A stretch of DNA of 64,000 nt, taken from NCBI GenBank assembly GCA_039917895.1, contig JBDSIO010000219.1, positions 78 through 64,077 of the forward strand, given 5' to 3'. The position numbers and the translations under genes are program-made. The stretch is from Fibrobacteria bacterium (lineage in GTDB: Bacteria > Fibrobacterota > Fibrobacteria > UBA11236). Below the pieces are notes generated by a model that was given only the letters and a program-made list of their open reading frames with translations, ran no database searches and was not told where the DNA came from. Shown here in pieces: positions 1-64,000 of this stretch. Position 1 is the first letter of the stretch, and every line of letters begins with the position of its first letter.

Positions 1-1449
1 CTCGCGCCAATGCAGCAACAGGGTCGCGAATCCGCAAGCGAGCACGGTCAGCGTGAACCACTTGGCCACCCGCCCCACGCCATCCGGAAGGGAACGGCGG
101 CCCGCCACCAAGGTATCGAGGTCGCGGCCCAAACGGGCGATGCGGGTATTTCCCGCGTTACCCCTGGCGATCAGGGCGGCGCGGCCTCGCACGTTGAGAT
201 AGCCCGCCAAAACGGAATCGCCCCGCTGGAACCGCGTCGGGCGGCTTTCCCCGGTCAGCAGGCTGGTGTCCAGCCATGCCTCTCCGGATTCCAAGGCCCC
301 GTCGACCGGCGCGTATTCGCCGCCCAAAAGTTCCACGATATCGCCGTCCTTCACTTGGTCAGCCTCCACGCGTTCGACCCCTTCCTCCCCCGCGGACGGC
401 CGCCGCACCCGCACCAAACCGGGGCGCAGCGCGTCGAACCAACGGCCCTTGAGGGCGAGTCCCGCTTCGAACCGGCGTACGGTCCAGCGTCCCAACAACA
501 GGAAAAAGATCAGGCCGGTCAGGGAGTCGGAGAAATTTCCCGCGCCCCCGGCGGCAAGGGAAGAGACGGTCAGCGCGAAGGACAGGGCGATGCCGATGGA
601 AACCGTGACATCGATGTTGAAGCGTCCGCCCTTAAGAGCGCTCCAGGCCCCGGCGAAGAACGGGAAGGCCGAATACGCAACGGCCGGGATGCTGATCAGG
701 ACGCCCAGGAGGCCGAACCCTTCGATCCAGGCGCGCGACATGCCCTGGAAGGCGCCGAGATAGACCGCCAGGGAAAAGGCCATGGCATTGGCGAAACAGG
801 CCCCGCTCACCGCCAGGCGGTAGAGTAGGGTTTTATCCGGAATGGTTTTGGCTGACGCGGAATCGGTTTTGGGACGGAGCCGGTAACCGAACCCGGCGGG
901 CACGGTGAGAATGTCCTTGAGCGTGGTCAGCTCCGGATCGTATTCGAGGAACGCTTCGCCATGCAGGAAGTCCACGTCGAAAGTCCGGACCCCCGGCGCG
1001 CCTTGGAGTAGGCGTTCCAGCAGCCATCCGCATCCCGCGCAGGCGATTTCCCCGCTGGTCAACGACAGCGCGTGGCGGCCTTGCGATCTGCGGCCCAATC
1101 CCGTGAGAGCGTCGGGTCCGTCCAGCGAGGAGAGGAAGGCGCGGTAATCCTCTCCGATGAAGGCTTGCGGGGCCCTTTTACCGCTCTGCTCCATGAGGTC
1201 GTAGTAGCCGTCCAACCGGGCCTGACGCAACCAGCCGTGGATGGTTCGGCATCCCTCGCAGCAGAAAATGTCGCCCTGCGCGTCTGGGCTGATGGAGCCT
1301 ATGACGAGTTGGCCGCAATGGCAGCAATGGCAGAAGGTTCCGCCTGAACCGGAAATCGCGGAGGTTACCGTGGTCACACTGGCCTGCCCCCCCGGGATCC
1401 CAGGGGCGGAACGGGCGGTATCCGTCTTCCTTCCGGGAACCGCGATCAT
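1..1449 (-). CDS. ccoI: Copper-translocating P-type ATPase (CcoI/FixI-like), N-terminal part only; the C-terminus lies beyond the left window edge
   Basis: Minus-strand translation gives MIAVPGRK...GTFCHCCHCG (Cys-rich N-terminal metal-binding region), then ...ALKGGRFNIDVTVSIGIALSFALT, which resembles the copper-ATPase 'MDVLV(A)LG' membrane motif. The ATG at 1449 overlaps the fixH stop (ATGA). It does not appear in the ORF track because it runs off the edge. Confidence 0.65.
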   Translation of the reverse strand, partial: MIAVPGRKTDTARSAPGIPGGQASVTTVTSAISGSGGTFCHCCHCGQLVIGSISPDAQGDIFCCEGCRTIHGWLRQARLDGYYDLMEQSGKRAPQAFIGEDYRAFLSSLDGPDALTGLGRRSQGRHALSLTSGEIACAGCGWLLERLLQGAPGVRTFDVDFLHGEAFLEYDPELTTLKDILTVPAGFGYRLRPKTDSASAKTIPDKTLLYRLAVSGACFANAMAFSLAVYLGAFQGMSRAWIEGFGLLGVLISIPAVAYSAFPFFAGAWSALKGGRFNIDVTVSIGIALSFALTVSSLAAGGAGNFSDSLTGLIFFLLLGRWTVRRFEAGLALKGRWFDALRPGLVRVRRPSAGEEGVERVEADQVKDGDIVELLGGEYAPVDGALESGEAWLDTSLLTGESRPTRFQRGDSVLAGYLNVRGRAALIARGNAGNTRIARLGRDLDTLVAGRRSLPDGVGRVAKWFTLTVLACGFATLLLHWRE

Positions 1450-2012
1450 CCGTCGACGAAAATCCGGAAGGATTCTTCCATCACGGGTTTGCCCGCGCGT
1501 TCCCAGGTCAGGTGCACGTTCCAATATCCGCGCCGCAACGCCGGACTCGGCACCGACCAGATATACCGGCCGGAATCATCCGCGGAGGCGCGCGGCCCGC
1601 CCAGATTCAAATCCAGGTCCTCGGCCCCGTTGTCGGGCCGGTACAGGCGCGCTTTGCAATCCGTTCCGCCCAGGGATCCGGATCCCGCCTCGGCGCGCCA
1701 AAACGCCCCGTCATGGCGGAAGGTCACGTCCATGCCCGGCGCACGGGCTATTTCAGCGCGCGCCATGCTCCCGTCCAGGTCCAATCCCGAATCGTAATAA
1801 TCGCCCCGCACCAGCTCATGTTTTCCGTGGGACGAAAGCCAGACCAGCAGCCCGTTCGCGCCCGCCACCAGAATAATCAAGATGACCATCGCGATCACCA
1901 GGCCCGGCAGCCCTCGTGGAGCCATGCTCTTGGCCGATTCACCCGCATCATCCGCCGCATCAGCCGGATCAGCCGGATCAGCCTTACCCGCCGCCTCGCC
2001 TAGCGCCCCCAT
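1446..2012 (-). CDS. ccoH: FixH/CcoH-like cbb3 oxidase accessory protein (membrane-anchored)
   Basis: 188 aa with a single N-terminal TM helix (LVIAMVILIILVAGANGLLVWL) and a periplasmic domain. It sits between ccoG and ccoI, where fixH is found in fixGHIS/ccoGHIS clusters, and overlaps both neighbours. Confidence 0.55.
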   Translation of the reverse strand: MGALGEAAGKADPADPADAADDAGESAKSMAPRGLPGLVIAMVILIILVAGANGLLVWLSSHGKHELVRGDYYDSGLDLDGSMARAEIARAPGMDVTFRHDGAFWRAEAGSGSLGGTDCKARLYRPDNGAEDLDLNLGGPRASADDSGRYIWSVPSPALRRGYWNVHLTWERAGKPVMEESFRIFVDG

Positions 2013-3547
2013 GGGCCCGCCAATTCCAGTCCGAAGGGAATCCGGATCGCATCGTCCGCACCATGCCTGAAGGTTCCATCCTTCAGGGACGTAACATTAA
2101 AGGAACCCTCCCTGATGGATCCGGTCTTGTCCGACAGTTCCATCACCACCGCCAACCTTCCCCGCGTGAAACGCGCCAAGGGAACCGTCACCTCCAACGG
2201 CATGGCCAGGGATTGCCCGCCCGCCAGGGCAAAGACCTGCCCATTCCAACTGGAGGTGCCTAAAGGCTCGCCGCTCCAGCCCAGGCGCAGGATGCGTTGC
2301 GCGGTCCCATTGTTGCGCAAATGCAGGGTAAAAGCGTTCCGGACCGAATCGCCGCCAACGCCAACCGCGCCAACCTCGCCAACCACGGGGACCACTCGCA
2401 CCACTCGAACATAAGGCATCGAACCTTTCCGGGTCGCGTCCACGGAAATGACGGGACGACGCAGAATCAAAGCGGCGGAGATGGAGGTCATGACCAGCGC
2501 CAAGCCGGCATAGATGATAAGCCTCCAGGGACGGCCGGAGCGCGGCTTGCCCTGCAATTCACCCAAGGAGGCGTAGCGCACCAGGCCCGTGGGCTTCTTC
2601 CAGGCCGCCATGGTCCTGTCGCAAGCGTCGATGCAGCGGGCGCATCCGATGCACTCCAGTTGCTGGCCCTGGCGGATGTCGATTCCCGTGGGGCAAACGA
2701 GCACGCATTGGCGGCAATCGGTGCAATCGCCGAAGCCTTGACGCGAGCCGCGGGCGCCTTTGCCGCGCTTCTCCCCGCGGGCCGCATCGTAAGCGATCAA
2801 GGAGGTGTTCTCGTCCGGGATCACGCTTTGGAACCGCGCATACGGGCAGACCAGAATGCAGGCCTGCTCGCGGAAGAAGGCGAAGTTGAGATAGAACACG
2901 ATTGCGAAGACCAGCACCAAGGCCAGGCCAGGCCAGTTTTCCGCGGAGGGATGCGCCATGGCCTGGATCAGGTTGGGAGCCCCCCAGGAATAGGCCAGGG
3001 CGGTATTGCCGATCCACCAGGCGACCACGGCGAAGACTGCATGCTTGCCCAGCTTGCGCCCCAGCTTGTCCACGGACCATGGCCCTTCGTCCCGGGCTTT
3101 GCGCCGGGAGGCTTTGCCTTCGAAGAAACGCTCGATAGGCGCGAACACGAATTGCAGGAATACCGTTTGCGGGCAGGCCCAGCCGCACCATAGCCGCCCA
3201 TAGCGGGCGGTAGCGAAAAAGACCATCAGGATGAAGGCGAAGAAAAGGGGCAGGAACATGGGGATGTCCTTGGCCCAGAAATTATTGCCCAACAGCACCA
3301 GTTTGCGGCCCGGCCAATCCGCCAGGATCAGGGGTTGGCCCTGCCAGCGCAGCCAGGGAACGCCGAGGTACAGTACCATCAGCGCCCAGGCCGTACGGGT
3401 GCGGTTCCAGGTGAACTTCCCGGTGATCTCCTTGGGATACAACCAGACGCGCTTGCCGCCGGAACCGATGGTCCCCTGGGCCTCGCCCAGGCGATCGGAA
3501 TTCTCCCCGGAAGGCGCCAGCCATCCGGACGGCAGCGGCGCTATCAC
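2000..3547 (-). CDS. ccoG: CcoG/FixG 4Fe-4S ferredoxin-type cbb3 oxidase accessory protein
   Basis: 515 aa. Multiple TM helices, then CTDCRQCVLVCPTG and CIGCARCIDAC ferredoxin motifs, then a C-terminal FixG beta domain. Its stop overlaps the ccoP start. Confidence 0.8.
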   Translation of the reverse strand: MIAPLPSGWLAPSGENSDRLGEAQGTIGSGGKRVWLYPKEITGKFTWNRTRTAWALMVLYLGVPWLRWQGQPLILADWPGRKLVLLGNNFWAKDIPMFLPLFFAFILMVFFATARYGRLWCGWACPQTVFLQFVFAPIERFFEGKASRRKARDEGPWSVDKLGRKLGKHAVFAVVAWWIGNTALAYSWGAPNLIQAMAHPSAENWPGLALVLVFAIVFYLNFAFFREQACILVCPYARFQSVIPDENTSLIAYDAARGEKRGKGARGSRQGFGDCTDCRQCVLVCPTGIDIRQGQQLECIGCARCIDACDRTMAAWKKPTGLVRYASLGELQGKPRSGRPWRLIIYAGLALVMTSISAALILRRPVISVDATRKGSMPYVRVVRVVPVVGEVGAVGVGGDSVRNAFTLHLRNNGTAQRILRLGWSGEPLGTSSWNGQVFALAGGQSLAMPLEVTVPLARFTRGRLAVVMELSDKTGSIREGSFNVTSLKDGTFRHGADDAIRIPFGLELAGPWGR

Positions 3548-4182
3548 GGCTGCTTTCCCCCCTTTTCCTCCTTTTGCTCGTTTCCCTCCTTTTCATCCAT
3601 AACCCCTTGCGGCGCCTTACCGCCCGCCACGGCATGTCCGCGCAGGCTCAGCACATAGGCGGTCGCCAGGGCAACCTTCTGCGCGCCCAATACCGGATTC
3701 CAGGCGGGCATGCCCTTCTCGGGATACCCATGTGCGATGGAAGCGAGCACCGCTTCCGGTTTACCGCTATGCAGCCAATAGGCGTCGGTGAGATTGGGAC
3801 CGACCACGCCCTGGCCTTGCGCCCCGTGACAGGCGAGGCAGTTCGCCTTGAAGACGGCTTCTCCGCCGGCGATGGATTCCGGAGCGCCGAGAAACTCGGC
3901 CAATTCGGCTCCGGCCACCTCCTTGGGGTGGGAAGCGCCTTCGGCTTTCTCCTCGAGCCGGACGGCGGCGAGGTACTCCGCGGCGCTCCAGCTCAAGGCC
4001 TGGCCTTGGCCGCTCGCCTTAGCCAGCGCCCAACCCTTGCCGGTATAGTAGCCCATGTATAGGAAGGCGAACAGGATGCAAGCATAGAACATGTTGACGA
4101 ACCAATCCGGGAGCGGATTGTCGTATTCCTGGATCCCGTCGTTATCCTGATGGGCTTCGTGGATCCGATCCATTTCTTCCAT
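3544..4182 (-). CDS. ccoP: cbb3 oxidase subunit III (CcoP-like), monoheme variant
   Basis: The N-terminus DGIQEYDNPLPDWFVNMFYACILFAFLY matches the FixP_N domain. There is one CLACH heme-c motif. 212 aa is short for the usual diheme CcoP. Confidence 0.7.
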   Translation of the reverse strand: MEEMDRIHEAHQDNDGIQEYDNPLPDWFVNMFYACILFAFLYMGYYTGKGWALAKASGQGQALSWSAAEYLAAVRLEEKAEGASHPKEVAGAELAEFLGAPESIAGGEAVFKANCLACHGAQGQGVVGPNLTDAYWLHSGKPEAVLASIAHGYPEKGMPAWNPVLGAQKVALATAYVLSLRGHAVAGGKAPQGVMDEKEGNEQKEEKGGKQP

Positions 4183-4185
4183 GGT

Positions 4186-4364
4186 TCAGCCCTCCCGCTT
4201 TCCGGCGTCATCCTGATCCAGGGCCTGACGGGCGAGATCGTCATAGAAAGCACGGGAGCCGGGACGGTAGAGCCACGCAAGCATGGCGCCGCTGGAAACG
4301 AGGAATAACACGAACGAAAACACGGGCCATAAGGTGAGACCGGCCCTCTCCATGACGAGACGGA

Positions 4365-4368
<4 letters not shown>
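4186..4368 (-). CDS. ccoQ: CcoQ/FixQ small membrane subunit
   Basis: 60 aa with one TM helix and an acidic C-terminus. It lies between ccoNO and ccoP, and the ccoNO stop overlaps its start. Confidence 0.5.
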
Positions 4369-6564
<2,196 letters not shown>

Positions 6565-6578
<14 letters not shown>

Positions 6579-6777
6579 GATCGGGAATCCTCGTTTGGGT
6601 CTCGTTTGTGAAACCGGGTTTCAGGGGAAGAGCCTCAGTGGAATCGGAGAAGAGCAGTCGCCAACGCGGACTTTCCAGATCATCGAACTGGCCGTTCCGG
6701 ATTGAGATGATGCAGGCCGCAAGAAATCCTGCGCTGAGCGCCAGGGATACGCCGATCAGAATCACGATGACGGGCAT
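6565..6777 (-). CDS. ccoS: CcoS cbb3 oxidase maturation protein (internal Met start of the listed 104-aa ORF)
   Basis: [37 protein letters not shown] matches the CcoS signature (TM helix followed by SGQFDD-E). The upstream 34 codons of the ORF are Arg-rich and lack this conservation. Confidence 0.6.
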
Positions 6778-7007
6778 CAGTCGGCCTTGCCGGGATACCA
6801 GGCCGCGGCGTCGTGCTTGTCCGGGTACAGGATGGCCGCGGTACGCTCGCCCGATTTGACGCCCATCAGGACGGCGCAAGGCGTTCCGATTCCGAGAATG
6901 CCCGCCAGGATCAGGAATTCCAGGATCCTGCGATTGTCGGTGAAAGGGGCGCGGCCCTCAGTGGCAGCCTGCCGATCCATGTGTTGCGAGTCCATTTGCA
7001 AGTCCAT
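6777..7007 (-). CDS. Small hypothetical membrane protein, translationally coupled to ccoS
   Basis: 76-aa ORF with one TM segment (ILEFLILAGILGIGTPCAVLM). Its TGA stop overlaps the ccoS ATG (TGATG). It overlaps the 3' end of the upstream DsbD_2 gene by about 50 nt, so the call is uncertain. Confidence 0.3.
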   Translation of the reverse strand: MDLQMDSQHMDRQAATEGRAPFTDNRRILEFLILAGILGIGTPCAVLMGVKSGERTAAILYPDKHDAAAWYPGKAD

Positions 7008-7668
7008 ATAGCCTCCAAACTGAAAGTCCCAGGAATGCCGCTCCGAGCATTCCCTGATACAAGCGCCCGGACCACGCCGGACGCGCCGCCGCCCCGCGCG
7101 TGATCACGGCGAAGACGGGCAACGTCGATATTCCAAGCAAAACCATTGCCAACCCGGATTTCCACGCCTGATCGAGCCCCAGGCTCCAGAGAAGCACCGC
7201 ATGCGTGCTCGGACAAGGCAGCAGGCTTGCGGCCAACCCCGCAGGAAAAAGAGCGGCGCGGCCGGCGCGGGAAGCCGATAGAGTGCCGAACCAACGCGAC
7301 GGGAAAACCGCGCCGAGGCGTTTTTCCAGGTTCCATCCCTTGGGCAGCCAGCCCAGCAAACCGAGTCCGAAAAGGGAATAGATAACGGCGAGCGCTACCG
7401 CCGCGAAAATGCGGAATCCGGGAGCGGCCAACCCCGTGAAGAGGTGGCCCAGCAAGCCAATGGCGGCGCCCAATACGCCGTAGCCCGTGATTCTTCCTGC
7501 ATGATAGAGCCAAATGGCCCGTCCGAATCCGCCCCGGGAAGCGAGGAAAAAATGGATGGGCCCGCACATGCCCGCGCAATGGGTGAAGGAGCTCCCGAGG
7601 CCCACGGCAACCGGGAACAATGCGCCAGCGGCGAGCGTCCCTATTGCATTTGTGATCTGTGTTTCCAT
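6958..7668 (-). CDS. DsbD_2 / TauE-SafE-like polytopic membrane protein in the cbb3 cluster
   Basis: 236 aa, about 6 TM helices, with an HCAGMCGP motif typical of the DsbD_2 family (cytochrome c biogenesis-like TM region). This family commonly follows ccoS in clusters with fused ccoNO. Confidence 0.55.
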   Translation of the reverse strand: METQITNAIGTLAAGALFPVAVGLGSSFTHCAGMCGPIHFFLASRGGFGRAIWLYHAGRITGYGVLGAAIGLLGHLFTGLAAPGFRIFAAVALAVIYSLFGLGLLGWLPKGWNLEKRLGAVFPSRWFGTLSASRAGRAALFPAGLAASLLPCPSTHAVLLWSLGLDQAWKSGLAMVLLGISTLPVFAVITRGAAARPAWSGRLYQGMLGAAFLGLSVWRLYGLANGLATHGSAGCH

Positions 7669-7850
7669 TTTAATTATTCTGCGTATCGGTTCCCGATTTC
7701 CAGTCCTAAAGATATCAAGCGGAGCCTTGCCGATTCAGCAACGGAAAATTGCCATATTGCCGAAGCCGATTGCCTTTTTGGCAGCGCGCGGCTTCCGTTT
7801 TTTTGGGTTGAATATTTGTCACAACAAACCCCATCGCGGCGAAAGCGGGA

Positions 7851-9260
7851 ATGAATAACCTTATCCGGACCAAGGAGGCATTCATGTTTTGCATGCGTTT
7901 AGTCCGGATATCCACCATCATGTTCGCCGCGTCCGCCCTCGCGGTTTCGGCCCAAGCCGGCTATCATTTTTTCAATCCCGCCATCGCCGATTCCATTCCC
8001 AAGCTCATTTCGGGCACGGGCCTGTACAAGAACATGGCCACCAAGGAGATCAACGCCGATGTCATCCCCTTCGAGGTGAACGCGCCGCTGTGGACCGACG
8101 GGGCCGTCAAGCAGCGCTACGTGGCCGTACCGGCAGACTCTTCCATTATCTATGACGACACCGCCGACATCTACGCCTATCCGGACCGCGCCATGGTGAT
8201 CAAGAATTTCTCCGTGGACACCATTCCCGGGAATCCCGCCTCCCGCATCCTGTTCGAAACCCGGTTCAGCGGCGTGCGCATCGTGGCCGGCAAGGAGAAA
8301 TGGTACCTGTGGGCCTACCATTGGCGGCTCGATCAGACCGACGCGGATCTGGTGGTGGAATCCGGCGAGAACGCCACCGTGCGTGTCTATCGCAATGGCG
8401 TGAACCAGCCGCCATTCATGAAGAAGTGGCGCTTCCCCAGCAAGTTGCAATGCGCCGCCTGCCATCGCGTTCAGGGCAACGGAGGCCGCCCCGTGCTGGC
8501 CTTCTTCACAGCACAGCTGAACAAACCTCTGTCCGATACCCCGGCCATGAACCAACTCGACCACCTGTTCGACCTGGGCGTGCTCAAGTCCAAGGACGGA
8601 ACCCGGCCGGACTTCTCCAAGGCGCCGAAATGGGCCAACTGGGCCGATAATACCGCATCCCTGGAACTGCGCGCGCGATCCTACATCGCCGCGAACTGCT
8701 CCGGTTGTCACGGCACACGCGGCATCGCCACCTACGCTGCCTTGGGCATCACCTTGGACTATGATTACCATGACATGAAACCGCACATGGACTTTACCAA
8801 GAAAAAGCTCGTCACATCCTTCCCCCTCGACAGCGCCGGACTCGTGGTGCCGGGCAAACCCGAGCGTTCCGTTCTGCTTTACCGCCAGAAGATGCGCAAC
8901 CAGAAGGACATGGATTTCAGCGCCGAGGGCATGGCCATGCCTCCGCTTGGATCTTTCGAACCCGATACCAACGCCATCGGCATGATCAGCCAATGGATCG
9001 TCAGCCTCGACCCCGGCGCCAACGGAATCATCCAGGGGCTGGCGCGCTTCGGGGAGAAGTTCCTGATTCGCGGCAACCTGTTGGAACGTTCGGGCCACGG
9101 GGAATCCGGTTTCCCGGAACGGATCGACCTTGTCGATGTTAAGGGGTCGAAATTGGAGCTCGTTCCCGTGCGTCCCGGAGCCTACCGGATCCCCGAAGGC
9201 GTGAAGGGAATCCATTTCCTTTCCGTGAACGGTCGCATGCTGCAGCGAATCGTGTTCTAG
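7851..9260 (+). CDS. Secreted diheme c-type cytochrome with a ~180-aa N-terminal domain of unknown function
   Basis: Signal peptide MRLVRISTIMFAASALAVSAQA (alternative starts at 7884/7893). Two CxxCH motifs (CAACH, CSGCH). Confidence 0.6.
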   Translation: MNNLIRTKEAFMFCMRLVRISTIMFAASALAVSAQAGYHFFNPAIADSIPKLISGTGLYKNMATKEINADVIPFEVNAPLWTDGAVKQRYVAVPADSSIIYDDTADIYAYPDRAMVIKNFSVDTIPGNPASRILFETRFSGVRIVAGKEKWYLWAYHWRLDQTDADLVVESGENATVRVYRNGVNQPPFMKKWRFPSKLQCAACHRVQGNGGRPVLAFFTAQLNKPLSDTPAMNQLDHLFDLGVLKSKDGTRPDFSKAPKWANWADNTASLELRARSYIAANCSGCHGTRGIATYAALGITLDYDYHDMKPHMDFTKKKLVTSFPLDSAGLVVPGKPERSVLLYRQKMRNQKDMDFSAEGMAMPPLGSFEPDTNAIGMISQWIVSLDPGANGIIQGLARFGEKFLIRGNLLERSGHGESGFPERIDLVDVKGSKLELVPVRPGAYRIPEGVKGIHFLSVNGRMLQRIVF

Positions 9261-9284
9261 AAGGACCGCCAAGTGCGGGAGATG

Positions 9285-10712
9285 TCAAGCATGCCGGAGG
9301 ATCCGCTTCGCGACCTCCTGCGCGGCCTGCTTGCCTTCCCGCACCGCGTTTTCGATTCCGGCGCCGGCATATCCCGTGCCCGCCAGAACGAGGCCAGGAA
9401 ACTCCGATTCCAACCGGGCCTTGGCTGCGGCTAAAGCTTCAGGGTGCCCCGTGTCCAATTGCGGCAGGGCTTCGCGATGGCGGATGCAGGTGAAATCAAG
9501 CGCGGCCCCACGGGGCGTGAGGATGCGTTCGACGGCGCCTATGGACAACTCGCGGACTTCGGCATCCTCCATGGCTTCCACAGCGCGTGAACGGGCTCCG
9601 CCCGCCATCACCCGGACCAGCTCCTCGCTCTCGGGGCAACGCCCGGTGAACATCCGCGAAGGAAGGAAGAGTGACAGGATGCCGAGGCCGGTCCGCCCTT
9701 GCACAAGGCAACCCTCACCCGCGAAACTGCGCGACATATCGCGTTTGCGGTAGGATAGATATCCCAAGGCGATAGGAGCGTAAGGGACTCCTTCGAGGAA
9801 TGACAGGATACCTCGGTGCCTAGGCGAATAGATGGCGGCCAGGCGGCCCGGTGGAATGCATGCGACGATGAAGTCGAAAGCCTCGGGTCCGGATCCTTCC
9901 GCGAATTCCAATTCGGGATCCCCTGAAGCCGATCGGCGCAGAACGAGCACTTCGGCGGATAAGCGGATGCGCACGCCCGCCCACTGAACCGCTTCCGCAA
10001 GGGCATCGACGATGGCCTGGTTGCCGGCTGCTCCAGCCATCATGCCTGGAACCCGCGCGCCCTGGCCGGATCCGGCGCGTACTTTCCGGGCCGCGTCCGA
10101 ACGCCGTCTTTCCCAAAGTCCCCGCGCGAGGCTTCCCCAGCGTCGCTCCAGGGAGTGCAACATGGGAAAGTTGGCGGCCATGCTCATCCGATCGGGATCG
10201 CCGGCGAGGATGCCCGCGCTCATCGGTTCCATGATCGATTCCATGAATCCAGGGCCCGTGCGCCGGCGGAAGAACTCCGCCACGGATTCATCCGCCCGGC
10301 TTCCCTTGCTGATGAAAGGTTCGGCGAGCAGTCGCAAAAGGTTGGAAGGTGAAAGCAGGCGGGCCTTGAGTATTCCCGCCACGGTCCTGGAAAACGGGAC
10401 AATCCGCCGCCCCACCCACAGGCCGAGGTTTCCGGGACCTTCGAAGGTTTCGCACCGGCCGCCGATTCCGCAGGCCTCGATAAGCTCGCGCGTCGCCGGC
10501 GCCGCGGAAGGAAAGGCCAGCGGGCCGGTTTCCAGCAATCGGCCGCGCAGGGTCCGCGTACCGACCAGACCTCCAAGGCGATCTTGTTTTTCATATAAGG
10601 TGACGGAGGCGTTGGGCATCAGCCGGCTCAGCCAGAACGCGGCGGACAAGCCGGTCATCCCGCCCCCCAATACGGCTATCCTCTGGGGTATGATCGGGCA
10701 ATTTTCGGGCAA
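9285..10712 (-). CDS. hemY: Protoporphyrinogen oxidase (HemY-type, FAD-dependent)
   Basis: RIAVLGGGMTGLSAAFWL is a dinucleotide-binding fold right at the N-terminus, and the rest is HemY-like. The track ORF extends to 10958, but that extension is Arg-rich and unconserved. A TTG at 10712 is preceded by GGAGGAGG (7-nt spacer), so I call a TTG start. Confidence 0.65.
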   Translation of the reverse strand: MPENCPIIPQRIAVLGGGMTGLSAAFWLSRLMPNASVTLYEKQDRLGGLVGTRTLRGRLLETGPLAFPSAAPATRELIEACGIGGRCETFEGPGNLGLWVGRRIVPFSRTVAGILKARLLSPSNLLRLLAEPFISKGSRADESVAEFFRRRTGPGFMESIMEPMSAGILAGDPDRMSMAANFPMLHSLERRWGSLARGLWERRRSDAARKVRAGSGQGARVPGMMAGAAGNQAIVDALAEAVQWAGVRIRLSAEVLVLRRSASGDPELEFAEGSGPEAFDFIVACIPPGRLAAIYSPRHRGILSFLEGVPYAPIALGYLSYRKRDMSRSFAGEGCLVQGRTGLGILSLFLPSRMFTGRCPESEELVRVMAGGARSRAVEAMEDAEVRELSIGAVERILTPRGAALDFTCIRHREALPQLDTGHPEALAAAKARLESEFPGLVLAGTGYAGAGIENAVREGKQAAQEVAKRILRHA

Positions 10713-10995
10713 AGGGTTTCCTCCTCCGTTTACGGAGGCGCAAATGATGGGCCATCCGCTCCGGTCCGGTCTTTCGGCCGTATTCCGACGGTTGCCCGCC
10801 CGATGGGCCGATTGCCCGGCCGTTTTCCGGTTCGGCGACACCGCTGGCCCGTGGTCCCGGCATAGACGCATGCGTGTTACGGTCATTTTGGCGTGACGGT
10901 TTGGCATTTTCGCCTTTCTGTCAGGGGCGCGGCGCGGGAATCGCGCGATTTTGCGCACGCGCGAACCCGGAGTGGATTTTGCTTGGGGATGAGGA

Positions 10996-11961
10996 GTGAG
11001 CTATACGCCGTATTCCGCAATTTTGAAAGCAAAGGGATTCTCCGGGACGCGGATCCGTAAGGTCACCTTAAATGGCGGTTTCACTTGCCCGAACCTGGAT
11101 GGATCCAAGGCGCGTGGAGGCTGCACCTATTGCGACAACCGCGCCTTTTCGCCTTCGGCCGCGAACAGGTCGGTTTCGATACGCGAGCAACTGGAAAGGG
11201 GGATGGAATACCAACGCAAGCACCTGCGCGCGGAACGTTTCATCGCCTATTTCCAGACGTTCTCAGGGACCTATGCGCCGGTGGATAAATTGCGCGACTT
11301 GTACCTCCAGGCGTTGGATCATCCCGACGTGATCGGTCTTTCCATCGGTACCCGCCCGGACTGCATTACCGGGGAAATCGCCGACCTGCTGGAGGAAATC
11401 GGACGGAATACCTTTCTTACCCTGGAGATTGGGCTGCAATCCGCCCATGATGATACGCTTCGGCGCATCAATCGCGCCCACGTGTACGGGGAATTCGCGG
11501 AAGCGATGGATCTTTGCGCGGACCGAGGATTCGATCTGTGCATCCACCTGATGCTGGGGCTGCCCGGGGAAAGGCGCTGGCAATATCGCGCCACGGCCCG
11601 CTCCTTGAACAAGTGGCGTTTCCATTCGGTGAAAATCCATCCGGTCCATGTCGTCAAGGGTACGGTACTCGCCCGCCAATACCGGAAAGGGGAGTTCCAG
11701 CCCCTGGAGCAGGGCGAGTATGTGGCGGGATTGGTGGATGTGCTCGAGCGGATCCCGATGGAAGTGGGGGTGCAACGGTTCACGGCGGACGCAACCGGCG
11801 ATTTGCTGATCGCGCCGGAATGGTGCCGGCGGAAATCGGAAATCCAAAAAGCCATGATGGAGGAATTCACCCGGCGCGGATCGCGCCAGGGATCGCTCCT
11901 GGGCGGATGGTCCGGTATCAGGGAAGGGTCCGGAACCGGATATGCCGAAGCCGACGCGTAA
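10996..11961 (+). CDS. Radical SAM protein, TIGR01212 (YhcC-like) family
   Basis: CPNLDGSKARGGCTYCDN motif and the characteristic ~320-aa architecture. Confidence 0.7.
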   Translation: MSYTPYSAILKAKGFSGTRIRKVTLNGGFTCPNLDGSKARGGCTYCDNRAFSPSAANRSVSIREQLERGMEYQRKHLRAERFIAYFQTFSGTYAPVDKLRDLYLQALDHPDVIGLSIGTRPDCITGEIADLLEEIGRNTFLTLEIGLQSAHDDTLRRINRAHVYGEFAEAMDLCADRGFDLCIHLMLGLPGERRWQYRATARSLNKWRFHSVKIHPVHVVKGTVLARQYRKGEFQPLEQGEYVAGLVDVLERIPMEVGVQRFTADATGDLLIAPEWCRRKSEIQKAMMEEFTRRGSRQGSLLGGWSGIREGSGTGYAEADA

Positions 11962-12928
11962 GGGATTTCCGAAAGGAGCGGCGCGCATCCTGGGAGTACT
12001 TCTGGTAACCGGATCCGTATTGGTTGCCTGGATCCGGGTACGTTCGGAACGCACCTTCACGGCCCCGGCCTCCGGTCTTTCCGCCGTTACCGATCCGGCA
12101 GTCATCGCCCGGGGTCGTTATCTGGTCCATGGGCCCGCGCATTGCGCCGATTGCCACGCGCCTCTTGCGCAAAAGGAAATGGTGGACGGAGGACGGGAAG
12201 CGGATCTCTCCGGCGGCTACGCCTTGAATACTTTTCTCGGGGAGATGCGCGCGCCCAACATCACGCCTGACAGCCTTACCGGCATCGGCGCAGTGGACGA
12301 CGCGGCGTTGGTCCGGTTCTTCCGCCACGGCATCGATCGCCGCGGCCGGGTGGGACTGCCGATCATGATGGCGCCGGATCTCGCCGACGCGGACCTGGTC
12401 GCGATCCTTTCCTATCTCCGATCGACGCCGCCGGTACGCCATGCGGTGCCGCCGAGCGGATACAACATCCTGGGGAGAATCACCAAGGCTTTCTTCCTGG
12501 AGCCATTCGCCCCGGACCCTTCGCGGCCTCCCACGCCGCCTCCCGGCCCGACGGCGGCATACGGCGGATACCTTGCCGAAGTGGTGGCCAACTGCGCGTC
12601 CTGCCACACGGCCAGGAACATGAAGACGGGGGAGTACACCGGCCCCCGCTTCGCGGGCGGATTGGAGTTCCGCAAATCCGATGACCCGGATCAGGTCCTC
12701 GTCAGTCCGAACCTCACGCCTGACAGCGCGACAGGCGTCATGGCCCAATGGAGTCTGGAAACCTTCGTTGCGCGCATGCATCAAGGCCGGATCGCGCCAT
12801 GGTCCCCCATGCCTTGGGGACCCTTCGGCAAAATGTCAAAGGACGATCTCACCGCAGTCTATCTTTACCTGCACGATCTCGATCCCGTGAACCGGGAAAA
12901 CCATCCCCCCACAAAGGAGAACCGATGA
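11942..12928 (+). CDS. Membrane-anchored diheme c-type cytochrome
   Basis: N-terminal TM helix. CADCH and CASCH motifs. The C-terminal region resembles cytochrome subunits of membrane dehydrogenases. Confidence 0.65.
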   Translation: MPKPTRKGFPKGAARILGVLLVTGSVLVAWIRVRSERTFTAPASGLSAVTDPAVIARGRYLVHGPAHCADCHAPLAQKEMVDGGREADLSGGYALNTFLGEMRAPNITPDSLTGIGAVDDAALVRFFRHGIDRRGRVGLPIMMAPDLADADLVAILSYLRSTPPVRHAVPPSGYNILGRITKAFFLEPFAPDPSRPPTPPPGPTAAYGGYLAEVVANCASCHTARNMKTGEYTGPRFAGGLEFRKSDDPDQVLVSPNLTPDSATGVMAQWSLETFVARMHQGRIAPWSPMPWGPFGKMSKDDLTAVYLYLHDLDPVNRENHPPTKENR

Positions 12929-13389
12929 CTCCGGTCCATATCCATTTGATGCTGAACCATCTTCCCGTCTTCGCGTCCGCGATCGCCTTACTGCTCCTGG
13001 GCTATGCGCTGGCGCGGGAGCACGAAAGCTATAAGAAGCTGGCTTATGTCATACTGATCGCGGCGGGACTGGCGACTCCGATGGTCTTCTTATCGGGGGA
13101 ACGCAGCGAGGAAAAGGTCGAGGACATCGCCGGGGTCTCCAAGCACGCCCTCCATGAGCACGAAGAGGCCGGGGAAGCCGCGTTGGCGGTCATGCTGACG
13201 CTAGGCGCGGCCGCATTGCTGCAATTGCTCCTCTATGCTTTTCCCAACCTGGCGCGGCTGCGCGGGAAAACCGCGTTCGCAATCTTGCTGGGATCCGCGC
13301 TGGCCCTCGGTTGGGCCGCCTGGACCGCGAAACTTGGAGGCCAGATCCGGCATGCGGAGGAAATGGGCGGGAGCGCCGCCGAGGATTGA
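12925..13389 (+). CDS. Hypothetical 4-TM membrane protein
   Basis: The internal Met (MTPVHIHLMLNHLPVFAS...) overlaps the upstream cytochrome gene's stop as ATGA. The track ORF start at 12748 would overlap the cytochrome's coding sequence. Confidence 0.45.
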   Translation: MTPVHIHLMLNHLPVFASAIALLLLGYALAREHESYKKLAYVILIAAGLATPMVFLSGERSEEKVEDIAGVSKHALHEHEEAGEAALAVMLTLGAAALLQLLLYAFPNLARLRGKTAFAILLGSALALGWAAWTAKLGGQIRHAEEMGGSAAED

Positions 13390-13592
13390 AGACCCTCCGG
13401 GACAAATTGGCACGATGTCATTCGGAAATTGACATCCTGGCCAGGATCGGCGGTAACGCCACCGCATTCTTCCTTTCAGGTTCTTGAAAGCACTAGAAAG
13501 CCACCGAAAGGCCTTCCGCAAGGCCGCGCTGGCCACCGGTTCCGGTCCCGATAGCTGGCACCGGATTTGCATTCCATCCTCGTGGGTGCCGG

Positions 13593-15017
13593 ATGGACGG
13601 TCCCCGTGAGGAGAAGACCGCCATGGCGCCGGTATCGGGTTTGGAAATCATCCAGAAGTACAATTGGCAGGTCCCGCGCTACACGTCCTATCCGCCCGCG
13701 CCCTGCTTCACCCAAAGCCCGGATAACGCCAGGACCCTGGATCTCATCGACCGTTCCAACCAGGTGGGCGCCAAGCATGTCTCCCTGTATTTCCACGTGC
13801 CCTTTTGCCCCAAGCGTTGTCTTTTTTGCGGCTGCCACACGGAGATCGGCAGGCCCGGCGCGTACATCCGCAACTACATGGAAAGCCTGGGCCGCGAGCT
13901 GGATCTCCTTTTGCCCCGCCTGGATAGTAACCGTCCAGTTACCCAGGTGCACTTCGGAGGGGGCACGCCAAACGCCGTCCCCTACGGCTATCTGGACGGA
14001 TTGCTCCGCAAGATCGCAGCGTCGCTGAATCTCGAACCCAAGGCGGAAATCGCCATCGAGTGCGACCCCAACCTGCTCACCTTGGATCGCATCGGGGAAC
14101 TGGCCGGGATGGGATTCAACCGCCTGTCGATCGGCATCCAGGATTTCGATCCGAAGGTGCTGGAGGCGGTCAACCGCCGGTTCCCGAAAGTGGCCCCCAA
14201 GGAAATGTTCCGCCTGGCGCACGAGCACGGCTTCGCCGGAAACAACCTCGACCTGATTTATGGCCTTCCCTATCAGACCGCCGAATCCTTCCGTACCGCC
14301 ATCGATAAGGCTATCGACGCGGGTCCGGATCGGATCTCTTTGTTCCCCTACGCCCACGTGCCTTGGGTGAAGGGCCACCAGAGCAAGCTCCAGGCCTTGC
14401 CGATGGCCGGCGTGGAGGAGCGTCTGAAAATCGCCTGGGAGTCCAGGGAAAGCCTGATGGCTGCGGGTTTCGTCCCCATCGGCATGGATCATTTCGCCCG
14501 GCCCGGGGATGAGCTCGCCATCGCCGCGCGCACCCATGGGTTGCATAGGAACTTCCAGGGCTATTGCACGTCGGCCCGCGCGGGCCAGGTGTATGCGCTA
14601 GGGGCCTCGGCCATCAGCCAACTCCATGAGGGCTACATCCAGAACGTCAAGGATCTGGAGCGCTATTTCGCCGCCGTTAACGGGGGCAGGCTTTCCCACG
14701 AAACCGCCTACCGCATGCGGCCCCAGGACGTGGCGGTGCGCAACATCATCAATGGCCTGCTCTGCGACGGGGAAGCCCGCATCGCCGCCAGCCTCGATGC
14801 GGAAGGTCTTTCCGCGGAGTGGAAGGAAGCCTATCTGGCAACGGCCATGGCGAACCTGGCCCCGTTGTTGGCGGATCATCTCGCCGTTGTCGAAGGCGAT
14901 ATCGTGCGGCTGACCGCGGACGGGCATTACGCCTCGCGTGCCGTGGCCTCGGCTTTCGATCCCATGCTCAAGGCCAAGACCCCGCAGGACGCGCCGCGCT
15001 ATTCGCAGGCGTTGTAA
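13593..15017 (+). CDS. hemN: Oxygen-independent coproporphyrinogen III oxidase (radical SAM HemN)
   Basis: PRYTSYPPA...LYFHVPFCPKRCLFCGCH, then a HemN C-terminal domain. The alternative start at 13623 (MAPVSG) is equally likely. Confidence 0.85.
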   Translation: MDGPREEKTAMAPVSGLEIIQKYNWQVPRYTSYPPAPCFTQSPDNARTLDLIDRSNQVGAKHVSLYFHVPFCPKRCLFCGCHTEIGRPGAYIRNYMESLGRELDLLLPRLDSNRPVTQVHFGGGTPNAVPYGYLDGLLRKIAASLNLEPKAEIAIECDPNLLTLDRIGELAGMGFNRLSIGIQDFDPKVLEAVNRRFPKVAPKEMFRLAHEHGFAGNNLDLIYGLPYQTAESFRTAIDKAIDAGPDRISLFPYAHVPWVKGHQSKLQALPMAGVEERLKIAWESRESLMAAGFVPIGMDHFARPGDELAIAARTHGLHRNFQGYCTSARAGQVYALGASAISQLHEGYIQNVKDLERYFAAVNGGRLSHETAYRMRPQDVAVRNIINGLLCDGEARIAASLDAEGLSAEWKEAYLATAMANLAPLLADHLAVVEGDIVRLTADGHYASRAVASAFDPMLKAKTPQDAPRYSQAL

Positions 15018-15211
15018 TTCCGTCAAGAAATTCCGCTGGAGCTGCCATTGTGGCGCAGCGCCGTGAGGGTCCGCGGGACCGCATGGCGAATCCGCGCACT
15101 GCGGAGCCGTCGGCTGCCGAAACGGTTCTCCCTCCCGACCGGATCGGGATTTGCTTCAGGTTTCCCCTGTGCCACCCTCACAACAGACGTCGCACAGAAA
15201 GGGATTTTAAC

Positions 15212-15631
15212 ATGCGTTTCCATCCGATAGTTGCGGGCATGCTCGCAGTAGCGACCATTGCCGCCGCGAACGGCAAAGCTCTTGGTGGCCATGAGGCCAA
15301 AAAGGCGAGTCAGCTCGAAGAGGGCCGGAAGGTCTTCGAGATCAATTGCGTGGCATGCCATGGAGCCGAAGGCAAAGGGGACGGCGTTGCCGCGGCCGCG
15401 CTCGAACCCAAACCTCGCAATTTCACCGACGCGGCTTATATGAAGGCCCGTCCCGTCGCCACCCTACGCCAAGTCATCACCGAAGGCGGACAAAGCGTAG
15501 GCCTTTCCCCGATCATGGTGGGCTGGAAGGCGTCCCTGACCGGGGACCAGATCGAGTCGGTGCTCAAGTACGTCCAGTCCTTCAGCAAACCGGCCAAGAA
15601 GGGCGCGAAGGTCAAGCAGGCCGCACACTAA
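15212..15631 (+). CDS. Monoheme class I c-type cytochrome (periplasmic)
   Basis: ATG at 15212 is preceded by AAAGGGA. Signal peptide MRFHPIVAGMLAVATIAAANG. One CVACH motif. The listed ORF 14819..15631 has an implausible Arg-rich N-terminal extension. Confidence 0.65.
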   Translation: MRFHPIVAGMLAVATIAAANGKALGGHEAKKASQLEEGRKVFEINCVACHGAEGKGDGVAAAALEPKPRNFTDAAYMKARPVATLRQVITEGGQSVGLSPIMVGWKASLTGDQIESVLKYVQSFSKPAKKGAKVKQAAH

Positions 15632-15664
15632 ACCGGGCCCTTTCGAACGATCCGCCAGGCCTAT

Positions 15665-16165
15665 TCATTCCGGCAAGGCCGGCGGAGCCGTAGTTCTCCC
15701 TCTCCTGGCCGAAATTTCCTCCAACGCCATCCGGAACGCCCCGGGTTGCTTGACGGAGAGAGACAGCTTTACCAGGGCGTACCGTTCCAAAGTTTCCATA
15801 TCCAGCCACCGAGACGCCTCCATCGGAGCGGATAGCGCTTCACAGCCGATGCGGACGCATTCCGGGACCGGCAAACGCCTCTCCCACCCGCTGCAATCTA
15901 CGCTTATACGCTTGGGAGCATCCGCTTCCGGGCACGCCGCCAGGAGCCGTTCCAGACGATTGCGGATAGCCGTCAACTCTTCCCCCGTGTCCGCCGGCAT
16001 CGCCGCCAGTTCGAATCGAGCCGGAACCGGCAGCCATTGCCAGGCCGGCAGGCCGATCTTGAGTCCAACGCAATCCAGTCGATACCGCATAGCCATCGGA
16101 ATGAAACGCAAGTCGCTACGGTACTCACGCTCATATTCGAATAAACTCGCAATCCTAAGCTCCAT
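15665..16165 (-). CDS. Nitrate reductase-associated protein (TIGR02664-like)
   Basis: The N-terminus LFEYEREYRSDLRFIPMAMRYRLDCVGLKIGLPAWQWL resembles that family's conserved N-terminus, recalled from memory. It sits divergent from the Mo-cofactor genes. Confidence 0.45.
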   Translation of the reverse strand: MELRIASLFEYEREYRSDLRFIPMAMRYRLDCVGLKIGLPAWQWLPVPARFELAAMPADTGEELTAIRNRLERLLAACPEADAPKRISVDCSGWERRLPVPECVRIGCEALSAPMEASRWLDMETLERYALVKLSLSVKQPGAFRMALEEISARRGRTTAPPALPE

Positions 16166-16339
16166 GAGCTTCCCCCATTCCGGATTCCTCTAAGGGTCCG
16201 TTAAGTACGCGGGCTGTACCCGCAAGATCCGGGCCTCGACACATTGTCACGATTAATGCAATTCAGACAGCGTCGCTTCCCCGTATTCCGTGAAACCATG
16301 AAAATCTGAACCCGTTCGCGGATTGGAAAATCCGCCAAG

Positions 16340-17614
16340 GTGGTACACGCTTTGCTTCCTTGCGTTCCCATGGTTCCATCAGAGGGGAAAATCCCTGTAC
16401 TCGAGGCGGAACAACGCATTCAGGCGAGTCTGCGCATTCTACCCGCCGAGTCGGTGGAAATGACCGCTTGCGCGGGACGGATCCTACGGGAGCCGATAGC
16501 GGCCGACCGCGCCTATCCGCCAATGGACAAGATATGCATGGACGGGATCGCCATCCGGTTCGGCGACTATTCGGCGGGGACGCGGGAGTTCCGCGTCATC
16601 GGAATCGGCAAGGCGGGTGAGGAGCCGATTCGATCGGCCGGCGACGGCACCTGTTCCGAGGTGATGACGGGAGCACCCTGTCCTTCCGGATACGATTGCG
16701 TGATCCCGATCGAACAGGTCGTTTATTTGGGCGACTTCGCGAACGTGTTACCTGAGCGGTCCGTCAGGCCGGGTCAGAACGTGCACCGGATGGGAAGCGA
16801 TTGCGCAGCCGGCCGGTTTTTGTTGTCCGAAGGCCAGCGCCTCAACGCCGCAAGAATCGCGATCGCGGCATCAGTGGGCATGACAAGCCTCAAAGTGACC
16901 CGCCGTCCCGTGATCCGCGTAATCGCGACCGGCGACGAAATCGTTGGCCCGGGAAAGGGTCCGATGCCTTGGCAGCTAAGGCAATCCAACGCCCCGGCGC
17001 TCGCAGCCATGATGTCAGGCTTTGCGAGCGTGGAAACGCAATGGGTGCGAGACGATCCCGACGCGCTTCGCGAAAGCATCGGCTGGGGGCTGGAAGGTAC
17101 GGATTTGTTCGTCCTTTCCGGGGGGGTCTCCGCGGGGAAATTCGATTTCGTACCCGCCGCGCTCGAAAGCGCCGGAATCACGCGAAGTTTCCACAAAGCG
17201 GCGATCCGTCCCGGCAAACCGCTTTGGTTCGGCCTGACTTCGGACGGCCGGCCGGTATTCGGACTGCCCGGCAATCCCGTGTCCTTCCTGATTTGCCTGC
17301 GCAGGTTCGTATTGCCGTTGTTGCATGGGATGTCCGGCGCCGCGGCCCCTCTCCGCGCCTCCCGCATCCGTCTGGGTTCCGAAGTAAACGCGCTTCCGGG
17401 CCAAACCCACTTCCTACCCGTTCAATGCATGCGGGCGAATGACGGAGGGTCTATCGCCGTACCTTGCCCGACCAACGGCTCCGGTGACTTTTGCGGCCTG
17501 GGGAATTCGGACGGCTTCGTGGAAATCGAACCAGCCCCGCTTACCGGCTCCCGTCCGCACCGCTCACCTATCGTCGCAGGGGACTCCGTCCCATGGTTTC
17601 CCTGGGAAGGTTGA
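16340..17614 (+). CDS. moeA: Molybdopterin molybdotransferase MoeA
   Basis: MoeA N-terminal, MoCF-binding (GGVSAGKFDF) and C-terminal domains are present. Its stop overlaps the moaA ATG. Confidence 0.8.
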   Translation: MVHALLPCVPMVPSEGKIPVLEAEQRIQASLRILPAESVEMTACAGRILREPIAADRAYPPMDKICMDGIAIRFGDYSAGTREFRVIGIGKAGEEPIRSAGDGTCSEVMTGAPCPSGYDCVIPIEQVVYLGDFANVLPERSVRPGQNVHRMGSDCAAGRFLLSEGQRLNAARIAIAASVGMTSLKVTRRPVIRVIATGDEIVGPGKGPMPWQLRQSNAPALAAMMSGFASVETQWVRDDPDALRESIGWGLEGTDLFVLSGGVSAGKFDFVPAALESAGITRSFHKAAIRPGKPLWFGLTSDGRPVFGLPGNPVSFLICLRRFVLPLLHGMSGAAAPLRASRIRLGSEVNALPGQTHFLPVQCMRANDGGSIAVPCPTNGSGDFCGLGNSDGFVEIEPAPLTGSRPHRSPIVAGDSVPWFPWEG

Positions 17615-18571
17615 ATGCGCTTCCGAACGGTTCCGCGCCTTATTGACAAGCATGGCAGGGTGATGCGCAAACTCCGGGTTTCCCTCACCGATGCCTGCAA
17701 CTACCAATGCTTTTACTGTATGCCGGCCCGTCCCGTGTTCACGCGGAAGGGATTACTGCTTGAACCCAGCGAATACCGCGCCCTGTGCGGATCCCTGGTC
17801 GCCGCCGGAATCGAGGAGCTAAGGATCACCGGCGGCGAGCCAACGGTGCGTCCCGGGTTCGAAAGCATCCTGGAGAACCTGGGCGGGTTGCCGGTACGCC
17901 GCAAGGGTATCACCAGCAATGGGCACCTGTTGGCGGGGCATCTCCGATTTCTCAAAGCAAACGGCTGGAATAGCATCAATATCAGCCTCGACAGCCTGGA
18001 TCCGGGCCGGTTCGCGAGCATTACCGGGGGTGGGGATTTCCGCACCGTGATGGCTTGCATCGAAAAGGCGGCGGGACTGGGTTTGCGCGTCAAGGTGAAC
18101 AGCGTCGTGATGAGAGGTGTGAATGATGACGAGTTGGAGGATTTCACGGAATGGGGGGCGCGCTCCGGCATTGAAGTCCGTTTCCTGGAATACATGCGCA
18201 TCGGACCGGATCTCGCCCGTCACCCTCAGCGCTTCATGAGCGCGGAAGAAATGATTTCCGCCCTCCGCCGCAAATACCATCTGGAACCCTTGCGGGCGGC
18301 GCCGGATTCGACGGCGCTCCTCTTTGGCACGGATTCCGGCGCAAAGTTGGGATTCATCGCTTCGGAATCCAAGGCCTTCTGCGCGACGTGTTCCCGCCTC
18401 AGGCTTTCAGCCACCGGCGTCCTGCGCGCCTGCGTGATGAACCCGGAAGGGATTTCCATCCGCCATGCTTCGCCGGATGATCTGCCCGGAATCTTCGCGA
18501 AGGTGATGGGAATGAAACCGCTGATCCACCCCGATTCCAATCCGCTGCCGATGCATGCCCTGGGAGGATGA
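17615..18571 (+). CDS. moaA: GTP 3',8-cyclase MoaA (radical SAM)
   Basis: LRVSLTDACNYQCFYCMP radical SAM motif and a C-terminal MoaA Fe-S Cys triad (CATCSRLRLSATGVLRAC). Confidence 0.85.
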   Translation: MRFRTVPRLIDKHGRVMRKLRVSLTDACNYQCFYCMPARPVFTRKGLLLEPSEYRALCGSLVAAGIEELRITGGEPTVRPGFESILENLGGLPVRRKGITSNGHLLAGHLRFLKANGWNSINISLDSLDPGRFASITGGGDFRTVMACIEKAAGLGLRVKVNSVVMRGVNDDELEDFTEWGARSGIEVRFLEYMRIGPDLARHPQRFMSAEEMISALRRKYHLEPLRAAPDSTALLFGTDSGAKLGFIASESKAFCATCSRLRLSATGVLRACVMNPEGISIRHASPDDLPGIFAKVMGMKPLIHPDSNPLPMHALGG

Positions 18572-18660
18572 GAATGGCTGGCGGTTTGGGCATCCGGCGG
18601 TAGAGCCGGTCGCCGATAACGACTACGAACGCGGCGTAATGCCGCCAAGAAAGGAACGGA

Positions 18661-18921
18661 ATGATTGAGACATCGGTGGGATTGGATGTTACCGTGGAGT
18701 ACTTCGCGCTGTTCCGCTCGTGCGCCAGGAAAAGCTTGGAGAAAATCCATCTCGATGAAAGCGCGCCGGCCGCTTTGTATGATGCGTTGCGCGCGCGATA
18801 CCGGTTTCCCTTGGCTAAGGAACTCGTCCACCTGGTTGTCAACGACGAGTACTCGCCTTGGGATAAAGCGCTCCAGCCGGGGGATCGGGTCGTGTTCATT
18901 CCGCCCGTTTCGGGAGGTTGA
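18661..18921 (+). CDS. moaD: Molybdopterin synthase sulfur-carrier subunit MoaD
   Basis: 86 aa ending in Gly-Gly (PPVSGG). It overlaps the moaE start. Confidence 0.7.
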   Translation: MIETSVGLDVTVEYFALFRSCARKSLEKIHLDESAPAALYDALRARYRFPLAKELVHLVVNDEYSPWDKALQPGDRVVFIPPVSGG

Positions 18922-19442
18922 TCATGTTCCGTCTTACGGAAGCACCCATCGAAATCCGCGCCATGCGCGATACCTTGTCGAATCCCGCTTGCGGCGGCTT
19001 CGTCTCTTTCGAGGGCCGGGTACGCAACCACCATCAGGGTTCGGAAGTCGTTAAACTGGAATATGAAGCCTATCCCAAGCTGGCCATCTCCGAAGGGAAC
19101 CGGATCCTGGCGGCTCTCAAGCAGAAGTACGGACTTTCCGGCATCCTCTGCGTCCACCGCACAGGTGAATTGAGCGTAGGCGAGATTGCGGTCTGGATCG
19201 GGGCCATCGGCGTACACCGACGGGAATGCTTCGCGGCCGTCTCCGAGGCCATGTCGCTCATCAAAGAGTCGGTGCCCATTTGGAAGCACGAGTGGTACGC
19301 CAATGGGGACGATGAGTGGGTGCGCTGCAGCCACGAGCATGAGGAAGCCCCGGCGGACCAGGTCATTCGTCACGGACGGCCTCCGTCCGGTCCGCACCCG
19401 GTTGCTACGATAATGAAGGAGGACGGGCGACGCCGCTACTGA
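18918..19442 (+). CDS. moaE: Molybdopterin synthase catalytic subunit MoaE
   Basis: MoaE fold signature region (FEGRVRNHHQG...LEYEAYPKLA...IWKHEWY). Confidence 0.8.
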   Translation: MIMFRLTEAPIEIRAMRDTLSNPACGGFVSFEGRVRNHHQGSEVVKLEYEAYPKLAISEGNRILAALKQKYGLSGILCVHRTGELSVGEIAVWIGAIGVHRRECFAAVSEAMSLIKESVPIWKHEWYANGDDEWVRCSHEHEEAPADQVIRHGRPPSGPHPVATIMKEDGRRRY

Positions 19443-19608
19443 TCCCGGCATTCTTCCTTACGGCCCTCTTGTATGCCGGGGCCGGGTTCGCCGGAGGTTC
19501 GACTTATCTGGCCCTGCTGGTGTTGCTGGGATGGAAGACCGGAGGCATCGCCTCCATGGCTCTGATTTGCAATTTGCTGGTCGCCGGCCAAGGTCAAACC
19601 GCGTGCTG
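19442..19608 (+). pseudogene. Remnant of a TauE/SafE-family permease N-terminus (no start codon, truncated after ~55 codons)
   Basis: The reading frame IPAFFLTALLYAGAGFAGGSTYLALLVLLGW... resembles the first TM/Gly-rich motif of TauE-family transporters. It has no ATG and ends at a TGA at 19606. Confidence 0.25.
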
Positions 19609-19714
19609 AGATATTGGACCGCGGCATTGGTGCTGGCCGCGGCAGCGCGTATTCTCTGGCAATCCCGTTAACTCGAAGGTTACCAAGCTTCCGGAAGTCC
19701 GCGCCCCGCGGACG

Positions 19715-20405
19715 CTACTTGGCGCAGTCCGCTCCCAACGCGCAGTTCATGGCCTCGTCCTTCAGGGATTCGCCATCCACCCAATCGGCGGGGACGACTT
19801 GCAGGTTCATGCGCGCGCACTCCCGCGCGACCAGCTCCGCGACCCAGGCGAATACCGGCCCGTAGAACAGGCTGGCCTCCACGCCCGGACGCCGCGCGAT
19901 GGCACCGACGAAGCGGCCTAGATGCTCCCTCAGGAATTTACGTAAAGCGTCCCCCACGATTTCCGCGCCTTCGGCATCGTTCGCCTCGGTCAGGTGCACG
20001 TCCTTCATGAGCATCAGGGAGTAGAACTCCAGTTCGATGCCCACATGATCCAGCATTTCCATGCCGTCGAGGGACGCATCCAACTCGAATCCGAAGGCCC
20101 GGTAGAACCCGGCGATATCCGACAGCTCGGTACCCTTGGCCATGGCGCGGCGGCGGTCGTATTCGGTTTCATAGATGGGATTGGAATCCTTGCCGTTGTC
20201 GAAGATGGAGATGTATTCGGATTGCAAATCCCGGATCACGTCCTTGGAGGTCCATTTCAGGATCAGGGCCCGCAACGCATCGGGCATCCGGATGTCGCCA
20301 TCGTCCAGGAGAACCGGGACGTTTCCGGAAATGAAGTCCATGGGATAGGAGGTCAGGATCGAAGCCAGTACGAAGGGGGCGGGTCTGCTATCCATGTCAG
20401 TCATG
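19715..20405 (-). CDS. TorD/NarJ-family redox-enzyme maturation chaperone (NxrD-like)
   Basis: TorD-like helical protein. The internal Met start (MTDMDSRPAPF...) at 20405 is placed just downstream of the gamma subunit stop. The longer track ORF start (20572) would overlap the gamma gene by about 175 nt. Confidence 0.65.
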
Positions 20406-21257
20406 CTCGATTTTAAAGGGTTTCCAGGCCATGGTGATGGATTTGCGGGAGCCGACTTCGTCCGCGCCGCCTTGCCAGACCGCCAAGCCGAAAGAGGATC
20501 CTTCGCCCTCCACCAGCACCGATCCCCCAGGGCAGTTGATGGCGCGGGCGACGACCACGGTCCATTCCCCATCCTTCCAGGCCCCGCGGCCGGAGGAGTT
20601 GCCTCCGGCGGTCACCACGGAAGTCCCGAAGCCCTCGGCCATCATTTCGTCGACCGCATGCTTGCGGCTCGCCTGGGGATTTCCCGAGGCGACGGCCGGG
20701 GAGAAGGTTTCCGTTTCGGCTTGGGTGGCGGGTTTCAAACGGCCGCGATCGGGGAATTCGTTGGGATAGATATCCGATTGCAGGTTCGGATAAATCTCCT
20801 TTACCGTTTTCTTCCCAACCAGCTCGTCATGCTGGTATTGCGCCCGCCAATGGAAGATATGCACGGGATTCTTGGGGCCGCCCATGAAGATGGGCGGAGG
20901 CACGGCATTGTCCAGCACCGGGAATTCCAAGGCGACGGCGTCGGAAAACTCGGCCAGACGGCCCGCCTCCGAGGCTTCCCTATCGGCCCAGCGCAGCCGG
21001 TAAGCGATGTACTTGCCGTCGTGGACGATCTGGACCTTCACCTTTTCCGTTTCCGCCTTGTCCGGCTTGGGCTTGGCTATCATCTGCGCCATCAGCGCCA
21101 CCTCCGCCTCGGGAACGCCTTTCCAGTAATCCGCATCGACCTGCGGGGGCTTGGAAAGGTCCGCGGCGATTTTATGGACCTGGTAATCAGCGGCCCCGGC
21201 CAGGGAAAAGCAGAGCGTCGCGAAGGAAATCGAAGCATATGTCGTCAGCGGATTCAT
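20397..21257 (-). CDS. Gamma subunit of a type II DMSO-reductase-family enzyme (EB_dh heme-b domain; NxrC/EbdC/DdhC-like), soluble and periplasmic
   Basis: Sec signal peptide (ASISFATLCFSLAGAA), no TM anchor, and an EB_dh-type domain. It lies immediately downstream of the beta subunit. Confidence 0.65.
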   Translation of the reverse strand: MNPLTTYASISFATLCFSLAGAADYQVHKIAADLSKPPQVDADYWKGVPEAEVALMAQMIAKPKPDKAETEKVKVQIVHDGKYIAYRLRWADREASEAGRLAEFSDAVALEFPVLDNAVPPPIFMGGPKNPVHIFHWRAQYQHDELVGKKTVKEIYPNLQSDIYPNEFPDRGRLKPATQAETETFSPAVASGNPQASRKHAVDEMMAEGFGTSVVTAGGNSSGRGAWKDGEWTVVVARAINCPGGSVLVEGEGSSFGLAVWQGGADEVGSRKSITMAWKPFKIEHD

Positions 21258-21266
21258 CCCGTCTCC

Positions 21267-22397
21267 TCAGGGTGTGTTGTTTCTGGAAACCTTCAGCTTT
21301 TCGTCGAACGCTGCCCTCTCGAAAATCGGCTCCGTGACCGGTACCCGGACGATCTCGTCGCCCTTCTCGTCGAACCCCATGGCAATGCCGTCCTTCACCT
21401 TGAAGCCGTGCATGATGCGATCGGTGCTGCCGATCAGGACCATAAGGCCTTGGGCCACGGGATCGTTCTTAAGGTTCTTGTAGTTCTCGATGGCCTTGTC
21501 GACCTTCGGCCCGAACATCTGAAGCAGGTAGTCCCGGTCCGCATGGATGGGCGGGATGTAATAGATGTTCGGTTCCAGGCCCAGCTGCGGATAATACGGC
21601 AGGGCCAATTCCTTATTGTGGATCAGATAGTCGATGGGATTGTCCTGGCGGATGTTCCACGGCGGGTTCACAAACCCCATCACCCGGATCTTGCCGATGC
21701 AGTTCTGAACGCACATCGGCTGGTAGCCTTTTTCCACGGCCGGATAGCATCCAATGCATTTCTCGCTCGTCCGCGTATGCGTGTTATACATGGATTTCTT
21801 GTAAGGGCAGGCCCGCACGCATTCTCCGTAGCCCTTGCAGCGGCTCTGGTCGATTAGGACGATACCGTCCTCCTCGCGCTTGTAAATGGCCTTGCGCGGG
21901 CAGGAGGCCAAGCAGGCGGGATAGGTGCAATGCGCGCAGGTGCGCGGCAGGTAGAAGAACCACTTGTCGTGAGGCAGGTTGATTTCCTGGCCCGTGGTCA
22001 CGTTGCCCAGGCAATCATCCTCGCCGTTGTTCGGGTACATCCAGTCTTCGTCCTTGGGCGCGAAGTGGGCGACCACCTCGTTGGCGCCGGCCGCTTCGAA
22101 AATCGTCTTGCCGTAGTACGGTTCCTTCGCCTTCCAGGCCTGGGCACCCAGCTTTTCCAGCACGCGGACGTCCCAGGCCAACGGATAGGAGCCGTAGGGC
22201 TTGGTCTCCACGTTGTTCCAGAACATGTACTCCTGGCCCTTGCCGCTGGTCCAGGTGGTCTTGCAGGCCAGCGAACAGGTTTGGCAAGCGATGCACTTGT
22301 TCAAATCGAATATGATGGACCACTGCCGTTTGGGACGGGATTCCGCATAGGGATATTCCATCTCGCGCTGCAAGTGCCAATTCTTCACCTTTGCCAT
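21267..22397 (-). CDS. nxrB: Beta subunit (4 Fe-S clusters) of a NarH/NxrB-type molybdoenzyme
   Basis: CIACQTCSLAC..., CAHCTYPACLASCP, CKGYGECVRACP and CIGCYP motifs. 376 aa, 4 nt downstream of the alpha subunit. Confidence 0.85.
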   Translation of the reverse strand: MAKVKNWHLQREMEYPYAESRPKRQWSIIFDLNKCIACQTCSLACKTTWTSGKGQEYMFWNNVETKPYGSYPLAWDVRVLEKLGAQAWKAKEPYYGKTIFEAAGANEVVAHFAPKDEDWMYPNNGEDDCLGNVTTGQEINLPHDKWFFYLPRTCAHCTYPACLASCPRKAIYKREEDGIVLIDQSRCKGYGECVRACPYKKSMYNTHTRTSEKCIGCYPAVEKGYQPMCVQNCIGKIRVMGFVNPPWNIRQDNPIDYLIHNKELALPYYPQLGLEPNIYYIPPIHADRDYLLQMFGPKVDKAIENYKNLKNDPVAQGLMVLIGSTDRIMHGFKVKDGIAMGFDEKGDEIVRVPVTEPIFERAAFDEKLKVSRNNTP

Positions 22398-22400
22398 GCC

Positions 22401-25400
22401 CTATCCCTTCTTCTTCATGTAATGGCCCTTCAAGTATTCCTTCATGGCCTGGTTCTCGTAGGTGGGCCGGAAGCCCAGCGCCGCCGGGCGCCAAACTCCC
22501 TGCCCCCCCAAACCGCCCGGTTCGGCCTTGGTGATCTTCACGAAGGATTCGCGCGGCGCCCCGGTGGGGCAATGGATATCCGCCGCGAAACCCTTTTCGA
22601 TGCCTTGCCCGAACATGGTCTTGTGAACCAGGGTCTCGGTCATCTGCGTGGGCCGCAGCCATGCGCGCGTGGCGCTCTGGTGCGATCCGTACCGGTACAT
22701 GGACTGGTAGTTGGTTTCCGGGCTCTTCGCCAGGCCGTCGGGACGCGTCTCGGCCCCCTTCACGCTGCCGAAGGTGGAGCCGTACATGTTATGCCAGGTG
22801 CGCGTCACGCCACGGGGCGTTCCCGGGTAGTATCGCGCGCGCAGCATCAGCCGCGCGACCTTGTATTCCTCCGTGCCCGGCTTATGGCCGCGGAAGGGCC
22901 GATCCTCCGGATCCGCGTCGATCCAGACGTAGTCCCCGTCCTCCACGCCAATGGCCTTGGCGTCCAAAGGGTTGATGTCCACGTAACCTTCCACCACGGA
23001 GGGCATGCGCTTGTCATGGCGGTAGACGTCGCCGAAAGGACCGAACCAGATGGCGTTGATGTCCGTATCCACCGGGGTGGAATGCGCACCGTGCCGGTAC
23101 TTGGGAGTATGGTAGATATGCGTATAGTTCTTGAGCTTGAGCGGGTGCTCGCTCTTTAGCATCTCTTCCGCCGACATCATCACGTTGCGCGCTTGGCGGG
23201 TTTCGGAACTGACGTCCTTTTCGTCGAATCCGTAGTCCTTGGGCGACTTGAAACGCATGGCTGCGTGCTTTTTGCCGACGATGACGTTGGGCTCGTGCGG
23301 GGTGGAATCGACCGGCTCCCGGTAAATAACCATGTTCTCGCCGCCCTCGATGAATTCGACTTCGGGCCGGTAGAACTCGAGTCGCCCGGATTTGGTGTGC
23401 CAGGGTTTTTCCGACTTCGCCTGCTCATACGACGAGATGCGGGGATAGGTGCGGTTGTTCATCAGGGTCGGTATGCCCTGCTTGGCCTTGTCCTCCATGT
23501 CCCCGATGGTGTTTCCCTTCAGCGTCGCGGACGCGCTGACGATGCGTTGCAGATATTCGGAGGTGTTGTTTTCCAAAACGAACTTCCACATGTCGGACAT
23601 GCGCTTATCGCCCGTGACCTTGGCCATGGCATTGGCGACGCCGGCGATGATCTCCACGTCCGCCCGGGTGTCGAATATCCGCTCCATCGGGGTACGCGGG
23701 AATACCTGCAGAAAGGGGTTGGAACAGGATCCGCACATGTCCGGGTGCTTGAATTCGGCCCAGGAATCGCAGGCGAAGACCAGGTCGGAGTATTCGCAGG
23801 AACCGGTCCACCACCAGTCCGAATAGGCGATGAACTCCAGCTTCGGCAGGGTGTTGTTGACCACGTCGTAGTGCCATTTGATGTTGCCGATCACGGAGTT
23901 GGAATTGTTCAGCCACATGGCCTTGGTCGGCGCCGGCATATGGCCATCGCCGGTGAACATCTTGTCTCCCACCTTCAAGGGGCGATCCCCGTAGTTGAAA
24001 TAGTGGAGCGATTCGTAATGGCTGTATTTCTTGACCGTGGGCTTTCCGCCCGCTTCCAGCTGGAGGTTGAAGGGGTCCTCGGCCGCATAGACCGGCTCCC
24101 CGCCGATCAGGGCAGTACGGTAATTGCCCGCGTAGCTGCCTACGTTGCCACCGGGAAAGCCGACATTGCGGGTGAGCGCCGCCACCATGAAAATGGCGCG
24201 GTCCTTGAGATCGGCATTGAAGAACTGGTTGGGACCCATGCCGCATGCGAAGATGGTTTTTTCCTTGTTCTTCGCGATCTCCTTCGCCAGCTTGATGATG
24301 CCCGTGGCCGGGCACCCGGTGATTTGCGAGACCAGCGCCGGCGTCATGTTGGCGTCGAGGTATTCCTTGGTGAGGCTGTATACCGTCCGGACCTCGACCT
24401 CGCTTCCGTCGATGAGCTTGACGCGCGCCCGGTGCTTCAACTCCACGGAAGCTTTGAGCGCCTTGGCATGGTCGCCGTAGTCGTCCCGGGTTACGGGAAC
24501 GTAATTCTTCGTCTTCTTGTCGAAGACGACGAAGGGCTTGAAGTCGCCGCGCATGGATTCCGGCACGAACTGGGCGGCCTGCTCCATGCCGGGCAGCGGC
24601 TTTTCGCCTTTCTGCATGAACTTGACCGAGGTCAATTCCGGATCCTTATATCCAGCGATGAACTCGTCCGGCCGCAACGGCTGCAACGTGTCCAGTCGGA
24701 CCAGGAAAGGGAAGTCGGTCTTGTTCTCTACGAAGTCCTTGTCGTAGAGGTTTCCGGCCATGATGACCTGGCACAATCCCAAGGCGAACGCCGGATCCGT
24801 GCCGGGGCGGATGATCAGGACGTCGTTGGCCTTGGACGCCGTGGCGCTGTACTCCACGGTGACCGCAACCGTTTTGGTCCCCTTCAGCCGCGCTTCGGTC
24901 ATCCAATGCGAATCCGGCATCTTGGTCGTGATCCAATTCATGCCCCACACGATGAGGAGCTTCGAATGCTCCACGGTGAAAAGGTCGAAATCATTGGTTT
25001 GCTGTCCCGTGACCATGGGATGCCCGGGCGGCAGATCCGTATGCCACGAATAGGAGTCCCAACCCCGGCCCCCGGTGGCCTTGTCCGGACCGACGCCGCG
25101 GATCTTGGAATCCAGAAGCGCGAGCATGTTGGCGAATCGGTACAGCCCGAAAATGCGCGTCGCGCCAAGGAAGGCCATGCCGCCGCGGAATTTCAGGGTC
25201 TGCACGCCCGCGCCTTCCATGGAGTGGATCATGGCAGGATCGTAATTTTGCGCCTTGAGGTACTCCTCCCCCTGCTTGCCGGAATAGGCCGTTGCGATGT
25301 TGGTCATGGTCTTGGCCGCGTACTCATAAGCCTGGTCCCAGGGAAGCCGAAGCCATTTATCCTTGCCGCGTTGGAAATATTTCGCATCCGGTTTTCCCGT

Positions 25401-25880
25401 CCCGGCGTCGCGGGGGTAACCGGCGTCGGCCCATTCCTTGAAGCCGCGCCGGATCATGGGCGCTTTGACGCGCCGGTCTCCGTAGAACCTGCGAACCAGG
25501 GCCAGGCCCTTTTGGCAGATGCGCGGATCCCAGCGGTGGGAACTCTGATTGCCGTACAGATCCACGGCCTTGCCGTATCCGTAGCTAGGACCGATGCGTT
25601 GCAGTACACCGTTCTTGACCTTGGCCTTGAGCAGGCAATTGTGGGTATCGTTGGGCGCGCACAGGAAGACGAATTCCGAATCATGCTCGAAAATGTTGCG
25701 ATAGGTCTTCTCCCAATCCCGATCGGGATATGCGGCCAGGGGATTTTCGATTGCGGTTGGCTTGAAATAGCGCAGCGGGGTCGCATCCGCCCATTTGGCC
25801 GCGGCCAGCGAGCCGCCGGCGATGCCCATGCCCTTGATGAAGCTGCGGCGACTGACGCCTTTGTTCTTATCCTCGTTCAT
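22401..25880 (-). CDS. nxrA: Alpha subunit of a Tat-exported NarG/NxrA-like Mo-bisPGD enzyme (periplasmic nitrite oxidoreductase / periplasmic Nar type)
   Basis: 1159 aa. Twin-arginine signal [19 protein letters not shown]. The N-terminal Fe-S region reads C-x3-D-x3-C-x39-C (an Asp variant). The large size and periplasmic targeting fit NxrA of Nitrospira/anammox/Nitrospina rather than cytoplasmic NarG. The direction of catalysis cannot be read from the sequence. Confidence 0.8.
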
Positions 25881-26227
25881 GCTTTTTCCTCCAAATGCGT
25901 ATTGAGCCGGGCGGGTTCGCCGGTAAGGATGGAATAGACGCGGTCCGCGGGCCAGGTTTCCGAGCGATCGACAATCAGTCCTCCGGATGGATCCGAACGG
26001 ATGGCGAAGTACTGGTCAGCAATCCCGCCTGCAAGTCCAGGGCGGTAACTGCGCGCCCTTAGGCCCTCGGGATGCGACTCCACCATGACGGTTCCGGATC
26101 CGGCGAGCCGTTCTTCTCCCAGCGGATAATGTGAGATGCGTCCGATGTCCACGGGTCCGGCAGGAGCGGCCTGCGGCGACGCGTGGAATGCACCGAACAG
26201 AAAATCCCTGCGGTCGATGGGTTTCAT
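25877..26227 (-). CDS. Small hypothetical protein with a twin-arginine-like N-terminus, translationally coupled to nxrA
   Basis: 116 aa starting MKPIDRRDFLFGAF..., with no Cys. Its stop overlaps the nxrA start (ATGA). Codon usage is normal. Confidence 0.4.
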   Translation of the reverse strand: MKPIDRRDFLFGAFHASPQAAPAGPVDIGRISHYPLGEERLAGSGTVMVESHPEGLRARSYRPGLAGGIADQYFAIRSDPSGGLIVDRSETWPADRVYSILTGEPARLNTHLEEKA

Positions 26228-26230
26228 GCT

Positions 26231-27064
26231 TCAGCCACCTGTGGTCCCCAATACAGCCTGGGGGGTCACGTCCTTGACGGCCAGACCCGGGAATTTCTCC
26301 TTGATCATCCCGTCGAATTTATGAGCCAGCAGCCCTCCGTTTCCGCACAGCGGATCCGTGGACATGCCGAATTCGAAAAACAGCGTTCCTTCGCGAAAGC
26401 CCTTCAAGACCAGGGCGATTCCCGTGGTGCGATGAAAATAGGCCGCGATTTCGAACAGCTCCATCGCCATATGCTCCGGGACCGGGCCCCAGGCCGGGGA
26501 ATCGGCGCCCGGCGCCGCAGCTTCGGTGTAGAACACGTCCAGGCAATTGGCATCGCCATGGCGCGCGCTCGCATGTCTCACGAAACGTTCCTTTTCCCCA
26601 AGGCCCATGACCAAACCATCCATGGCTTCGCGCCAATAGTCGCATGCATACGAACCGACAGACCGGCAGAATCCGCACTCGTTGCGGGTGAGTACGCATG
26701 CGCCGGCGCGTTCGCTCCAATCTCCTTTGGCACATGGGATTCCAGAGACCTCCAACAGCCCGCGGAAGTCCCCGGTCTCGAAAGTCAATCCGAGCCTTTT
26801 GGCGAAGCCCAGCGCAAGTTTCCTGCTGTTATCGAAAACCCCCCGCAGAACGGCGTTTTGCGCTCCGGTCGACGAGGAACGGGTAGCGGCTCCGTCCACG
26901 GCACACACGGCCTCCAGGAGTCGCTTTTCCGAATCGGGATCGGCTGCTTCGGGAATGGATGCCTCAGGGCAACCGGACCTCAGGGCGGAAAGCCGAGCCG
27001 ATTGCCACCGCCGGTTGAAGTCCTCGATCTCGTTTTGCGGAACGATTGGGGGAAATTGCATCAT
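26231..27064 (-). CDS. Cysteine-rich hypothetical protein (putative metal/Fe-S binding); first gene of the nxr operon
   Basis: 278 aa from MMQFPPIV. Cys cluster ...GIPCAKGDWSERAGACVLTRNECGFCRSVGSYACDYW. It ends 3 nt before the small Tat protein gene. I prefer the internal start at 27064 to the track start at 27160 because it shortens an unconserved N-terminus. Confidence 0.4.
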   Translation of the reverse strand: MMQFPPIVPQNEIEDFNRRWQSARLSALRSGCPEASIPEAADPDSEKRLLEAVCAVDGAATRSSSTGAQNAVLRGVFDNSRKLALGFAKRLGLTFETGDFRGLLEVSGIPCAKGDWSERAGACVLTRNECGFCRSVGSYACDYWREAMDGLVMGLGEKERFVRHASARHGDANCLDVFYTEAAAPGADSPAWGPVPEHMAMELFEIAAYFHRTTGIALVLKGFREGTLFFEFGMSTDPLCGNGGLLAHKFDGMIKEKFPGLAVKDVTPQAVLGTTGG

Positions 27065-27443
27065 TGTCCTTATCGAGCAATTCCGAGGCCATTGCCATTT
27101 ACGCGCAATCGGGTCCGATTTCGCGGCGCGAACCGTAGTTCGGAATCCCCAATCCGGCATCTTGGCAAAATCGGCAATGAAACCGTGACATTGTTACCGG
27201 TAACCTGTACGTTTCGTTGGGATCGGCGCACAACCTCCAAAGCGGAAAAATCCGTTTGCATACCGCTGCCATCCGCGATTCTGAAAATGGGCGGCCGCCA
27301 TAGGGCGATTGGGAATAAAATCAAAGTTTCGATCTTTTTAATTTAAAACGTTATCGTGATCGCACTATTTGCAATCGACCCGGACGGGGATCCGGCCGGT
27401 CGGAAAGCATTCCCAACAATAACCCCGTTCCGCTGTTGTTGCC

Positions 27444-27457
27444 TTGATCCGGATCAA
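27444..27457. promoter_or_regulatory. Perfect Crp/Fnr-family box TTGATCCGGATCAA
   Basis: TTGAT-N4-ATCAA palindrome in the divergent region between the Crp/Fnr-family regulator gene and the nxr operon. Confidence 0.4.
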
Positions 27458-27595
27458 GTCCGACCCGGCCTTCTTTCGCGTTGCACCGACGGAGCGCTGC
27501 TTTTGGACATAAGCTTCCGGATTGCCAAAATGACCGTAGATAAAGCGGTCCGGGTGGCCTCGGCGCGGCTACCTCTTTTAAGAGAGGAGGTGCCA

Positions 27596-28288
27596 TTGGA
27601 AATCATCAGAAGGATTCTGAATTCCGCACCCCTGTTCGCCGGACTGGGCGCGAGCGGCTGCGGTGAACTCGCGCCTCTGTGCCGCCTGAAGCCGCTGGCG
27701 AAGGATCAGGTTCTGTTCCGGCACGGAGAAAAAAGCCATGCCTTCTTCATCGTGCATTCCGGAGCCATAAATCTCCACCGTCTCGATTCCAAAGGGCGGG
27801 AAATCGTGCTGCGCCTGTTCCACCCTGGCGATTCCCTGGCCGAAGGCACGCTTTGCGGTCTCGCTGAGTATCCCGCCCATGCCAAAGCCGTGGAAGCAGG
27901 CCAGGTCCTGTCCATCGACCGGATCGGCTTCCTCCGCTACATGCAATCGCATCCGGACATGCCCATTCGGATCCTGGATTCAATCGACAAACGGAATCGT
28001 TACTTCATCGAGCAACTGGAAAGGCTTCAGGGACGGGAATCGGGTGACCGCCTGGTCGCCTGGCTGCTGGATAGCGCGCGGCAAGCGCACCCTGCCGGCG
28101 GGCATTCCATTTCCCTGCGACATCCGAAGAAGGTGCTGGCGGCCGAACTCGGCGTCACTCCGGAGACCCTGTCCCGGTCCTTCGCAGATTTGCGGGACAA
28201 GCGGATTATCACCGTGGAAGGCCGCGACATAACCATCACCGATATGGATGCCCTGCGCCGATCCGGCTGCGGCGCCAGGGAAACCTGA
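27596..28288 (+). CDS. Crp/Fnr-family transcriptional regulator (Dnr/NnrR-like; no N-terminal FNR-type Cys cluster)
   Basis: cNMP-binding beta-roll plus a C-terminal HTH (VLAAELGVTPETLSRSF). A TTG start at 27596 is preceded by AGAGGAGGTG. The alternative ATG at 27530 is possible, but the track start at 27356 is not supported. Confidence 0.65.
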   Translation: MEIIRRILNSAPLFAGLGASGCGELAPLCRLKPLAKDQVLFRHGEKSHAFFIVHSGAINLHRLDSKGREIVLRLFHPGDSLAEGTLCGLAEYPAHAKAVEAGQVLSIDRIGFLRYMQSHPDMPIRILDSIDKRNRYFIEQLERLQGRESGDRLVAWLLDSARQAHPAGGHSISLRHPKKVLAAELGVTPETLSRSFADLRDKRIITVEGRDITITDMDALRRSGCGARET

Positions 28289-28312
28289 ATCCGGGTTCCG
28301 CGGGAATTCCCG

Positions 28313-28897
28313 TCAGCCCGATTTGCACCAAAGCGTATCGACATAGCGCTTCGAGCGCGCGAGGATGCGTTCCACCCGCGCCAGACCTTCGGACCCGTGG
28401 CTTGCGTTCCAATCGCTATCCACGCGATGAAACGCCTCGCCCAACAGGTCGAGTTCCGTCGGGCCGAGGATTTCGCGCGCGATGCCGAACACGCAATGGT
28501 TCTCCTTCTGGATATGCGCGCGCAGAAGGCGCGCGTAGGCGTCGCATACCAAGGCGATTTCCTTCCAATCCGGACCGCCCGGCGCAAACGCCGGGTCGAG
28601 CAACGACCCCGCCAGGGAAACCAATTGGCGTCCTTTCACATGCTCCAGCCGCATGGTTCCGGTGGGTCCGCCGATGACCGGCATCCCCCGCATTTCCAGG
28701 GCGGGAAACAGGTATTCTTCTTCCTTGGCATGATGACTAACGTCCGTGAACTCCCTGAGGAACCACAGAATTTCGGTGAGCAGGTCCCGGTCCGAAAAGG
28801 CGCCGACGGAAGCCGCCTCGGCAATGGCCTCGAGTCCGTCCAATACGCATTCCACCTTGCGGTGCTCTTCCTTCAGCATTTCGATTGGATCAGACAC
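28313..28897 (-). CDS. Hemerythrin-domain (HHE cation-binding) protein
   Basis: 194 aa with H/E pairs typical of hemerythrin-like domains (EEHRKVE, HHAKEE, LEHVKGRQ...). It is the last gene of the long minus-strand array. Confidence 0.6.
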   Translation of the reverse strand: MSDPIEMLKEEHRKVECVLDGLEAIAEAASVGAFSDRDLLTEILWFLREFTDVSHHAKEEEYLFPALEMRGMPVIGGPTGTMRLEHVKGRQLVSLAGSLLDPAFAPGGPDWKEIALVCDAYARLLRAHIQKENHCVFGIAREILGPTELDLLGEAFHRVDSDWNASHGSEGLARVERILARSKRYVDTLWCKSG

Positions 28898-28910
28898 GTC
28901 GGTTTTCCCT

Positions 28911-30236
28911 TCAGAAATTGAAGGTGGGCATTACGTAGAGGTTGTATCCCGGCCGGTAATCCTGGTCCGGACCCAAGCCCGCGGCCGCCAGCGCGACGGC
29001 GCCGTCACCGGGTAGAAAGATCCCCCCGCCGAAATGGATGTTCGCCTTGGGATGGATGGTGATCTGGATTTCCAGGTCGGCTTCCTGTCCATAGGGTTCG
29101 TCAATGGCGGCCGGCGCATTCTGAGGGAGAAAGAAATGGTATTGCGGCTTCACCTGGACGCGAGCCGCCCCGGCGGGTCCTCGCACGCAGGCGAAATCGC
29201 CGTCAAGCCGAATGTCCAAGACGCCATAGGCGGGATTAACGACGAAGTAATCCATCCAGCCGAAATAGGCATGGGCAAAATAATAGGAGGCCCGGTAGGC
29301 CGTGGCCCGGTCGTCGGACGGATCGTCGTCACCGCTCATGATGTCCAGTCCCGCATTCACCTTGTGCGCCCCCAACACGGCTCCGGCGCGCAACGCCAAT
29401 TGGAAGGCCGCGCTCGTCAGGTTTCGCCCGGCGGATAGCTCTCCGGTCTGCCAGATGAATTCCTCTTCGTAAACGAACTGTCCCAAGCGGCCGGCCAGCC
29501 GTTCTCCGGCATAGACGAGATCGTAATTGCGTACGCTTAGGCCTCCGTAGCTCCCGGCCAGGCGCGCCTGGTCATAAAACATGAACGCGTCGGCCTGATG
29601 GCCATCCGCGAGTTTGCGGTTGTAGAACAGCCCGGTCAGCAGCAGGTGGTCGTCGACGGCTTTTTCCGCGGAATCGCGCACCAAATAAGCCAGGGCGGTC
29701 AGGTTGTCCGGACCCGCATCGTAGTTGGCCGAAACGCCGTCGAAGGAGCGGGAGGTCGCGCTCCATTCCAACGTACTCAAGAACCGGCCAGACCCGAGCG
29801 AAAGCTTTTGGCGGCCCAGCGCGGCCGTAACGGGACCCTCCTTTAAGGTGGCGTAGCCCTGCAGCAGGTCCATGCCTTTGCTGTTGCCCACCGAGGCCGC
29901 TGCCGGATTGGTCGCGGGCACGGACGGCTCAGACCCCATGTATCGGGAGTCTTGGATTTCCAGGCGGATACCTGTCCGTTCAAAAGGAGCGCCCGAATAG
30001 GCCAGACGCGACCTCAAAAAAGTGTTCAGGAAAGGCTTGTTGGCATCGTCGTCGCGAACAGCCTTCTGATCGAATTCCGTGCGCGTTCGGAGCTGTCCGG
30101 AGAAGCCGAAGGCGGCGGGTGGAGGCGGCGCGAACGGGGACTCCCCAGGGGGCGCGGCGGCAATCGGACCCGCGAAAATCGTCAGCACCGCGGCGATGGC
30201 CGGGGTCCGGATCGGAACAGTCGTAATGGATTTCAT
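28911..30236 (-). CDS. Outer-membrane beta-barrel protein (alginate-export/porin-like)
   Basis: Signal peptide. Amphipathic beta-strand pattern. C-terminal ...YVMPTFNF with a terminal Phe typical of OMPs. Confidence 0.55.
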   Translation of the reverse strand: MKSITTVPIRTPAIAAVLTIFAGPIAAAPPGESPFAPPPPAAFGFSGQLRTRTEFDQKAVRDDDANKPFLNTFLRSRLAYSGAPFERTGIRLEIQDSRYMGSEPSVPATNPAAASVGNSKGMDLLQGYATLKEGPVTAALGRQKLSLGSGRFLSTLEWSATSRSFDGVSANYDAGPDNLTALAYLVRDSAEKAVDDHLLLTGLFYNRKLADGHQADAFMFYDQARLAGSYGGLSVRNYDLVYAGERLAGRLGQFVYEEEFIWQTGELSAGRNLTSAAFQLALRAGAVLGAHKVNAGLDIMSGDDDPSDDRATAYRASYYFAHAYFGWMDYFVVNPAYGVLDIRLDGDFACVRGPAGAARVQVKPQYHFFLPQNAPAAIDEPYGQEADLEIQITIHPKANIHFGGGIFLPGDGAVALAAAGLGPDQDYRPGYNLYVMPTFNF

Positions 30237-30498
30237 TGAATCCTCCCGGAGCGGGACTCAAGCAAGAAACATTCCCGCAGCCCTACCCTTCCAATCCAGG
30301 CATATACCCTTGTTTCCGCGGTGGAAGCCCGGCGGCAAACGCCCCGAATTGCAAAAACGGCGTGGAAGGGGGCGCGGCGCATGCCAACCTGGCACGCGCC
30401 GCCGCGTCGCAACCCTGATACAACCGTTTCCATCCGGCCCGGGGATCCAAACCGGCCCGGGATGGGTAACTCCATGGATACCCATGGGGGCTCCGCAT

Positions 30499-33400
30499 TC
30501 ATCCATGGCCGTGGAAATTCCCGGAAGCGGACCAATGGGTCATCGCCTGATCGATGTCCGCGGCATCCACCCGCGTCCTACCCTCGCCCTTGGCGCGGCG
30601 TTCGATTTCCTTCATTACCATGGGACGGATGAAGTCCGGGATGCGGGAAGTGCGGGCCGTGGCCGCTTCGCTCCACTCCAGCTCCGGCGCCATCTTGGCG
30701 GAGCCATCACCCCAGCTCCCGTATTTTCCGTCCATGATCTCCAGATCCACCACGTCCGCTCCTCCCGCGCGCGCCCATTTCTCGACGCGGCAGCGCGTCA
30801 TGGTGCGCATGAAGCCTTCCGGTACCCGTTCCAGCCTTTGCAGGGCTTCGGGTTTCCAGGCCAGGGTCTTGAAAGCGGAAGACTTGGCCTGGGCGCGCTT
30901 TTCCGCGCTCAAGCGGACGAAATGCCCGGTGCCGCAATTGGCGCAGACCGTCGGTTTGGCGCCGTCCAGGATAATGCCGCACAGGTGGCATTCCCAAGGA
31001 GCGATCTCCGAGGCATCGGAGGCTTCCGGCGTTGCGCTTGCCTGGGCGGAAGTTCGGGCCGGATCCGCGGAAGGGGTCGCGGCATGCGGGTTGGCGCCTT
31101 GGCCATGGGCATGCGGATTGACGCCATGGGCGTGGATATGACCATGCGCCCCGGGGTCTCCTTGGCCCGATCCCGTCATGCTTGCATGCATCTTCTCCCG
31201 GGCCTTGCCCAGCCCCGCTTCCGCCACCTCCAAGGTGATTTCCTTCGTTCCGGAGTTCAGGGCGTGTTCCTCCACCATGTTTTTCGCGGCCTTGCGCATG
31301 AATCCATCCGGCACCCGTTCCAGGCGCTTGACGGCATCTTCCGTCCAGGCCGGTCCTCCGAAGGCGTCGGAGGATATCGCCCCGGGCGCCGCTTCGGCGG
31401 CGGATACGGGGGCTGCGGGAGCAAGATCCGCGGTAGTGGGAACGGCGGTTGGCGCAGCGCCGATGCCGGCGGCGCGCAATTCGGCCTCCACCATCTCCAG
31501 GGTCACGGCCGTGATACGTTGGGTCAATGCCCGTTTTTCCAGGCGGTTGCGGATCTGCGCCGTCACCGTCGCATCCCCGGACTTTTCCAACAGGGCCAGC
31601 GCGGATTTCTCCCACATCAATTGCCGATCCCCCAGAGTTTCCAAGGACTGCCCTTCGCTGACGATGGCGCTTTCCAGCAGCTTGAACATATGCCCGCCCA
31701 TGCCGCAGATAGGGCAGGACTGGGGCCGGGATCCATGATGGACGTGGCCGCAGGCCTGGCATTTGAAGCTCAAGGCGATCTTGTCGTGGGAATCGCGCTC
31801 CTTGCCCTCGTCCGTGTCCACGATGCCCATGCGGGCCAGCGCAGCGGGAGGCAGCAGGGTTTTCAGGGCCGCGTTCAGGATCGACTCCGTGACCACGGTA
31901 TGGCCTTCGGCCACGCAATAGTTCTGGATCGCTTTCATCGCCATATTCTGCGCCATGGCCGGCACCCGTTGCATGCGGGCCTTGGCCTCGGTGGTCCAAC
32001 TCACGGTCTCCTCGGCCTGGAATTCCACCGGAGGCTTGGCCTTGGAATCCACCACCAATATGTTGCAGGGCGCCAGGCGGCACAGGTTCTCGGTGTTGCC
32101 GCCGATGTCCATGTCCTCGTCGCTATGGAAGCCGATACGGCCCACCACCAGCAGCCAGGGCGGCTCAGCCTTGACGAGCTGCAGGATCTTTTCGAAGGGT
32201 TTGCCATCCAACAAACGGATCTCGATGGCTACGCCCGCCTCTTCGGCCAGCCGCTTGGCGATGTTCAGGTAGGACTGGTAGATCTTGGCCAGCCCCGAGT
32301 CGATGATGTCTTCATGTAGCTTCTCCTGCTCTTCGAACTTGAAGACCTTACGCGCCTTTTCGGTGAGGGTCTTGTTCAGGCTTTTGAACATGGCATAATG
32401 GAAATAGGGGTCGAAGGCGGATACCGCCAGTACTTTCTTGTCCAATGTCTTCGCGAGCCGCATGGCCCGCTGCAGGCCGCCCCAGCTTCGGATGCTGCCG
32501 TCCAGGCAGACTATGATGGTGTCGGAGACGTTCTCTTCCACGGACATGCGCGTAAGCAGGACATCGCGGCGGACGCGGCGCAGCATGCGCTCGGCGACGG
32601 TGCCCAGTTGGGAATTGCCCACGCGGCCGACGCCGTGCGCGCCCAGGGCCACGAGATCGTAATCGTTGGCCGCGATGTCCTCGGCCATGGCCTTCCAATT
32701 CTTGCCTTCCAGGCTCACGGCGGCGAACTCCAGGTTATCGGTCTTGCAAGCGCCGGACATGGCCTCCAAATACGAGTCCGTGATCAGCTCCAGCCCTTTG
32801 GTGATCAGGCTGTCGTGGATCTTGCGCTGGCGGTTAAGTTCCTTCTCCTTCTGGAACTCCTCCGGAAGTCCGCCTTCCATGGCGCGGAAACGGTTGTCGT
32901 GCATCTTAGCCGCATACACGTGGCTGCCGATCATGCGGGCGCCTTCGCGCTTGCCGATCAGCATGGCCGTGCGCATGGCCTCGTTGGAAGGGACGGAACT
33001 GTCCAGGCCCACGTAAATGCGCGAGTATTTCCAGTCTACCGCCTTGGGCGCGGCTTCCCCATCGGGATGGGAGCCGGGCGCCTGGAAGGAGGGAACCGTT
33101 GCAGGGACGGCCTCAGCGGCCTCGGCAGCTATGGCGGTAACGGTGGCCGGGGCGGCCGCGGCGGCTATTGCAGACGGGGCGGAAGGGGCGGTTGCCGCAG
33201 CCGCCTCTAGGGTCGCGGCAGTTGCGGTCCCGGCGTCCTTCGGCCGCTCCAAAACCTCGCGGGCCTCCTTCATCAGTTCCATGGTGATGCGCGTGAACCC
33301 GCGCCCCTTGGCGTATTTTTCGATCTGCTCGGTGATGAACTGGCGGATCATGCCCGGGGCCCGGTTGATGGATTCAATGGCCTCGGGCTCCCATTCCATA

Positions 33401-34152
33401 CCGCCTTTGGAAGGCAGCATCACGATCTTACCGTCCTTTTCCGGAACCCGGAAAGGAGTCTTGTCGTGGATGGATGAGATCCAGAATACATAGGCGTAGG
33501 GGAATTCGTGTTGGGCGATATGGAAGCTGTCGTACTCGAACATTACGCGCGCCAGCTTCACGAATTCATGTCGCGGATCTTCCGGACCGATCACCTCCAC
33601 GGCCGCGTTGACCTGGAAGCTGATGTAGTCCGGGGCGTTGCCGGTATAGTGCAAAGCCGCCAGGGGCGTGGCCGAGATATTCCTGAAGGTGGTCTTTTCG
33701 AAAATCTCGAGGCTGCTCAGCGATCGGTAGTCGACCTTCTCCCGATCGAAATAGAAGCTGGAAACGGCTTTCAGCCTTTCCTGCAACGATTCCTGCCAGG
33801 GACGGCCGCGGGTGCGTTCAATCGTCTCCTTGAACAGGTTGACGTAGGATTCCAGGTATTCCCGCTTGGGCAGGAAGCCCACGCCTTTGTTGCCGCAATT
33901 GAACGGAAAGGTCTGGCCGCGCGCCTGGGTGATCATCACGGGCAGGTGCGAAGTGAAAAAGGCGGGATTCCCCTTTCCCAACAGCTTGTCGTACATGGCG
34001 CGGCGGCCTTGTTCGATCCACTCTATGTACCGCTCCGGCAGGCTTTCCATCGGCAGGTCGACCGGTCCCTCGGCCAGTTCCACGCGAAGGCGATCTCCTG
34101 CGACTACGACCTTGGGCAGGCCCTGAAATTGTCTGGCCGTATTCTGCTGCAT
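30499..34152 (-). CDS. 1217-aa multidomain protein: N-terminal ~270-aa unknown domain, six PCP_red-like repeats (protochlorophyllide-reductase ChlB C-terminal-domain-like), tandem universal stress protein (Usp) domains, two rubredoxin-like zinc ribbons, and Ala-rich and His-rich linkers
   Basis: Repeats of the form (L/M)xW(T/E)xEAxxRLxR(V/I)PxFxRxxxxxxxExxAxxxGxxxITxExxxxA occur six times (e.g. VSWTTEAKARMQRVPAMAQNMAMKAIQNYCVAEGHTVVTESILNA; PAWTEDAVKRLERVPDGFMRKAAKNMVEEHALNSGTKEITLEVAEAG). The Usp motifs are IYVGLDSS...GAHGVGRVGNSQLGTVAERMLRR and IIVCLDGS.... The zinc ribbons are CQACGHVHHG...CPICG and CHLCG...CANCG. There is an HGHIHAHGVNPHAHG His-rich segment. Confidence 0.7.
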   Translation of the reverse strand: MQQNTARQFQGLPKVVVAGDRLRVELAEGPVDLPMESLPERYIEWIEQGRRAMYDKLLGKGNPAFFTSHLPVMITQARGQTFPFNCGNKGVGFLPKREYLESYVNLFKETIERTRGRPWQESLQERLKAVSSFYFDREKVDYRSLSSLEIFEKTTFRNISATPLAALHYTGNAPDYISFQVNAAVEVIGPEDPRHEFVKLARVMFEYDSFHIAQHEFPYAYVFWISSIHDKTPFRVPEKDGKIVMLPSKGGMEWEPEAIESINRAPGMIRQFITEQIEKYAKGRGFTRITMELMKEAREVLERPKDAGTATAATLEAAAATAPSAPSAIAAAAAPATVTAIAAEAAEAVPATVPSFQAPGSHPDGEAAPKAVDWKYSRIYVGLDSSVPSNEAMRTAMLIGKREGARMIGSHVYAAKMHDNRFRAMEGGLPEEFQKEKELNRQRKIHDSLITKGLELITDSYLEAMSGACKTDNLEFAAVSLEGKNWKAMAEDIAANDYDLVALGAHGVGRVGNSQLGTVAERMLRRVRRDVLLTRMSVEENVSDTIIVCLDGSIRSWGGLQRAMRLAKTLDKKVLAVSAFDPYFHYAMFKSLNKTLTEKARKVFKFEEQEKLHEDIIDSGLAKIYQSYLNIAKRLAEEAGVAIEIRLLDGKPFEKILQLVKAEPPWLLVVGRIGFHSDEDMDIGGNTENLCRLAPCNILVVDSKAKPPVEFQAEETVSWTTEAKARMQRVPAMAQNMAMKAIQNYCVAEGHTVVTESILNAALKTLLPPAALARMGIVDTDEGKERDSHDKIALSFKCQACGHVHHGSRPQSCPICGMGGHMFKLLESAIVSEGQSLETLGDRQLMWEKSALALLEKSGDATVTAQIRNRLEKRALTQRITAVTLEMVEAELRAAGIGAAPTAVPTTADLAPAAPVSAAEAAPGAISSDAFGGPAWTEDAVKRLERVPDGFMRKAAKNMVEEHALNSGTKEITLEVAEAGLGKAREKMHASMTGSGQGDPGAHGHIHAHGVNPHAHGQGANPHAATPSADPARTSAQASATPEASDASEIAPWECHLCGIILDGAKPTVCANCGTGHFVRLSAEKRAQAKSSAFKTLAWKPEALQRLERVPEGFMRTMTRCRVEKWARAGGADVVDLEIMDGKYGSWGDGSAKMAPELEWSEAATARTSRIPDFIRPMVMKEIERRAKGEGRTRVDAADIDQAMTHWSASGNFHGHG

Positions 34153-34203
34153 ATCGATTCCTTCCGTCCGCCGTTCGTCCGCGGTTCGTCCACTCTACAA
34201 CAG

Positions 34204-35493
34204 CTATTTGAAATGGAAGCCGAGTTCGGCTTCCCGTTCGCGCTTATGGCGCGTCATCAATTCCGGAGTTACGGGTACGCCTTCGGTCCGGGCCCGCGCC
34301 TCCAACTTCCGTTTCACCACCGGCCTCAGGAACAACGGCAGCTTGGACAGCCGTTCCCGCGCTTCGGGGGTCCATACGACTTCCGTGTCCCCGTCCGGTT
34401 TCCGCACCGGTATGATCGCGCCCCCGGCCGGCTCGTATTCACAGCTGGGGTCTTCCGCCATGAGATTTCCCTTGGCCAGGGATCGGGCCCGGCAGCCCCC
34501 GCACACCAGCTTGTATTCGCAACCGCCGCAACGGCCCTCCAGCAGGGCCGGATTGCGCATGGAGGCCAGCAGCACCGAGTCGTCCCAGATCTTCCAGAAA
34601 CCGTCCCGTCGTACATTCCCGGCGGAAAGTTCCATGTACGGGCAAGGGGTGATCTCCCCTTTGGGGGTGATGCGGCAATAATGGCTGCCCGCCAGGCAAC
34701 CGCCGCCGTCGTAACCTTCGGCGCGCGTGTAGGGCGATGCGGGATCGGCTTGATGGAGGATGCGCTTGAAATGGGGCGTGCAGCGCGTTTGCACCAGGAT
34801 GCCTTTGGCCGTGGGTTGGATGGCGGCGATTTCCTTGAGCGCGGCTTCATATTCCGCGGCCGAGAGATCCATGGAGCCTTCGCCCCGGCCCACGCAGACC
34901 AGGAAGAAGAAATTGATGATGGACGCGCCGAGTTCGCGGGCCATGTCCACGGCTTGCGCAATCTCGCTCCGGTTCCATCGCGTTATCGTGAAGTGGATCT
35001 GGGCATGCATGCCGGCCGCGCGGCAATGTTTTACCGCCTCGCAAGTCCTGGCGAAAGCGCCGGGCATGCCCCGGAAAGAATCGTGGGCGCCGGGACGGAT
35101 GGAGTCCAGGCTGATCCCCATGCCTTCCAGGCCCGCCGCCCTGAGTTCCTCCGCGCGCTTGCGGTTCACCAGCACCCCGTTCGTGCCCAGCACCATCCGC
35201 AGACCCGCCTCCACTCCGGCCTTGACGAACCCGTCCAGGCCCGGATGCAACAGGGGTTCGCCTCCGGTGAGCACGATGATGGTACCCGGCGCCCGCGCGC
35301 CGATGTCGCGGAACAGGGATGCGACCTCCTCATCGGCCATCTCCCCGTCCATGACCGACGCCCGTTGGGTGGCGTCCATATAACAATGGGCGCAATTCAG
35401 GTTGCAACGCCGGGTCAGGTTTACGGCCACCAGGTACGGTTCAAACTCCCGCTCCCCGCGCCGTTCTTCCTTTTTTCCCGTTTCCATCGGCAA
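34204..35493 (-). CDS. Radical SAM / SPASM-domain enzyme (AhbC/NirJ/PqqE-like) with a C-terminal PCP_red-like domain
   Basis: CNLNCAHCY (CxxxCxxC). The SPASM Cys-rich region is GGGCLAGSHYCRITPKGEITPCPYM...CGGCEYKLVCGGCRARS. The C-terminal VVWTPEARERLSKLPLFLRPVVKRKLEARARTEGVPVTPE matches the repeat family in the adjacent 1217-aa protein. Confidence 0.75.
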   Translation of the reverse strand: MPMETGKKEERRGEREFEPYLVAVNLTRRCNLNCAHCYMDATQRASVMDGEMADEEVASLFRDIGARAPGTIIVLTGGEPLLHPGLDGFVKAGVEAGLRMVLGTNGVLVNRKRAEELRAAGLEGMGISLDSIRPGAHDSFRGMPGAFARTCEAVKHCRAAGMHAQIHFTITRWNRSEIAQAVDMARELGASIINFFFLVCVGRGEGSMDLSAAEYEAALKEIAAIQPTAKGILVQTRCTPHFKRILHQADPASPYTRAEGYDGGGCLAGSHYCRITPKGEITPCPYMELSAGNVRRDGFWKIWDDSVLLASMRNPALLEGRCGGCEYKLVCGGCRARSLAKGNLMAEDPSCEYEPAGGAIIPVRKPDGDTEVVWTPEARERLSKLPLFLRPVVKRKLEARARTEGVPVTPELMTRHKREREAELGFHFK

Positions 35494-35524
35494 CCCCGCA
35501 CCCTGTCCCGCTATCGCGGGCGGT

Positions 35525-36241
35525 TTAATACTCGAAGGCGACTTTCGCGTCCTTGCCCGCTTCCACCTTCACCTGCACGGTTTTCGCGCCCAGGGCCTCA
35601 TGCCAGATCTTCAACGTATAGGTTCCCGCGGGCACGTCGGCCAATATGAACTCCCCGGCCGGTCCGGTCACCGCCGCGTAGGGATGCGGCAAGGCCCAGA
35701 TGTATCCCTGCATGAAATCATGGGCATCGCACTCCACCGAGATCAGGCCTTCCTTGCGGAGGATTTTGGTGTTTTCCACGACCTGGCCCTTCTTAGGCAG
35801 CGCCATGTTGATCAGGTTCTTCTTGGCCGCGCCGTCCACCAGGTAGAAGTGCGAATTGTGGAGCATGTCGTCGTCGTTGCGCACTTTCAGGGTCGCGCCC
35901 ACCGGGGCCACAAGTACGTGGGGAGTGAACTTGCAATTGGTGTTGTCGTAGAAGATTTCGCCTGCCGCGGCTTTCTTGCCTTCCGCAATCTTGTCGATCA
36001 TCACCACGGCGAATTGGAGGCCGCCGCCCGCTCCCGTCACGTATTTTTGGGCCGCGATCTTGGCGCCGCACTGCTCCGGATTCTTGCTGACCACTTTCAT
36101 CTCGTCCGCCGGGGCCTTCCCTTTGATCTTGATGGCCCCGCTGATGCTGCCGCCGTTGGCGACGGCGATCTCCTTGTATTGCGCCGAGGCCGCCACGGCT
36201 CCGGCCAGCATGAACGCGCATAAGGTATTGATGGTTTTCAT
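35525..36241 (-). CDS. Periplasmic cupredoxin-like (type 1 copper) protein
   Basis: Signal peptide MKTINTLCAFMLAGAVAASA (RBS AACGGAGGA before the ATG at 36241). Candidate copper ligands are H in MLHNSHF and the C-x2-H-x2-M motif (VECDAHDFMQG), as in amicyanin/pseudoazurin. Confidence 0.5.
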   Translation of the reverse strand: MKTINTLCAFMLAGAVAASAQYKEIAVANGGSISGAIKIKGKAPADEMKVVSKNPEQCGAKIAAQKYVTGAGGGLQFAVVMIDKIAEGKKAAAGEIFYDNTNCKFTPHVLVAPVGATLKVRNDDDMLHNSHFYLVDGAAKKNLINMALPKKGQVVENTKILRKEGLISVECDAHDFMQGYIWALPHPYAAVTGPAGEFILADVPAGTYTLKIWHEALGAKTVQVKVEAGKDAKVAFEY

Positions 36242-36281
36242 TTCGATCCTCCGTTTTGGGATGGGTTTTCCATGGCTGGGC

Positions 36282-37394
36282 TCAGAAGAAGACATGCAGC
36301 CTTCCCACGATCTGGTTCTGGTTGTCCGCCGTGCTCTGAGGTATCCAATCGTTTTTCCGGTAATACAATCCCACCTGCAGGAATTGCATGATGAAGGGTT
36401 CGACGCCTACCACCACGCGGGTCTGATTGCTTTGCGCCTGGGGGATTGCCGTATTGCGCCAGAAGGACTCGTAGGTGACCTTGAAATTAAGTCCCTGCAT
36501 GGGCAGGAAGTCGACCTCGGTGTAGTCCTCGACCTTGTCGATGCCCTCATCCTTGGTGTAGTCGCGCTCCCCCAGGATGGTGAACATGCCCAAGGTGGTG
36601 CCGGCGAAAACGCCGTAAGATCCTTTGGTTTCCTTGAATTCCTTGGTAAGTTCCTTACTGTAGGAACCGCCCAGCCTGACGGTGCGCAGCACGGGCACTT
36701 CCCTGAACACGAAGGAGCCGACGCTCATCCATTTGGTCTGGGTGATGGAACTGACCAGGGACAGCGGCCCGGGTTCGAATCCCATTTCGTATGCCAGGGC
36801 CGTGGAACTGTAAGTGTAGCCGGTGAAGTTGCGCACGAAGGCATCATCGTCCATGAGCCGGTATCCGTATGGAAGCAGCATCTGGCCGAATTTCAAGTAG
36901 CTGTTGGCGGGCAGGGAAATCATGCTCCAGAGTTCGCGGAAGCCGCCTGCGGACATGTCCTTGTCGTAGTAAAGCTTCAACCGATCCTTGATCAGATCCA
37001 TCTCCACGTATAGGTTCTTCTCCTTGAAGGTGCCGGCGTTCCAGTTCCCCTCCACCATGCGCGCCGAATCCCCGGGGTTGGCGGGTTTGGTGGTGAACTG
37101 GCGGAGATACGCCTGTTCGATGCGGAAATTCGCACCCAGGGAGACGGAGTTGTTCAGCTTCGGATCGAAGGAATTGAGGTTCTTCTGCGCGAGTGTGGAA
37201 GCCACCAGCAGCTTGTATTGCGTATACACCTCTCCGAACTCGGTCCGCTTGCCGCCCCCCGTCCGGTTTACGTGGCATTGGCTGCATTTGAATCCCGTTC
37301 GGACGGCGATATAGGGCTCGGCGGAAACCAATCCGGTGGCCAGCAGGAACACGATCGCGATAGGTTTCCAGGGCATTGACGTTGACCGTTGCAT
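36282..37394 (-). CDS. Fused monoheme cytochrome c / outer-membrane beta-barrel (Cyc2-like cytochrome-porin)
   Basis: Signal peptide. A single CSQCH motif within about 15 residues of the predicted mature N-terminus. The remaining ~330 aa form alternating amphipathic beta-strands ending ...GRLHVFF (C-terminal Phe). This architecture matches Cyc2-type iron oxidases. Confidence 0.45.
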   Translation of the reverse strand: MQRSTSMPWKPIAIVFLLATGLVSAEPYIAVRTGFKCSQCHVNRTGGGKRTEFGEVYTQYKLLVASTLAQKNLNSFDPKLNNSVSLGANFRIEQAYLRQFTTKPANPGDSARMVEGNWNAGTFKEKNLYVEMDLIKDRLKLYYDKDMSAGGFRELWSMISLPANSYLKFGQMLLPYGYRLMDDDAFVRNFTGYTYSSTALAYEMGFEPGPLSLVSSITQTKWMSVGSFVFREVPVLRTVRLGGSYSKELTKEFKETKGSYGVFAGTTLGMFTILGERDYTKDEGIDKVEDYTEVDFLPMQGLNFKVTYESFWRNTAIPQAQSNQTRVVVGVEPFIMQFLQVGLYYRKNDWIPQSTADNQNQIVGRLHVFF

Positions 37395-37402
37395 ATCCGC
37401 GC

Positions 37403-38134
37403 CTAGTTCCTTCCCGTGATCCAGGTTTTAATGGTTTGGATGTCCTCGTCGGAGAGGGGCGCCGCCGCTTCGGCCGGCATCCTTACGCCGTAGGGCGGGG
37501 TCGCCTTGAAGATCTTCAGGAACAGGTAGCTGCTGTCCGGTACCCCCGGCAGCACCCGCATCATATTGATGTTTTTTACCGTCAGCATCTCGATCGACTT
37601 GATGTTGACCAGGCTGTCCCACGCCGCGCCCGATTCCAGAGTCAGCCTGGTTTGCATAAATCCGGTGCCGCCGGGCTTGATGTGGCATTTCTCGCAATGG
37701 GTCTTGAAGATGGGCAGCACGTTGGCCGTGAAAAAAGCCCGGTCCAGGCACTCCACCGGCTTGGGGAGCCTGGAACAATCGATGCAGCGCGAGGGAGGAT
37801 TGGGGAGTAGGCAAGAGTCCACTGCCACGCAACGCGCGGGAGGATTGGGCAAAGCGCAGGAATCGGGCACAGCGCAGCGCGCGGGGGGATTGGGGAGCAG
37901 GCAAGAATCCACCGCCAGGCAACGCGCGGGAGGATTGGGCAGAGCGCAGGAATCGACGACGCAGCCGGCTGAGGCGGGATTCGCGATGCAGGGATTCGGC
38001 TTGATGAGAGCTCCGCCGGCGGTCAGACCCACGCCGTCTCCGGCTTTCATGCAGGCGATGAACAGGGCGGGAATAACGATGGCAGCCGCCAGCAGTCGGG
38101 ATTTCCCGCGCAGCCCTTGTTGCAAGCGGTTCAT
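37403..38134 (-). CDS. Lipoprotein c-type cytochrome with five tandem Cys-containing 14-15-aa repeats
   Basis: Lipobox (ALFIAC). Repeats DSC(A/L)LPNPPARC(L/V/A)AV occur five times, followed by a class I cytochrome c domain with CEKCH. It overlaps the downstream cytochrome gene (ATGA-type coupling at 38131-38134). Confidence 0.6.
   Translation of the reverse strand: MNRLQQGLRGKSRLLAAAIVIPALFIACMKAGDGVGLTAGGALIKPNPCIANPASAGCVVDSCALPNPPARCLAVDSCLLPNPPARCAVPDSCALPNPPARCVAVDSCLLPNPPSRCIDCSRLPKPVECLDRAFFTANVLPIFKTHCEKCHIKPGGTGFMQTRLTLESGAAWDSLVNIKSIEMLTVKNINMMRVLPGVPDSSYLFLKIFKATPPYGVRMPAEAAAPLSDEDIQTIKTWITGRN
37790..37975. repeat. Coding tandem repeat (~42-45 nt unit, 5 copies) inside the lipoprotein cytochrome gene
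   Basis: Repeated cgcgcgggaggattgggcaaagcgcaggaatc-like units are visible on the + strand and encode the Cys-Pro-rich peptide repeats. Confidence 0.6.
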
Positions 38135-39153
38135 GGCGTCACCTCCGTGTCTTTCGTGAACAGGATGAAAAAGGGATTCGGCTTACGGATCAGGGAGCGG
38201 ATGTAATGGACCAAGGCCCATTTCCTTTTTTCCCCAAGGGCGTTCCGCTGTTCGGCCGGCATTTTTTGCAACGCTGCTTCCGTCGGTTGGGTGAGCAGCC
38301 AAGCCTGCAACTGATCGATTTCGGCGGCCGGATAGGCTTCCTTGTACTTGACCGGATCCACCGTAGCGTCTCCGGAAATGAGGAAACCGTCGAGAGCGTA
38401 GGCGGGCATGGGCGTGCCGTTGAGGCCGGTGGTGAAGGTGCGGTACAGGGTCCCGGCGTCGTTCCCCGCCTTGTAGCGATACGCGGTCAGGTTCCAGGGG
38501 AGGATTTTGCGGCCCCAGTCATCGTCCAGGGTCTTACCGGATTTCCCATCGCCTTTGCCGGAGCCGCCGTGGCAGGCCCAGCATTCCATCAGCATGTACA
38601 CCAGCTTGCCCTCCTTTACCGCTTGCGGAGTACTCTCGGGAACCGCGGGAACCTCCATGGGGGAGGGCGCGCCTTCCTTGAAATCCGGAGAAAAAGTCTT
38701 GAGGAAGGCGACCACGTCCAGGCGCTCCTGCAGGGTAAGAGTCGTCCCCCAGGCCGGCATCTGCGTTCCCGGAACCCCTTTTTCCACGATGGCCAGCAGA
38801 TCCGCATCGGTGGGCAGCTCTCCGCTCGGGGTCGAACGGAATTTGAACATGCCCGCGGTGAAATCGCGCGGCCGCGGATTCAGGTATTGGCCCGCGGCGC
38901 TCCGGCCGTCGCCGTTTTCGCCATGGCAGGCCGCGCAGGATTTGGAGTAGACGGCTTCGCCCCGGGACAGGGAAGGCGATGACAAAGCCGCCTGGGCGGG
39001 CCCGGAGGCGGCGCTTGCCCCGTGTAATGCCACGATGGCGGCAAAACCGATCGCCCGCGAAAGACGGCCGGACAGGTTGAGGGGATAGGCATTCAAGATG
39101 TACCTCCCGTTTCTCTCATTCATGGGTGGATACCACATCAAATTCCATACCAT
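38131..39153 (-). CDS. Periplasmic diheme c-type cytochrome
   Basis: Signal peptide. CAACH and CWACH motifs. Alternative starts at 39138/39123. Confidence 0.65.
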   Translation of the reverse strand: MVWNLMWYPPMNERNGRYILNAYPLNLSGRLSRAIGFAAIVALHGASAASGPAQAALSSPSLSRGEAVYSKSCAACHGENGDGRSAAGQYLNPRPRDFTAGMFKFRSTPSGELPTDADLLAIVEKGVPGTQMPAWGTTLTLQERLDVVAFLKTFSPDFKEGAPSPMEVPAVPESTPQAVKEGKLVYMLMECWACHGGSGKGDGKSGKTLDDDWGRKILPWNLTAYRYKAGNDAGTLYRTFTTGLNGTPMPAYALDGFLISGDATVDPVKYKEAYPAAEIDQLQAWLLTQPTEAALQKMPAEQRNALGEKRKWALVHYIRSLIRKPNPFFILFTKDTEVTP

Positions 39154-39312
39154 ATTTCCTGGTGTTTATTGCGGAACCGGGAAGCTTCGGTTTAAGGATG
39201 GTTGGGCTCATAAGCTTCAATCTATCCGCGGCCGTTGCTTCGCGGATTACGCGAAAAATGCCAGCTTGGCATGCATTCCGGCCCCATTTTGGTCCTTATG
39301 GCACGCATTGGG

Positions 39313-40845
39313 CTAACGCTTGGATGCGGCGGCGCGCCTGCGCAGGAACCAGATGAGACCGGCTTCCAGCACGATGGCCAGGGCGGCCCGCTTCGAAGCC
39401 GGGGCCAGGGGATTCTCCGCGCGGGCCGGCTTCAGGTACAAGGTAAACCAGGAGGTTACCCCACGGGAGCTGCCCGTCTCGCGCGACAATCCGTCCCAGA
39501 CGGAAAAAGCGATGGGCGCGAAGCCTCCGGGCTCGAAGGCATACCGTCCAGGCTCGGACCGTTTGCGCGTGAACACGGCCCACCATTCCCCGTCCGCATA
39601 ACCCGCGTCGACGCTGATCGTTCCGGGAATCCGCGCCAGGTTTCCCGCGCCCTTAGCCGCATAAACCTCACCCGTATCCGTGCCGAGATCGCGGAACCAG
39701 AGCTCGGCGGGATTCCGCTTGTCGCCGGAAAGGAAGTAGGGTTTACCCGCCCCTTCGATGGCCTTGCCGGGAATCTGAATGGCGATGGCATCGGAAAATA
39801 CCGCCCCGGAATCGCTGCCGGCCGCGTCAATGGGACTATTGGCGCCTTTGCGTTGCGCGCTCATATCGTGCCAGGAGACCAGCACGGAAACGTAGTCGCT
39901 ATCGTAAACGGCCCTCACCTCCACGGCGTTGGCCGCTGGAAAGAAATCCCTGCGCGCTTCGATCACCTGGCCGACCACGGGGAACAAGGCCGGCTTCGCA
40001 CGGGTGAAGGCGTCTCGCCCCGGCTTGGATCCCAATTCGCCGGGAACGGCCTCGGCCGTCACCAATGAAGCGTATCCGGGTTCGTCGCCGGGACTCAGCG
40101 AATGGATGTAGTCGACCAAGGCCCAGCGATCCTTTTCCTCGATGGAGGCCGTGTAGCTGGGCATTGGCGTGCCGTTGAGCCCGGTCATGATGGTGCGGAA
40201 GATATCCTCGCGCCGGGGCCCGCCGCGGAAGGTCCAACGCCGCGTCAGATCCGCGGGCCGGATGGCGTGGCCCCAATCGTCGTTCAGGGTCGGTGCGGAC
40301 TCCCCGTCGCCGCGGCCCAGCTTGCCATGGCAGTCCATGCATTTGTTCTCGACGAAGAGTTTGCTGCCCCGCTCCGCCGATTCCTTGCTGAAAGCCGGAG
40401 GCTTAACAGCGGCGATGGGTTTGGGGTGGTTGGCGGTATCGGCGAAATCGGAATTGAAGCCCTTGATGAAGGCGACGAGATCGCCAAGCTCTTCTTCGGA
40501 AAATTCCGGCCAGGCCGGCATACCCGTATAGGGCATGCCGCTCCGGATGATGGATTTCAGATCCGCATCGGTGGGAGATTCCCCGCTTTCCGTGGTGCGG
40601 ATTTTGAACGATCCCGAGGTGAAATCGCGCGGCAGCGGCCGGAAGAACTCCGCCCCGTCCCCCTTGCCCTCGCCGCCCGTACCATGGCATTGGGAGCACT
40701 TGTCCAGGTAGATGGCCTTGCCCGCCGCGGCCCGGGCATCCGTAGCCGGCGCGTCCGCCGCGCGCGCAATGGGAGCGTAGGAAAGCGCGGCCGAGATCAC
40801 ACCCGCGAGGGCGAGGGTAGCGGAAAGCCTGCGATGGGTATTCAT
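39313..40845 (-). CDS. Membrane-anchored diheme cytochrome c fused to an EB_dh-like heme-b domain (NxrC-like gamma-type subunit)
   Basis: Signal peptide. CSQCH and CMDCH motifs. The C-terminal half has EB_dh-like segments (VRAVYDSDYVSVLVSWHD..., AIAIQIPGK, PYFLSGDKRNPAELWFRDLG, FSVWDGLSRETGSSRGVTSWFTLYL). A C-terminal TM helix AALAIVLEAGLIWFLRRR follows. Confidence 0.55.
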   Translation of the reverse strand: MNTHRRLSATLALAGVISAALSYAPIARAADAPATDARAAAGKAIYLDKCSQCHGTGGEGKGDGAEFFRPLPRDFTSGSFKIRTTESGESPTDADLKSIIRSGMPYTGMPAWPEFSEEELGDLVAFIKGFNSDFADTANHPKPIAAVKPPAFSKESAERGSKLFVENKCMDCHGKLGRGDGESAPTLNDDWGHAIRPADLTRRWTFRGGPRREDIFRTIMTGLNGTPMPSYTASIEEKDRWALVDYIHSLSPGDEPGYASLVTAEAVPGELGSKPGRDAFTRAKPALFPVVGQVIEARRDFFPAANAVEVRAVYDSDYVSVLVSWHDMSAQRKGANSPIDAAGSDSGAVFSDAIAIQIPGKAIEGAGKPYFLSGDKRNPAELWFRDLGTDTGEVYAAKGAGNLARIPGTISVDAGYADGEWWAVFTRKRSEPGRYAFEPGGFAPIAFSVWDGLSRETGSSRGVTSWFTLYLKPARAENPLAPASKRAALAIVLEAGLIWFLRRRAAASKR

Positions 40846-41654
40846 TCCGCGCGCTCCTGGGCCCTGGGTTTCTGCCCCGTGAACCGGTAGAGGAATAGGA
40901 TGACGTCCCAGATTTCATCCTCGGAAAGGAATTTCTCCCAGGCCGGCATCGCCGAGGCCCAAGGAGTAGACTCTTCGGGAAGGCCCGGACCTCCCTTCGC
41001 GATGCGCCAGAAGAGGTAGGACTCCTGCAACATGGCGATGGTGGTGGGATCCTGGAAATTGGCGGGCAGGGGATCGAAGCCGTGGGAATGGATGCCGTCC
41101 CCTTTCAGGTTGTCCCCGTGGCAGAACACGCAGTTCCGGTAATACACCTTGCGGCCGTCCGCCACGTGCGCGTCGAAGGCCGCCGCATCCTTGTCCTCCA
41201 GCTCCCGAAAGGGATTCGACGCCGTGAGCAGGTTGATCTTCTTGCCCTTGAAATCCATCTCCCCCGGCGGGGCGGGATGGATGGTGCGCGCATTTGCCGG
41301 GGCCGCCACCTCCCGCGAGGCGTCTCGGTAGGCCGCGTAGCCGGCCAGCAAAGGGATGATCGCGGCCAAGGTCCAGAGCAACGGGGCGAAACGCCGTTCC
41401 GTAAAGAAGCGCAGCAGGGCAAGCGAAGCCGTGCGCAAGCGTCCCGAATCCGCCGAGAGATAGATGAGCAGCACGGCCGTGAGCACGGCCAGGTATAGGC
41501 CGATGATGGACGAAGGCAGCGGCGGCGTCAACGCGTAATTCAAGACCAGGAAGAATCCCGACCACCAGGCCCCCATCCAGACGAGGATGGGCGGCTTCAG
41601 GAAGCGCAGTCCTATCAGCACCAGCAGAACGGGCCCGAGTATCAGCAGGTTCAC
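40842..41654 (-). CDS. Polytopic membrane protein with a C-terminal monoheme cytochrome c domain
   Basis: Four predicted TM helices followed by CVFCH. Its start overlaps the upstream gene's stop and its stop overlaps the downstream gene's start. Confidence 0.6.
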   Translation of the reverse strand: MNLLILGPVLLVLIGLRFLKPPILVWMGAWWSGFFLVLNYALTPPLPSSIIGLYLAVLTAVLLIYLSADSGRLRTASLALLRFFTERRFAPLLWTLAAIIPLLAGYAAYRDASREVAAPANARTIHPAPPGEMDFKGKKINLLTASNPFRELEDKDAAAFDAHVADGRKVYYRNCVFCHGDNLKGDGIHSHGFDPLPANFQDPTTIAMLQESYLFWRIAKGGPGLPEESTPWASAMPAWEKFLSEDEIWDVILFLYRFTGQKPRAQERAE

Positions 41655-42469
41655 CGCTTCCCCCTTTGCGCGGAAAGGTACGCGACCATGGCCTTGATGT
41701 CCCCGGCGGAGGTCTTGTCGTAGAATCCCGATGCCTTGAGCGTATTGGCCATCAGGCCCTTGGGATATCCCTTGGGCGTTACCGCATCCGGATCCATGAT
41801 GGATTCGGAGATCAGGCTGGGTTTGAGACGCTTGCCGACATCGAAGAGACTGGGGCCCACCAGCTTGCCGGGCTGATCCAGCCTATGGCAACCGGCGCAT
41901 CCGTTAACGGTCAACAACTCCTTGGCGGTCCTGGGGACCGTGGTTGCCGCGGAAGCGGCCGGGGCGGCCGGACCATCATTTGCGACCGTACCGGAGGGCG
42001 AAAACGCGTGACGGGTCAGCATAGTGACGTTCGGCGTACCGCCCAGGCTTTGCAAGTAGGCGATCACGGCCATGATTTCCCCGTCGGAAAGATTGATGGG
42101 CGGCCCATGGATGGGGGGCATGCCGGGGCTGTAGCCTTCGACGATGAAAGCGTTGGGTTCGTAGATGGACTGGGCCAGGTACTCCACATCCGACATTCCC
42201 GGCCTTTGCTTGCCGGCGCGGGCGCCGATGCCGCCCAGATCCGGGAACCGCCCGGGCTTGTCCGATCCGATGGTATGGCAGCCCAGGCAGGTGCCCTTAC
42301 CGCCCACGATTTCCTGGCCGGCCTGGACCAGGTCATCCGTGGTCATGTCCGCACGTACCTCCAGATCCTTGGGAGGGTGGACCTCCTTCTGCGGGACCAT
42401 CTGCCCGATGTAGGCGTAGAACGCCGTGACCAGCACGGTGAAGAGGATGATCTTCAATACGTTGATCAT
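41651..42469 (-). CDS. Membrane-anchored diheme c-type cytochrome
   Basis: This is the real 272-aa gene embedded at the C-terminal end of the artifactual 695-aa track ORF. It starts MINVLKIILFTVLVTAFYAY (TM helix), then CLGCH and CAGCH. Its ATG at 42469 overlaps the upstream gene's TGA (ATGA). Confidence 0.6.
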   Translation of the reverse strand: MINVLKIILFTVLVTAFYAYIGQMVPQKEVHPPKDLEVRADMTTDDLVQAGQEIVGGKGTCLGCHTIGSDKPGRFPDLGGIGARAGKQRPGMSDVEYLAQSIYEPNAFIVEGYSPGMPPIHGPPINLSDGEIMAVIAYLQSLGGTPNVTMLTRHAFSPSGTVANDGPAAPAASAATTVPRTAKELLTVNGCAGCHRLDQPGKLVGPSLFDVGKRLKPSLISESIMDPDAVTPKGYPKGLMANTLKASGFYDKTSAGDIKAMVAYLSAQRGKR

Positions 42470-44520
42470 GGCGCCGCCTCCTTCCCCGTGTCCCAATCCT
42501 TGCGGCCCGAAAGGCTGGTGAGCCAGAAGACGATGGAGATGAAGGCGAAGAAGATCAGCACCGTCACCGACACCACGATGGAGGCGAACCCCAGGGTGGG
42601 CGTGAAGGCGTCGACGGATTCGTCCCGCATCACCCCGTAGACGTGCCAATGCTGGCGGATGCCGGAGCGGACGTAGCCCATCAGCCCCATCAGCCAGGTG
42701 AAGGTGATGGCGATGAGGATCAGCGCGTATTGCGAGCGCATCGGCATTTTCCCCCAGCGGATTTCGCCCGTGGTGCGCGCGTTGCGGAACATGAAAATGT
42801 CGATGACGGTCACGGAGATCATGGCCGTGAGCACCGAAGCGACCTGGGGGACGGAAAGCCGGATGCGCACCTTGGCTTCCACGAAATAGCCCAGCACGCC
42901 CAGGGCGATCACAAAGAGCGCGGTGAGGGCGAAAATCAGGAACTGGGCCAGGTTGCCTTTGGCGGCCCAAGGCGCGATGGATCGCTTGTTGCCCCGGCGG
43001 TAGAGCAGGAAGCTGACATAGGTGGTCAGGATCAGGATGTTCACGGCGGTGTTCTTGGCCGACATCACTCCCAGCACGCCCAGGGCGGGATGATGCGCGC
43101 CGCCCATCTTGCGCGCCTCCTCCACGGTAGCCACCAGGGAATGCGGCGTCGCCCACACCAGGAAGCACACCGTGATCGAGCCCAGCAGCCATTTGATGAA
43201 CTTGCGGAAGCGTTCCGCCCCTTCGATGCGTTCCATGCCCAGCCACAGGTAATAGTTGGCGGCCAGGAACAGGGTGCCGATCAACACCGCCTGGATGATG
43301 AAAAGCCAGGAGAAAGCGCCGCCCATCAGGGTCATGCCCATGTTCTGGGAATAGGCGTAGATCTCCTTGCCCAGCCAATACCCCGCGAAAGGCAGCGGGA
43401 GCAGGGCGCTGATGGCGATGAAGTTTCCGATGTACCCCATCCAGTCGTAATGGGCCCGTTCCTCGTCCGTCTTGGCCCCCATGAACTTGAAAGCGCCGTA
43501 AGCTCCCGCGATGGATCCGCCGAAGGCGATATTGGCGATCAGACGATGCACGTTGATGGGCATCCAGGTGAAGTTGTGCACCGCCTGCCAGCGGTTGACC
43601 AGTTCGCCCGACTGGGTGATTCCATTGGGGGAATTCATGAAGGTGAGCCACGCATCCGCGATGCAGATGATGGCGACCCCGACCAGGTTGAGGCAGACGC
43701 CGAGGGCCAGGTGCACGCGCGGATGGAACTTTCCCCAACCGTAATAGTAGGCGTACATGAAGATGGCCTCGGCGAAGAACAGGGCTACATAAGGCATGAA
43801 GGTCCAGCTGAAGATGGAGACCAGGTAGGCGGTCAGTTTGGGATACAGAATCAGTAGCATAAAGGTGAGCATCGCGCCCAGGGAGGCCGTGAACGAAAAG
43901 GACGTGGACAGCAGCTTGGTGAATTCATGGGCGAGATGATCGTATTTGCGATCCTTGGTGCGGTACCCGATGTATTCGATGGTCAAGGCGAACATGGGCA
44001 CCGCCAGCACGAAGGCGGCGAACATCAAATGCAGCTGGGCCACGATCCAGATGGCCACGCGGCTGCCGATGACCGGGAACCTGCGGTAAGCGGGTTCGGA
44101 GCCGGGTTTGGTATTCGCGTAAACCTTGGGCGGCTGCGCAACCGGCGCGCCTGGAGCATGGGCCTTGAGTATCCAGGTCACGATGGTAGTGATGTCCTCG
44201 ATGGAAAGCGCGGGATGGGCCGGCATGGGCACGGCGCCCCAGGCCCCCGCGCCTCCGGCATGCACCTTTTCCGCCAATCGGGCGATGTCGGCCGTACCGT
44301 ATTTCGCCGCGATTTCCTTGAAGGCGGGTCCCACCACCTTATGGTCCGGCTGATGGCACACGAGGCAATCGCTCTGCTTCATCAATTCCTGGGCATTCTG
44401 GGCCTTCTGGGCCTTCACGGCCTCCTCACCCCCTGCCGGCGCGGCTCCGAGACACAGCAACGCCAACAGCGCCGCCAACCGCCAAGCAAAGCGTTTCCGG
44501 CGGATGATTCCCTGATCCAT
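42466..44520 (-). CDS. Cytochrome c551/c552-like domain fused to a cytochrome bd-like (CydA-related) polytopic membrane protein; putative novel terminal oxidase or quinol-interacting module
   Basis: 684 aa. Signal peptide. CLVCHQPDHKVVGPAFKEIAAKYG...IVTWIL is a class I cytochrome c domain. At least 12 TM helices follow, similar to the cytochrome bd subunit I family. It is the first gene of the array. Confidence 0.65.
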   Translation of the reverse strand: MDQGIIRRKRFAWRLAALLALLCLGAAPAGGEEAVKAQKAQNAQELMKQSDCLVCHQPDHKVVGPAFKEIAAKYGTADIARLAEKVHAGGAGAWGAVPMPAHPALSIEDITTIVTWILKAHAPGAPVAQPPKVYANTKPGSEPAYRRFPVIGSRVAIWIVAQLHLMFAAFVLAVPMFALTIEYIGYRTKDRKYDHLAHEFTKLLSTSFSFTASLGAMLTFMLLILYPKLTAYLVSIFSWTFMPYVALFFAEAIFMYAYYYGWGKFHPRVHLALGVCLNLVGVAIICIADAWLTFMNSPNGITQSGELVNRWQAVHNFTWMPINVHRLIANIAFGGSIAGAYGAFKFMGAKTDEERAHYDWMGYIGNFIAISALLPLPFAGYWLGKEIYAYSQNMGMTLMGGAFSWLFIIQAVLIGTLFLAANYYLWLGMERIEGAERFRKFIKWLLGSITVCFLVWATPHSLVATVEEARKMGGAHHPALGVLGVMSAKNTAVNILILTTYVSFLLYRRGNKRSIAPWAAKGNLAQFLIFALTALFVIALGVLGYFVEAKVRIRLSVPQVASVLTAMISVTVIDIFMFRNARTTGEIRWGKMPMRSQYALILIAITFTWLMGLMGYVRSGIRQHWHVYGVMRDESVDAFTPTLGFASIVVSVTVLIFFAFISIVFWLTSLSGRKDWDTGKEAAP

Positions 44521-44865
44521 GCTACCCCTCGATGCCTATGGGTTTTCCCGACCCAGGGAACCCCGCCCCACCGGCCGAACCCGCGCCTTGCGTTCAGAGT
44601 TGAGGCAAAGCAATTCGCGCACCATTCCGTGTAGGGGATCCACGTGCCGCCCAAAAACGGGATTCAGGGCGATGCTGGCAGCATGTCGCCGCAACCAGTC
44701 GGTCCTAGGTCGCGGAACCCTGTCAGAATGGCAACCCAGCTGCAAATTCGCGCATGCCCCTCACGGCAATCCCGGCTCGGGGACGGTTCGGAAGGACTGG
44801 CAAAACCCGCGCGCAAATTGTCAGGAGAAAATCGATGCTACCGCGATCCCGCCCTTGATACCTTT

Positions 44866-44920
44866 ATTGCAAGGCGGACCAAGTTGCAAGGCGGACCAAG
44901 TTGCAGGACCAAGTTGCAAA
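44866..44920. repeat. Direct repeat array, four copies of (A)AGTTGCA(A) / GGACCAAGTTGCA, in the divergent intergenic region
   Basis: The sequence reads tTTGCAAGGCGGACCAAGTTGCAAGGCGGACCAAGTTGCAGGACCAAGTTGCAAAACG. The TTGCA half-sites are spaced 17, 17 and 13 bp. The array lies upstream of nnrS and on the far side of the cyt c-bd-like operon promoter region. Confidence 0.5.
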
Positions 44921-46175
44921 ACGAACAACACAGGACGAACGGACGAAAATGATTCAGGCCCTCGCTTCTAAAACCGCCAAACCATCCGCCATCGATTGGC
45001 AAGGCCTCCGTCAGGAGCCCTACCGCCTGCTGTTCCCACTCGGCATCTCGCTCGCCGCCGTCGGTATCGGCCTATGGATCCCGTTCTACCTGTGGCCGGA
45101 AGCCGTCGGCTTTCCCGGCCAGGCGCATGCGGTCATCCTGATCCAGGGCTTTCTGTTGTGCTTCATCTTCGGCTTCCTGGGAACCATGATGCCGAAGGTG
45201 CTGGGTGTGCGTCCGCTCAACACCCCGCAATTCGCCATCTTCCCCATCGCCCTCGTCGGCCTCGCCGTCGCCTCCTTGGCCGGCGCCCCGCGCCTGGCCC
45301 AGATCCTGCATCTCTGCTTGCTAGCCAATTTCGCCGTTTTCATCGCCCTGCGGTTCCCGCGCCGAACTTCGAATCCGCCACCGGCATTCGCGTTCATCGC
45401 CGTGGCCATGCTCGCCGACATCGCGGGCACCCTCCTAAAGTTGGCGGCGCTCTCCGATCTGCTCGGGGCCACCGCCTCGCGGGCCGGCGCGCTCCTGCAA
45501 TACCAGGCCTTTCCCTTGCTTCTCATCCTGGGCGTGGGAGGCTTCCTGCTGCCGAAGCTGTTCGCCAACGGCCCCATCGATCCGGCCTCCTTGCGCGACT
45601 CCGCGGCTTCAGGACCGGGACGCCCGCTGGCGCTCGCGGCGCTCTTCCTGATCAGCTTCGGCGTGGAAATCCTTTCCCTGCATCGCGGGTACGGAGACGC
45701 CGGCTTGCGCGCGGCTTACGGCCTGCGGGCCGCGGTGTGGATCTGGTTCATCCTCCGCGACATCCGGATCCATAAAGTCCCCGGCAAGCTGCCGCTCTAT
45801 CTCTTCGGAGCCCGCGTTTCGCTCATCGTGATCGGAGCAGGACTGCTGCTGCCCGTTTTCCGCCCCGCCTATTTGCTGGCCTGGGAGCACGTGATCTTCC
45901 TTTCCGGATTCCTGCGGCTCACCCTGTCCATCGCTTCGCGCGTGGTTGCGGCCCATTCCGGCCGCCTGGAGATCCTGGGCCTGCACCGCAAGAAGGTGCG
46001 CGTCTACGGGATGCTGATCGTTTTTGCCATGTTCACGCGCATCGCATCCGACTTCTGGCCCAAAAGCCATTGGATGCATATCGCCATCGCCGCCGCCGTG
46101 GCCATGACCGCCATCGCGATCTGGTCCGGCATCTTCTTTCCCTTGTTGCGGGTGCATCCCGGCGGGAAGGTCTGA
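44901..46175 (+). CDS. nnrS: NnrS-family heme-copper membrane protein (NO-stress associated)
   Basis: About 400-aa polytopic membrane protein with NnrS-like conserved His positions. The alternative start at 44949 is plausible. Confidence 0.7.
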   Translation: MQDQVAKRTTQDERTKMIQALASKTAKPSAIDWQGLRQEPYRLLFPLGISLAAVGIGLWIPFYLWPEAVGFPGQAHAVILIQGFLLCFIFGFLGTMMPKVLGVRPLNTPQFAIFPIALVGLAVASLAGAPRLAQILHLCLLANFAVFIALRFPRRTSNPPPAFAFIAVAMLADIAGTLLKLAALSDLLGATASRAGALLQYQAFPLLLILGVGGFLLPKLFANGPIDPASLRDSAASGPGRPLALAALFLISFGVEILSLHRGYGDAGLRAAYGLRAAVWIWFILRDIRIHKVPGKLPLYLFGARVSLIVIGAGLLLPVFRPAYLLAWEHVIFLSGFLRLTLSIASRVVAAHSGRLEILGLHRKKVRVYGMLIVFAMFTRIASDFWPKSHWMHIAIAAAVAMTAIAIWSGIFFPLLRVHPGGKV

Positions 46176-46180
46176 GCACG

Positions 46181-46250
46181 CACCTCAATCATCCTCCATC
46201 ATCCTCAATCGTCCTCAATCGTCCTCAATCGTCCTCAATCGACCTCAATC
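46181..46250. repeat. Seven tandem 10-bp units (TCCTCAATCG and variants) in the 5' leader of nrdJ
   Basis: acctcaatca tcctccatca tcctcaatcg (x4) acctcaatca, between the nnrS stop (46175) and the nrdJ start (46263). Confidence 0.55.
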
Positions 46251-46262
46251 AAAAGGAACGGC

Positions 46263-49200
46263 ATGAAGTTCACCAGGCGGTTCACGGCAGAGGGATCCGA
46301 CCCCTACGACGCATTCCAATATGAAACCCGGACCTCCAGGATCCGCGGCGCGGGCCAGAGCGAAGCGCTCGAGGTGGAGGTTCCGAAGACCTGGTCCCAG
46401 ACCGCGGCGGACATCCTCGCCCAGAAATACCTGCGGCGCAAGGACGCGGAGGGACGCCCGGGAGAGAATTCGGTGAAGCAAGCCGTGGACCGGCTGGCGG
46501 GATGCTGGACGCATTGGGGCGCGAAGCTGGGATACTTCGATACCCCGGCCGATGAACGCGCATTCCATGATGAAACAGTGCACATGCTGCTCGCGCAGAT
46601 GGCCGCCCCGAATTCACCGCAATGGTTCAACACCGGCCTGCATTGGAAGTACGGAATTACCGGCGGAGCGCAAGGGCACTACTACGTGGACCCGGCGGAT
46701 GGCTTCGTGAAGGCGTCCGCCGACGCCTACTCCCGGCCGCAACCGCATGCTTGCTTCATCCAATCGGTCGAGGACGATCTGCTCGGCGCCAACGGACTCT
46801 ATGGATTGCTCGCCAAGGAAGGCCGGATCTTCAAATACGGTTCTGGGACCGGAACCAATTTCAGCGCCATCCGGGCCGCGGGCGAACCGCTCATGGGGGG
46901 CGGGAATTCGTCGGGCCTCATGTCCTTCCTCAAGGTGTTCGATCGCGCCGCCGGCGCCATCAAATCGGGAGGCACCACGCGTCGCGCCGCCAAGATGGTC
47001 TGCCTGGATCTGGATCATCCCGAGATCGAGGATTTCATCGCCTGGAAAAGCCGCGAAGAGGCCAAGGTGGCGGCCCTCGTGGCCGGTTCCAGACTTATCC
47101 GTTCGCAAATGCGCGAGTCCAAGGTCACGGCGGACGGCCGCGCCCCCGTGGGCGCCGTCGGAACGGAGGGAGCCCCCGGAATATCGGGAATCGCGGGAAC
47201 GGAATTCATCCCCGAAGGCCTCCTACAACGCAACGCCTCCCTGATCGCACAAGGTTTGGTTCCGCCGGTGATGGACGAATTCGATTCCGGGTTCGAAGGC
47301 GAAGCCTACGCCACCGTCAGCGGCCAGAACTCCAACAACTCCGTACGCGTTCCCGACGCCTTCCTCACCGCCGCCCTGGAAGACGGGGACTGGAACCTCA
47401 CCGCGCGCACCGACGGCAAGGTGATGAAAACCGTAAAGGCCCGGGCCCTGCTCGACAAGGTTTCGCTGGCGGCCTGGGAAAGCGCCGACCCGGGGGTGCA
47501 GTTCAGCGACACCATCAACCAATGGCATACCTGCCCGGCGGACGGCCCCATCCGCGCCTCGAATCCCTGCTCCGAATACATGTTCCTGGACGACACGGCC
47601 TGCAACCTGGCCAGCCTGAACCTGGTGCGCTTCCAGGACGCGGACGGCAACCTCAAGATCGAGGACTTCCGCCACGCCATCCGCATCTGGACCGTGATCC
47701 TGGACATCTCCGTGGGCATGGCGCAATTCCCTTCCCCGGAGATCGCCCGCCGCACCCATGACTTCCGCACCCTGGGATTGGGCTACGCCAATCTGGGCGC
47801 GTTCCTCATGCGCGCGGGCATTCCCTATGACAGCGCGCGCGCCGCCGCCTGGACCGGGGGCATCACCGCCATCCTGGGCGGAACGGCTTATGCCGCGTCG
47901 GCTGAGCTGGCGAAGGCGTTGGGGTCTTTCCCACGCTTCGAACCCAACCGCGCGGACATGCTGCGGGTCATCCGCAATCACAACCGCGCCGCGTTGGGCG
48001 AAAAAGGAGGTTTCGAGGGTCTGACGACGGAACCCCTGGGTCTGGACCCGGATTCGTGCCCGGCCGACCTGGCCGCGGCGGCCCGGGACGCCTGGGGAGA
48101 TGCCCTGGCGGCGGGGGAAACCCACGGGTACCGTAATGCTCAGGTTACCGTGCTGGCGCCGACAGGAACCATCGGGCTGGTAATGGATTGCGACACCACC
48201 GGCATCGAACCGGATTTCTCCCTGGTCAAGTTCAAGAAACTGTCCGGGGGCGGCATGCTGAAGATCGTGAACCGCTCCTTGCCGGTCGCCTTGCGCCGTC
48301 TCGGCTACGACTCCCGTCAGGCCTCCGCCATCGTAGCCTATTGCCTGGGTTCGGGCACGCTGGAAGGCGCGCCCTACATCGACGCCCCGACGCTGGCCCT
48401 TCGCGGCTTCCCCGCCGACCGCATCGCCGCCGTCGAGCAGGCGCTGGGGCGCAGCCTTTCCCTGCAGGACGCGTTCTCCCCTTACGTGCTCGGAGAGGAT
48501 TTCCTCAAGTCCCTCGGCATCCCCGCGTCCGAGGTCGCGGCCGGCGGCCAGGAGATCCTTGAGGACCTGGGATTCTCCGCCGCCGAAATCGATCTCGCCG
48601 ACCGCGTCATCTGCGGCAGCCAGACCGTGGAAGGCGCGCCTTTCCTGGAACCGGAACATTACGCGGTCTTCGACTGCGCCAATCCCTGCGGGCGCGGCAC
48701 CCGTTGCGTCTCCCCCGCCGGGCATCTCAACATCATGGCCTCGGCCCAGCCCTTCCTGAGCGGCGCCATCTCCAAAACCGTGAACCTGCCGGCGGAAGCG
48801 TCCGTGGCTGATGTGGAAGGCGTCTATCTCGCCGCCTGGCGCATGATGATCAAAGCCGTGGCCGTCTACCGGGACGGAAGCAAATTGTCGCAGCCCCTCA
48901 ACTCCAAGGTCCGCAAACAGGAAGCCGCCCCCGCGATCCATCGCAAGGAGGCGGGTTGCGCGGCCGTCGGCCGTCCGCAGCCCGCCCAGAAGGCACCGGG
49001 GGCCTCCGGGGCTCCCGCCGCCACACTCGCCGCCTCTCTCGCCACAATCACCCCATCGGCCCTCACCCAGGCCCCTTCGCCCGCTCCGGCCCCCGCGCCG
49101 CAACCCGCGCTCCAGTCTCCCTGCCGGCCCGCGGTGCGCATCCGCTTGCCCACCCGCCGCGGTGGCTATGTGCAGGAGGCGACCATCTCCGGCCACAAGG

Positions 49201-49742
49201 TGTTCCTGCGCACGGGCGAATACCCGGACGGCACCCTGGGCGAGATCTTCATCGACATGTACAAGGAAGGCGCGGCCTACCGGGGTATCCTCAACTGTTT
49301 CGCCGTGCTCACCTCCAAGGCCCTGCAATACGGAGTGCCGCTGGAGGAGCTGGTCGACACGTTCACGTTCACGCGCTTTGAACCCGCGGGTCCGGTGGAG
49401 GGCCATGACAACATCAAGCAGTGCACGTCCATCCTCGATTTGATCTTCCGCGCCTTGGGGTCGACCTATCTGGGCAAGACCGATTTCCTGCATATCAAGC
49501 CAGTGGACGTGCGCGGACCTGCCGCCTCCGTTCCCGCGGAAGTTCCGCTGTCCCATCCCGCGCCGGTCATGGCCATGGAAGCAGCCGCTGTGCGGGGCGG
49601 GGAAGGTTCCTTGGCGAAGGATCAGGCGAGGAAGGCGGGCTATACCGGGGAGAGCTGCAGTTCCTGTGGGTCGGTGCGGGTGAGGCGGAATGGCACTTGC
49701 GTGGTGTGTGAGGATTGCGGCACCACGAGCGGGTGCTCGTGA
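46263..49742 (+). CDS. nrdJ: Adenosylcobalamin-dependent (class II) ribonucleotide reductase NrdJ, long form with a C-terminal zinc ribbon
   Basis: N-terminal RNR ATP-cone-less class II fold. Catalytic region ...NPCSEYMFLDDTACNLASLNL.... C-terminal CSSCGSVRVRRNGTCVVCEDCG ribbon. Confidence 0.9.
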   Translation: MKFTRRFTAEGSDPYDAFQYETRTSRIRGAGQSEALEVEVPKTWSQTAADILAQKYLRRKDAEGRPGENSVKQAVDRLAGCWTHWGAKLGYFDTPADERAFHDETVHMLLAQMAAPNSPQWFNTGLHWKYGITGGAQGHYYVDPADGFVKASADAYSRPQPHACFIQSVEDDLLGANGLYGLLAKEGRIFKYGSGTGTNFSAIRAAGEPLMGGGNSSGLMSFLKVFDRAAGAIKSGGTTRRAAKMVCLDLDHPEIEDFIAWKSREEAKVAALVAGSRLIRSQMRESKVTADGRAPVGAVGTEGAPGISGIAGTEFIPEGLLQRNASLIAQGLVPPVMDEFDSGFEGEAYATVSGQNSNNSVRVPDAFLTAALEDGDWNLTARTDGKVMKTVKARALLDKVSLAAWESADPGVQFSDTINQWHTCPADGPIRASNPCSEYMFLDDTACNLASLNLVRFQDADGNLKIEDFRHAIRIWTVILDISVGMAQFPSPEIARRTHDFRTLGLGYANLGAFLMRAGIPYDSARAAAWTGGITAILGGTAYAASAELAKALGSFPRFEPNRADMLRVIRNHNRAALGEKGGFEGLTTEPLGLDPDSCPADLAAAARDAWGDALAAGETHGYRNAQVTVLAPTGTIGLVMDCDTTGIEPDFSLVKFKKLSGGGMLKIVNRSLPVALRRLGYDSRQASAIVAYCLGSGTLEGAPYIDAPTLALRGFPADRIAAVEQALGRSLSLQDAFSPYVLGEDFLKSLGIPASEVAAGGQEILEDLGFSAAEIDLADRVICGSQTVEGAPFLEPEHYAVFDCANPCGRGTRCVSPAGHLNIMASAQPFLSGAISKTVNLPAEASVADVEGVYLAAWRMMIKAVAVYRDGSKLSQPLNSKVRKQEAAPAIHRKEAGCAAVGRPQPAQKAPGASGAPAATLAASLATITPSALTQAPSPAPAPAPQPALQSPCRPAVRIRLPTRRGGYVQEATISGHKVFLRTGEYPDGTLGEIFIDMYKEGAAYRGILNCFAVLTSKALQYGVPLEELVDTFTFTRFEPAGPVEGHDNIKQCTSILDLIFRALGSTYLGKTDFLHIKPVDVRGPAASVPAEVPLSHPAPVMAMEAAAVRGGEGSLAKDQARKAGYTGESCSSCGSVRVRRNGTCVVCEDCGTTSGCS

Positions 49743-49993
49743 TCGGATGCCTTAAGGAAACTTCAAGGATTGTGAGGCATCCTTCGCATACCAACCGAGT
49801 TCCGGGTCGACTTTCGCCGAGAAAATCGCATTCCAATGTTCTTTTGGGGTGGCCACATTGATCTCCGATAAAAAATCTTGGCTTTCGGGTTTCTTGATTG
49901 GAAAGATACAGGCTCTCTGCCTGGATTCCCGGGACACGGCTTTCGCTTACAAACCTGTAACCGGAGCACATGCCTTTTCCCGGCATCCAGGCG

Positions 49994-50776
49994 TTAGAAG
50001 TCCTTCTTCTCCAGCCGTCGGAAAAACCAGACGGTCGGCAGCGCGACCCAAAGGGTGAGGGCTCCCAGCGCGGTGGTGATTCCCAGGGTGGTCCCGAAGA
50101 ACCTCCGGAACACCGCGCCGGTATATCCCAGCAGCACGGAGGCGTCCAACTGCATCAGCACCAGGATACGTTCCAGGTCCACGGGATTGAGCAGGATAGC
50201 GCCGATGGTGAACCGGTCCAGAGGGTAATCAGAAAAACTGGTCAGGATGAAAAGCAATCCGCCGTCGTACAGGAATACCATGAACAGCCACAGGACCAGG
50301 CTGGTGGAAAATCCGCGCAAGCGATCTTCAACGGTCAGAGCGATCAGGAACGCCAGCGCCAGGAAACTCAGATGGAGCAGGATCCCGCCGCCCAGGAAAA
50401 TTACCAGCATCAGGATATCCGCGCCGCCGTGGAATCCCGCGGCCACGGTGGGAATCCCGAGCCCCAGTCCGAAAGCCAGGCTGAGCGCCAGCGATAGGGC
50501 GAGGCCTTGGCCGGCCAGCAGCGCCTTGCGGCTCACCGGTTGGGCCAGCATCAGCTCCTGGAACCCCCGGGACTGGTAGAAATACAAGGTTCCGAAAACG
50601 ATGGCGCACAAAGGCGCCAGGAACAGGACCAGGCTCAACAGGGCGCCCAATCCGGCGGAACTGGTGGTGGCGAACTGCATCAGTCCGTATCCCGCCGCCA
50701 GGTAGAAAAGGAAATACGCCCCGATGAAGCGGCTGCGGAAAAGGTCTTTGAGGCAGAACGCCAGCACGGCCCTCAC
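49994..50776 (-). CDS. nosY: ABC-2-type permease NosY
   Basis: 6-TM ABC-2 permease located after nosF. I call a GTG start at 50776 that overlaps the nosF stop (GTGA). The track ORF start at 51130 would overlap nosF by about 350 nt. Confidence 0.6.
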   Translation of the reverse strand: MRAVLAFCLKDLFRSRFIGAYFLFYLAAGYGLMQFATTSSAGLGALLSLVLFLAPLCAIVFGTLYFYQSRGFQELMLAQPVSRKALLAGQGLALSLALSLAFGLGLGIPTVAAGFHGGADILMLVIFLGGGILLHLSFLALAFLIALTVEDRLRGFSTSLVLWLFMVFLYDGGLLFILTSFSDYPLDRFTIGAILLNPVDLERILVLMQLDASVLLGYTGAVFRRFFGTTLGITTALGALTLWVALPTVWFFRRLEKKDF

Positions 50777-51507
50777 GGCTTGCCCGCGGGCCCTTCGGCC
50801 GGTGCTTCCAGGCCCGCGGCGACGCTGCGCTCGAAAAGCCCGATGTCCGTGCCCATGCCGGGCATGTCCTTGGCCGGGACCGCGTGCACCTTCCCTTCGC
50901 GCAGAAAGGCCAGGGTATCGGCCAGCTCCCACAAATCCCCGAGCATGTGCGTCGAGAGCAGGATGCATTTGCCTTGGCCCCGTTCCCGCTTCAACAAATC
51001 CACCAGCTTCAGCCGCGAGGCGGGATCCAGGCTGGCCGTGGGCTCGTCCAGGACCAGGATCGGCGCATCGAACGCCACGGCCAGGGTCGCGTTCACCTTC
51101 TGCTTCATCCCGCCCGACAGGGTTTTCCACTTCTGGTCCAGGAACCCGTCTACGCCCATTTCCCCGCCCCTCTTGAAATCAGGAGTGATCTTGCGGACCT
51201 GGGAAACCAGTTTGGCGATTTCCCGCACCGTCAGGTTTTCCGGGAATCCGGGATATTGGGGCATGTAACCGATATGTTTCCTATAGTCGGGCCCTTTGCG
51301 GACATCGTCGCCCATCACGCGGATGGACCCGGTTTTGAAAACGTGCAGTCCGAGCAGGCAGCGCATGAAGGTGGATTTTCCGCTTCCGTTGGATCCGAGA
51401 ATCGCCGTCACCGTTCCGGGCCGCGCCTCCAACGAAAACCCGCGCAGAACCCGTTTCCTGCCATAGGACTTTTCCAGATCGAGTACGCTCAATGGGACCG
51501 CGTTCAT
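50773..51507 (-). CDS. nosF: ABC transporter ATP-binding protein NosF
   Basis: Walker A (GSNGSGKST), ABC signature (LSGGMKQK) and Walker B (ILVLDEPT). Its start overlaps the nosD stop. Confidence 0.8.
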   Translation of the reverse strand: MNAVPLSVLDLEKSYGRKRVLRGFSLEARPGTVTAILGSNGSGKSTFMRCLLGLHVFKTGSIRVMGDDVRKGPDYRKHIGYMPQYPGFPENLTVREIAKLVSQVRKITPDFKRGGEMGVDGFLDQKWKTLSGGMKQKVNATLAVAFDAPILVLDEPTASLDPASRLKLVDLLKRERGQGKCILLSTHMLGDLWELADTLAFLREGKVHAVPAKDMPGMGTDIGLFERSVAAGLEAPAEGPAGKP

Positions 51508-52865
51508 GAGGCTTTCCTGGCCGCCCGCACGATAGGCATCATCGGCTGCCGATCTTCCAGGGTGGGCGGCGATAAAGTAGGGAACATCCTTTCCAGGATG
51601 TTGAGCAAGGTCACGAAATGGCTACGCAACAGCACCATGGCCTGGGGATGGTTCTGCATGATGGCCGGAAAAAGCTCCACGGGCCGGTGCGGGATATCCC
51701 CGATGCCGTCCTTATCCAGGTCCCAACCCTGATAGTGATCCCAGGTGTTCCCGCTGAAGGTGTTGGTGTTTTCCGGGCTGGCGTTGTAGGCCAGATCGAA
51801 GGTGTTGTTCGTGAACCGGTTTCCCGTGTAGCTATTGGCGTCGCAATCCGAAACGATGCGCAATCCCCAGCCATTGTCCTTGAAAAGGTTTCCGGCAAGC
51901 GTAATACGGCTGCTGGCTTCCTGGAAAACCGCCACGGTGTTGCGTTCGAACACATTGTCCTCGATCCGGCTCCCGGTAATCGATTTAAGCAGCAGGCCGT
52001 AGCTCGCGGCTCCCCAGTTCTTCTCGAAACGGTTGCCCCGCATGTCGACTTTCCGGGAATACATCACGGCCACGCCGGATCCGTTGGTCCGGAAGGTATT
52101 GCGCAGGTAGGTGTTGCCGTGGGCGTACATGAAATGCAGGCCGTAACGGACATTTCCCTCGCATACATTGCCGATCACCATGCTGTTCCCGGTGAATTCC
52201 AGATAGATGCCGTCCCGGTGCCCGCGGATGGTATTGTCCTCGATCGTCACGCTGTCGCTTTTCCAGAAATGCAGGCCGTTTCCATTTGCCGTTTCCTTGC
52301 CCCGCAGGCCTTCGAATACATTCCCTTTCACGGTCACGCGCTTGACATGGGCGCCATAGACGCCGAAGAAATCGTGTTCGAAACGGTTACCCTCGATGCG
52401 GGCATCCGCCGCTTCCGTGACCCAGATGGCCCCGCATTCCCTGAGGTAGTTGACCCCGACTCCGCGGAAAACGAGGCCGCGGACCGTCACGCCGTCCGCG
52501 CGGATGTCCAGGATGGTTTCCCCGCCTTGGGCGTCTAAAACGGGCCAGCCCTCTCCCTGGATGGAAACGCGTTTGCGGATGATCATGCCTTTTTCCGGAT
52601 ACGTCCCGGGCGCCACATGGATGAAGTCGCCGGCGCGGCTCGCCTCCAAGGCTTCACCGAGGCGGGCATAGGAACGGCCGGCGCCTACGAACAACGTATC
52701 CGCGGACCAAACGGGAGGGTTCGCGATGAGGAACAGGAAAAGCAAGGCGGCGGATCGGAAAGCCGGGGACGAGCGAGAAGATCGAAACGATCGAGAAACT
52801 CGATAATGTCGTGAAGATCGTGAAGATCGTAAGGGTCGTGAAGGTTGAAAGGGCATATGCGGCAT
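51504..52865 (-). CDS. nosD: NosD periplasmic parallel beta-helix copper-insertion protein
   Basis: Repeated right-handed beta-helix motifs (GNxFExN..., IEDNxFExN). The signal peptide starts at the internal Met MPHMPF... (52865), 6 nt after the upstream gene's stop. The track start at 53114 would overlap the upstream gene. Confidence 0.8.
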   Translation of the reverse strand: MPHMPFQPSRPLRSSRSSRHYRVSRSFRSSRSSPAFRSAALLFLFLIANPPVWSADTLFVGAGRSYARLGEALEASRAGDFIHVAPGTYPEKGMIIRKRVSIQGEGWPVLDAQGGETILDIRADGVTVRGLVFRGVGVNYLRECGAIWVTEAADARIEGNRFEHDFFGVYGAHVKRVTVKGNVFEGLRGKETANGNGLHFWKSDSVTIEDNTIRGHRDGIYLEFTGNSMVIGNVCEGNVRYGLHFMYAHGNTYLRNTFRTNGSGVAVMYSRKVDMRGNRFEKNWGAASYGLLLKSITGSRIEDNVFERNTVAVFQEASSRITLAGNLFKDNGWGLRIVSDCDANSYTGNRFTNNTFDLAYNASPENTNTFSGNTWDHYQGWDLDKDGIGDIPHRPVELFPAIMQNHPQAMVLLRSHFVTLLNILERMFPTLSPPTLEDRQPMMPIVRAARKAS

Positions 52866-52870
52866 GGCCC

Positions 52871-53950
52871 TCAGAGCTTTTGCAGGGCGCTCCATGGCAG
52901 CAGATCCCCGCCCACCCGTCCTTGATAAGCCAAAGCGGAATCCCTGGATTGGAAGGCGGCGAGCGAACTGCCCATTGGACTCGGGATATGGCCGCCCTTC
53001 AGGAAGAAACCCGCATTCGCGTCCATCACCCCTGTCTCCGGGCGGCTCCAGTCCGATACGAACAACGCTTCCCCGGAGCGCAAAGGCCTCGATTTCAAGT
53101 CTTCCATGAGGCATTCTATGGCGTCGTATACGAAGACCTTTCCCTTTTCATTGATGCGCTGAGCCGCAAAGCCCTTCTGCACCAAAGTCATCTTGCAAAA
53201 GTGGCAGGCATCCTCTCCCCAATGGAAGACAACCGGTCCGGACCTGCCGCACCCGGAGAATAATAGGCCTAAAGTCAGGACCGCGGCCGTTACCTGCGGA
53301 ATTCGCGACTTCCCCAGGCCGATTTTCCATCCCCAACTCCGCGAAAGGGCAACCGCCAGGGACAAGGCGATCAGTACGCCGCCGAGAAAAAGCAGGTATC
53401 CGCCCAGGGCTGGCCAGGAAGTCGAAAGGAAATTCAGGAGTTTGGCCTCGCCGATCAATGGCGGCTGATAGCTCATCCCCGGCACCTTGATGGCCGCCAT
53501 CGGATTCAAATCATGCCCGTAGTCGTATTCCCAATTCCAGAAATCGTACATCCCGTACGCCCCCAGACCAGTCAAACCGGAAAGCAGGGCTCCGGTCGAC
53601 CAGGCCTTCGGCCTGAATGCGGCGATGAAACAGAGGAAGGCGAAGAGCAGGGTCAGAGGCATGATGAAGCGCAGCTCGGGGATGGACTCGGGGACGATCT
53701 TCTTCATGCCGATATAGTGGTTGAGTTCGTTGATGATATCCAGATCATGGGGGTTCTCGCCGACGATGGTACGAGTCCAGATCTGCATTCCCATCCCTTC
53801 GGGGTATTGCGGCGCATCCAAAGTGATGCGCCACATGGGGAAGAAAAGCGATGCGAGCAATGCGATCCCCGCCAGGACCAGCAGGAGGGACTCCAGCAAG
53901 GAGCGGCCTTTGTCCAAGTCCGCAGCCTCTTTCCGGCCGACGAGTATCAT
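52871..53950 (-). CDS. nosL: Polytopic membrane domain (NosB-like position) fused in-frame to a NosL copper-chaperone domain
   Basis: 359 aa. The N-terminal ~225 aa have 4-5 TM helices. An internal lipobox-like LLFSGCGRSG follows, then a NosL-like domain (VFHWGEDACHFCKMTLVQKGFAAQRINEKGKVFVYDAIEC...FLKGGHIPSPMGSSLAAFQSR). Confidence 0.55.
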   Translation of the reverse strand: MILVGRKEAADLDKGRSLLESLLLVLAGIALLASLFFPMWRITLDAPQYPEGMGMQIWTRTIVGENPHDLDIINELNHYIGMKKIVPESIPELRFIMPLTLLFAFLCFIAAFRPKAWSTGALLSGLTGLGAYGMYDFWNWEYDYGHDLNPMAAIKVPGMSYQPPLIGEAKLLNFLSTSWPALGGYLLFLGGVLIALSLAVALSRSWGWKIGLGKSRIPQVTAAVLTLGLLFSGCGRSGPVVFHWGEDACHFCKMTLVQKGFAAQRINEKGKVFVYDAIECLMEDLKSRPLRSGEALFVSDWSRPETGVMDANAGFFLKGGHIPSPMGSSLAAFQSRDSALAYQGRVGGDLLPWSALQKL

Positions 53951-53973
53951 GATTGTCCCTTAATCCTTTTCCT

Positions 53974-55989
53974 TCAGGTTCCGTCTTTGAGGGGGTCGTC
54001 TTCCTTACCGGTCGAAAAAGTCAGGTCGACCTTTTCACCCGGAGGGGAAATGCGGATGTAACCCTGCATTTCCTGATGCAGCGCGGAGCAGAAATCCGTG
54101 CAATAGAAGGGAATGACGCCGACCCGGTTCGCCACGAACTTTATCGTACGGGTCTGGCCGGGCATGATTAGAAGCTCCGTGGCCTGGGCCCCCATCATCG
54201 CGAAGCCATGAGGCACGTCCCAATCCTGCTCCAGATTGGTGATGTGGAAATACAAGGTGTCGCCGAGGACGGGGCCTTCGATATTGTCCGGCACGAAATG
54301 GCTGCGGATTACGGAAGCATAGATATGCACCGCCTTGCCTTTGCGCTCCACGCGGGCTTCCTTCTCGCTCTTGATGGCGTCGGGATGATGGTTTTCGGTC
54401 AACTTGAAGATTTTCACGCTGTTCGGCTCGACCAGCGCGGCCGGCAGCGCTTGCGCATAATGCGGCTCCCCGCTGGTGGGAAACTCGGAAAGCAGTTTCA
54501 TCTTCTCGCCGGTGATGTCGATCAGCTGGGAGGACTGCGTCAACTCGGGGCCGGTGGGAAGGTAACGGTCTTTGGTGATCTTGTTCAGAGCGATCACATA
54601 TTTTCCGTAGGGCTTGCGCGTATCGCCCATCGGCACCATCAAATGGCCGATGGCGTAATAGCAAGGGATCCGATCGAGGATTTCCCAGGTTCCCAACTTC
54701 CACTTCACGATTTCCGAGGACAGGAACATGGAGGTGTAGGCATTGCCCAACCCGTCAAATTCGGTATGGAGGGGGCCAAGCCCGGGCTTGTCCACTTCTC
54801 CGGCCAGTACCTGGTCGTACTTCAGGATGGGAATGCCCATCGCGTCGCCGTCGAAAGCCTTCGCTTCGATGGCCTGGAGCATCTTGGTGAAGGAATGGAC
54901 CGGGATCACACTGGCCAGCTTGCCGCCCGCGACGATGTACTCCCCCGTAGGGTCAACGTCCACGCCGTGCGGGGACTTGGGAGTGGGCAGATAATACACG
55001 ATATCGGGGCATTCCGCCGGCGTAATCATGCGCACCTTGCGGCGGATCTCGCTTACGGCGGTCTGAGTGGCTTCATCCAGATAATTGTCGAAGTGGGTGC
55101 CTTCCACGTCCCGGCCTTTGCCGGCGGCCACGCAGGCCTCGGCCTTTTTCCAATTGATGGCCGCGATGAAGTCCTTGTCGCGCTGGGACGCGTTCACTTC
55201 CTTGAGGGTATGGGCCTGTTCCACATTGTAGGATGAGAAGAACGCCCAATCCTTGGAAGGTCCCTTGCCGCAATGGGCCTTGTCGTAGTCGAAGCCGGGA
55301 AGGAGGATCTGGAACGCCACGGCCATGCGGCCGGTCGCCTTGTTCACGGAGACGAAGGACATGGCGGCCTTGAAGTCCTTGGCGTAGTTGCGGATGGCCT
55401 CGCTGACCTGGGGAATGGGAACGGAGAAGCGCGTGCCTGCCACCAGGTATTCGGAGTTTTCCGTGGTGAAAGGGGAGCTGTGGTTGCCAGCGCTGTTCGG
55501 GATTTCAATCGTCTCCACCGTCTCGAAGGTGCGCAGGTCGATGCGCGCGATGCGCGGGGTATTATTGCCGTTGATGAATACATACTTCCCGTCCACCTCG
55601 CCGTTGGTTTGCGAGAGCTGCGGATGATGGGCATCGTCCCACGGAATGAAGCCGAAGCTGGTATTCAAAAGCGCCTTGGTCTCTTCGGAATACCCATAGG
55701 CGTTTTCCGGATTCTGCGAGAACACGGGGATAACCCGCAGCGTCCTCCCGGAGGGCAGCCCCACCACGGACAGTTGTCCGCTGAAGCCTCCGGAGAAGAA
55801 TCCGTACAATTCATCATGGGTTCCCGGGGCGACGTAGACTTTCTGCGCCGCATCCCCGGAAATTCCCGGGGCCGCCTTGCGGGCGACCTGCTTTTCGCAC
55901 CCGGCGAGGGACGCCAGGGCAATCCCGGCGATACCGATGGCCGTCATCCGCTTTGACCATACCTTTTTCACTTGTACTCCTTTTCGCAT
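53974..55989 (-). CDS. nosZ: Nitrous oxide reductase NosZ, clade II (Sec-type lipoprotein signal)
   Basis: Seven-bladed propeller region with conserved His for CuZ. C-terminal CuA motif FYCTDFCSALHQEMQGYIRI. The signal MRKGVQVKKVWSKRMTAIGIAGIALASLAGC lacks RR. Alternative starts at 56040 and 55947. Confidence 0.9.
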   Translation of the reverse strand: MRKGVQVKKVWSKRMTAIGIAGIALASLAGCEKQVARKAAPGISGDAAQKVYVAPGTHDELYGFFSGGFSGQLSVVGLPSGRTLRVIPVFSQNPENAYGYSEETKALLNTSFGFIPWDDAHHPQLSQTNGEVDGKYVFINGNNTPRIARIDLRTFETVETIEIPNSAGNHSSPFTTENSEYLVAGTRFSVPIPQVSEAIRNYAKDFKAAMSFVSVNKATGRMAVAFQILLPGFDYDKAHCGKGPSKDWAFFSSYNVEQAHTLKEVNASQRDKDFIAAINWKKAEACVAAGKGRDVEGTHFDNYLDEATQTAVSEIRRKVRMITPAECPDIVYYLPTPKSPHGVDVDPTGEYIVAGGKLASVIPVHSFTKMLQAIEAKAFDGDAMGIPILKYDQVLAGEVDKPGLGPLHTEFDGLGNAYTSMFLSSEIVKWKLGTWEILDRIPCYYAIGHLMVPMGDTRKPYGKYVIALNKITKDRYLPTGPELTQSSQLIDITGEKMKLLSEFPTSGEPHYAQALPAALVEPNSVKIFKLTENHHPDAIKSEKEARVERKGKAVHIYASVIRSHFVPDNIEGPVLGDTLYFHITNLEQDWDVPHGFAMMGAQATELLIMPGQTRTIKFVANRVGVIPFYCTDFCSALHQEMQGYIRISPPGEKVDLTFSTGKEDDPLKDGT

Positions 55990-55990
55990 T

Positions 55991-56485
55991 TTATATTCCG
56001 TCGTGCTTCCTGAAATATTCCAGCAACGCGCGGGCATCATCCTCGGTGGCGATGACCGACATCTGGGTCATGTATTCGCCCAACAGGGCCTTGGCGGTCG
56101 GGTCGCTCTGCGTCATTCCGGCGGGATTCATGATCATGTTCATGACCCACTCGGGGGTGCGGCGTTTGGTAACGCCGGCCAGGGCGGGACCGACGTAGCG
56201 CGCGTCCATCTTATGGCAAGCCGAGCAGGTGCCGGAGAAAATCTTCTCCCCTTTGGTAACCAGGTTTTCATCGAGCGCGCCGATGGCGACGGAGTGGATG
56301 GGGCCTACGCCTTTGGAGGCCGCCTGATCTTCCGTCTTTGGCTCCGCGGCGGGAGACTTGGCTTCCGGAGCGGCCTCTTTCTTGTCGCATCCGGCGAGAA
56401 AAAACCCCAGGGACAGCGCGATCGCAACACCCAATTTCATCACCGCCCCGTTGGTTTTTTCGTTTGCCTTGTCCTTAGTACGCAT
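55991..56485 (-). CDS. Lipoprotein monoheme c-type cytochrome upstream of nosZ (clade II nos-cluster cytochrome)
   Basis: Lipobox LGFFLAGC. One CSACH motif with a downstream Met ligand region. Alternative starts at 56551/56440. Confidence 0.6.
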   Translation of the reverse strand: MRTKDKANEKTNGAVMKLGVAIALSLGFFLAGCDKKEAAPEAKSPAAEPKTEDQAASKGVGPIHSVAIGALDENLVTKGEKIFSGTCSACHKMDARYVGPALAGVTKRRTPEWVMNMIMNPAGMTQSDPTAKALLGEYMTQMSVIATEDDARALLEYFRKHDGI

Positions 56486-56692
56486 GTCCGTATACCCTTC
56501 TTTCCTGCTTCGACCCGGGGTCCTGATTCCGGAGTCCCATCGAATACCCATGTTTAAAGCAAGGGCGATGCCAGCCTTGATTGACAGGTTTCAGCATTGA
56601 TTGGTGACAAGAGCGCTGGGATATGCCGGGATTAGATCCTGGAATTGCCTATCTGACAATCGGAACGGCATTAAGGCAAGTAGGCGAGGATT

Positions 56693-57199
56693 TTAGGGAA
56701 AGCCACGGACCAAGATCACGGCGGCGAATACCGCCAACACCCCCAGCATAAGAACAACGCGGCCGAACCGTGAGGCCCGCCTACGCGCGGCCGCGGCCGA
56801 CGCGGTGCCGGGTTGCTCCAGGATGATTTTCGCCGCCCTTGGCCCCAGATAGAAATCGTGGAAGGCGCTGATGACGATAAGGGATGCGACCAAGCTCAAC
56901 TTGATGGCAAGCGCTTTTCCGAATCCCCCATGGAATATCGCGCCGGTCAGGCATGCTTCCCAGCCTATGCCGCGGAGCCCCAGGTTGGCGCAACCGGTGA
57001 CGATCAGAACCGCCAGGCTCGCCCAGCCCACCGTACGGTAGCGCATCACGATTGCCCGCATGACCCCGGCGGATACGAGGGTGGCGCCGGGCCGGTGGAC
57101 CAGAGGCACGAGCACCAAGGCGATGAATGCGGCGCCGCCCAGCCATACCGCGGCGGCCAGGATATGCATCCAGACGGAGACTAGATAAAGTGCGTGCAT
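56693..57199 (-). CDS. CopD-like small polytopic membrane protein
   Basis: 168 aa, 4-5 TM helices, with a CopD-like motif HILAAAVWLGG. Confidence 0.35.
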   Translation of the reverse strand: MHALYLVSVWMHILAAAVWLGGAAFIALVLVPLVHRPGATLVSAGVMRAIVMRYRTVGWASLAVLIVTGCANLGLRGIGWEACLTGAIFHGGFGKALAIKLSLVASLIVISAFHDFYLGPRAAKIILEQPGTASAAAARRRASRFGRVVLMLGVLAVFAAVILVRGFP

Positions 57200-57495
57200 G
57201 GCCTTCGCGCTCCCGGCTTCAAGGTGTCGCGTTCACGGTCCTGATTAGGCCGGCCAGGGTTCCGCATGGCAATACGGAAATCATAACACTTCATGGGAGC
57301 GTTTATTCTCGCAGGTCCCCACCGATGTCGCGCCATTTTGGCAAAGGGGTGCAGGGAGTCCTCGGTGCCAAAATGCCCAGGGAAAACCGTCGAGATGCCG
57401 ATTGCTCCCGGATATCATTTAAGACAACAAGGAGACGAAACATGGCATACCTGGCCGGTAATCTGCACTTGGACAAGGACCCGGAGCGCTGAAAC

Positions 57496-58353
57496 ATGAA
57501 GACGCAAAACCTGTTATTCGGAATGCTTGTCAAACGGATGGAAGCGGAGTCGCTCCGTTGGCTTGAAAAGAGCGCGTTTCAAATCCGCTCCGCTCCCGAA
57601 GAGCGCCTGCTTTACGCCACGTATAGCGCCGCCATCCGGTATTCGGGAAAAGGGCCGTTGCATCCGTCGGAATCCGAGCTGCTGCAAGCCGCGGACCTGG
57701 TTCCGGGATGGGACCCAGGGGACTGGACGCTGGACCAGGCGGCCCGCATCGCCCTGTTGCTTTCGCTGCCCGCAACGGCCAAGTCGGCGCGGTGGATGGA
57801 CGCCATCTACCAGACTTCCGATCTGGGCGAAGCGCTGGCCCTCATGAAGGCCCTGCCCTTGCTGCCCTTGCCCGCCGAGCATCTGGAACGCGCACGCATG
57901 GGCGCGCGCAGCAACGTGAAATCCCAATTCGAAGCCGTTGCCGTGCGCAACCCTTTTCCAGCCCGCCATTTCGATGAAGCCGCCTGGAACCAATTGGTCT
58001 CCAAGGCGATTTTCGTCGAGACTCCATTGCGCGCCATTACCGGACTCGATGAACGCGGCAACCGCGCGCTCAACCGGATCCTGACCGACCTGGTACGGGA
58101 ACGCCGGGCCGCCGGCCGGACCTTCGACCCGTGGCTTTACCGCTGCATCGCGGTCTCGGCCGATGGCGCCGAACTGGACCTTTTGGAATCGCTCCTGGAA
58201 TCAGGTTCCCCTCTTGAACGGGAAGCCGCGCTTGGGGGCTTGGCCCGCAATCCCTCCCCGCGCGCCGCGCTGATGGCGCGCGACGCCTCCACAAGCCAAC
58301 CCGCCACCCCGGATAGCCGACCGATAATGGAGCACCCGTCCCATGTCCGATAA
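57496..58353 (+). CDS. Hypothetical helical protein (possibly EboA-like); its stop overlaps the downstream TatD-family gene
   Basis: 285 aa with no recognisable catalytic motifs. The downstream gene overlaps its 3' end by 11 nt. The EboA-like label comes only from the adjacency with a TatD hydrolase and my recollection that the ebo operon begins eboA-eboB (TatD). Confidence 0.3.
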   Translation: MKTQNLLFGMLVKRMEAESLRWLEKSAFQIRSAPEERLLYATYSAAIRYSGKGPLHPSESELLQAADLVPGWDPGDWTLDQAARIALLLSLPATAKSARWMDAIYQTSDLGEALALMKALPLLPLPAEHLERARMGARSNVKSQFEAVAVRNPFPARHFDEAAWNQLVSKAIFVETPLRAITGLDERGNRALNRILTDLVRERRAAGRTFDPWLYRCIAVSADGAELDLLESLLESGSPLEREAALGGLARNPSPRAALMARDASTSQPATPDSRPIMEHPSHVR

Positions 58354-59233
58354 GAAAATCCGCCTGATCGACCCGCACATCCACATGGTATCCCGCACCA
58401 CGGCCGACTACGAGGCCATGGCCGAGGCCGGCATCGTGGCCGTCATCGAACCGTCCTTCTGGGTCGGCCAACCACGCACCCAGGCCGGCACCTTCCTGGA
58501 TTACTTCTCTTCGTTGGTGGGTTGGGAAAGATTCCGCGCCACCCAATTCGGCATCCATCACTATTGCACCATCGGCCTAAACTCCAAGGAGGCCAACAAC
58601 GAAGCCTTGGCGGAACAGGTCATGGATCTGATCCCGCGCTTCGTGGGCAAGGAGGGCGTGGTCGCCATCGGCGAAATCGGCTACGACGAGATGACCGCGA
58701 TTGAAGACAAGTATTTCCGCCTGCAGTTGGAACTGGCAAAGGATCTGGACATGCCGGTGATGATCCATACGCCGCACCGTAACAAGCAGGCGGGCACTTC
58801 GCGAAGCATGGACGTATGCCTGGAGCACGGACTGTCGCCGGGGCGCGTGGTCATCGACCACAACAACGAAGAGACCGTCAAAGAAGTCCTCGATCGGGGC
58901 TTCTGGGCCGGCTTCACGATCTATCCAAAAACCAAGATGGATCCGGCGCGCATGACAGCGCTGGTGAGACAGTACGGGCCGGAACGAATCCTGGTGGACT
59001 CCAGCGCCGATTGGGGCATCAGCGATCCCCTGGCGGTGCCCAAGACCGCGCGCCTGATGTTGGATTCGGGGATCCCGGCCGACGACGTGGATGCCGTCTG
59101 CTACGGCAATGCCCTGCTCGCCTATGGGCAATGCGGGCAGATGCGCGAAAGCGATTGGCTGCATCCCTGTTCGTTCGACGCCTCGGATTCGTTTTCCGGC
59201 AACGGCGTCGCCCGTGGCCAACCCTTGGACTGA
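58343..59233 (+). CDS. TatD-family metal-dependent hydrolase
   Basis: IDPHIHM metal-binding motif and TIM-barrel hydrolase His/Asp/Glu pattern (…MIHTPH…, …DHNN…). Confidence 0.65.
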   Translation: MSDKKIRLIDPHIHMVSRTTADYEAMAEAGIVAVIEPSFWVGQPRTQAGTFLDYFSSLVGWERFRATQFGIHHYCTIGLNSKEANNEALAEQVMDLIPRFVGKEGVVAIGEIGYDEMTAIEDKYFRLQLELAKDLDMPVMIHTPHRNKQAGTSRSMDVCLEHGLSPGRVVIDHNNEETVKEVLDRGFWAGFTIYPKTKMDPARMTALVRQYGPERILVDSSADWGISDPLAVPKTARLMLDSGIPADDVDAVCYGNALLAYGQCGQMRESDWLHPCSFDASDSFSGNGVARGQPLD

Positions 59234-59376
59234 CCTGGAATCAACCATCCTGCCATTCTGTCAAATCAGCGCCGCGCTTTCCCGAACCTTTGTGAGAATG
59301 CCCGCCATTCCCTTCACGGAGAATCGAAATCGGACCCGGCACGGGTATTGCTCAATAACTTGGGGGAGGTATTACC

Positions 59377-60096
59377 ATGAGCATCGTGAACAAGGACATG
59401 ACCGTCGAGGAAATCATCGCCCGATTTCCCCCGGCCGGTGAAGTATTCGAAACCGTTGGAATCGATTATTGTTGCGGCGGCAAATCCACTTTGGAAATGG
59501 CCTGCAAAGTCCGCGGCATCAACGTGTCCCTGGTCCTGGACCGGCTCGATAAACAGGCGGGTCCCGGGCCCGCGTCCGCTACCCCCGAAGCTTTCGAATC
59601 GCTTTCCGCCTCCGCGCTCGCGGACCATATCGAACAAACGCACCACCAACCGCTATGGTCGGAACTGGATCGCCTCGACGCCTTGTCCGCCAAGGTGGCG
59701 CGGGTCCATGGCGCCAAGGAACCCCGGCTGACCGCCGTGCGCGAGGTCTTCCTGGAATTCGCGCACGATCTTTCCGAGCACATGGTCAAGGAAGAGCGGA
59801 TCCTTTTTCCATTGATCCGCAGTCTGGAATCTTCCAGACCGGAAGCCGGCTCCCACTGCGGTTCCGTGGTCAATCCCATCCGACAGATGGAATCGGATCA
59901 CGAACAGGCCGAAGCCGCCCTGGTCCATCTTCGCGAACTGACCGATGGATACAAGCCGCCGGATTACGCCTGTTTTTCCTACCGCTCCCTGTTGACCGGT
60001 CTGGAGCATATGGAAGCCGATCTCCGCGAATACATGCGCAAGGAATCCCTATACCTGTTTCCCAAAGCCGTCGAATTGGAACGCGCCCATGCGTGA
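59377..60096 (+). CDS. ytfE: Iron-sulfur cluster repair di-iron protein (RIC; YtfE/ScdA family)
   Basis: N-terminal ScdA_N motif (VGIDYCCGG) and a C-terminal hemerythrin-like domain with H/E ligands (HHQPLW, EFAHDLSEHMVKEE, MESDHEQAE). Confidence 0.8.
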   Translation: MSIVNKDMTVEEIIARFPPAGEVFETVGIDYCCGGKSTLEMACKVRGINVSLVLDRLDKQAGPGPASATPEAFESLSASALADHIEQTHHQPLWSELDRLDALSAKVARVHGAKEPRLTAVREVFLEFAHDLSEHMVKEERILFPLIRSLESSRPEAGSHCGSVVNPIRQMESDHEQAEAALVHLRELTDGYKPPDYACFSYRSLLTGLEHMEADLREYMRKESLYLFPKAVELERAHA

Positions 60097-60163
60097 TCGG
60101 GATTCCTATCCGACACGCCCGCCGCGGGCGCATTCCGTCACAAACAACCACCCAGGAGAATAA

Positions 60164-60403
60164 ATGCAAGTCGAACACCATGACCTACATCGCGAGTTCC
60201 CGGAATTCAGCGCCAAGATCCACGATCTCAAGACCACGGACGCCCATTTCGCCAAGCTGTTCGAGAAATACGATGCATTGGATCACGAAATCCGCAGGAT
60301 CGAGAATGCCGGGTCCTTGATCGGGGACGTCGAATTGGAGGCGAAAAAGCTGAATCGCGTGCATCTCAAGGATCAATTGTACAACCTGCTCCGGAGTGCT
60401 TAG
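60164..60403 (+). CDS. DUF465/YdcH-like small protein
   Basis: 79-aa coiled-coil protein. Motif HFAKLFEKYDALDHEI. Confidence 0.4.
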   Translation: MQVEHHDLHREFPEFSAKIHDLKTTDAHFAKLFEKYDALDHEIRRIENAGSLIGDVELEAKKLNRVHLKDQLYNLLRSA

Positions 60404-60437
60404 GCGCCACTTGGCGGTCTGACGGAATGGAAGGGAT

Positions 60438-60875
60438 TCAATAATCCGCTATTCCCTTCTCCCGGGAATAGTCGAGGATGTGCGCCAAAGTCGTATCCTC
60501 CGCCCATGCAACGAATTGCCTGTTCAATTGCGACCAGCTTCCGTGCATGGGACACGGCCTGCTCTCGCGGCATCGGCCCCAACCGAAAACGCAATCGGAA
60601 AGCCCCTTTTCATAACCCATCGCTTCCAGGATAGTCCCGTAGGTGATCCTGCCCGGCGGGCGGGACAGCCGGAATCCTCCTCCATGCCCTTTTATGGAAA
60701 CCACCAGACCGGCCTTGACCAACTTGCGCAAGATCTTCTGCAAATAGTGCAATGGGACCCGCGTCTTTTCCGCGATGGCAACCGCGCGGAGCGATTGCGA
60801 TTTCGGCAAAAAAGAAATCAGGGACATGGCCCTGAGAGCGTATTCGGAAGTACTGGTCAGCTTCAATGAAATCAC
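60438..60875 (-). CDS. nsrR: Rrf2-family transcriptional regulator, NsrR-like (NO-sensing Fe-S)
   Basis: An Rrf2 HTH (LKLTSTSEYALRAM...) and three Cys (CVFGWGRCRESRPCPMH). A GTG start at 60875 is preceded by AAGGAGG (5-nt spacer). The longer track ORF start at 60962 is less likely. Confidence 0.65.
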   Translation of the reverse strand: MISLKLTSTSEYALRAMSLISFLPKSQSLRAVAIAEKTRVPLHYLQKILRKLVKAGLVVSIKGHGGGFRLSRPPGRITYGTILEAMGYEKGLSDCVFGWGRCRESRPCPMHGSWSQLNRQFVAWAEDTTLAHILDYSREKGIADY

Positions 60876-60944
60876 TTCACCCTCCTTCGGCCGTGCCAGA
60901 TTGTCCTGCTTTAAAAATAGAAATCGATGCCCGCCCTTCCTATT

Positions 60945-60962
60945 ATGGACATAAAGGTCCAT
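60945..60962. promoter_or_regulatory. Inverted repeat ATGGAC-ATAAAG-GTCCAT in the nsrR-norC divergent region (candidate Rrf2/NsrR operator)
   Basis: Perfect 6-bp arms with a 6-bp spacer, flanked by direct GAAATCGA repeats. It lies 22 nt upstream of the norC start. Confidence 0.35.
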
Positions 60963-60983
60963 TGAAATCGAAAAGGAAACTCA

Positions 60984-61700
60984 ATGTTAAGCAAATCGCA
61001 GGCTAAAGCCTTCTTCATCGGGGGGACCCTCATTTTCGGGAGCATATTCATCGCGCTCACCATCGACTCGATGAAGCAGGTGCCTACCCGCACCCACGAG
61101 GAAAAGATGACCGCGCAAGTGGTCCGCGGGAAGAAGATCTGGGACAAGAACAATTGCATGGGGTGCCACACCTTGTTCGGCGAGGGCGCCTACTACGCCC
61201 CCGAACTCACCAAGGCCTTTGATCGGCGGGGCGGGCCCTGGCTGAAGGTGTTCCTGAAGGATCCCGAAGCCATGTTCCCGGGCCAGCGGAAGATGGTGAA
61301 TTACCATTTCAACGATGCGCAGATCGAGGAAGTGATCGCCTTCCTGAAATGGTGCGGCGAAGTCGACCTGAACGGGTTTCCCGCGAAACCGCCCCTGCGG
61401 GATTTGATGATCAAGCCCGCGGCGGCCTCGTCGACCCCGGCGGTTTCCCGCGCCGCCGGTCCACAACCGGGCATTTTCGGGGCCCTATGCGTCGCCTGCC
61501 ATTCCATAGGAGGCCAGGGGGGCGCCGTAGGTACCGCCCTCGACTCCGTATTCGCCCGCAAAACACGGGATGAAATCGCCATCTGGATCGCCGATCCCGC
61601 CAAGGTCAAGCCCGGCACTCTGATGCCCAAGCTGCCCTTGGCCCAGGATCAGATTGACAGCCTCGCCGACTATCTCACATCCTTCGGAGGTGCCCGTTGA
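60984..61700 (+). CDS. norC: Nitric oxide reductase subunit C with an extra C-terminal cytochrome c domain (diheme NorC)
   Basis: N-terminal TM anchor plus a NorC-like CMGCH domain, then a second class I cytochrome domain with CVACH. 238 aa, whereas NorC is usually about 150 aa. Confidence 0.7.
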   Translation: MLSKSQAKAFFIGGTLIFGSIFIALTIDSMKQVPTRTHEEKMTAQVVRGKKIWDKNNCMGCHTLFGEGAYYAPELTKAFDRRGGPWLKVFLKDPEAMFPGQRKMVNYHFNDAQIEEVIAFLKWCGEVDLNGFPAKPPLRDLMIKPAAASSTPAVSRAAGPQPGIFGALCVACHSIGGQGGAVGTALDSVFARKTRDEIAIWIADPAKVKPGTLMPKLPLAQDQIDSLADYLTSFGGAR

Positions 61701-63025
61701 AGTTCAAGTCGCAACAAATCGCCTATTGGTACTTCGCCACGGCATTGCTTTTTTTCAGCCTGCAAATCGTGTACGGTTTCATCATGGCCTTCGCGCATAT
61801 CGGCTACGATGTGCTGCATCCCTTCATCGCCTTCAATACGGCCCGCGCCGTCCACACCAACCTGCTGGTCGTGTGGCTGATAACCGGGTTCATGGGGTCG
61901 GCCTATTTCATGATTCCGGAGGAAAGCGACCGCGAATTATGGTCGCCCAAGCTCGCCATCGTGCAACTTATCGCCTTGATCGCCGTGGGCGTCACGGCCG
62001 TAATCGGCTTCCACTTCAATTGGTGGGAAGGCCGCAAGTTCCTGGAAATCCCCAGGGAACTCGATTACCTGGTGGTAGTGGACATCCTCGCTTTCCTGTT
62101 GAACATCGGCATGACCATTTTCAAGGGCAAGCGGTTCACCAGCACGGCCCTCGTCCTATACATGGGCCTGCTTTTCGCGGCCCTCCTCTACCTGCCCGGC
62201 ATGCTCGACTTCGACAACCAGACCCGGGATTCCTTCTACCGCTGGTGGGTGGTGCACCTTTGGGTCGAGGGCGTCTGGGAACTCATCATGGGCGGCATCC
62301 TCTGCTACCTCCTGATCAAACTGACGGGCGTCGACCGGGAGGTCGTCGAAAAATGGCTCTACGTCATCGTCGGACTGACCTTCGTTTCGGGCATCCTGGG
62401 CACGGGGCATCACTACTACTACATCGGCACGCCCAAGTATTGGCTTTTGATCGGAGGCATCTTCTCCGCCCTGGAGCCCATCGCCTTCCTGGCCATGGCC
62501 ATCGCCGCGGTGACCATGGTGCGCAAGGGGGAGCGCAAACATGAGAACCGGCTCGCCTTGAGCTGGACCTTGGCATGCGCCATCCTGTCCTTCGTCGGCG
62601 CCGGGTTCCTGGGAATCGCCCATACCATACCGGGAGTCAACTTGTACACCCATGGAACGCTGGTCACGGCCATGCACGGGCATCTGGCTTTCTGGGGCGC
62701 CTACGCCTGCATCAACCTGGCGATGATGGCGTACGCCATGCCCCTGCTGACGGGCCGCAAGCTCTTCGACACGGCGGGTTCGCTCTGGGCCTTTTGGCTG
62801 TCCAATGTCGGCATGGTTTCCATGACCGGCGCCTTGGCGGTGGCGGGAGTAAGCCAGGTCATGCTGGAAAGGCGCATGGGCCTGGATTTCATGACCGTGC
62901 AACGGGAAATCGAGGTCCACTTCATCGGCATGGTATTGGCGGCAAGCCTGTTCAGCCTGGGTATCTTCCTCTTCGTGCTCAATTTCATACGCTACGGGAC
63001 GCCCAGATGGGAAGGCCCCAAATGA
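61697..63025 (+). CDS. norB: Nitric oxide reductase large subunit NorB (cNOR)
   Basis: 12-TM heme-copper oxidase-like fold with conserved His clusters (HTNLL..., HHYYYIG, HGHLAFWGAY). It overlaps norC and norQ. Confidence 0.9.
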   Translation: MKFKSQQIAYWYFATALLFFSLQIVYGFIMAFAHIGYDVLHPFIAFNTARAVHTNLLVVWLITGFMGSAYFMIPEESDRELWSPKLAIVQLIALIAVGVTAVIGFHFNWWEGRKFLEIPRELDYLVVVDILAFLLNIGMTIFKGKRFTSTALVLYMGLLFAALLYLPGMLDFDNQTRDSFYRWWVVHLWVEGVWELIMGGILCYLLIKLTGVDREVVEKWLYVIVGLTFVSGILGTGHHYYYIGTPKYWLLIGGIFSALEPIAFLAMAIAAVTMVRKGERKHENRLALSWTLACAILSFVGAGFLGIAHTIPGVNLYTHGTLVTAMHGHLAFWGAYACINLAMMAYAMPLLTGRKLFDTAGSLWAFWLSNVGMVSMTGALAVAGVSQVMLERRMGLDFMTVQREIEVHFIGMVLAASLFSLGIFLFVLNFIRYGTPRWEGPK

Positions 63026-63810
63026 ATGGGCCCGCTCCCTGCGTCCCCTATTACCTGTCCACCGACAGGGAGGAGGAGGTATTTCTCTGCGCTTACCGGA
63101 ACAAGCTGCCTTTGATGCTCAAGGGACCAACGGGCTGCGGCAAGACGCGCTTCATCGAATACATGGCCGCCACGCTGCAACGGCCCTTGATTACCGTCTC
63201 CTGCAACGAAGACACCACCGCCACCGATTTGCTGGGCAGGCATTTGTTCAAGGGCGGCGATACCGAATGGTGCGACGGCCCGTTGACCCGGGGCGTGCGC
63301 CAGAACGCCATCGTCTACCTGGATGAGATCGCCGAAGCCCGCTCCGACGCCATGGTCGCCATCCATCCTCTCACGGATTACCGTCGCGAGCTGTTCCTGG
63401 ACCGGACGGCGGAAACGCTCACGGCGCAACCGGAATTCATGTTGGTGGTTTCCTACAATCCCGGGTACCAGAAAAGCCTGCGTGAATTGAAGCCCTCGAC
63501 GCGGCAACGTTTCGTCGGCCTGAGTTTCGGGTATCCGAGCGAGGATCAGGAAGCGGCGATCGTCGTACGGGAATCGGGAGTGGATGCGAAAGTTGCGCGC
63601 ACCTTGGTGAAAATCGGGAAAAGGATCCGCGGCCTCAAGGAGCTTTCGCTCATGGAATCGGCCAGCACGCGGTTGCTGATCGCCGCCGGCCTGCTGATCC
63701 GGGGCGGACTGCCTCCCCGGTTAGCCTGCTTCACCGCCATGGCCGAACCCCTCACCGACGACGTCGACGCCCGATCGGCCTTGAAGCAGCTGATCGATAT
63801 TTCCATTTGA
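63022..63810 (+). CDS. norQ: NorQ/NirQ/CbbQ AAA+ (MoxR-type) ATPase
   Basis: Walker A (GPTGCGKT) and Walker B (IVYLDEI). The ATG overlaps the norB TGA. Confidence 0.85.
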   Translation: MNGPAPCVPYYLSTDREEEVFLCAYRNKLPLMLKGPTGCGKTRFIEYMAATLQRPLITVSCNEDTTATDLLGRHLFKGGDTEWCDGPLTRGVRQNAIVYLDEIAEARSDAMVAIHPLTDYRRELFLDRTAETLTAQPEFMLVVSYNPGYQKSLRELKPSTRQRFVGLSFGYPSEDQEAAIVVRESGVDAKVARTLVKIGKRIRGLKELSLMESASTRLLIAAGLLIRGGLPPRLACFTAMAEPLTDDVDARSALKQLIDISI

Positions 63811-63841
63811 AGACGGTATATCCGGACGATTCGGGGGCTGA

Positions 63842-64000
63842 ATGATAGAGTGGGAAGAAGGAATTTTCAGGGCGGGACGCGCGGTGGCGGACGCCGTGTG
63901 GAACCGTCCGCGCCGAAAACCCTTCCTGCAAGCCGAGGCCGGCCTCGGGGCCATGCGGATGGAGCTTTTTTATTACGCCCATCTGCTAGCCGGAGAATCC
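63842..64000 (+). CDS. norD: Probable NorD (VWA-domain NOR activation protein), 5' end only, continues beyond the window
   Basis: The ATG at 63842 opens MIEWEEGIFRAGRAVADAVWNRPRRKPFLQAEAGLGAMRMELFYYAHLLAGES with no stop before the window end. Its position after norQ fits norCBQD. Confidence 0.4.
   Translation, partial: MIEWEEGIFRAGRAVADAVWNRPRRKPFLQAEAGLGAMRMELFYYAHLLAGES

Follow-up and report, generated by a model that had tools for sequence, protein, structure and literature searches.

Six tightly packed genes, a real operon, occupy the minus strand from 27064 to 19715 of the window, by which we mean the whole 64-kb stretch of DNA that was analysed. Judged from its sequence, the locus encodes a soluble molybdenum enzyme that faces the periplasm and is of the nitrite-oxidoreductase (NXR) type, a type of enzyme that is already known; it lies where an earlier note on this DNA had placed it. 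The operon reads as follows:

26231..27064, minus strand: leader gene 1, Cys-rich cytoplasmic protein of about 277 aa, candidate maturation factor
25877..26227, minus strand: leader gene 2, 116-aa Rieske-fold relic without cluster ligands
22401..25880, minus strand: alpha (NxrA-like), Mo-bisPGD catalytic subunit, Tat signal, Asp-type FS0, 1159 aa
21267..22397, minus strand: beta (NxrB-like), four Fe-S clusters, no signal peptide, 376 aa
20397..21257, minus strand: gamma (NxrC-like), soluble haem-b EB_dh protein, Sec-type leader, 286 aa
19715..20404, minus strand: delta, TorD/NarJ-family chaperone, 229 aa from ATG 20404 (PF02613, 3.1e-15; TIGR03482, type II DMSO reductase chaperone, 1.6e-16)

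The longest open reading frame of the chaperone, 285 aa from 20572, would overlap gamma by 176 nt according to start-codon analysis; the gene more probably begins at ATG 20404, overlapping the stop codon of gamma. Leader gene 1 starts near 27061-27064, and a public gene call with 100% identity gives it 276 aa. None of the operon proteins contains a transmembrane segment (no 19-residue window exceeds a Kyte-Doolittle value of 1.33) and there is, therefore, no NarI-like anchor. The Cys-rich protein that the earlier note saw preceding the operon proves to be its first gene (26231..27064), and the genes for Mo-cofactor (Moco) biosynthesis that it described as adjoining are indeed found next door, in convergent orientation:

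16340..19442, plus strand: moeA (16340-17614), moaA (17615-18571), moaD (18661-18921) and moaE (18918-19442)

Among related loci, moaA comes after the chaperone gene in about 40 of 80, and full Moco gene sets lie 3' of the operon in one locus (L081) and before it in another (L082).

Enzyme subunits and class assignment

Alpha opens with the motif SRRSFIK, followed by an uncharged stretch and AKWADA, and scores 17.1 bits against the NCBIfam profile TAT_signal_seq (TIGR01409; cut-off 16.7); 72 of 80 alpha homologues likewise have the RR motif. The Tat signal proposed in the earlier note is thus supported by a profile score above cut-off, the length it gave as about 1160 aa comes out at 1159 aa, and the FS0 site reads exactly as described there, C-x3-D-x3-C-x39-C, with C74, D78, C82 and C122 as its residues. 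All 77 homologues that are readable at this site share the Cys-x3-Asp-x3-Cys-xn-Cys motif. Asp is a documented FS0 ligand in Kuenenia stuttgartiensis NXR-A (KsNXR-A), as Asp71 (PMC8387239), and in an alignment that covers the FS0 region the four residues of the window protein match C67, D71, C75 and C115 of KsNXR-A. The substrate-facing Asn, Ks Asn70, corresponds to N77 in a CAPND motif, and D282 in SWHTD was taken as Ks Asp275, the Mo ligand, an equivalence that rests on shared WH(T/G)D motifs.

KsNXR-A (7B04_B) is also the best solved match to alpha (E=1.8e-277), with 39% identity to KsNxrA. The match to E. coli NarG is around 1e-37 and confined to segments, and alpha reaches 156.6 bits against the narG equivalog model, the cut-off of which is 1084; other detectable relatives are PcrA (1.9e-47) and EbdA (6.6e-29). 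Beta matches Kuenenia NXR-B (7B04_A) at E=1.3e-113 and Fer4_11 at 3.5e-30, and has 16 Cys in four groups (35/38/41/45, 154/157/162/166, 187/193/197 and 214/217/229/233). Gamma matches EB_dh at E=1e-27 and Kuenenia NXR-C (7B04_C) at E=1.5e-23; the latter alignment pairs a Met and K272 of gamma with Met155 and Lys305, the haem ligands of the Ks protein. With this EB_dh match, a Sec-like leader and no transmembrane segment, gamma is the soluble EB_dh protein that had been suggested, in an operon lacking NarI.

We placed alpha on a neighbour-joining tree with 200 bootstraps, which holds a partial Kuenenia sequence and no labelled Nitrospira, Nitrospina or Nitrotoga references. An Asp-type NXR superclade that includes KsNxrA and the window alpha is recovered away from the outgroups with 100% bootstrap support, and the window's own group (95%) is a large clade that is sister to the Kuenenia/anammox-type group and occurs in MAGs of Bdellovibrionota, Myxococcota, Sericytochromatia and Acidobacteriota. 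On the phylogenetic check that the earlier note had called for, alpha therefore falls with Asp-type NXR and not with NarG.

That note had assigned the enzyme to a periplasm-facing "NXR/pNar clade" rather than to NarGHI, and had ascribed the Asp variant to anammox NxrA and archaeal pNarG alike. The NXR half of the assignment stands, on the tree and the Kuenenia matches, as does the Asp variant in anammox NxrA (KsNXR-A Asp71). The pNar half does not: Haloferax pNarG is PcrA-like and has an FS0 of the His type, His110/Cys114/Cys118/Cys153 (PMC8301774), and a haloarchaeal relative that we recovered reads CHPNCTQSC. Because haloarchaeal pNarG lacks the Asp variant, we call the enzyme NXR-type and not pNar-type. 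Two candidate identities were accordingly rejected, haloarchaeal pNar (the window alpha has Cys/Asp at FS0, and PcrA matches at 1.9e-47 versus 1.8e-277 for NXR-A) and NarGHI (a Tat motif is present, FS0 is of the Cys/Asp type and there is no NarI).

Direction of catalysis

The earlier note had kept both nitrate reduction and nitrite oxidation possible. This is still the correct position, as sequence cannot decide direction, and surveys of the same kind of gene, in the parts available to us, say the same (PMC9306079; PMC10732223). KsNXR itself works both ways, with rates of 1.5 umol/min/mg for nitrate reduction and 61 nmol/min/mg for nitrite oxidation (PMC8387239). The reading we prefer, with a probability of roughly 0.6, is that of a periplasmic three-subunit enzyme of the NXR type which most likely serves as a respiratory nitrate reductase and is accompanied by maturation-type leader genes. 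Regulatory features bear on this question:

27444..27457, strand not assigned: perfect FNR/CRP-type palindrome TTGATCCGGATCAA in the divergent intergenic region
27530..28288, plus strand: Crp/Fnr-family regulator, divergent from the operon; open reading frame from 27356, likely start ATG 27530 (cNMP_binding 2.3e-17; HTH_Crp_2 7.3e-17)

The palindrome, the only perfect one of the FNR/CRP type in the 64-kb window, is upstream of both transcription units, about 80 nt from the likely Crp/Fnr start and 386 nt from the first gene of the operon. That it is nearer the regulator gene in the window counts against the preferred reading.

Of 62 related loci, 13 have an FNR-type box ahead of the first gene of the operon, where 1.7 would be expected, and a Crp/Fnr-type gene also adjoins the operon in L081. 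The window further holds nosZ/nosD/nosL, NnrS, a NOR-like oxidase, YtfE and cbb3 genes, and related loci carry NrdD (anaerobic ribonucleotide reductase), Rrf2 and a NIT-domain chemoreceptor. Boxes and denitrification context together favour respiratory nitrate reduction; against it stands that no nitrite reductase gene was recognised in the window. Low oxygen would then act through a Crp/Fnr-family regulator to switch on the enzyme in an uncultured heterotrophic denitrifier. By analogy, alpha would be loaded in the cytoplasm with Mo-bisPGD and an Asp/3Cys [4Fe-4S] cluster, helped by the TorD-like chaperone, and would leave by the Tat route together with beta, a hitch-hiker that has no signal of its own, after which the alpha-beta pair would join the Sec-exported haem-b gamma in the periplasm. 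Electrons would pass from haem b through four Fe-S clusters and FS0 to Mo, and would be exchanged with c-type cytochromes rather than with a quinol oxidase of the NarI type. Candidate partners are encoded further along the window:

28911..30236, minus strand: Alginate_exp-family outer-membrane beta-barrel, candidate anion porin, loosely associated (PF13372 1.6e-29)
39313..40845, minus strand: dihaem cytochrome c fused to EB_dh, "alternative NxrC"-like, candidate electron partner (two CxxCH; EB_dh 1.1e-11)
42466..44520, minus strand: bd-like (CydA-like) membrane protein, at least 9 transmembrane segments, fused to a cytochrome c, candidate membrane module (Cyt_bd_oxida_I 1.2e-20; one CxxCH)

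Homologues of the barrel, which might act as an anion porin, occur near the operon in L035, L039, L065, L074 and L084. The candidate electron partner resembles, by architecture only, the "alternative NxrC" reported next to NXR in Nitrospina, Nitrospira and Kuenenia (PMC3578206). In nitrite oxidisers and anammox bacteria, periplasmic NXR comes together with genes for a "bd-like oxidase" (PMC3578206), and the bd-like protein of the window, 15 kb from the operon, may likewise be linked to the enzyme.

Imagine instead that the role of the enzyme in the cell were to oxidise nitrite, or to run in both directions, so that electrons passed from nitrite via haem b and c-type cytochromes to cbb3 and a heterotroph thereby gained energy or detoxified nitrite. 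Such a nitrite-to-oxygen route is conceivable given the window's alternative-NxrC-like protein, bd-like membrane protein, many cytochromes c and cbb3 oxidase, a set also seen in nitrite oxidisers; the enzyme shares a superclade with proven NXRs, KsNXR is bidirectional, and several papers raise the possibility for nxr-like genes of non-nitrifiers. We nevertheless consider it unlikely in view of the enrichment of FNR-type boxes ahead of the operon among related loci, the denitrification neighbours and the anaerobic ribonucleotide reductase of related loci. Nor were carbon-fixation genes seen within the window, and the hosts of the clade, Bdellovibrionota, Myxococcota and similar MAGs, are what we take, from general knowledge, to be heterotrophs.

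The two leader genes

Leader gene 1, which has no Pfam family, stands upstream of alpha in 65 of 80 loci and has five invariant Cys. Its structure model combines a V4R/H-NOX/Bet3-like domain with an Nfu/CDF-CTD-like alpha/beta domain, and on this predicted fold we propose that it helps to mature a metal centre or cofactor of alpha. Leader gene 2 has an N-terminal RRDFL motif, and its stop overlaps the alpha start (ATGA). The earlier note had seen in it a small Tat-like protein; the RR motif is there, but the orthologues have no hydrophobic region, so that a true Tat substrate is not what we find and the protein is probably not exported on its own. Leader gene 2 is Rieske-like in its fold and N-terminal half (structure model of modest confidence, pLDDT 67; profile comparison). 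The cluster ligands (CxH...CxxH) are missing, with no Cys in the window protein and no conserved Cys/His in the orthologues, and a protein with this fold and without cluster-binding motifs is therefore described here as a relic, not as a member of the Rieske family. A Rieske/cytochrome b module still stands before alpha in a sister subclade (L073-L076), and leader gene 2 may be descended from such a module. Both leader genes are conserved and encode cytoplasmic proteins, to which the predicted folds would give accessory roles.

Might the product of leader gene 1 rather sense a small molecule or the redox state and so modulate the Crp/Fnr regulator next door, and might the Rieske relic be a non-functional remnant? 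V4R and H-NOX are classic ligand-sensing modules (for example in DmpR, PoxR and NO sensors) and a Crp/Fnr gene is adjacent both in the window and in L081, yet leader gene 1 has no DNA-binding or signalling output domain and heads the structural operon in its 65 of 80 loci whether a regulator is nearby or not. A remnant would agree with the absence of the relic from most Myxococcota loci; its conserved residues and the ATGA overlap with alpha, however, argue for selection. We regard this pair of roles as quite improbable.

Substrate and known systems

[quoted passage not shown] Chlorate, selenate and DMSO were among the substrates tried on KsNXR, according to the part of its description available to us.

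[quoted passage not shown] Haloarchaeal pNarGH is, like the window enzyme, Tat-exported and outward-facing. Its membrane module is of the Rieske/cytochrome b type and resembles the module in the sister subclade L073-L076. Unlike the window enzyme, it is not Asp-type and is closest to PcrA, at 45% identity (PMC8301774).

The Kuenenia stuttgartiensis complex NXR-ABC (PDB 7B04) has, like the window operon, three soluble subunits, a Tat-exported alpha with a Cys/Asp/Cys/Cys FS0, the Mo-ligand Asp and substrate Asn, a NarH-like beta, an EB_dh haem-b gamma with Met/Lys ligands, and a TorD-like chaperone in the cluster. The two differ in size (beta 376 aa in the window versus 410 aa, gamma 286 aa versus 322 aa), and the window has no NXR-T and no sign of tubule formation. 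Kuenenia is an anammox bacterium, whereas the host of the window is presumably a heterotrophic denitrifier. The V4R-like gene and Rieske relic that lead the window operon go without mention in the portions of the anammox and Nitrospina literature at hand.

With the periplasmic NXR of Nitrospira and Nitrospina, the window enzyme shares its orientation, a Tat alpha with hitch-hiking beta, soluble NxrC candidates, and the accompanying "alternative NxrC", cytochromes c and bd-like oxidase (PMC3578206). The window clade is a sister lineage and not inside the Nitrospira/Nitrospina-type group, on a tree without labelled references for either, and its regulatory context is FNR-type, unlike theirs. Set side by side by position number, beta C45 of the window is Cys, as in Nitrotoga, where N. 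defluvii has Asp45.

Finally, the nxr-like genes reported from MAGs of non-nitrifiers (Myxococcales PRO3, Planctomycetota) belong to the same kind of gene cluster as the window. Those reports, in the parts available, treat alpha, beta and gamma only and do not describe the conserved upstream genes and FNR boxes; among our related loci, L061 bears the isolate name PRO3 used in PMC9306079.

An NXR-type operon and its relatives

Six minus-strand genes between 27064 and 19715 form a single operon, as can be seen from the way they follow each other head to tail, either separated by intergenic gaps of 3-9 nt or overlapping: the stop codon of the small gene and the alpha start share ATGA, and the start codon of the chaperone (ATG, 20404) overlaps with the stop codon of gamma.

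Genes of the operon and the adjoining molybdenum cofactor (Moco) genes
26231-27064, minus strand, Cys-rich protein (leader gene 1), about 277 aa
25877-26227, minus strand, small protein (leader gene 2), 116 aa
22401-25880, minus strand, alpha (NxrA-like), 1159 aa
21267-22397, minus strand, beta (NxrB-like), 376 aa
20397-21257, minus strand, gamma (NxrC-like), 286 aa
19715-20404, minus strand, TorD/NarJ-like chaperone, 229 aa
16340-19442, convergent with the operon, moeA, moaA, moaD and moaE

The longest reading frame of the chaperone starts at 20572 and encodes 285 aa; we prefer the 229-aa form because the longer one would overlap gamma by 176 nt. Public gene calls include one of 276 aa that is 100% identical to the Cys-rich protein, and an equally identical copy of the small protein (ABIW76_10295) annotated as a hypothetical protein. 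Another open reading frame of 1159 aa (46263-49742), considered as a second copy of alpha, is a B12-dependent ribonucleotide reductase and no paralogue.

Pfam and NCBIfam assign Molybdopterin to alpha, Fer4_11 to beta, EB_dh to gamma and Nitrate_red_del to the chaperone; the models for the alpha, beta and gamma subunits and chaperone of type II DMSO reductases all match, yet below their family cut-offs. Among solved structures, each of the three subunits finds its best match, by a wide margin, in the nitrite oxidoreductase of Kuenenia stuttgartiensis (KsNXR, 7B04), with E=1.8e-277 for alpha (residues 9-1156), 1.3e-113 for beta and 1.5e-23 for gamma. The corresponding values of alpha are 1.9e-47 for PcrA, about 1e-37 to 6e-39 for E. 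coli NarG and 6.6e-29 for EbdA. The Fe-S site of alpha, FS0, reads C74-APN-D78-THN-C82-x39-C122, and in the structure-match alignment these four residues fall on Cys67, Asp71, Cys75 and Cys115 of KsNXR-A, which are the crystallographic FS0 ligands (PMC8387239). N77 aligns with the substrate-facing Asn70 of KsNXR-A, and D282, found within SWHTD where the Kuenenia sequence has WHGD, is taken from this motif match as the putative equivalent of the Mo ligand Asp275. Beta holds 16 Cys in four groups, and has a Tyr where NarH carries the Trp of its 3Fe-4S cluster. Gamma begins with a Sec-like leader (MNPLTTYASISFATLCFSLAGAAD), and a Met together with K272 aligns with the haem ligands Met155 and Lys305 of KsNXR-C. 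The alpha N-terminus passes the TAT_signal_seq model (17.1 bits; cut-off 16.7), and since hydrophobic windows stay at or below Kyte-Doolittle 1.33 in every protein of the operon, there is no membrane anchor.

The core observation of the earlier note (a Tat motif, C-x3-D-x3-C-x39-C, an EB_dh gamma subunit, no membrane anchor, and adjacent moeA, moaA, moaD and moaE) is thus borne out in every element. Note that the enzyme type is already known, and that the Asp-type FS0 (C-x3-D-x3-C) is a documented trait of it. The same note also ascribed the Asp variant to archaeal pNarG; this does not agree with Haloferax pNarG, which is 45% identical to PcrA and has His110/Cys114/Cys118/Cys153 (PMC8301774).

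Relatives of alpha are numerous. A word-indexed database search returned 2996 proteins at E 1e-50 or better, the best 120 of which share 68-94% identity with alpha; named entries among these 120 are called either 'molybdopterin-dependent oxidoreductase' or 'nitrate reductase / nitrite oxidoreductase alpha' and come from Bdellovibrio, Oligoflexia, Myxococcota and Planctomycetota MAGs. In species-representative genomes, the number of stretches that match is at least 574. Our set of related loci comprises the best 80 of them, which stem without exception from MAGs, labelled 'Fibrobacteria' (93% and 87% identity), Pseudobdellovibrionaceae, Oligoflexia, Sericytochromatia/Blackallbacteria, Acidobacteriota, Thermoanaerobaculia and, in many cases, Myxococcota. 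The alpha of the window shares 39% of 955 aligned residues with KsNxrA, and all 80 homologues lie at 37-40%; Kuenenia NxrA itself is about 60% identical to its Nitrospira/Nitrospina counterparts and about 40% to those of Nitrotoga/Hydrogenobaculum (PMC8387239). Sampling more widely, with representatives at 50% identity, we find the Asp-type site in a Gaiellaceae cluster (53%), a SAR202/Chloroflexi cluster (46%), a Tectomicrobia protein (43%) and an unnamed Kuenenia-like cluster (42%), and an all-Cys site in proteins of Halorussus, Thermincola and Obscuribacterales (33-36%).

The placement in the NXR clade also stands in a neighbour-joining (distance) tree of alpha built from 1122 columns with 200 bootstraps: alpha falls within an Asp-type NXR superclade with 100% support, in a tree whose Kuenenia reference is partial, rebuilt from a printed alignment without its last ~200 residues, and which holds no labelled Nitrospira or Nitrotoga. 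Within this superclade the window group (the 80 loci, Gaiellaceae and SAR202; 95%) is sister to a group of Kuenenia, P0195 and Tectomicrobia (100%).

Judging by homology to KsNXR and by what is established for Tat-exported molybdoenzymes, cofactors would be put in within the cytoplasm with the aid of the TorD-family chaperone, alpha and beta would then be exported jointly via Tat and gamma via Sec, and electrons would run from haem b through FS4 to FS1 and on via FS0 to Mo.

Two leader genes upstream of alpha

In 65 of the 80 loci, tblastn detects the Cys-rich gene (25-53% identity) directly in front of alpha or the small gene. It is absent from a sister subclade (L073-L080, 57-60% alpha identity), where a respiratory membrane module directly precedes alpha in its place.

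Modules upstream of alpha in three loci of the sister subclade (locus coordinates)
L073, 5420-7686, ferredoxin, true Rieske protein and cytochrome b
L074, 5520-8016, multihaem cytochrome c
L076, 5553-7986, cytochrome b C-terminal protein and multihaem cytochrome c

All 69 database homologues of the Cys-rich protein are unnamed and carry no Pfam domain; scanning 34 family members against Pfam with E up to 1 returned only noise, no NCBIfam family was found for the protein, and a PDB profile search gave chance matches only. The family has a conserved core, CDYWRE...RH..(x)HGD..C.DV (a strict scan for CDYWRE was too narrow to inform), and its invariant residues are five Cys (C111, C130, C141, C174 and C240 in the 277-aa numbering) along with R127, R145, E146, R160, R163, H164 and D176. 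An AlphaFold2 model with V4R/H-NOX-like and Nfu-like domains is confident (pLDDT 87.6, pTM 0.70) and would put C240 in the loop where Nfu domains carry CxxC. Neither a signal peptide nor a transmembrane segment was found in the protein. We infer that it is a metalloprotein of the cytoplasm that helps to insert an Fe-S cluster or cofactor into apo-alpha; the main rival to this insertion role is that the protein, with the same modelled domains, serves as a ligand sensor.

In two loci (L067 and L072) the Cys-rich reading frame continues without a stop codon for more than 2.5 kb, reaching into the alpha region, probably as a high-GC artefact or through a frameshift. We also considered the Thermus nitrate sensors DrpA and DrpB as analogues of the leader genes and set them aside, these being periplasmic and membrane proteins whose genes lie downstream of nar.

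About 19 loci carry an orthologue of the small protein (99-142 aa) in the stretch that separates the Cys-rich gene from alpha. They come from 'Fibrobacteria', Bdellovibrionota/Oligoflexia, Sericytochromatia and a single MAG labelled Cloacimonadota; in most Myxococcota loci there is too little space for the gene. The earlier note called the protein Tat-like, and the twin arginines are indeed there, S-R-R-x-F-F/L being common at residues 5-10. However, the sequence downstream of the motif is usually charged rather than hydrophobic and no Cys or His is conserved among orthologues (the window copy is devoid of Cys), so that the protein is not a normal Tat substrate. Its family has no Pfam match (19 members) and finds nothing in a PDB profile search, and the only working family link is an hhalign comparison with the neighbouring true Rieske gene: against the Rieske protein of L073, which has a Tat anchor (ISRRDFLGLASLGTAILSGLAVIAGIF) and the motifs CTHLGC and CPCHGS, the family profile scores a probability of 95.7% (E=9.5e-9), over 40 columns that stop just short of the first cluster-binding motif. 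The 116-aa protein is therefore best described as a Rieske domain without cluster loops and membrane anchor that has kept its RRDFL motif, and it may be left over from a Rieske/cytochrome b module. We speculate that the TorD-like chaperone or the Tat receptor binds the retained motif. A hint in this direction comes from a single Blackallbacteria/Sericytochromatia lineage (L023, L024, L029), where alpha has NRLDFLK (R-L for R-R, followed by a lipobox-like GVSGC) and the small protein SRSGFLKK, so that both have lost the second Arg.

Regulation, neighbouring genes and direction of catalysis

Divergent from the operon lies a Crp/Fnr-family gene with a likely start at 27530. The 465-nt spacer holds the only perfect TTGAT-N4-ATCAA in 64 kb (27444-27457), a predicted FNR box that is nearer to the regulator start than to the operon. 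Across related loci, FNR-type boxes (at most one mismatch, up to 350 nt ahead of the Cys-rich gene) occur in 13 of 62, when about 1.7 would be expected from the background rate of the loci themselves; eight of the 13 are perfect, in Sericytochromatia and Myxococcota. We set aside sigma-70 promoter and terminator predictions because their counts were no higher than in shuffled controls, and a search of 15000-30500 (the long leader and the moa surroundings) against Rfam with E up to 1 found no Moco riboswitch or other known RNA.

Further features of the window
15665-16165, minus strand, PF09655 'conserved nitrate reductase-associated protein', adjoining moeA
28911-30236, minus strand, Alginate_exp-family outer-membrane beta-barrel
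36282-44520, minus strand, cluster of several c-type cytochromes and the following two fusions
39313-40845, minus strand, dihaem-c and EB_dh fusion
42466-44520, minus strand, cytochrome-c and bd-like CydA homologue, at least 9 transmembrane segments
60984-63025, plus strand, NOR-like haem-copper oxidase (442 aa) and its subunit (238 aa)

The window also encodes cbb3 oxidase genes (ccoNO, ccoP, ccoG), NnrS, the B12-dependent ribonucleotide reductase, nosZ, nosD, nosL and a ScdA/YtfE-like protein; no nitrite reductase was recognised within it. Related loci add a mod-like ABC transporter, full Moco sets, a NIT-domain chemoreceptor, Rrf2, ScdA and NrdD, as well as a monohaem cytochrome c after the chaperone. 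The beta-barrel, which recurs near the operon in several unrelated MAGs (L035, L039, L065, L074, L084), may be an anion porin that feeds the periplasmic enzyme. The 238-aa partner of the NOR-like oxidase has two CxxCH, in contrast to the usual monohaem NorC, and the oxidase is perhaps not a canonical cNOR. Two neighbouring genes make an odd pair whose function is not obvious: one encodes a 1217-aa protein (30499-34152, minus strand) that combines two Usp domains and a rubredoxin-like motif with five repeats of PCP_red (BchB C-terminal), and the next encodes a radical SAM/SPASM protein (34204-35493, minus strand) that also ends in PCP_red.

Given FNR-type control and the denitrification and anaerobic neighbours, respiratory nitrate reduction is the most likely role of the operon enzyme (probability about 0.6). 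That it is used for nitrite oxidation, or reversibly, seems unlikely. The NXR enzyme type is reversible: the rates of KsNXR are 1.5 umol/min/mg for nitrate reduction and 61 nmol/min/mg for nitrite oxidation (PMC8387239). The wider periplasmic clade contains both activities, with a characterised periplasmic nitrate reductase in Hydrogenobacter thermophilus (PMC6050957) and the nitrate reducers Thermogutta and Methanoperedens (PMC10732223), and surveys state that the direction of such nxr-like genes is unknown (PMC9306079, PMC10732223); among the MAGs surveyed is Myxococcales PRO3, by isolate name our locus L061 (PMC9306079). A more elaborate reading, and a long shot, would have an oxidative or two-way NXR turn nitrite into nitrate in common heterotrophs (among them this 'Fibrobacteria' MAG and, with the same operon, numerous Bdellovibrionota, Myxococcota, Sericytochromatia and Acidobacteriota), equipped with a nitrifier-like toolkit of alternative NxrC, bd-like protein and cytochrome c, with the V4R/Nfu-like protein and the Rieske relic as dedicated assembly or export-proofreading factors that define a new maturation route for Asp-type NXR. 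Action on another substrate is highly improbable.

Why should the direction matter? In metagenome practice, NXR-type genes are routinely tallied as 'nitrite oxidation potential', and the very large clade of this locus is carried by heterotrophs, amid denitrification genes and behind FNR-type boxes. If the enzyme is a nitrate reductase, a denitrification gene has been mis-assigned to nitrification in many surveys; if it is a nitrite oxidiser, nitrification reaches several new phyla. The two conserved helper genes, in turn, offer concrete leads on how the enzyme acquires its unusual Asp-ligated Fe-S cluster and its Mo cofactor ahead of export by Tat. A limited full-text search found no prior description of the V4R/Nfu-like first gene, of the Rieske relic and its apparent origin, or of the FNR-box enrichment, and we regard the leader genes and the enrichment as modest yet concrete additions that bear on whether NXR-type genes in heterotrophs should be read as nitrification or denitrification.

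Finally, the cytochrome cluster at 36282-44520, 9-17 kb from the operon, is a candidate electron module that would connect the soluble enzyme with the membrane. For Kuenenia, Nitrospira and Nitrospina, a set of alternative NxrC, cytochromes c and bd-like oxidase is reported to adjoin NXR (PMC3578206), and the cluster in the window resembles that set in architecture.

Follow-up and report, generated by a model that had tools for sequence, protein, structure and literature searches.

Periplasmic NXR/Nar-type enzymes are large multi-cofactor complexes whose cytoplasmic assembly is completed before Tat export. The timing of such export is understood mainly from NarJ, DmsD, TorD and NapD of E. coli. 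These REMPs (NapD and the NarJ/TorD/DmsD group) bind signal peptides and tie cofactor loading to Tat export; the fold of NapD is ferredoxin-like. A Tat signal has the consensus S/T-R-R-x-F-L-K near its N-terminus, an h-region of some 12-20 uncharged and moderately hydrophobic residues immediately behind it, and a c-region with an AxA signal-peptidase site; under a TATFIND-type rule, at least 13 uncharged residues follow the twin-arginine motif. The solved NXR of Kuenenia (PDB 7B04) presumably consists of NxrA, NxrB and NxrC only.

The Rieske subunits of Rieske/cytochrome b complexes are themselves Tat substrates and carry an RRxFL motif before their membrane anchor. In arsenite oxidase, the Rieske small subunit AioB carries a [2Fe-2S] cluster and, through its own complete Tat signal, exports the signal-less AioA. 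To our knowledge, NirD-type proteins have no [2Fe-2S] cluster. The proteins of TIGR02811 ("formate dehydrogenase region TAT target") are shorter than 70 aa and combine a full signal with a distinctive motif at the C-terminus.

The twin-arginine (RR) pair of a Tat signal is essential for binding to TatC and is not crucial for binding to TorD/DmsD, whose recognition relies mainly on the h- and c-regions (PMC3316669). NarG retains a helical remnant of a Tat peptide, without an h-region, to which NarJ, a member of an all-helical family, binds; this remnant serves as a chaperone-docking handle in molybdoenzyme maturation (PMC10609526).

Here we describe a small gene, called Y, in a 64,000-nucleotide stretch of DNA (the window) from a Fibrobacteria bacterium (assembly GCA_039917895.1, contig JBDSIO010000219.1). 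Y is a real, conserved and previously undescribed gene, tightly coupled to nxrA. It lies on the minus strand (25877..26227) and encodes a protein of 116 aa, predicted to adopt a Rieske fold without a cluster and carrying an N-terminal twin-arginine motif. The product starts MKPIDRRDFLFGAF and reads MKPIDRRDFLFGAFHASPQ...; it is identical to the hypothetical protein ABIW76_10295 of a Fibrobacteria bacterium MAG.

Y is part of an operon read from the minus strand in the order X, Y, nxrA, nxrB, nxrC and a NarJ-family chaperone gene, with molybdenum-cofactor genes close by. nxrA (22401..25880) encodes an NxrA-like protein of 1159 aa, a catalytic subunit of the type II DMSO reductase family whose Tat signal is complete. 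It is followed by an nxrB-like gene for the Fe-S subunit (21267..22397, minus strand; 376 aa; Fer4_11, TIGR03478) and by an nxrC-like gene (20397..21257, minus strand; 286 aa) whose product includes an EB_dh domain (PF09459, E=1e-27) and has a hydrophobic N-terminus, Sec-signal-like as read by eye. The last gene, nxrD (19715..20404, minus strand, with a start at 20404 or 20395), specifies a NarJ/TorD-family chaperone of about 228 aa (PF02613, E=1.8e-15). Another ORF of 1159 aa (46263-49742), examined in case it were a second nxrA, is unrelated. No riboswitch or other RNA was found in the window with Rfam, and a scan for promoters and terminators between 19000 and 28500 gave sites no more frequent than in shuffled sequence. 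A Crp/Fnr-type regulator adjoins the operon both here and in Bdellovibrio. This neighbour suggests that in these non-nitrifier lineages the enzyme may reduce nitrate in anaerobic respiration rather than oxidize nitrite.

Upstream of Y, gene X (26231..27160, minus strand) ends 3 nt before the Y start. Its longest ORF specifies a Cys-rich conserved protein of 309 aa, and the likely start is M34 at 27061, giving 276 aa as in P0064. Homologues of X form 98 clusters, with named sources among Oligoflexia, Bdellovibrionaceae and Bdellovibrio sp., and share five invariant Cys and one invariant His (alignment A4). Searches with X gave no match in Pfam and no sequence match in the PDB, profile searches included. 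One homologue of 380 aa (P0143), considered as a possible X-Y fusion, is an X protein with a low-complexity insert.

The sequence-only reading had proposed a separate 116-aa ORF whose stop overlaps the nxrA start, and both features are present in the DNA, on the minus strand. The overlap, read directly as a 4-nt ATGA at 25877-25880 (reverse complement), joins the Y stop TGA (25877-25879) to the nxrA ATG (25878-25880). The Y/nxrA junction (25877..25892, minus strand) also includes the nxrA Shine-Dalgarno sequence GGAGGA (25887-25892), located inside the final Y codons 6 nt 5′ of the nxrA ATG and coinciding with the codons of the acidic C-terminal "EE" of Y. Among seven related loci, five have overlaps (4, 14, 14, 4 and 34 nt) and two have short gaps (2 and 9 nt); GGAGG precedes nxrA in most of those examined. 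That reading made no mention of the strand, the ligand-less Rieske fold, the conserved partner X or the separate NarJ-type chaperone in the operon.

An ATGA overlap and a Shine-Dalgarno sequence embedded in the 3′ end of Y are what might be expected of a leader or upstream ORF which sets nxrA translation, one of the three roles initially offered for this ORF. The 116-aa product, however, has a conserved and confidently predicted fold, its residues are kept across homologues with 25% identity, and the protein is retained at junctions that vary between a 34-nt overlap and a 9-nt gap. Moreover, the window copy of Y and that of a related locus (L001) have 56 identical residues, and 23 of these 56 are specified by different codons; such synonymous changes at conserved residues imply that conservation acts on the protein level. 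Nor is Y a mis-split N-terminus of NxrA: the NxrA of the window is full length, aligning end to end with Kuenenia NxrA (7B04_B, E=1.8e-277) from residue 9, and has a complete Tat signal of its own. We therefore reject a leader or a mis-split NxrA as highly improbable. X and Y have a lower GC3 (0.63-0.67) than nxrABCD (0.77-0.82), an observation which is ambiguous.

Relatives of Y are not readily detected. A word-index search with Y alone retrieved just two, with 63% and 46% identity, both on short contigs which retain the X-Y-nxrA order and a 4-nt overlap with nxrA. A HMMER profile search of 1.84 billion representatives gave 54 representatives at E<=1e-3, 35 of these at E<=1e-10, and the alignment of the family (A2) includes 55 sequences. 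Almost all members are 75-158 aa long. Most come from metagenome contigs and taxonomic labels are sparse; the named sources of the X-Y/nxrA module are Fibrobacteria, Oligoflexia and Bdellovibrio-type genomes. The window copy and all 55 members were scanned against Pfam and NCBIfam, and no family matching Y was found. A profile scan of genome contigs returned one false positive (L002), an asparaginase-like protein matched through its genuine Tat signal alone, and the sole match of a metagenome scan with alignment A3 was a duplicate of P0003. No description of the small protein was found in the literature on nxrA with Rieske or twin-arginine proteins, on Fibrobacterota NXR or on Bdellovibrio/Oligoflexia NXR (including PMC6606698, PMC6050957 and PMC5317091).

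Loci of Y members and X homologues were scored by tblastn and with the X and Y HMMs. The context set includes the P0002 contig (gene order only) and ten contig groups (L001/L003, L004-L007, L008/L009, L010/L011, L012, L013, L014, L017, L018/L019 and L020/L021). The sequence-only reading had left conservation at other nxr loci to HMM searches, and these place Y 5′ of nxrA, between X and nxrA, in all 11 other Y-carrying lineages sampled; together with the relatives found by profile search and the tight junctions, this confirms a separate small gene in front of nxrA. The order X-Y-nxrA-nxrB-nxrC-nxrD is found wherever the contig is long enough. In L004/L005, L017 and L020 the cassette is directly followed by moaA and further Moco genes, and in L018/L019 by a TauE-family gene; there the opposite strand carries moaE and a ThiS-like gene. 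Both L017 (an Oligoflexia MAG) and L020/L021 have a tatA-family gene that precedes X by 3-4 nt. X is directly upstream of Y in every locus, or of nxrA where Y is missing. The latter arrangement occurs in Bdellovibrio sp. (L015/L016), where X is followed by nxrABCD, with nxrA 22 nt after X, and no Y was found anywhere in the 20-kb locus.

This context bears on the possibility that Y is a non-redox structural subunit of the mature periplasmic enzyme, binding NxrA in the cytoplasm much as AioB binds AioA and then exported together with folded NxrAB, in which case its RR would be a second TatC-binding determinant or would serve for docking only. Tight coupling of Y to nxrA would suit such a stoichiometric subunit. 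On the other hand, NxrA has a complete Tat signal of its own in the window as well as in each of the seven loci examined, a hitchhiking subunit would need no invariant RR, and the enzyme occurs without Y in Bdellovibrio sp., an absence more readily expected of an accessory protein than of a core subunit. Y also diverges faster than any enzyme subunit: across lineages, identity to the window proteins is 25-46% for Y, 31-64% for X and 65-93% for NxrA. The presumed NxrA/NxrB/NxrC composition of 7B04, of which chain B is here confirmed as NxrA, also speaks against a further subunit. A structural subunit is the main alternative reading, though on the unlikely side.

The body of Y resembles a Rieske domain in its predicted structure. 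An AlphaFold2 model obtained with the 55-sequence alignment has a mean pLDDT of 85.5 and replaces an earlier model from three sequences (pLDDT 67). It includes a short helix (residues 6-12), a low-confidence linker, with low pLDDT at residues 11-20, and a beta domain of eight strands (pLDDT 88-97). The Rieske-type beta domain (25904..26155, minus strand; residues 25-108) includes the conserved stretches IG..DFP.G, ESLPEGLRARS, G.L.V, WP and V.S..TGEP (alignment A2). Its best structural match is Kuenenia stuttgartiensis kuste4569 (PDB 9rk4), which Foldseek independently ranked first (E=2.2e-3, probability 1.00), ahead of Rieske ferredoxins; kustd1480 (9rk3) is a further match. A sequence-profile search of the PDB also retrieved kuste4569, as its sole and non-significant match (E=0.41).

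The domain carries none of the CxH and CxxH ligands of a Rieske cluster. Not one of the 55 members has both a CxH and a CxxH box, and their alignment shows no conserved Cys or His column; the window copy has no Cys at all, nor have 20 of the 55. In addition, none of the 55 matched the Rieske Pfam families (PF00355 and PF13806) at E<=1. The modelled fold and the absent ligands thus indicate that Y is a Rieske-fold protein without a [2Fe-2S] cluster.

The twin-arginine motif (26186..26218, minus strand; residues 4-14, IDRRDFLFGAF, with the RR codons at 26207-26212) is conserved better than any other part of the family and follows the pattern [MLI][SDN]-R-R-[DE]-F-[LF]-x-G-x-[FL]. RR occurs at residues 6-7 in 47 of 47 members with an intact N-terminus, which rules out a chance match, and F at +3 in 37 of these. 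P0010 and P0022, which at first sight have no RR, are truncated gene calls with MGRRSFLFGAF and MGRRDFMLGAF in frame upstream. The linker which follows (26156..26185, minus strand; residues 15-24, HASPQAAPAG) is uncharged in the window copy. In relatives it is 15-52 aa long, mostly charged (for example RRDFFVNTVKRAVNKVRVHELKAE and RREFLKGFVPKLKEEEK) and not conserved, and many members have Lys, Glu or Asp 3-9 residues from RR. Within the 26 residues after RR, the family has a median longest uncharged run of 8 and a median of 6 charged residues; a run of at least 13 occurs in 3 of 48 members, including the window copy.

These data qualify the initial description of a small protein with a twin-arginine consensus and a Tat signal. 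The S/T-RR-x-F-L part of the consensus is present, whereas the h-region is weak in the window copy, with 18 uncharged residues after RR and a mean Kyte-Doolittle value of 0.68, and is missing in most relatives; NxrA signals from the same loci have uncharged runs of 11-22 and mean values of 0.9-1.5. Since RR leads, across the family, into a charged linker that varies in length and not into an h-region, "small Tat-signal protein" is not an appropriate label. As a family property, the RR of Y is an orphan motif without an h-region in most members. The window copy and its closest relative, P0002, might be weak Tat signals.

It is in these two proteins that an ordinary, independently exported soluble periplasmic Tat substrate with a cleavable signal finds its best case. 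The window copy has S/T-RR-x-F-L, its 18 uncharged residues and a possible A-P-A site (as P0001), and P0002 has an uncharged linker of 25-28 residues and an A-F-A site. Possible cleavage sites are limited to these two members, however, and 45 of 48 have no uncharged stretch of at least 13. No AxA signal-peptidase site is conserved in the linker columns of A2. Signal-peptide models give no score to the window copy, which was matched neither by Pfam TAT_signal (PF10518) nor by TIGR01409; across the family PF10518 matched 3 of 55 members, all at E>=0.23. A cofactor-less beta domain of 90 residues would also have no obvious need for Tat. Independent export therefore appears improbable for the family, and a helper in assembly or targeting is a likelier role for Y than that of an ordinary secreted protein. 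RR is nonetheless invariant across homologues with only 25% identity, which argues against a mere vestige and suggests that the motif must still bind something.

Comparison with the described systems gives Y a mixed set of affinities. The bc-type Rieske subunits kuste4569 and kustd1480 are its best structural match; in contrast to these, Y has no CxH/CxxH ligands and no transmembrane segment or h-region after RR, and its gene has no adjacent cytochrome b gene and sits in a molybdoenzyme operon. Like aioB, the Y gene lies immediately 5′ of the gene for a Mo-bisPGD catalytic subunit (in the window and in 11 other lineages); unlike the arsenite oxidase pair, NxrA has its own full signal and Y lacks both cluster ligands and h-region. 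In being a small Rieske-fold partner of a large nitrogen-oxyanion oxidoreductase, Y would resemble NirD and the Rieske_2-type proteins (e.g. PDB 3c0d). It shares with the NarG remnant peptide a twin-arginine-derived helix without a functional h-region, and a NarJ-family gene is present in its operon. The remnant of NarG, however, is located on the catalytic subunit and has a degenerate RR, whereas that of Y is on a separate protein and has an invariant RR, and the NxrA signal is complete.

The role proposed for Y, a small operon-encoded cytoplasmic accessory, would be that of the REMPs, although their folds are unrelated to that of Y and they bind a signal peptide whereas Y carries a signal-like one. 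Y is all-beta in its model and has no Pfam match; the all-helical PF02613 domain is not found in it and belongs to the operon gene at 19715-20404. Like TIGR02811 members, Y is a small twin-arginine protein adjoining the gene of a Tat-exported molybdoenzyme; TIGR02811 matched 1 of the 55 members, at E=0.06, and not the window copy. In its model, Y comes closest to a bc-type Rieske domain or to AioB; in its mode of action it would be nearest to a REMP-type accessory, or to the remnant peptide of NarG acting in trans. Y is thus an undescribed family which recombines known elements and lacks the defining features of the Tat-signal, Rieske, NarJ/TorD/DmsD, NapD and TIGR02811 groups.

Our tentatively preferred explanation, to which we give a little less than an even chance, is that Y is a small accessory protein of the periplasmic NXR/Nar-like molybdoenzyme and that its RR helix aids assembly or export. 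Of the roles suggested by the sequence-only reading, an escort or proofreading factor and a co-exported subunit are both still viable, and the leader ORF is set aside in view of the fold and the protein-level conservation. Four features lead us to lean towards an accessory factor: the flexible tether, a tatA gene next to X in two contig groups, the presence of X at every Y locus and the fact that Bdellovibrio does without Y. In the other direction, the operon already includes a NarJ-type chaperone, so that a second proofreading factor is not obviously needed, and tight coupling to nxrA is also expected of a stoichiometric subunit.

We infer the location, partners and role of such an accessory protein as follows. 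Y may derive from a Tat-dependent, membrane-anchored bc-type Rieske protein which lost its anchor and its cluster, its N-terminus perhaps retaining only the receptor-recognition part of the Tat signal on a flexible tether. Through translational coupling it would be made in step with NxrA. Its Rieske-like body would then bind NxrA (or NxrAB) before export, or X, and the tethered RR helix would dock on the TatBC receptor or on the NarJ-type chaperone NxrD. In this way Y could help to set the timing or the targeting of export for an enzyme already folded and loaded with its cofactors, working together with X, here taken to be cytoplasmic and with five invariant Cys. Docking on the chaperone is weakened as an option since TorD/DmsD-type chaperones read h- and c-regions, which are absent from Y.

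A more specific form of the accessory role, which we consider rather unlikely as it stands, would make Y the representative of a new class: a trans-acting carrier of an orphan RR which, rather than being a classical substrate, would act as a cytoplasmic adaptor or checkpoint handing this very large molybdoenzyme of several subunits to the Tat translocase. Its body would hold the folded NxrA/NxrAB or X, and its h-region-less RR helix would bind to TatC or act as a competitor for the NarJ-type chaperone; the module would also include X and, in certain lineages, a dedicated TatA.

X and Y form a conserved two-gene module in front of nxrA which is new to Pfam and NCBIfam. Y itself is an unfamiliar pairing: a Rieske fold, to judge from its model, that has lost its cluster, and a twin-arginine motif that is invariant yet has no hydrophobic core. 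Should TatBC or the chaperone prove to be the docking partner of the RR helix, Y would provide a tractable case of a Tat recognition motif operating in trans and of a redox subunit recycled into an assembly factor. Both Y and X merit annotation as NXR-associated families and are relevant to heterologous expression of these enzymes.

The gene directly 5' of Y, the 116-aa Rieske-fold protein without cluster ligands, encodes the Cys-rich protein X (26231-27160, minus strand), a member of a family which has not been described before. This family includes about 98 clusters at 90% identity, carries the motif C.YWREA.DGLV.GL.E and has five invariant Cys and one invariant His residues. X has no match in Pfam or the PDB and no signal peptide. 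One possibility is that X acts in maturation and binds a metal or an Fe-S cluster. Its position is constant: immediately 5' of Y or, in loci devoid of Y, of nxrA.

Such a locus occurs in Bdellovibrio sp. (GCA_039810385.1; loci L015/L016, 10001-10800), where X is followed by 22 nt and then by nxrA. No Y gene is present across the whole 20-kb locus, so this lineage either has lost Y or can do without it. Upstream lie the gene for a Crp-family regulator and others resembling modABC.

In other cases Y is present and its 5' end was missed by gene callers, as in two loci from other lineages (L010, 2312-2707; L018, 8822-9226). Several database entries (P0010, P0022) are truncated in this way, as probably are the other members of 75-93 aa. 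The RR motif is encoded in frame upstream of the shortened calls and is missing from the deposited proteins. Third-position GC is 0.67 for X and 0.63 for Y (25877-27160) compared to 0.77-0.82 for nxrA, nxrB, nxrC and nxrD of the same operon (19715-25880). This clear difference may be due to weaker expression of both accessory genes or to an evolutionary history unlike that of the nxr genes.

The operon is flanked by genes for a divergently transcribed Crp/Fnr-type regulator (27356-28288, plus strand) and, on the minus strand, a hemerythrin-domain protein (28313-28897) and an Alginate_exp-family outer-membrane porin (28911-30236), an arrangement consistent with the uptake of anions and with regulation in response to oxygen or NO. 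A gene for a "conserved nitrate reductase-associated protein" (PF09655; 15665-16165, minus strand) adjoins moeA, moaA and moaE (16340-19442) and thus forms with them a molybdoenzyme support island beside the operon. Three consecutive c-type cytochrome genes (38131-41654, minus strand) possibly specify proteins that exchange electrons with the NXR-like enzyme; in the product of one of them (39313-40845, minus strand), an EB_dh (NxrC-like) domain comes after a cytochrome c region. A pair of minus-strand genes of uncommon architecture is situated a few kb away from the operon: one encodes a 1217-aa protein (30499-34152) that contains a rubredoxin-like domain in addition to five PCP_red domains and two Usp stretches, and the adjoining one a radical-SAM/SPASM protein (34204-35493) also ending in a C-terminal PCP_red domain. 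A second ORF (46263-49742, plus strand) matches NxrA exactly in length (1159 aa). The two proteins are unrelated (BLASTP E=1.8) and the ORF is not another copy of nxrA.

In an Oligoflexia MAG (L017, 9785-9997) and two related contigs (L020, 1753-1968; L021, 820-1035), a TatA/B/E-family gene (PF02416, 70-71 aa) lies 3-4 nt upstream of X. The gene order is tatA-X-Y-nxrABCD and the enzyme cassette in these three loci therefore appears to possess a Tat component of its own.

Follow-up and report, generated by a model that had tools for sequence, protein, structure and literature searches.

Twelve genes lie consecutively on the minus strand between positions 28313 and 44520 of the window, which is the whole 64,000-nucleotide stretch analysed here. 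All 12 open reading frames described in an earlier, sequence-only reading of this DNA were found at the coordinates it gave, and nearly all of its domain calls were verified using Pfam, NCBIfam and PDB matches together with motif and transmembrane (TM) scans. The genes of the array and the relevant neighbouring genes are listed below.

g1, 42466-44520, minus strand: signal/anchor, c551/c552-type monohaem domain, then a bd-like (CydA-like, OR-N type) membrane protein
g2, 41651-42469, minus strand: N-terminally anchored dihaem cytochrome c
g3, 40842-41654, minus strand: membrane protein of 3-4 TM helices that ends in a monohaem cytochrome c domain
g4, 39313-40845, minus strand: alt-NxrC-like protein with signal peptide, dihaem c domain, EB_dh (haem b) domain and C-terminal TM helix
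g5, 38131-39153, minus strand: periplasmic dihaem cytochrome c (Pfam)
g6, 37403-38134, minus strand: lipoprotein with 15-aa repeats, each containing two Cys, and a monohaem domain at the C-terminus
g7, 36282-37394, minus strand: Cyc2-like fused cytochrome-porin with signal peptide and 16-strand barrel
g8, 35525-36295, minus strand: amicyanin-like type-1 cupredoxin of the periplasm (C-x2-H-x2-M), then a CarboxypepD_reg/NOMO-like Ig domain
g9, 34204-35493, minus strand: cytoplasmic AhbD/NirJ-clade radical-SAM/SPASM enzyme that ends in a PCP_red domain
g10, 30499-34152, minus strand: cytoplasmic 1217-aa fusion protein
g11, 28911-30236, minus strand: AlgE-type outer-membrane porin (Pfam Alginate_exp, 1.6e-29), adjacent to but outside the conserved unit
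g12, 28313-28897, minus strand: hemerythrin HHE protein (Pfam Hemerythrin, 6e-17), adjacent to but outside the conserved unit
NnrS-family membrane protein, 44901-46175, plus strand: divergent from g1 (Pfam NnrS, 1.8e-23)
NXR-like operon, 19715-25880, minus strand: NxrA (22401-25880), NxrB (21267-22397), NxrC/EB_dh (20397-21257) and a NarJ-like chaperone (19715-20572), all by Pfam

The array had been described as having only tiny or negative gaps. The four overlaps named (g1/g2, g2/g3, g3/g4 and g5/g6) are 4-nt ATGA or GTGA stop-start overlaps, and the distances at g6/g7 (+8 nt), g7/g8 (-14), g8/g9 (+31), g9/g10 (+51) and g11/g12 (+13) are also short, but 159 nt separate g4 from g5 and 262 nt separate g10 from g11. 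The 159-nt gap could contain an internal promoter; promoter and terminator scans did not perform above chance. The true start of g8 is probably the internal Met19. Almost all of the domain types assigned along the array stand, but their order needs correction, as the EB_dh protein is the fourth gene and the c-type cytochromes g2, g3 and g5 do not all precede it.

Linkage was examined in 80 GTDB loci that contain a g7 homologue. The g6 cytochrome domain is encoded next to g7 in 62 of these, g5 in 45, and g1, g3 and g4 together in 11. The genes g1-g10 recur together in at least 11 of the 80 independent genomes, if rearranged orders are included. The full block, at 50-80 % identity, was found in Fibrobacteria MAGs (L002/L009, L005, L006, L008, L012, L015, L016 and L050), and the genes remain linked though rearranged in members of other phyla (L020, L029, L032 and L081). 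However, g11 was found in none of the 80 loci and g12 gave one weak match, so the two recur in 0 to 1 of 80. Hence, the single module proposed for all twelve genes holds for g1-g10; g11 and g12, which lie beyond the 262-nt gap, are not conserved with it. The conserved unit is ten genes (30499-44520), whose linkage is more than chance, whereas that of g11 and g12 is not.

The ten genes fall into three modules, each of which is found alone elsewhere, namely A (g5-g7), B (g1-g4 and the cupredoxin gene g8, which travels with them) and C (g9-g10). The predicted topology bears out the proposed span from outer to inner membrane, with g7 in the outer membrane, g5, g6 and g8 in the periplasm and g1-g4 in the inner membrane. 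However, not all members can belong to one conduit, as had been suggested, because g9 and g10 are cytoplasmic and are thus maturation or accessory proteins rather than conduit links.

In module B, g1 has a CxxCH at residue 52 in a haem c domain that matches the PDB cytochrome c 2d0s (2e-21), and this is followed by approximately 13 further hydrophobic segments (approximately 13-14 overall, by hydropathy). Pfam identifies Cyt_bd_oxida_I (1.2e-20) and Cytochrom_C. Among the haem and channel residues of CydA, His19, Glu107 and His186 have equivalents in g1, Glu99 is replaced by Tyr, and the core is 73-78 % identical across FCB phyla. The alignment to the CydA chains 9r2g and 5doq covers only the N-terminal ~230 residues (about one third), and the canonical quinol-binding Q-loop was undetectable in g1, which does not favour the earlier description of a quinone-linked module. 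In the literature, bd-like proteins are reported to lack the Q-loop and all of the quinol-binding residues. Homologues are also reported from anammox bacteria, which are strict anaerobes, and this speaks against O2 reduction as an obligatory function. The g2 protein has CxxCH motifs at residues 61 and 191 (Pfam Cytochrom_C in two stretches, 3.5e-16), and its gene is syntenic in every block-bearing locus. For g3 (Pfam Cytochrome_CBB3 and Cytochrom_C, and TM scans), a 270-aa orthologue is present at all bd-like loci examined. The g4 protein matches Cytochrome_CBB3 (5e-24) and EB_dh (1e-11) in Pfam and DMSO_red_II_gam (4e-14) in NCBIfam. Its dihaem domain matches PDB 6h5l_B (6e-42), from the NO-binding cytochrome c complex of Kuenenia. 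The copper ligands of g8 (H116, C159, H162 and M165) are invariant or almost so, and a profile search returned the blue-copper protein 5fc9 (2e-5) and amicyanins (~1e-4); Pfam identifies CarboxypepD_reg.

In module A, g5 is a paralogue of the N-terminal domain of g4 (PDB 6h5l_B, 2e-50). The g6 lipoprotein has the lipobox ...LFIAC, a single CxxCH (CEKCH at residue 147) and a weak Cytochrome_CBB3 match (2.8e-4), and 45-nt tandem repeats are found at 37784-37957. The g7 protein, which gave no match in a Pfam search, contains a single CSQCH at residue 37 and ends in ...HVFF. It belongs to a porin family of at least 1318 clusters, mainly from FCB-group phyla, with the N-terminal signature AEPY[ILMF]A.R.G..C..CH; some members have A.PRFA[AS]RTG. 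Like Cyc2 proteins (Acidithiobacillus Cyc2, Mariprofundus Cyc2PV-1 and Leptospirillum Cyt572), g7 is ~370 aa long and has a signal peptide, a single CxxCH close to the N-terminus of the mature protein and an OprP-like barrel of 16 strands. The upstream signature of Cyc2, AxPxFAR[QK][TY], is related to AEPY.A.RT in g7. However, after the haem site g7 lacks the PxL motif and has an invariant N..GGG.R, and it would fail the published Cyc2 filter PxFAR[QK][TY]. Fe(II) oxidase activity is therefore not confidently transferable from Cyc2.

In module C, g9 matches Radical_SAM (2e-24), SPASM and PCP_red (6e-10) in Pfam. It has the radical-SAM and SPASM domains of AhbD (which synthesises haem b) and NirJ/NirJ2 (of haem d1 biosynthesis), and it aligns end to end with the models of both. 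However, it scores ~290 bits against each of the NirJ2 and AhbD models, under both 500-bit equivalog cut-offs, and has the extra C-terminal PCP_red domain. Unlike AhbD and NirJ, g9 always comes with PCP_red/Usp and split-barrel proteins and adjoins bd-like genes. As HemN and HemY are both encoded in the window and score over their NCBIfam cut-offs, AhbD is not needed for ordinary haem b. The g10 protein begins with a PNPOx-like split barrel (residues 1-245), which is followed by PCP_red, a low-complexity linker, tandem Usp domains, PCP_red, a Zn-ribbon, two PCP_red, a second Zn-ribbon and two further PCP_red; a domain search counted five PCP_red, two Usp and a rubredoxin-like ribbon. The B subunit of protochlorophyllide reductase ends in a PCP_red domain. 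The N-terminal domain, missing from the earlier annotation, has a HupZ/HutZ-type split-barrel fold, in which flavin binders are as frequent as haem binders. This giant protein had been considered unprecedented, but 507 homologues were found and its parts are encoded as separate genes elsewhere. The four loci identified from g1 homologues (L090-L093) all have module C beside B, as do the SAR324 locus L089 and 10-12 of the 11 block-bearing GTDB loci. It accompanied B at all FCB and SAR324 loci examined. Two loci of Nitrospirota type, L087 and L088, have module C away from bd-like genes.

The neighbouring enzyme, called NXR-like in the earlier reading, is a true homologue of the Kuenenia-type periplasmic NXR, with 927 bits to PDB 7b04_B (Kuenenia NXR-A) and the TAT motif SRRSFIK in NxrA. 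Its operon lies 2.4 kb from the array. However, NxrA is within 10 kb in none of the 80 g7-homologue loci, including the 11 with the full block, so feeding of an adjacent NXR is not a conserved feature of the array. Genes for cbb3, Nos, Nor and NXR make the window a general respiratory island, and adjacency alone is therefore weak evidence.

Several known systems resemble parts of the unit. A cluster encoding a bd-like protein, an alt-NxrC and mono- and dihaem cytochromes c is known beside NXR in nitrite oxidisers and anammox bacteria (PMC3578206, PMC6606698). The parts said to be shared with this supercluster are indeed common to both, since g1-g4 and the cupredoxin match the version of the cluster beside NXR in Nitrospina, Kuenenia and Nitrospira (bd-like_3 with alt_NxrC_2), with a ~14-TM bd-like protein that keeps the haem ligands, a dihaem c, a membrane-bound monohaem c and an NxrC-like EB_dh subunit. 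Those clusters also include cupredoxin and Zn-ribbon proteins, and a Kuenenia-type NXR is nearby. However, the host genome here is that of a denitrifier-type Fibrobacteria member rather than a nitrite oxidiser, a c551-type domain is fused to g1, the Cyc2-like outer-membrane module sits between g4 and g8, the NXR linkage is not conserved among close relatives, and radical-SAM and PCP_red/Usp genes, which the cited descriptions do not mention, are included. Further matches for module B are the OR-N family within the cytochrome bd superfamily and 'TO_1' of Ca. Manganitrophus, with periplasmic cytochrome b. The array resembles porin-cytochrome conduits (MtrCAB, PioAB/MtoAB and Geobacter Pcc) in that a barrel of the outer membrane is encoded together with two cytochromes, one periplasmic and one a lipoprotein. 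It follows the same operon logic as the rus operon (cyc2-cyc1-cox-rus), in which a cytochrome of the outer membrane is joined by a periplasmic dihaem cytochrome, a cupredoxin and a membrane complex at the end of the chain. Compared with the Cyc2 chain, there is an obligate lipoprotein cytochrome partner (g6), the dihaem cytochrome belongs to the 6h5l_B type, the amicyanin-like cupredoxin has an additional Ig domain, and the predicted membrane partner is a bd-like complex rather than an aa3 or cbb3 oxidase.

We tentatively favour a route by which electrons are taken up across the outer membrane and delivered to the bd-like complex, whose tetrapyrrole cofactor module C would mature. A soluble extracellular or periplasmic reductant, most plausibly Fe(II), would reduce the haem of g7. 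Module A would act as an outer-membrane electron gate, with the g7 porin carrying one c-type haem on its N-terminal plug and g6 and g5 as its partners. Electrons would then pass via g6, g5 and g8, enter the periplasmic haems of g4, g2, g3 and g1, and end at the bd-like haem site, which would reduce O2; alternatively, the outlet may be the quinone pool or a docked NXR-type enzyme. Module C would make, modify or deliver a tetrapyrrole cofactor required by complex B. Where module A is found without B, it adjoins terminal oxidases (cbb3 in L004, L023 and L026; haem-copper COX1 in L051), which fits electron uptake and puts B in the terminal-oxidase position.

Less probably, though with an appreciable chance, module B is not an oxidase but an ACIII-like, quinone-interacting hub between the quinol pool and periplasmic partners. 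A denitrifier could use such a hub to feed the NXR-type enzyme as a nitrate reductase, as well as Nos, Nor and cbb3, with module A taking electrons out to extracellular acceptors or bringing Fe(II) electrons in for nitrate reduction. An NXR-like operon is directly upstream of the bd-like, cupredoxin, radical-SAM and PCP_red/Usp genes in the distant loci L090 and L091 and lies 2.4 kb from the array in the window, and in L093 B adjoins ACIII and an aa3 oxidase, a distribution that suits an electron hub or quinone-interacting complex equally well. The NxrC-like g4 could dock NxrAB, no bc1 or ACIII genes were found in the window beside those for Nos, Nor and cbb3, and an ACIII-like or reverse-electron-transport role has been proposed in the literature for a cluster that is known in anaerobic anammox bacteria. 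Against this are the undetectable Q-loop and partial CydA alignment of g1, the quinol-binding residues lacking from reported relatives, the absence of NXR within 10 kb in all 11 block-bearing relatives, and the ACIII beside B in L093, which would make an ACIII-like role redundant there.

A merely juxtaposed set of independent respiratory and housekeeping genes, with no dedicated outer-to-inner chain, is a clearly less probable explanation. Here g9 would be an anaerobic haem synthase (AhbD) serving haem-hungry neighbours and g10 a stress or regulatory protein. The density and variety of respiratory genes in the window, the separate occurrence of each module, the equal scores of g9 with AhbD and NirJ2, and the L088 radical-SAM pair, which adjoins SAM synthetase and AdoHcy hydrolase genes and not respiratory genes, are consistent with it. 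However, A-B-C linkage outlasts rearrangement across phyla, four junctions are translationally coupled, C keeps its place beside B, g9 falls well short of the AhbD cut-off and HemN and HemY already supply a haem b route. Least probable, and by a wide measure improbable, is an NO or nitrosative-stress system. In this, the bd-like complex, with its dihaem cytochromes of NO-binding type, would share its control with NnrS and would serve to reduce or detoxify NO or a different N-oxide. The NnrS gene is divergent from g1 here and in L002 and L005, a Crp/Fnr-family regulator, hemerythrin, ScdA/RIC, NorCB and NosZ are encoded in the window, and the dihaem domains of g4 and g5 both match 6h5l_B. Yet NnrS is missing from the remaining block-bearing loci (1/80), no catalytic similarity to known NO reductases was found, and the outer-membrane haem-porin would be left unexplained. 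Upstream of g1, the sole FNR-like site carries two mismatches, and sites of this kind show no enrichment over shuffled sequence.

We note that the g1-g10 operon provides a good handle on the role of the enigmatic 'bd-like' complexes.

The window proteins correspond to NCBI records MEO6096051-68 of a metagenome-assembled genome (MAG) labelled 'Fibrobacteria bacterium'. ORF listing and translation bore out the run of twelve consecutive minus-strand genes at 28313-44520, here named g1 to g12 in transcription order. The four gene overlaps named in the sequence-only reading are real, and each (g1/g2, g2/g3, g3/g4 and g5/g6) is a 4-nt ATGA or GTGA. The remaining junctions are mostly 8 to 51 nt, with larger gaps at g4/g5 (159 nt) and g10/g11 (262 nt). 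Pfam, NCBIfam and PDB searches agreed with nearly all of the domains that had been assigned from the sequence; the gene order was slightly off, the EB_dh protein being the fourth gene.

Genes of the array (window 28313-44520, all on the minus strand, in transcription order)
g1, minus: c551/c552-type cytochrome c (PDB 2d0s, 2e-21) fused to a CydA-like protein
g2, minus: dihaem cytochrome c with an N-terminal anchor
g3, minus: one haem c and 3-4 transmembrane (TM) helices
g4, minus: NxrC-like protein with dihaem c (N-terminus, PDB 6h5l_B, 6e-42), EB_dh haem-b domain and C-terminal TM helix
g5, minus: dihaem cytochrome, similar to the N-terminus of g4 (PDB 6h5l_B, 2e-50)
g6, minus: lipoprotein with one CxxCH and 15-aa two-Cys repeats
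g7, minus: no match in the domain libraries (Pfam, NCBIfam and PDB searches)
g8, minus: cupredoxin with a CarboxypepD_reg-like C-terminus
g9, minus: Radical_SAM, SPASM and PCP_red domains
g10, minus: five PCP_red domains, two Usp domains and rubredoxin-like ribbons
g11, minus: Alginate_exp porin
g12, minus: hemerythrin

The repeats in g6 lie in a linker (37784-37957), where 15-aa units, each with two cysteines (DSC[A/L]LPNPPARC), are encoded by a tandem repeat of 45 nt. In distant g6 homologues, conservation is confined to the C-terminal cytochrome domain. A promoter and terminator consensus scan of the array gave counts no better than shuffled sequence and was uninformative, and an Rfam scan of the window returned zero matches. 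Two ORFs of 1159 aa flank the array (22401-25880 and 46263-49742) and suggested an inverted duplication. This was rejected, as the first encodes NxrA and the second a class II ribonucleotide reductase; these are unrelated proteins of coincidentally equal length, and the search for long repeats in the window found none.

The contexts of g7 homologues, together with 80 loci from GTDB genomes that carry a g7 homologue, were scored by tblastn with all window proteins. Among the 80 loci, g6 adjoined g7 in 62 and g5 did so in 45; a g8-like gene was present in 24, g1, g3 and g4 were found together in 11, g9 in 10 and g10 in 12. NxrA and g11 were found in none of the 80 and g12 in one (1/80, a weak match). 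The complete g1-g10 order is found again in Fibrobacteria MAGs, with 50-80% identity. In four further loci, L020, L029, L032 (labelled Rhodothermales) and L081 (labelled Deltaproteobacteria), the order is rearranged and the genes are still together. Downstream of g10 the relatives carry unrelated genes (TonB receptor, nitroreductase, amine oxidase), and g11 and g12 therefore lie outside the conserved unit. The proposal that all twelve genes form a single unit thus holds for g1-g10 (30499-44520) and not for the last two genes.

Within this unit we distinguish module A (g5-g7), module B (g1-g4, with the cupredoxin g8) and module C (g9-g10). Module A is often a free-standing three-gene operon (L019, L034, L039), and elsewhere it lies beside terminal oxidases, namely cbb3 in L004, L023 and L026 and a COX1 gene in L051.

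Conservation of module B is extreme: between FCB phyla the g1 core keeps 73-78% identity, and it has more than 7400 matches. The g1 protein matches Pfam Cyt_bd_oxida_I (1.2e-20) and has the homology to the N-terminal helices of CydA that is required of the OR-N type of bd-like proteins (Murali et al., preprint 10.1101/2021.01.16.426971; Lucker et al. 2013, PMC3578206). The alignment to CydA covers the first ~230 residues, with none beyond approximately residue 257 of the template. Relative to 5doq and 9r2g, g1 retains the counterparts of His19, Glu107 and His186 and has Tyr in place of Glu99. A hydropathy scan found a leader and 13 hydrophobic segments. In the window g2, g3 and g4 follow g1 via 4-nt overlaps, an arrangement shared by all loci examined, and g1-g4 include the alternative donors (c cytochromes and a periplasmic cytochrome b) expected of an OR-N operon.

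The likeness of the array to the NXR cluster of nitrite oxidisers and anammox bacteria was upheld. That cluster includes a 14-TM bd-like protein without a Q-loop, an alternative NxrC, mono- and dihaem cytochromes c, cupredoxins and a zinc-finger protein (PMC3578206, PMC6606698), and the counterparts here are g1 (bd-like), g4 (alternative NxrC), g3 (monohaem), g2 (dihaem) and g8 (cupredoxin). This match is to published descriptions, NxrA alone having been aligned directly (to 7b04). Module B also corresponds to the OR-N family (10.1101/2021.01.16.426971) and to 'TO_1' of Ca. Manganitrophus (PMC9040806). In g8, the ligands H116, C159 and H162 do not vary among homologues, conservation of M165 is at least 90%, and the motif C-D-x-H-x-[FW]-M is kept in 16 of 18 homologues. 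Profile matches are to the blue-copper protein 5fc9 (2e-5) and to amicyanins (~1e-4). These ligands and matches indicate that g8 is a genuine type-1 (blue) copper cupredoxin, with copper binding predicted.

Cyc2 has been defined by a signal peptide, one CXXCH, a 16-strand OprO/OprP-like porin, a length of at least 365 aa, the motif AxPxFAR[QK][TY] upstream of the haem site and PxL downstream (Keffer et al. 2021, PMC8406198). The g7 protein has a hydrophobic leader ending ...LVSA/EP followed by a single CxxCH at residue 37, and a 16-stranded beta-barrel with structural similarity to OprO/OprP. Its length is 370 aa from the first ATG, or 364 aa from the start in the NCBI record. The upstream signature reads A-E-P-Y-I-A-V-R-T, with V in place of R, and does not pass a literal filter; it is related to that of Cyc2 in sharing A, P, a hydrophobic residue, A, a basic residue and T, and a few members of the g7 family read A.PRFA[AS]RTG (P-R-F-A-[AS]-R-T). 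P-x-L four residues after the CXXCH was found in 0 of 148 cluster representatives, and g7 reads V-N-R-T-G-G-G-K-R-T at this position.

The CxxCH is invariant in 42 aligned g7 homologues and single in nearly all of the 148 representatives. The 366 close homologues are all unnamed; their mature N-terminus is invariant (EPY.A.R.G.KCS.CH.N..GG..RT), and they end in ...HVFF. When 1.84 billion representatives were searched with a profile, at least 1318 clusters at 50% identity (E<=1e-3) were found, and members of the family are frequent in Gemmatimonadota, Marinimicrobia, KSB1, Latescibacterota and Fibrobacterota. Canonical Cyc2 was not among the 150 matches listed for this search, all of which are g7 family (E<=1e-41), and so the link between g7 and Cyc2 is one of motif and fold. 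We therefore treat g7 as Cyc2-like in architecture and as a member of a distinct large family, not as a demonstrated Cyc2. Metagenomic surveys have reported FeGenie 'Cyc2' matches in Calditrichota, Gemmatimonadota, KSB1 and similar phyla (PMC9769843), and these may have been detecting the g7 family. Module A also differs from MtrCAB/Pcc conduits. In those, a large barrel sheathes a multihaem cytochrome (8-10 haem or more), whereas the module A barrel has 16 strands and the three proteins have 1, 1 and 2 haem motifs.

The proteins of module C have no predicted signal peptide or TM segments, placing them in the cytoplasm. The g9 protein scores 289.7 and 290.4 bits against the AhbD and NirJ2 equivalogs (NCBIfam TIGR04545 and TIGR04055), both with cutoffs of 500, and by these scores is a relative of AhbD (haem b synthase) and NirJ2 (haem d1) that belongs to neither equivalog. 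The window also encodes HemN (13593-15017, plus strand) and a HemY-type protoporphyrinogen oxidase (9285-10958, minus strand), both scoring above their cutoffs, and ordinary haem b therefore needs no AhbD. In L002 and L006 the g1-g10 block likewise has HemN-like and amine-oxidase genes on its flanks, so that haem-biosynthesis genes recur around the operon. In the protochlorophyllide reductase B subunit, PCP_red forms the C-terminal domain; together with the g9 score and the HemN and HemY genes, this suggests tetrapyrrole chemistry.

The giant g10 protein had been described as unprecedented. However, 507 homologues were found. Full-length forms of ~1100-1200 aa are in Fibrobacteria-type genomes and a 1039-aa form is in L090 and L091, while forms of 640-900 aa without the N-terminal domain are in Nitrospirota, SAR324, Dormibacteraceae and Actinobacteria. 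For the N-terminal domain, sequence searches of Pfam, NCBIfam and the PDB matched the PCP_red part only; a fold search alone was informative, and indicated a HupZ/HutZ-like split barrel.

Module C was found with module B at every locus reached via g1 homologues (L090-L093), with radical-SAM and Usp/PCP_red genes lying no more than 10 kb from the bd-like genes. The same linkage is present in the SAR324 locus L089, and two Nitrospirota-type loci have module C without an adjoining bd-like gene.

Gene order at loci reached via g1 homologues
L090 and L091: NXR-like operon, then module B, g8 and module C
L092: module C split into small genes, cupredoxin, then module B
L093: ACIII, aa3 oxidase, module B, module C

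The L090 (labelled Gemmatimonadaceae) and L091 (labelled Latescibacteria) contigs share the same gene order and nearly identical gene lengths. In their NXR-like operon an ORF of 121 aa lies between the genes for the A and B subunits, and three dihaem/EB_dh proteins flank the operon. Alongside the split module C of L092 and L093 are genes for a ParA/CbiA (Mrp-like) ATPase, a CopD-like protein and a small ferredoxin, together with several short ORFs that have no annotation; all of these are possible candidates for further maturation factors. A literature search on PF08369/PCP_red in a bd-like context returned nothing relevant, and the literature searched did not mention radical-SAM, PCP_red and split-barrel proteins as companions of bd-like complexes. 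The consistent companionship of this haem-type set with bd-like complexes is, above all, what is new here. The insertion of a Cyc2-like module into a bd-like cluster is also new, the components themselves being of known kinds.

The molybdenum enzyme of the window, 2.4 kb beyond g12, is a homologue of the Kuenenia-type periplasmic NXR (927 bits to 7b04) with a TAT signal, and is encoded with NxrB, NxrC and a NarJ-like chaperone. From the 80 GTDB loci it had seemed that NXR adjacency was specific to the window. This was softened, as NXR-like operons are directly upstream of modules B and C in L090 and L091, where the molybdenum enzyme is only 39% identical to the window NxrA. NXR linkage is absent from L092 and L093, as from the g7-bearing loci, and is thus recurrent and not obligatory.

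More widely, the window is a respiratory island with cbb3 and FixG, Moco genes, NXR, NnrS, NosZDF, ScdA/RIC and NorCB.

Respiratory genes of the window
2000-6578; 16340-18571; 50773-56040; 59377-63025: fused CcoNO cbb3, FixG, MoeA, MoaA, NosZ/NosD/NosF, ScdA/RIC di-iron protein, NorC/NorB-like pair

This amounts to a nearly full denitrification set together with a Kuenenia-type NXR, and the host has the appearance of a microaerobic denitrifier, not of a nitrite oxidiser. An FNR-box search of the window gave 25 matches (17 expected), with only a two-mismatch site upstream of g1. The single perfect FNR/CRP-type palindrome, TTGATCCGGATCAA (27444-27457), is at the 5' end of a Crp/Fnr-family ORF (27356-28288, plus strand), a position that suggests autoregulation or a later true start for this gene. 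Between the Crp-family gene and NxrA, a Cys-rich 309-aa ORF (26231-27160, minus strand) had no Pfam or NCBIfam match. The intergenic region between g1 and the divergent NnrS gene contains perfect short tandem repeats (44867-44918), TTGCAAGGCGGACCAAG in 2.3 copies and GGACCAAGTTGCA in 2, which overlap the TTG start mechanically assigned to the NnrS ORF and are possibly an array of binding sites for a regulator. Between NnrS and the ribonucleotide reductase gene (46183-46250) the 10-nt unit CCTCAATCGT is present in 6.8 copies with 93% matches.

The genes and their layout are thus as had been observed, and the interpretation of the array as one electron conduit was supported in part. Our best reading, which we hold tentatively, is that electrons cross the outer membrane and pass to the bd-like complex, with O2 as acceptor and module C maturing a cofactor. 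An extracellular or periplasmic reductant, most plausibly Fe(II), would reduce the haem of g7; electrons would then pass via g6, g5 and g8 to the periplasmic haems of module B and arrive at the bd-like site, and g9 and g10 would mature its tetrapyrrole cofactor. That the complex is hard-wired to a haem-porin in one lineage argues that it receives electrons from a high-potential chain in the periplasm. The analysis shows domain identities, topology and gene linkage, and the donor, the direction of flow, the acceptor and the part played by module C are inferred. The main rival has module B as a quinone-interacting hub that serves an NXR-type enzyme, possibly running outward, and we consider it somewhat unlikely; the NXR-like operons directly upstream of modules B and C in L090 and L091, and 2.4 kb from the array in the window, speak for it, and the lack of NxrA in the 80 g7-bearing loci speaks against it.

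Simple juxtaposition of the genes, with g9 as a housekeeping AhbD, is a quite unlikely account. The respiratory character of the window weakens arguments from adjacency alone. Linkage that survives rearrangement is the strongest evidence for functional coupling, and an ordinary AhbD is itself improbable given the sub-cutoff score of g9 and the presence of HemN and HemY. An NO-related role for the operon, suggested by the divergent NnrS, appears very improbable.

A more far-reaching extension of the preferred reading, in which electrons run inward to the bd-like complex, is at present doubtful. Here g9 and g10 would be the missing cofactor-maturation machinery of OR-N complexes, by which a non-canonical haem is made or inserted, and would comprise an AhbD/NirJ-like radical-SAM enzyme, a HupZ/HutZ-like split barrel and PCP_red/Usp/Zn-ribbon scaffolds. 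In Fibrobacteria the complex would be wired to a Cyc2-like haem-porin, giving heterotrophic FCB-group bacteria a full chain by which Fe(II), or else Mn(II) or humics, would be oxidised outside the cell; the acceptor would be O2, or nitrate via the neighbouring Kuenenia-type NXR.

Since the first Nitrospira genome it has been asked whether bd-like (OR-N) complexes serve as the terminal oxidase, anchor NXR or lead to the quinone pool. The radical-SAM, PCP_red and split-barrel set occurs with bd-like genes in FCB phyla as well as in SAR324, which points to a tetrapyrrole cofactor of a special kind, and module C supplies candidate genes for co-expression with the bd-like complex. If the g7 family does not oxidise iron, metagenomic 'Cyc2' calls in these phyla (e.g. 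PMC9769843) may be over-interpreted; if it does, many supposed heterotrophs would join iron cycling.
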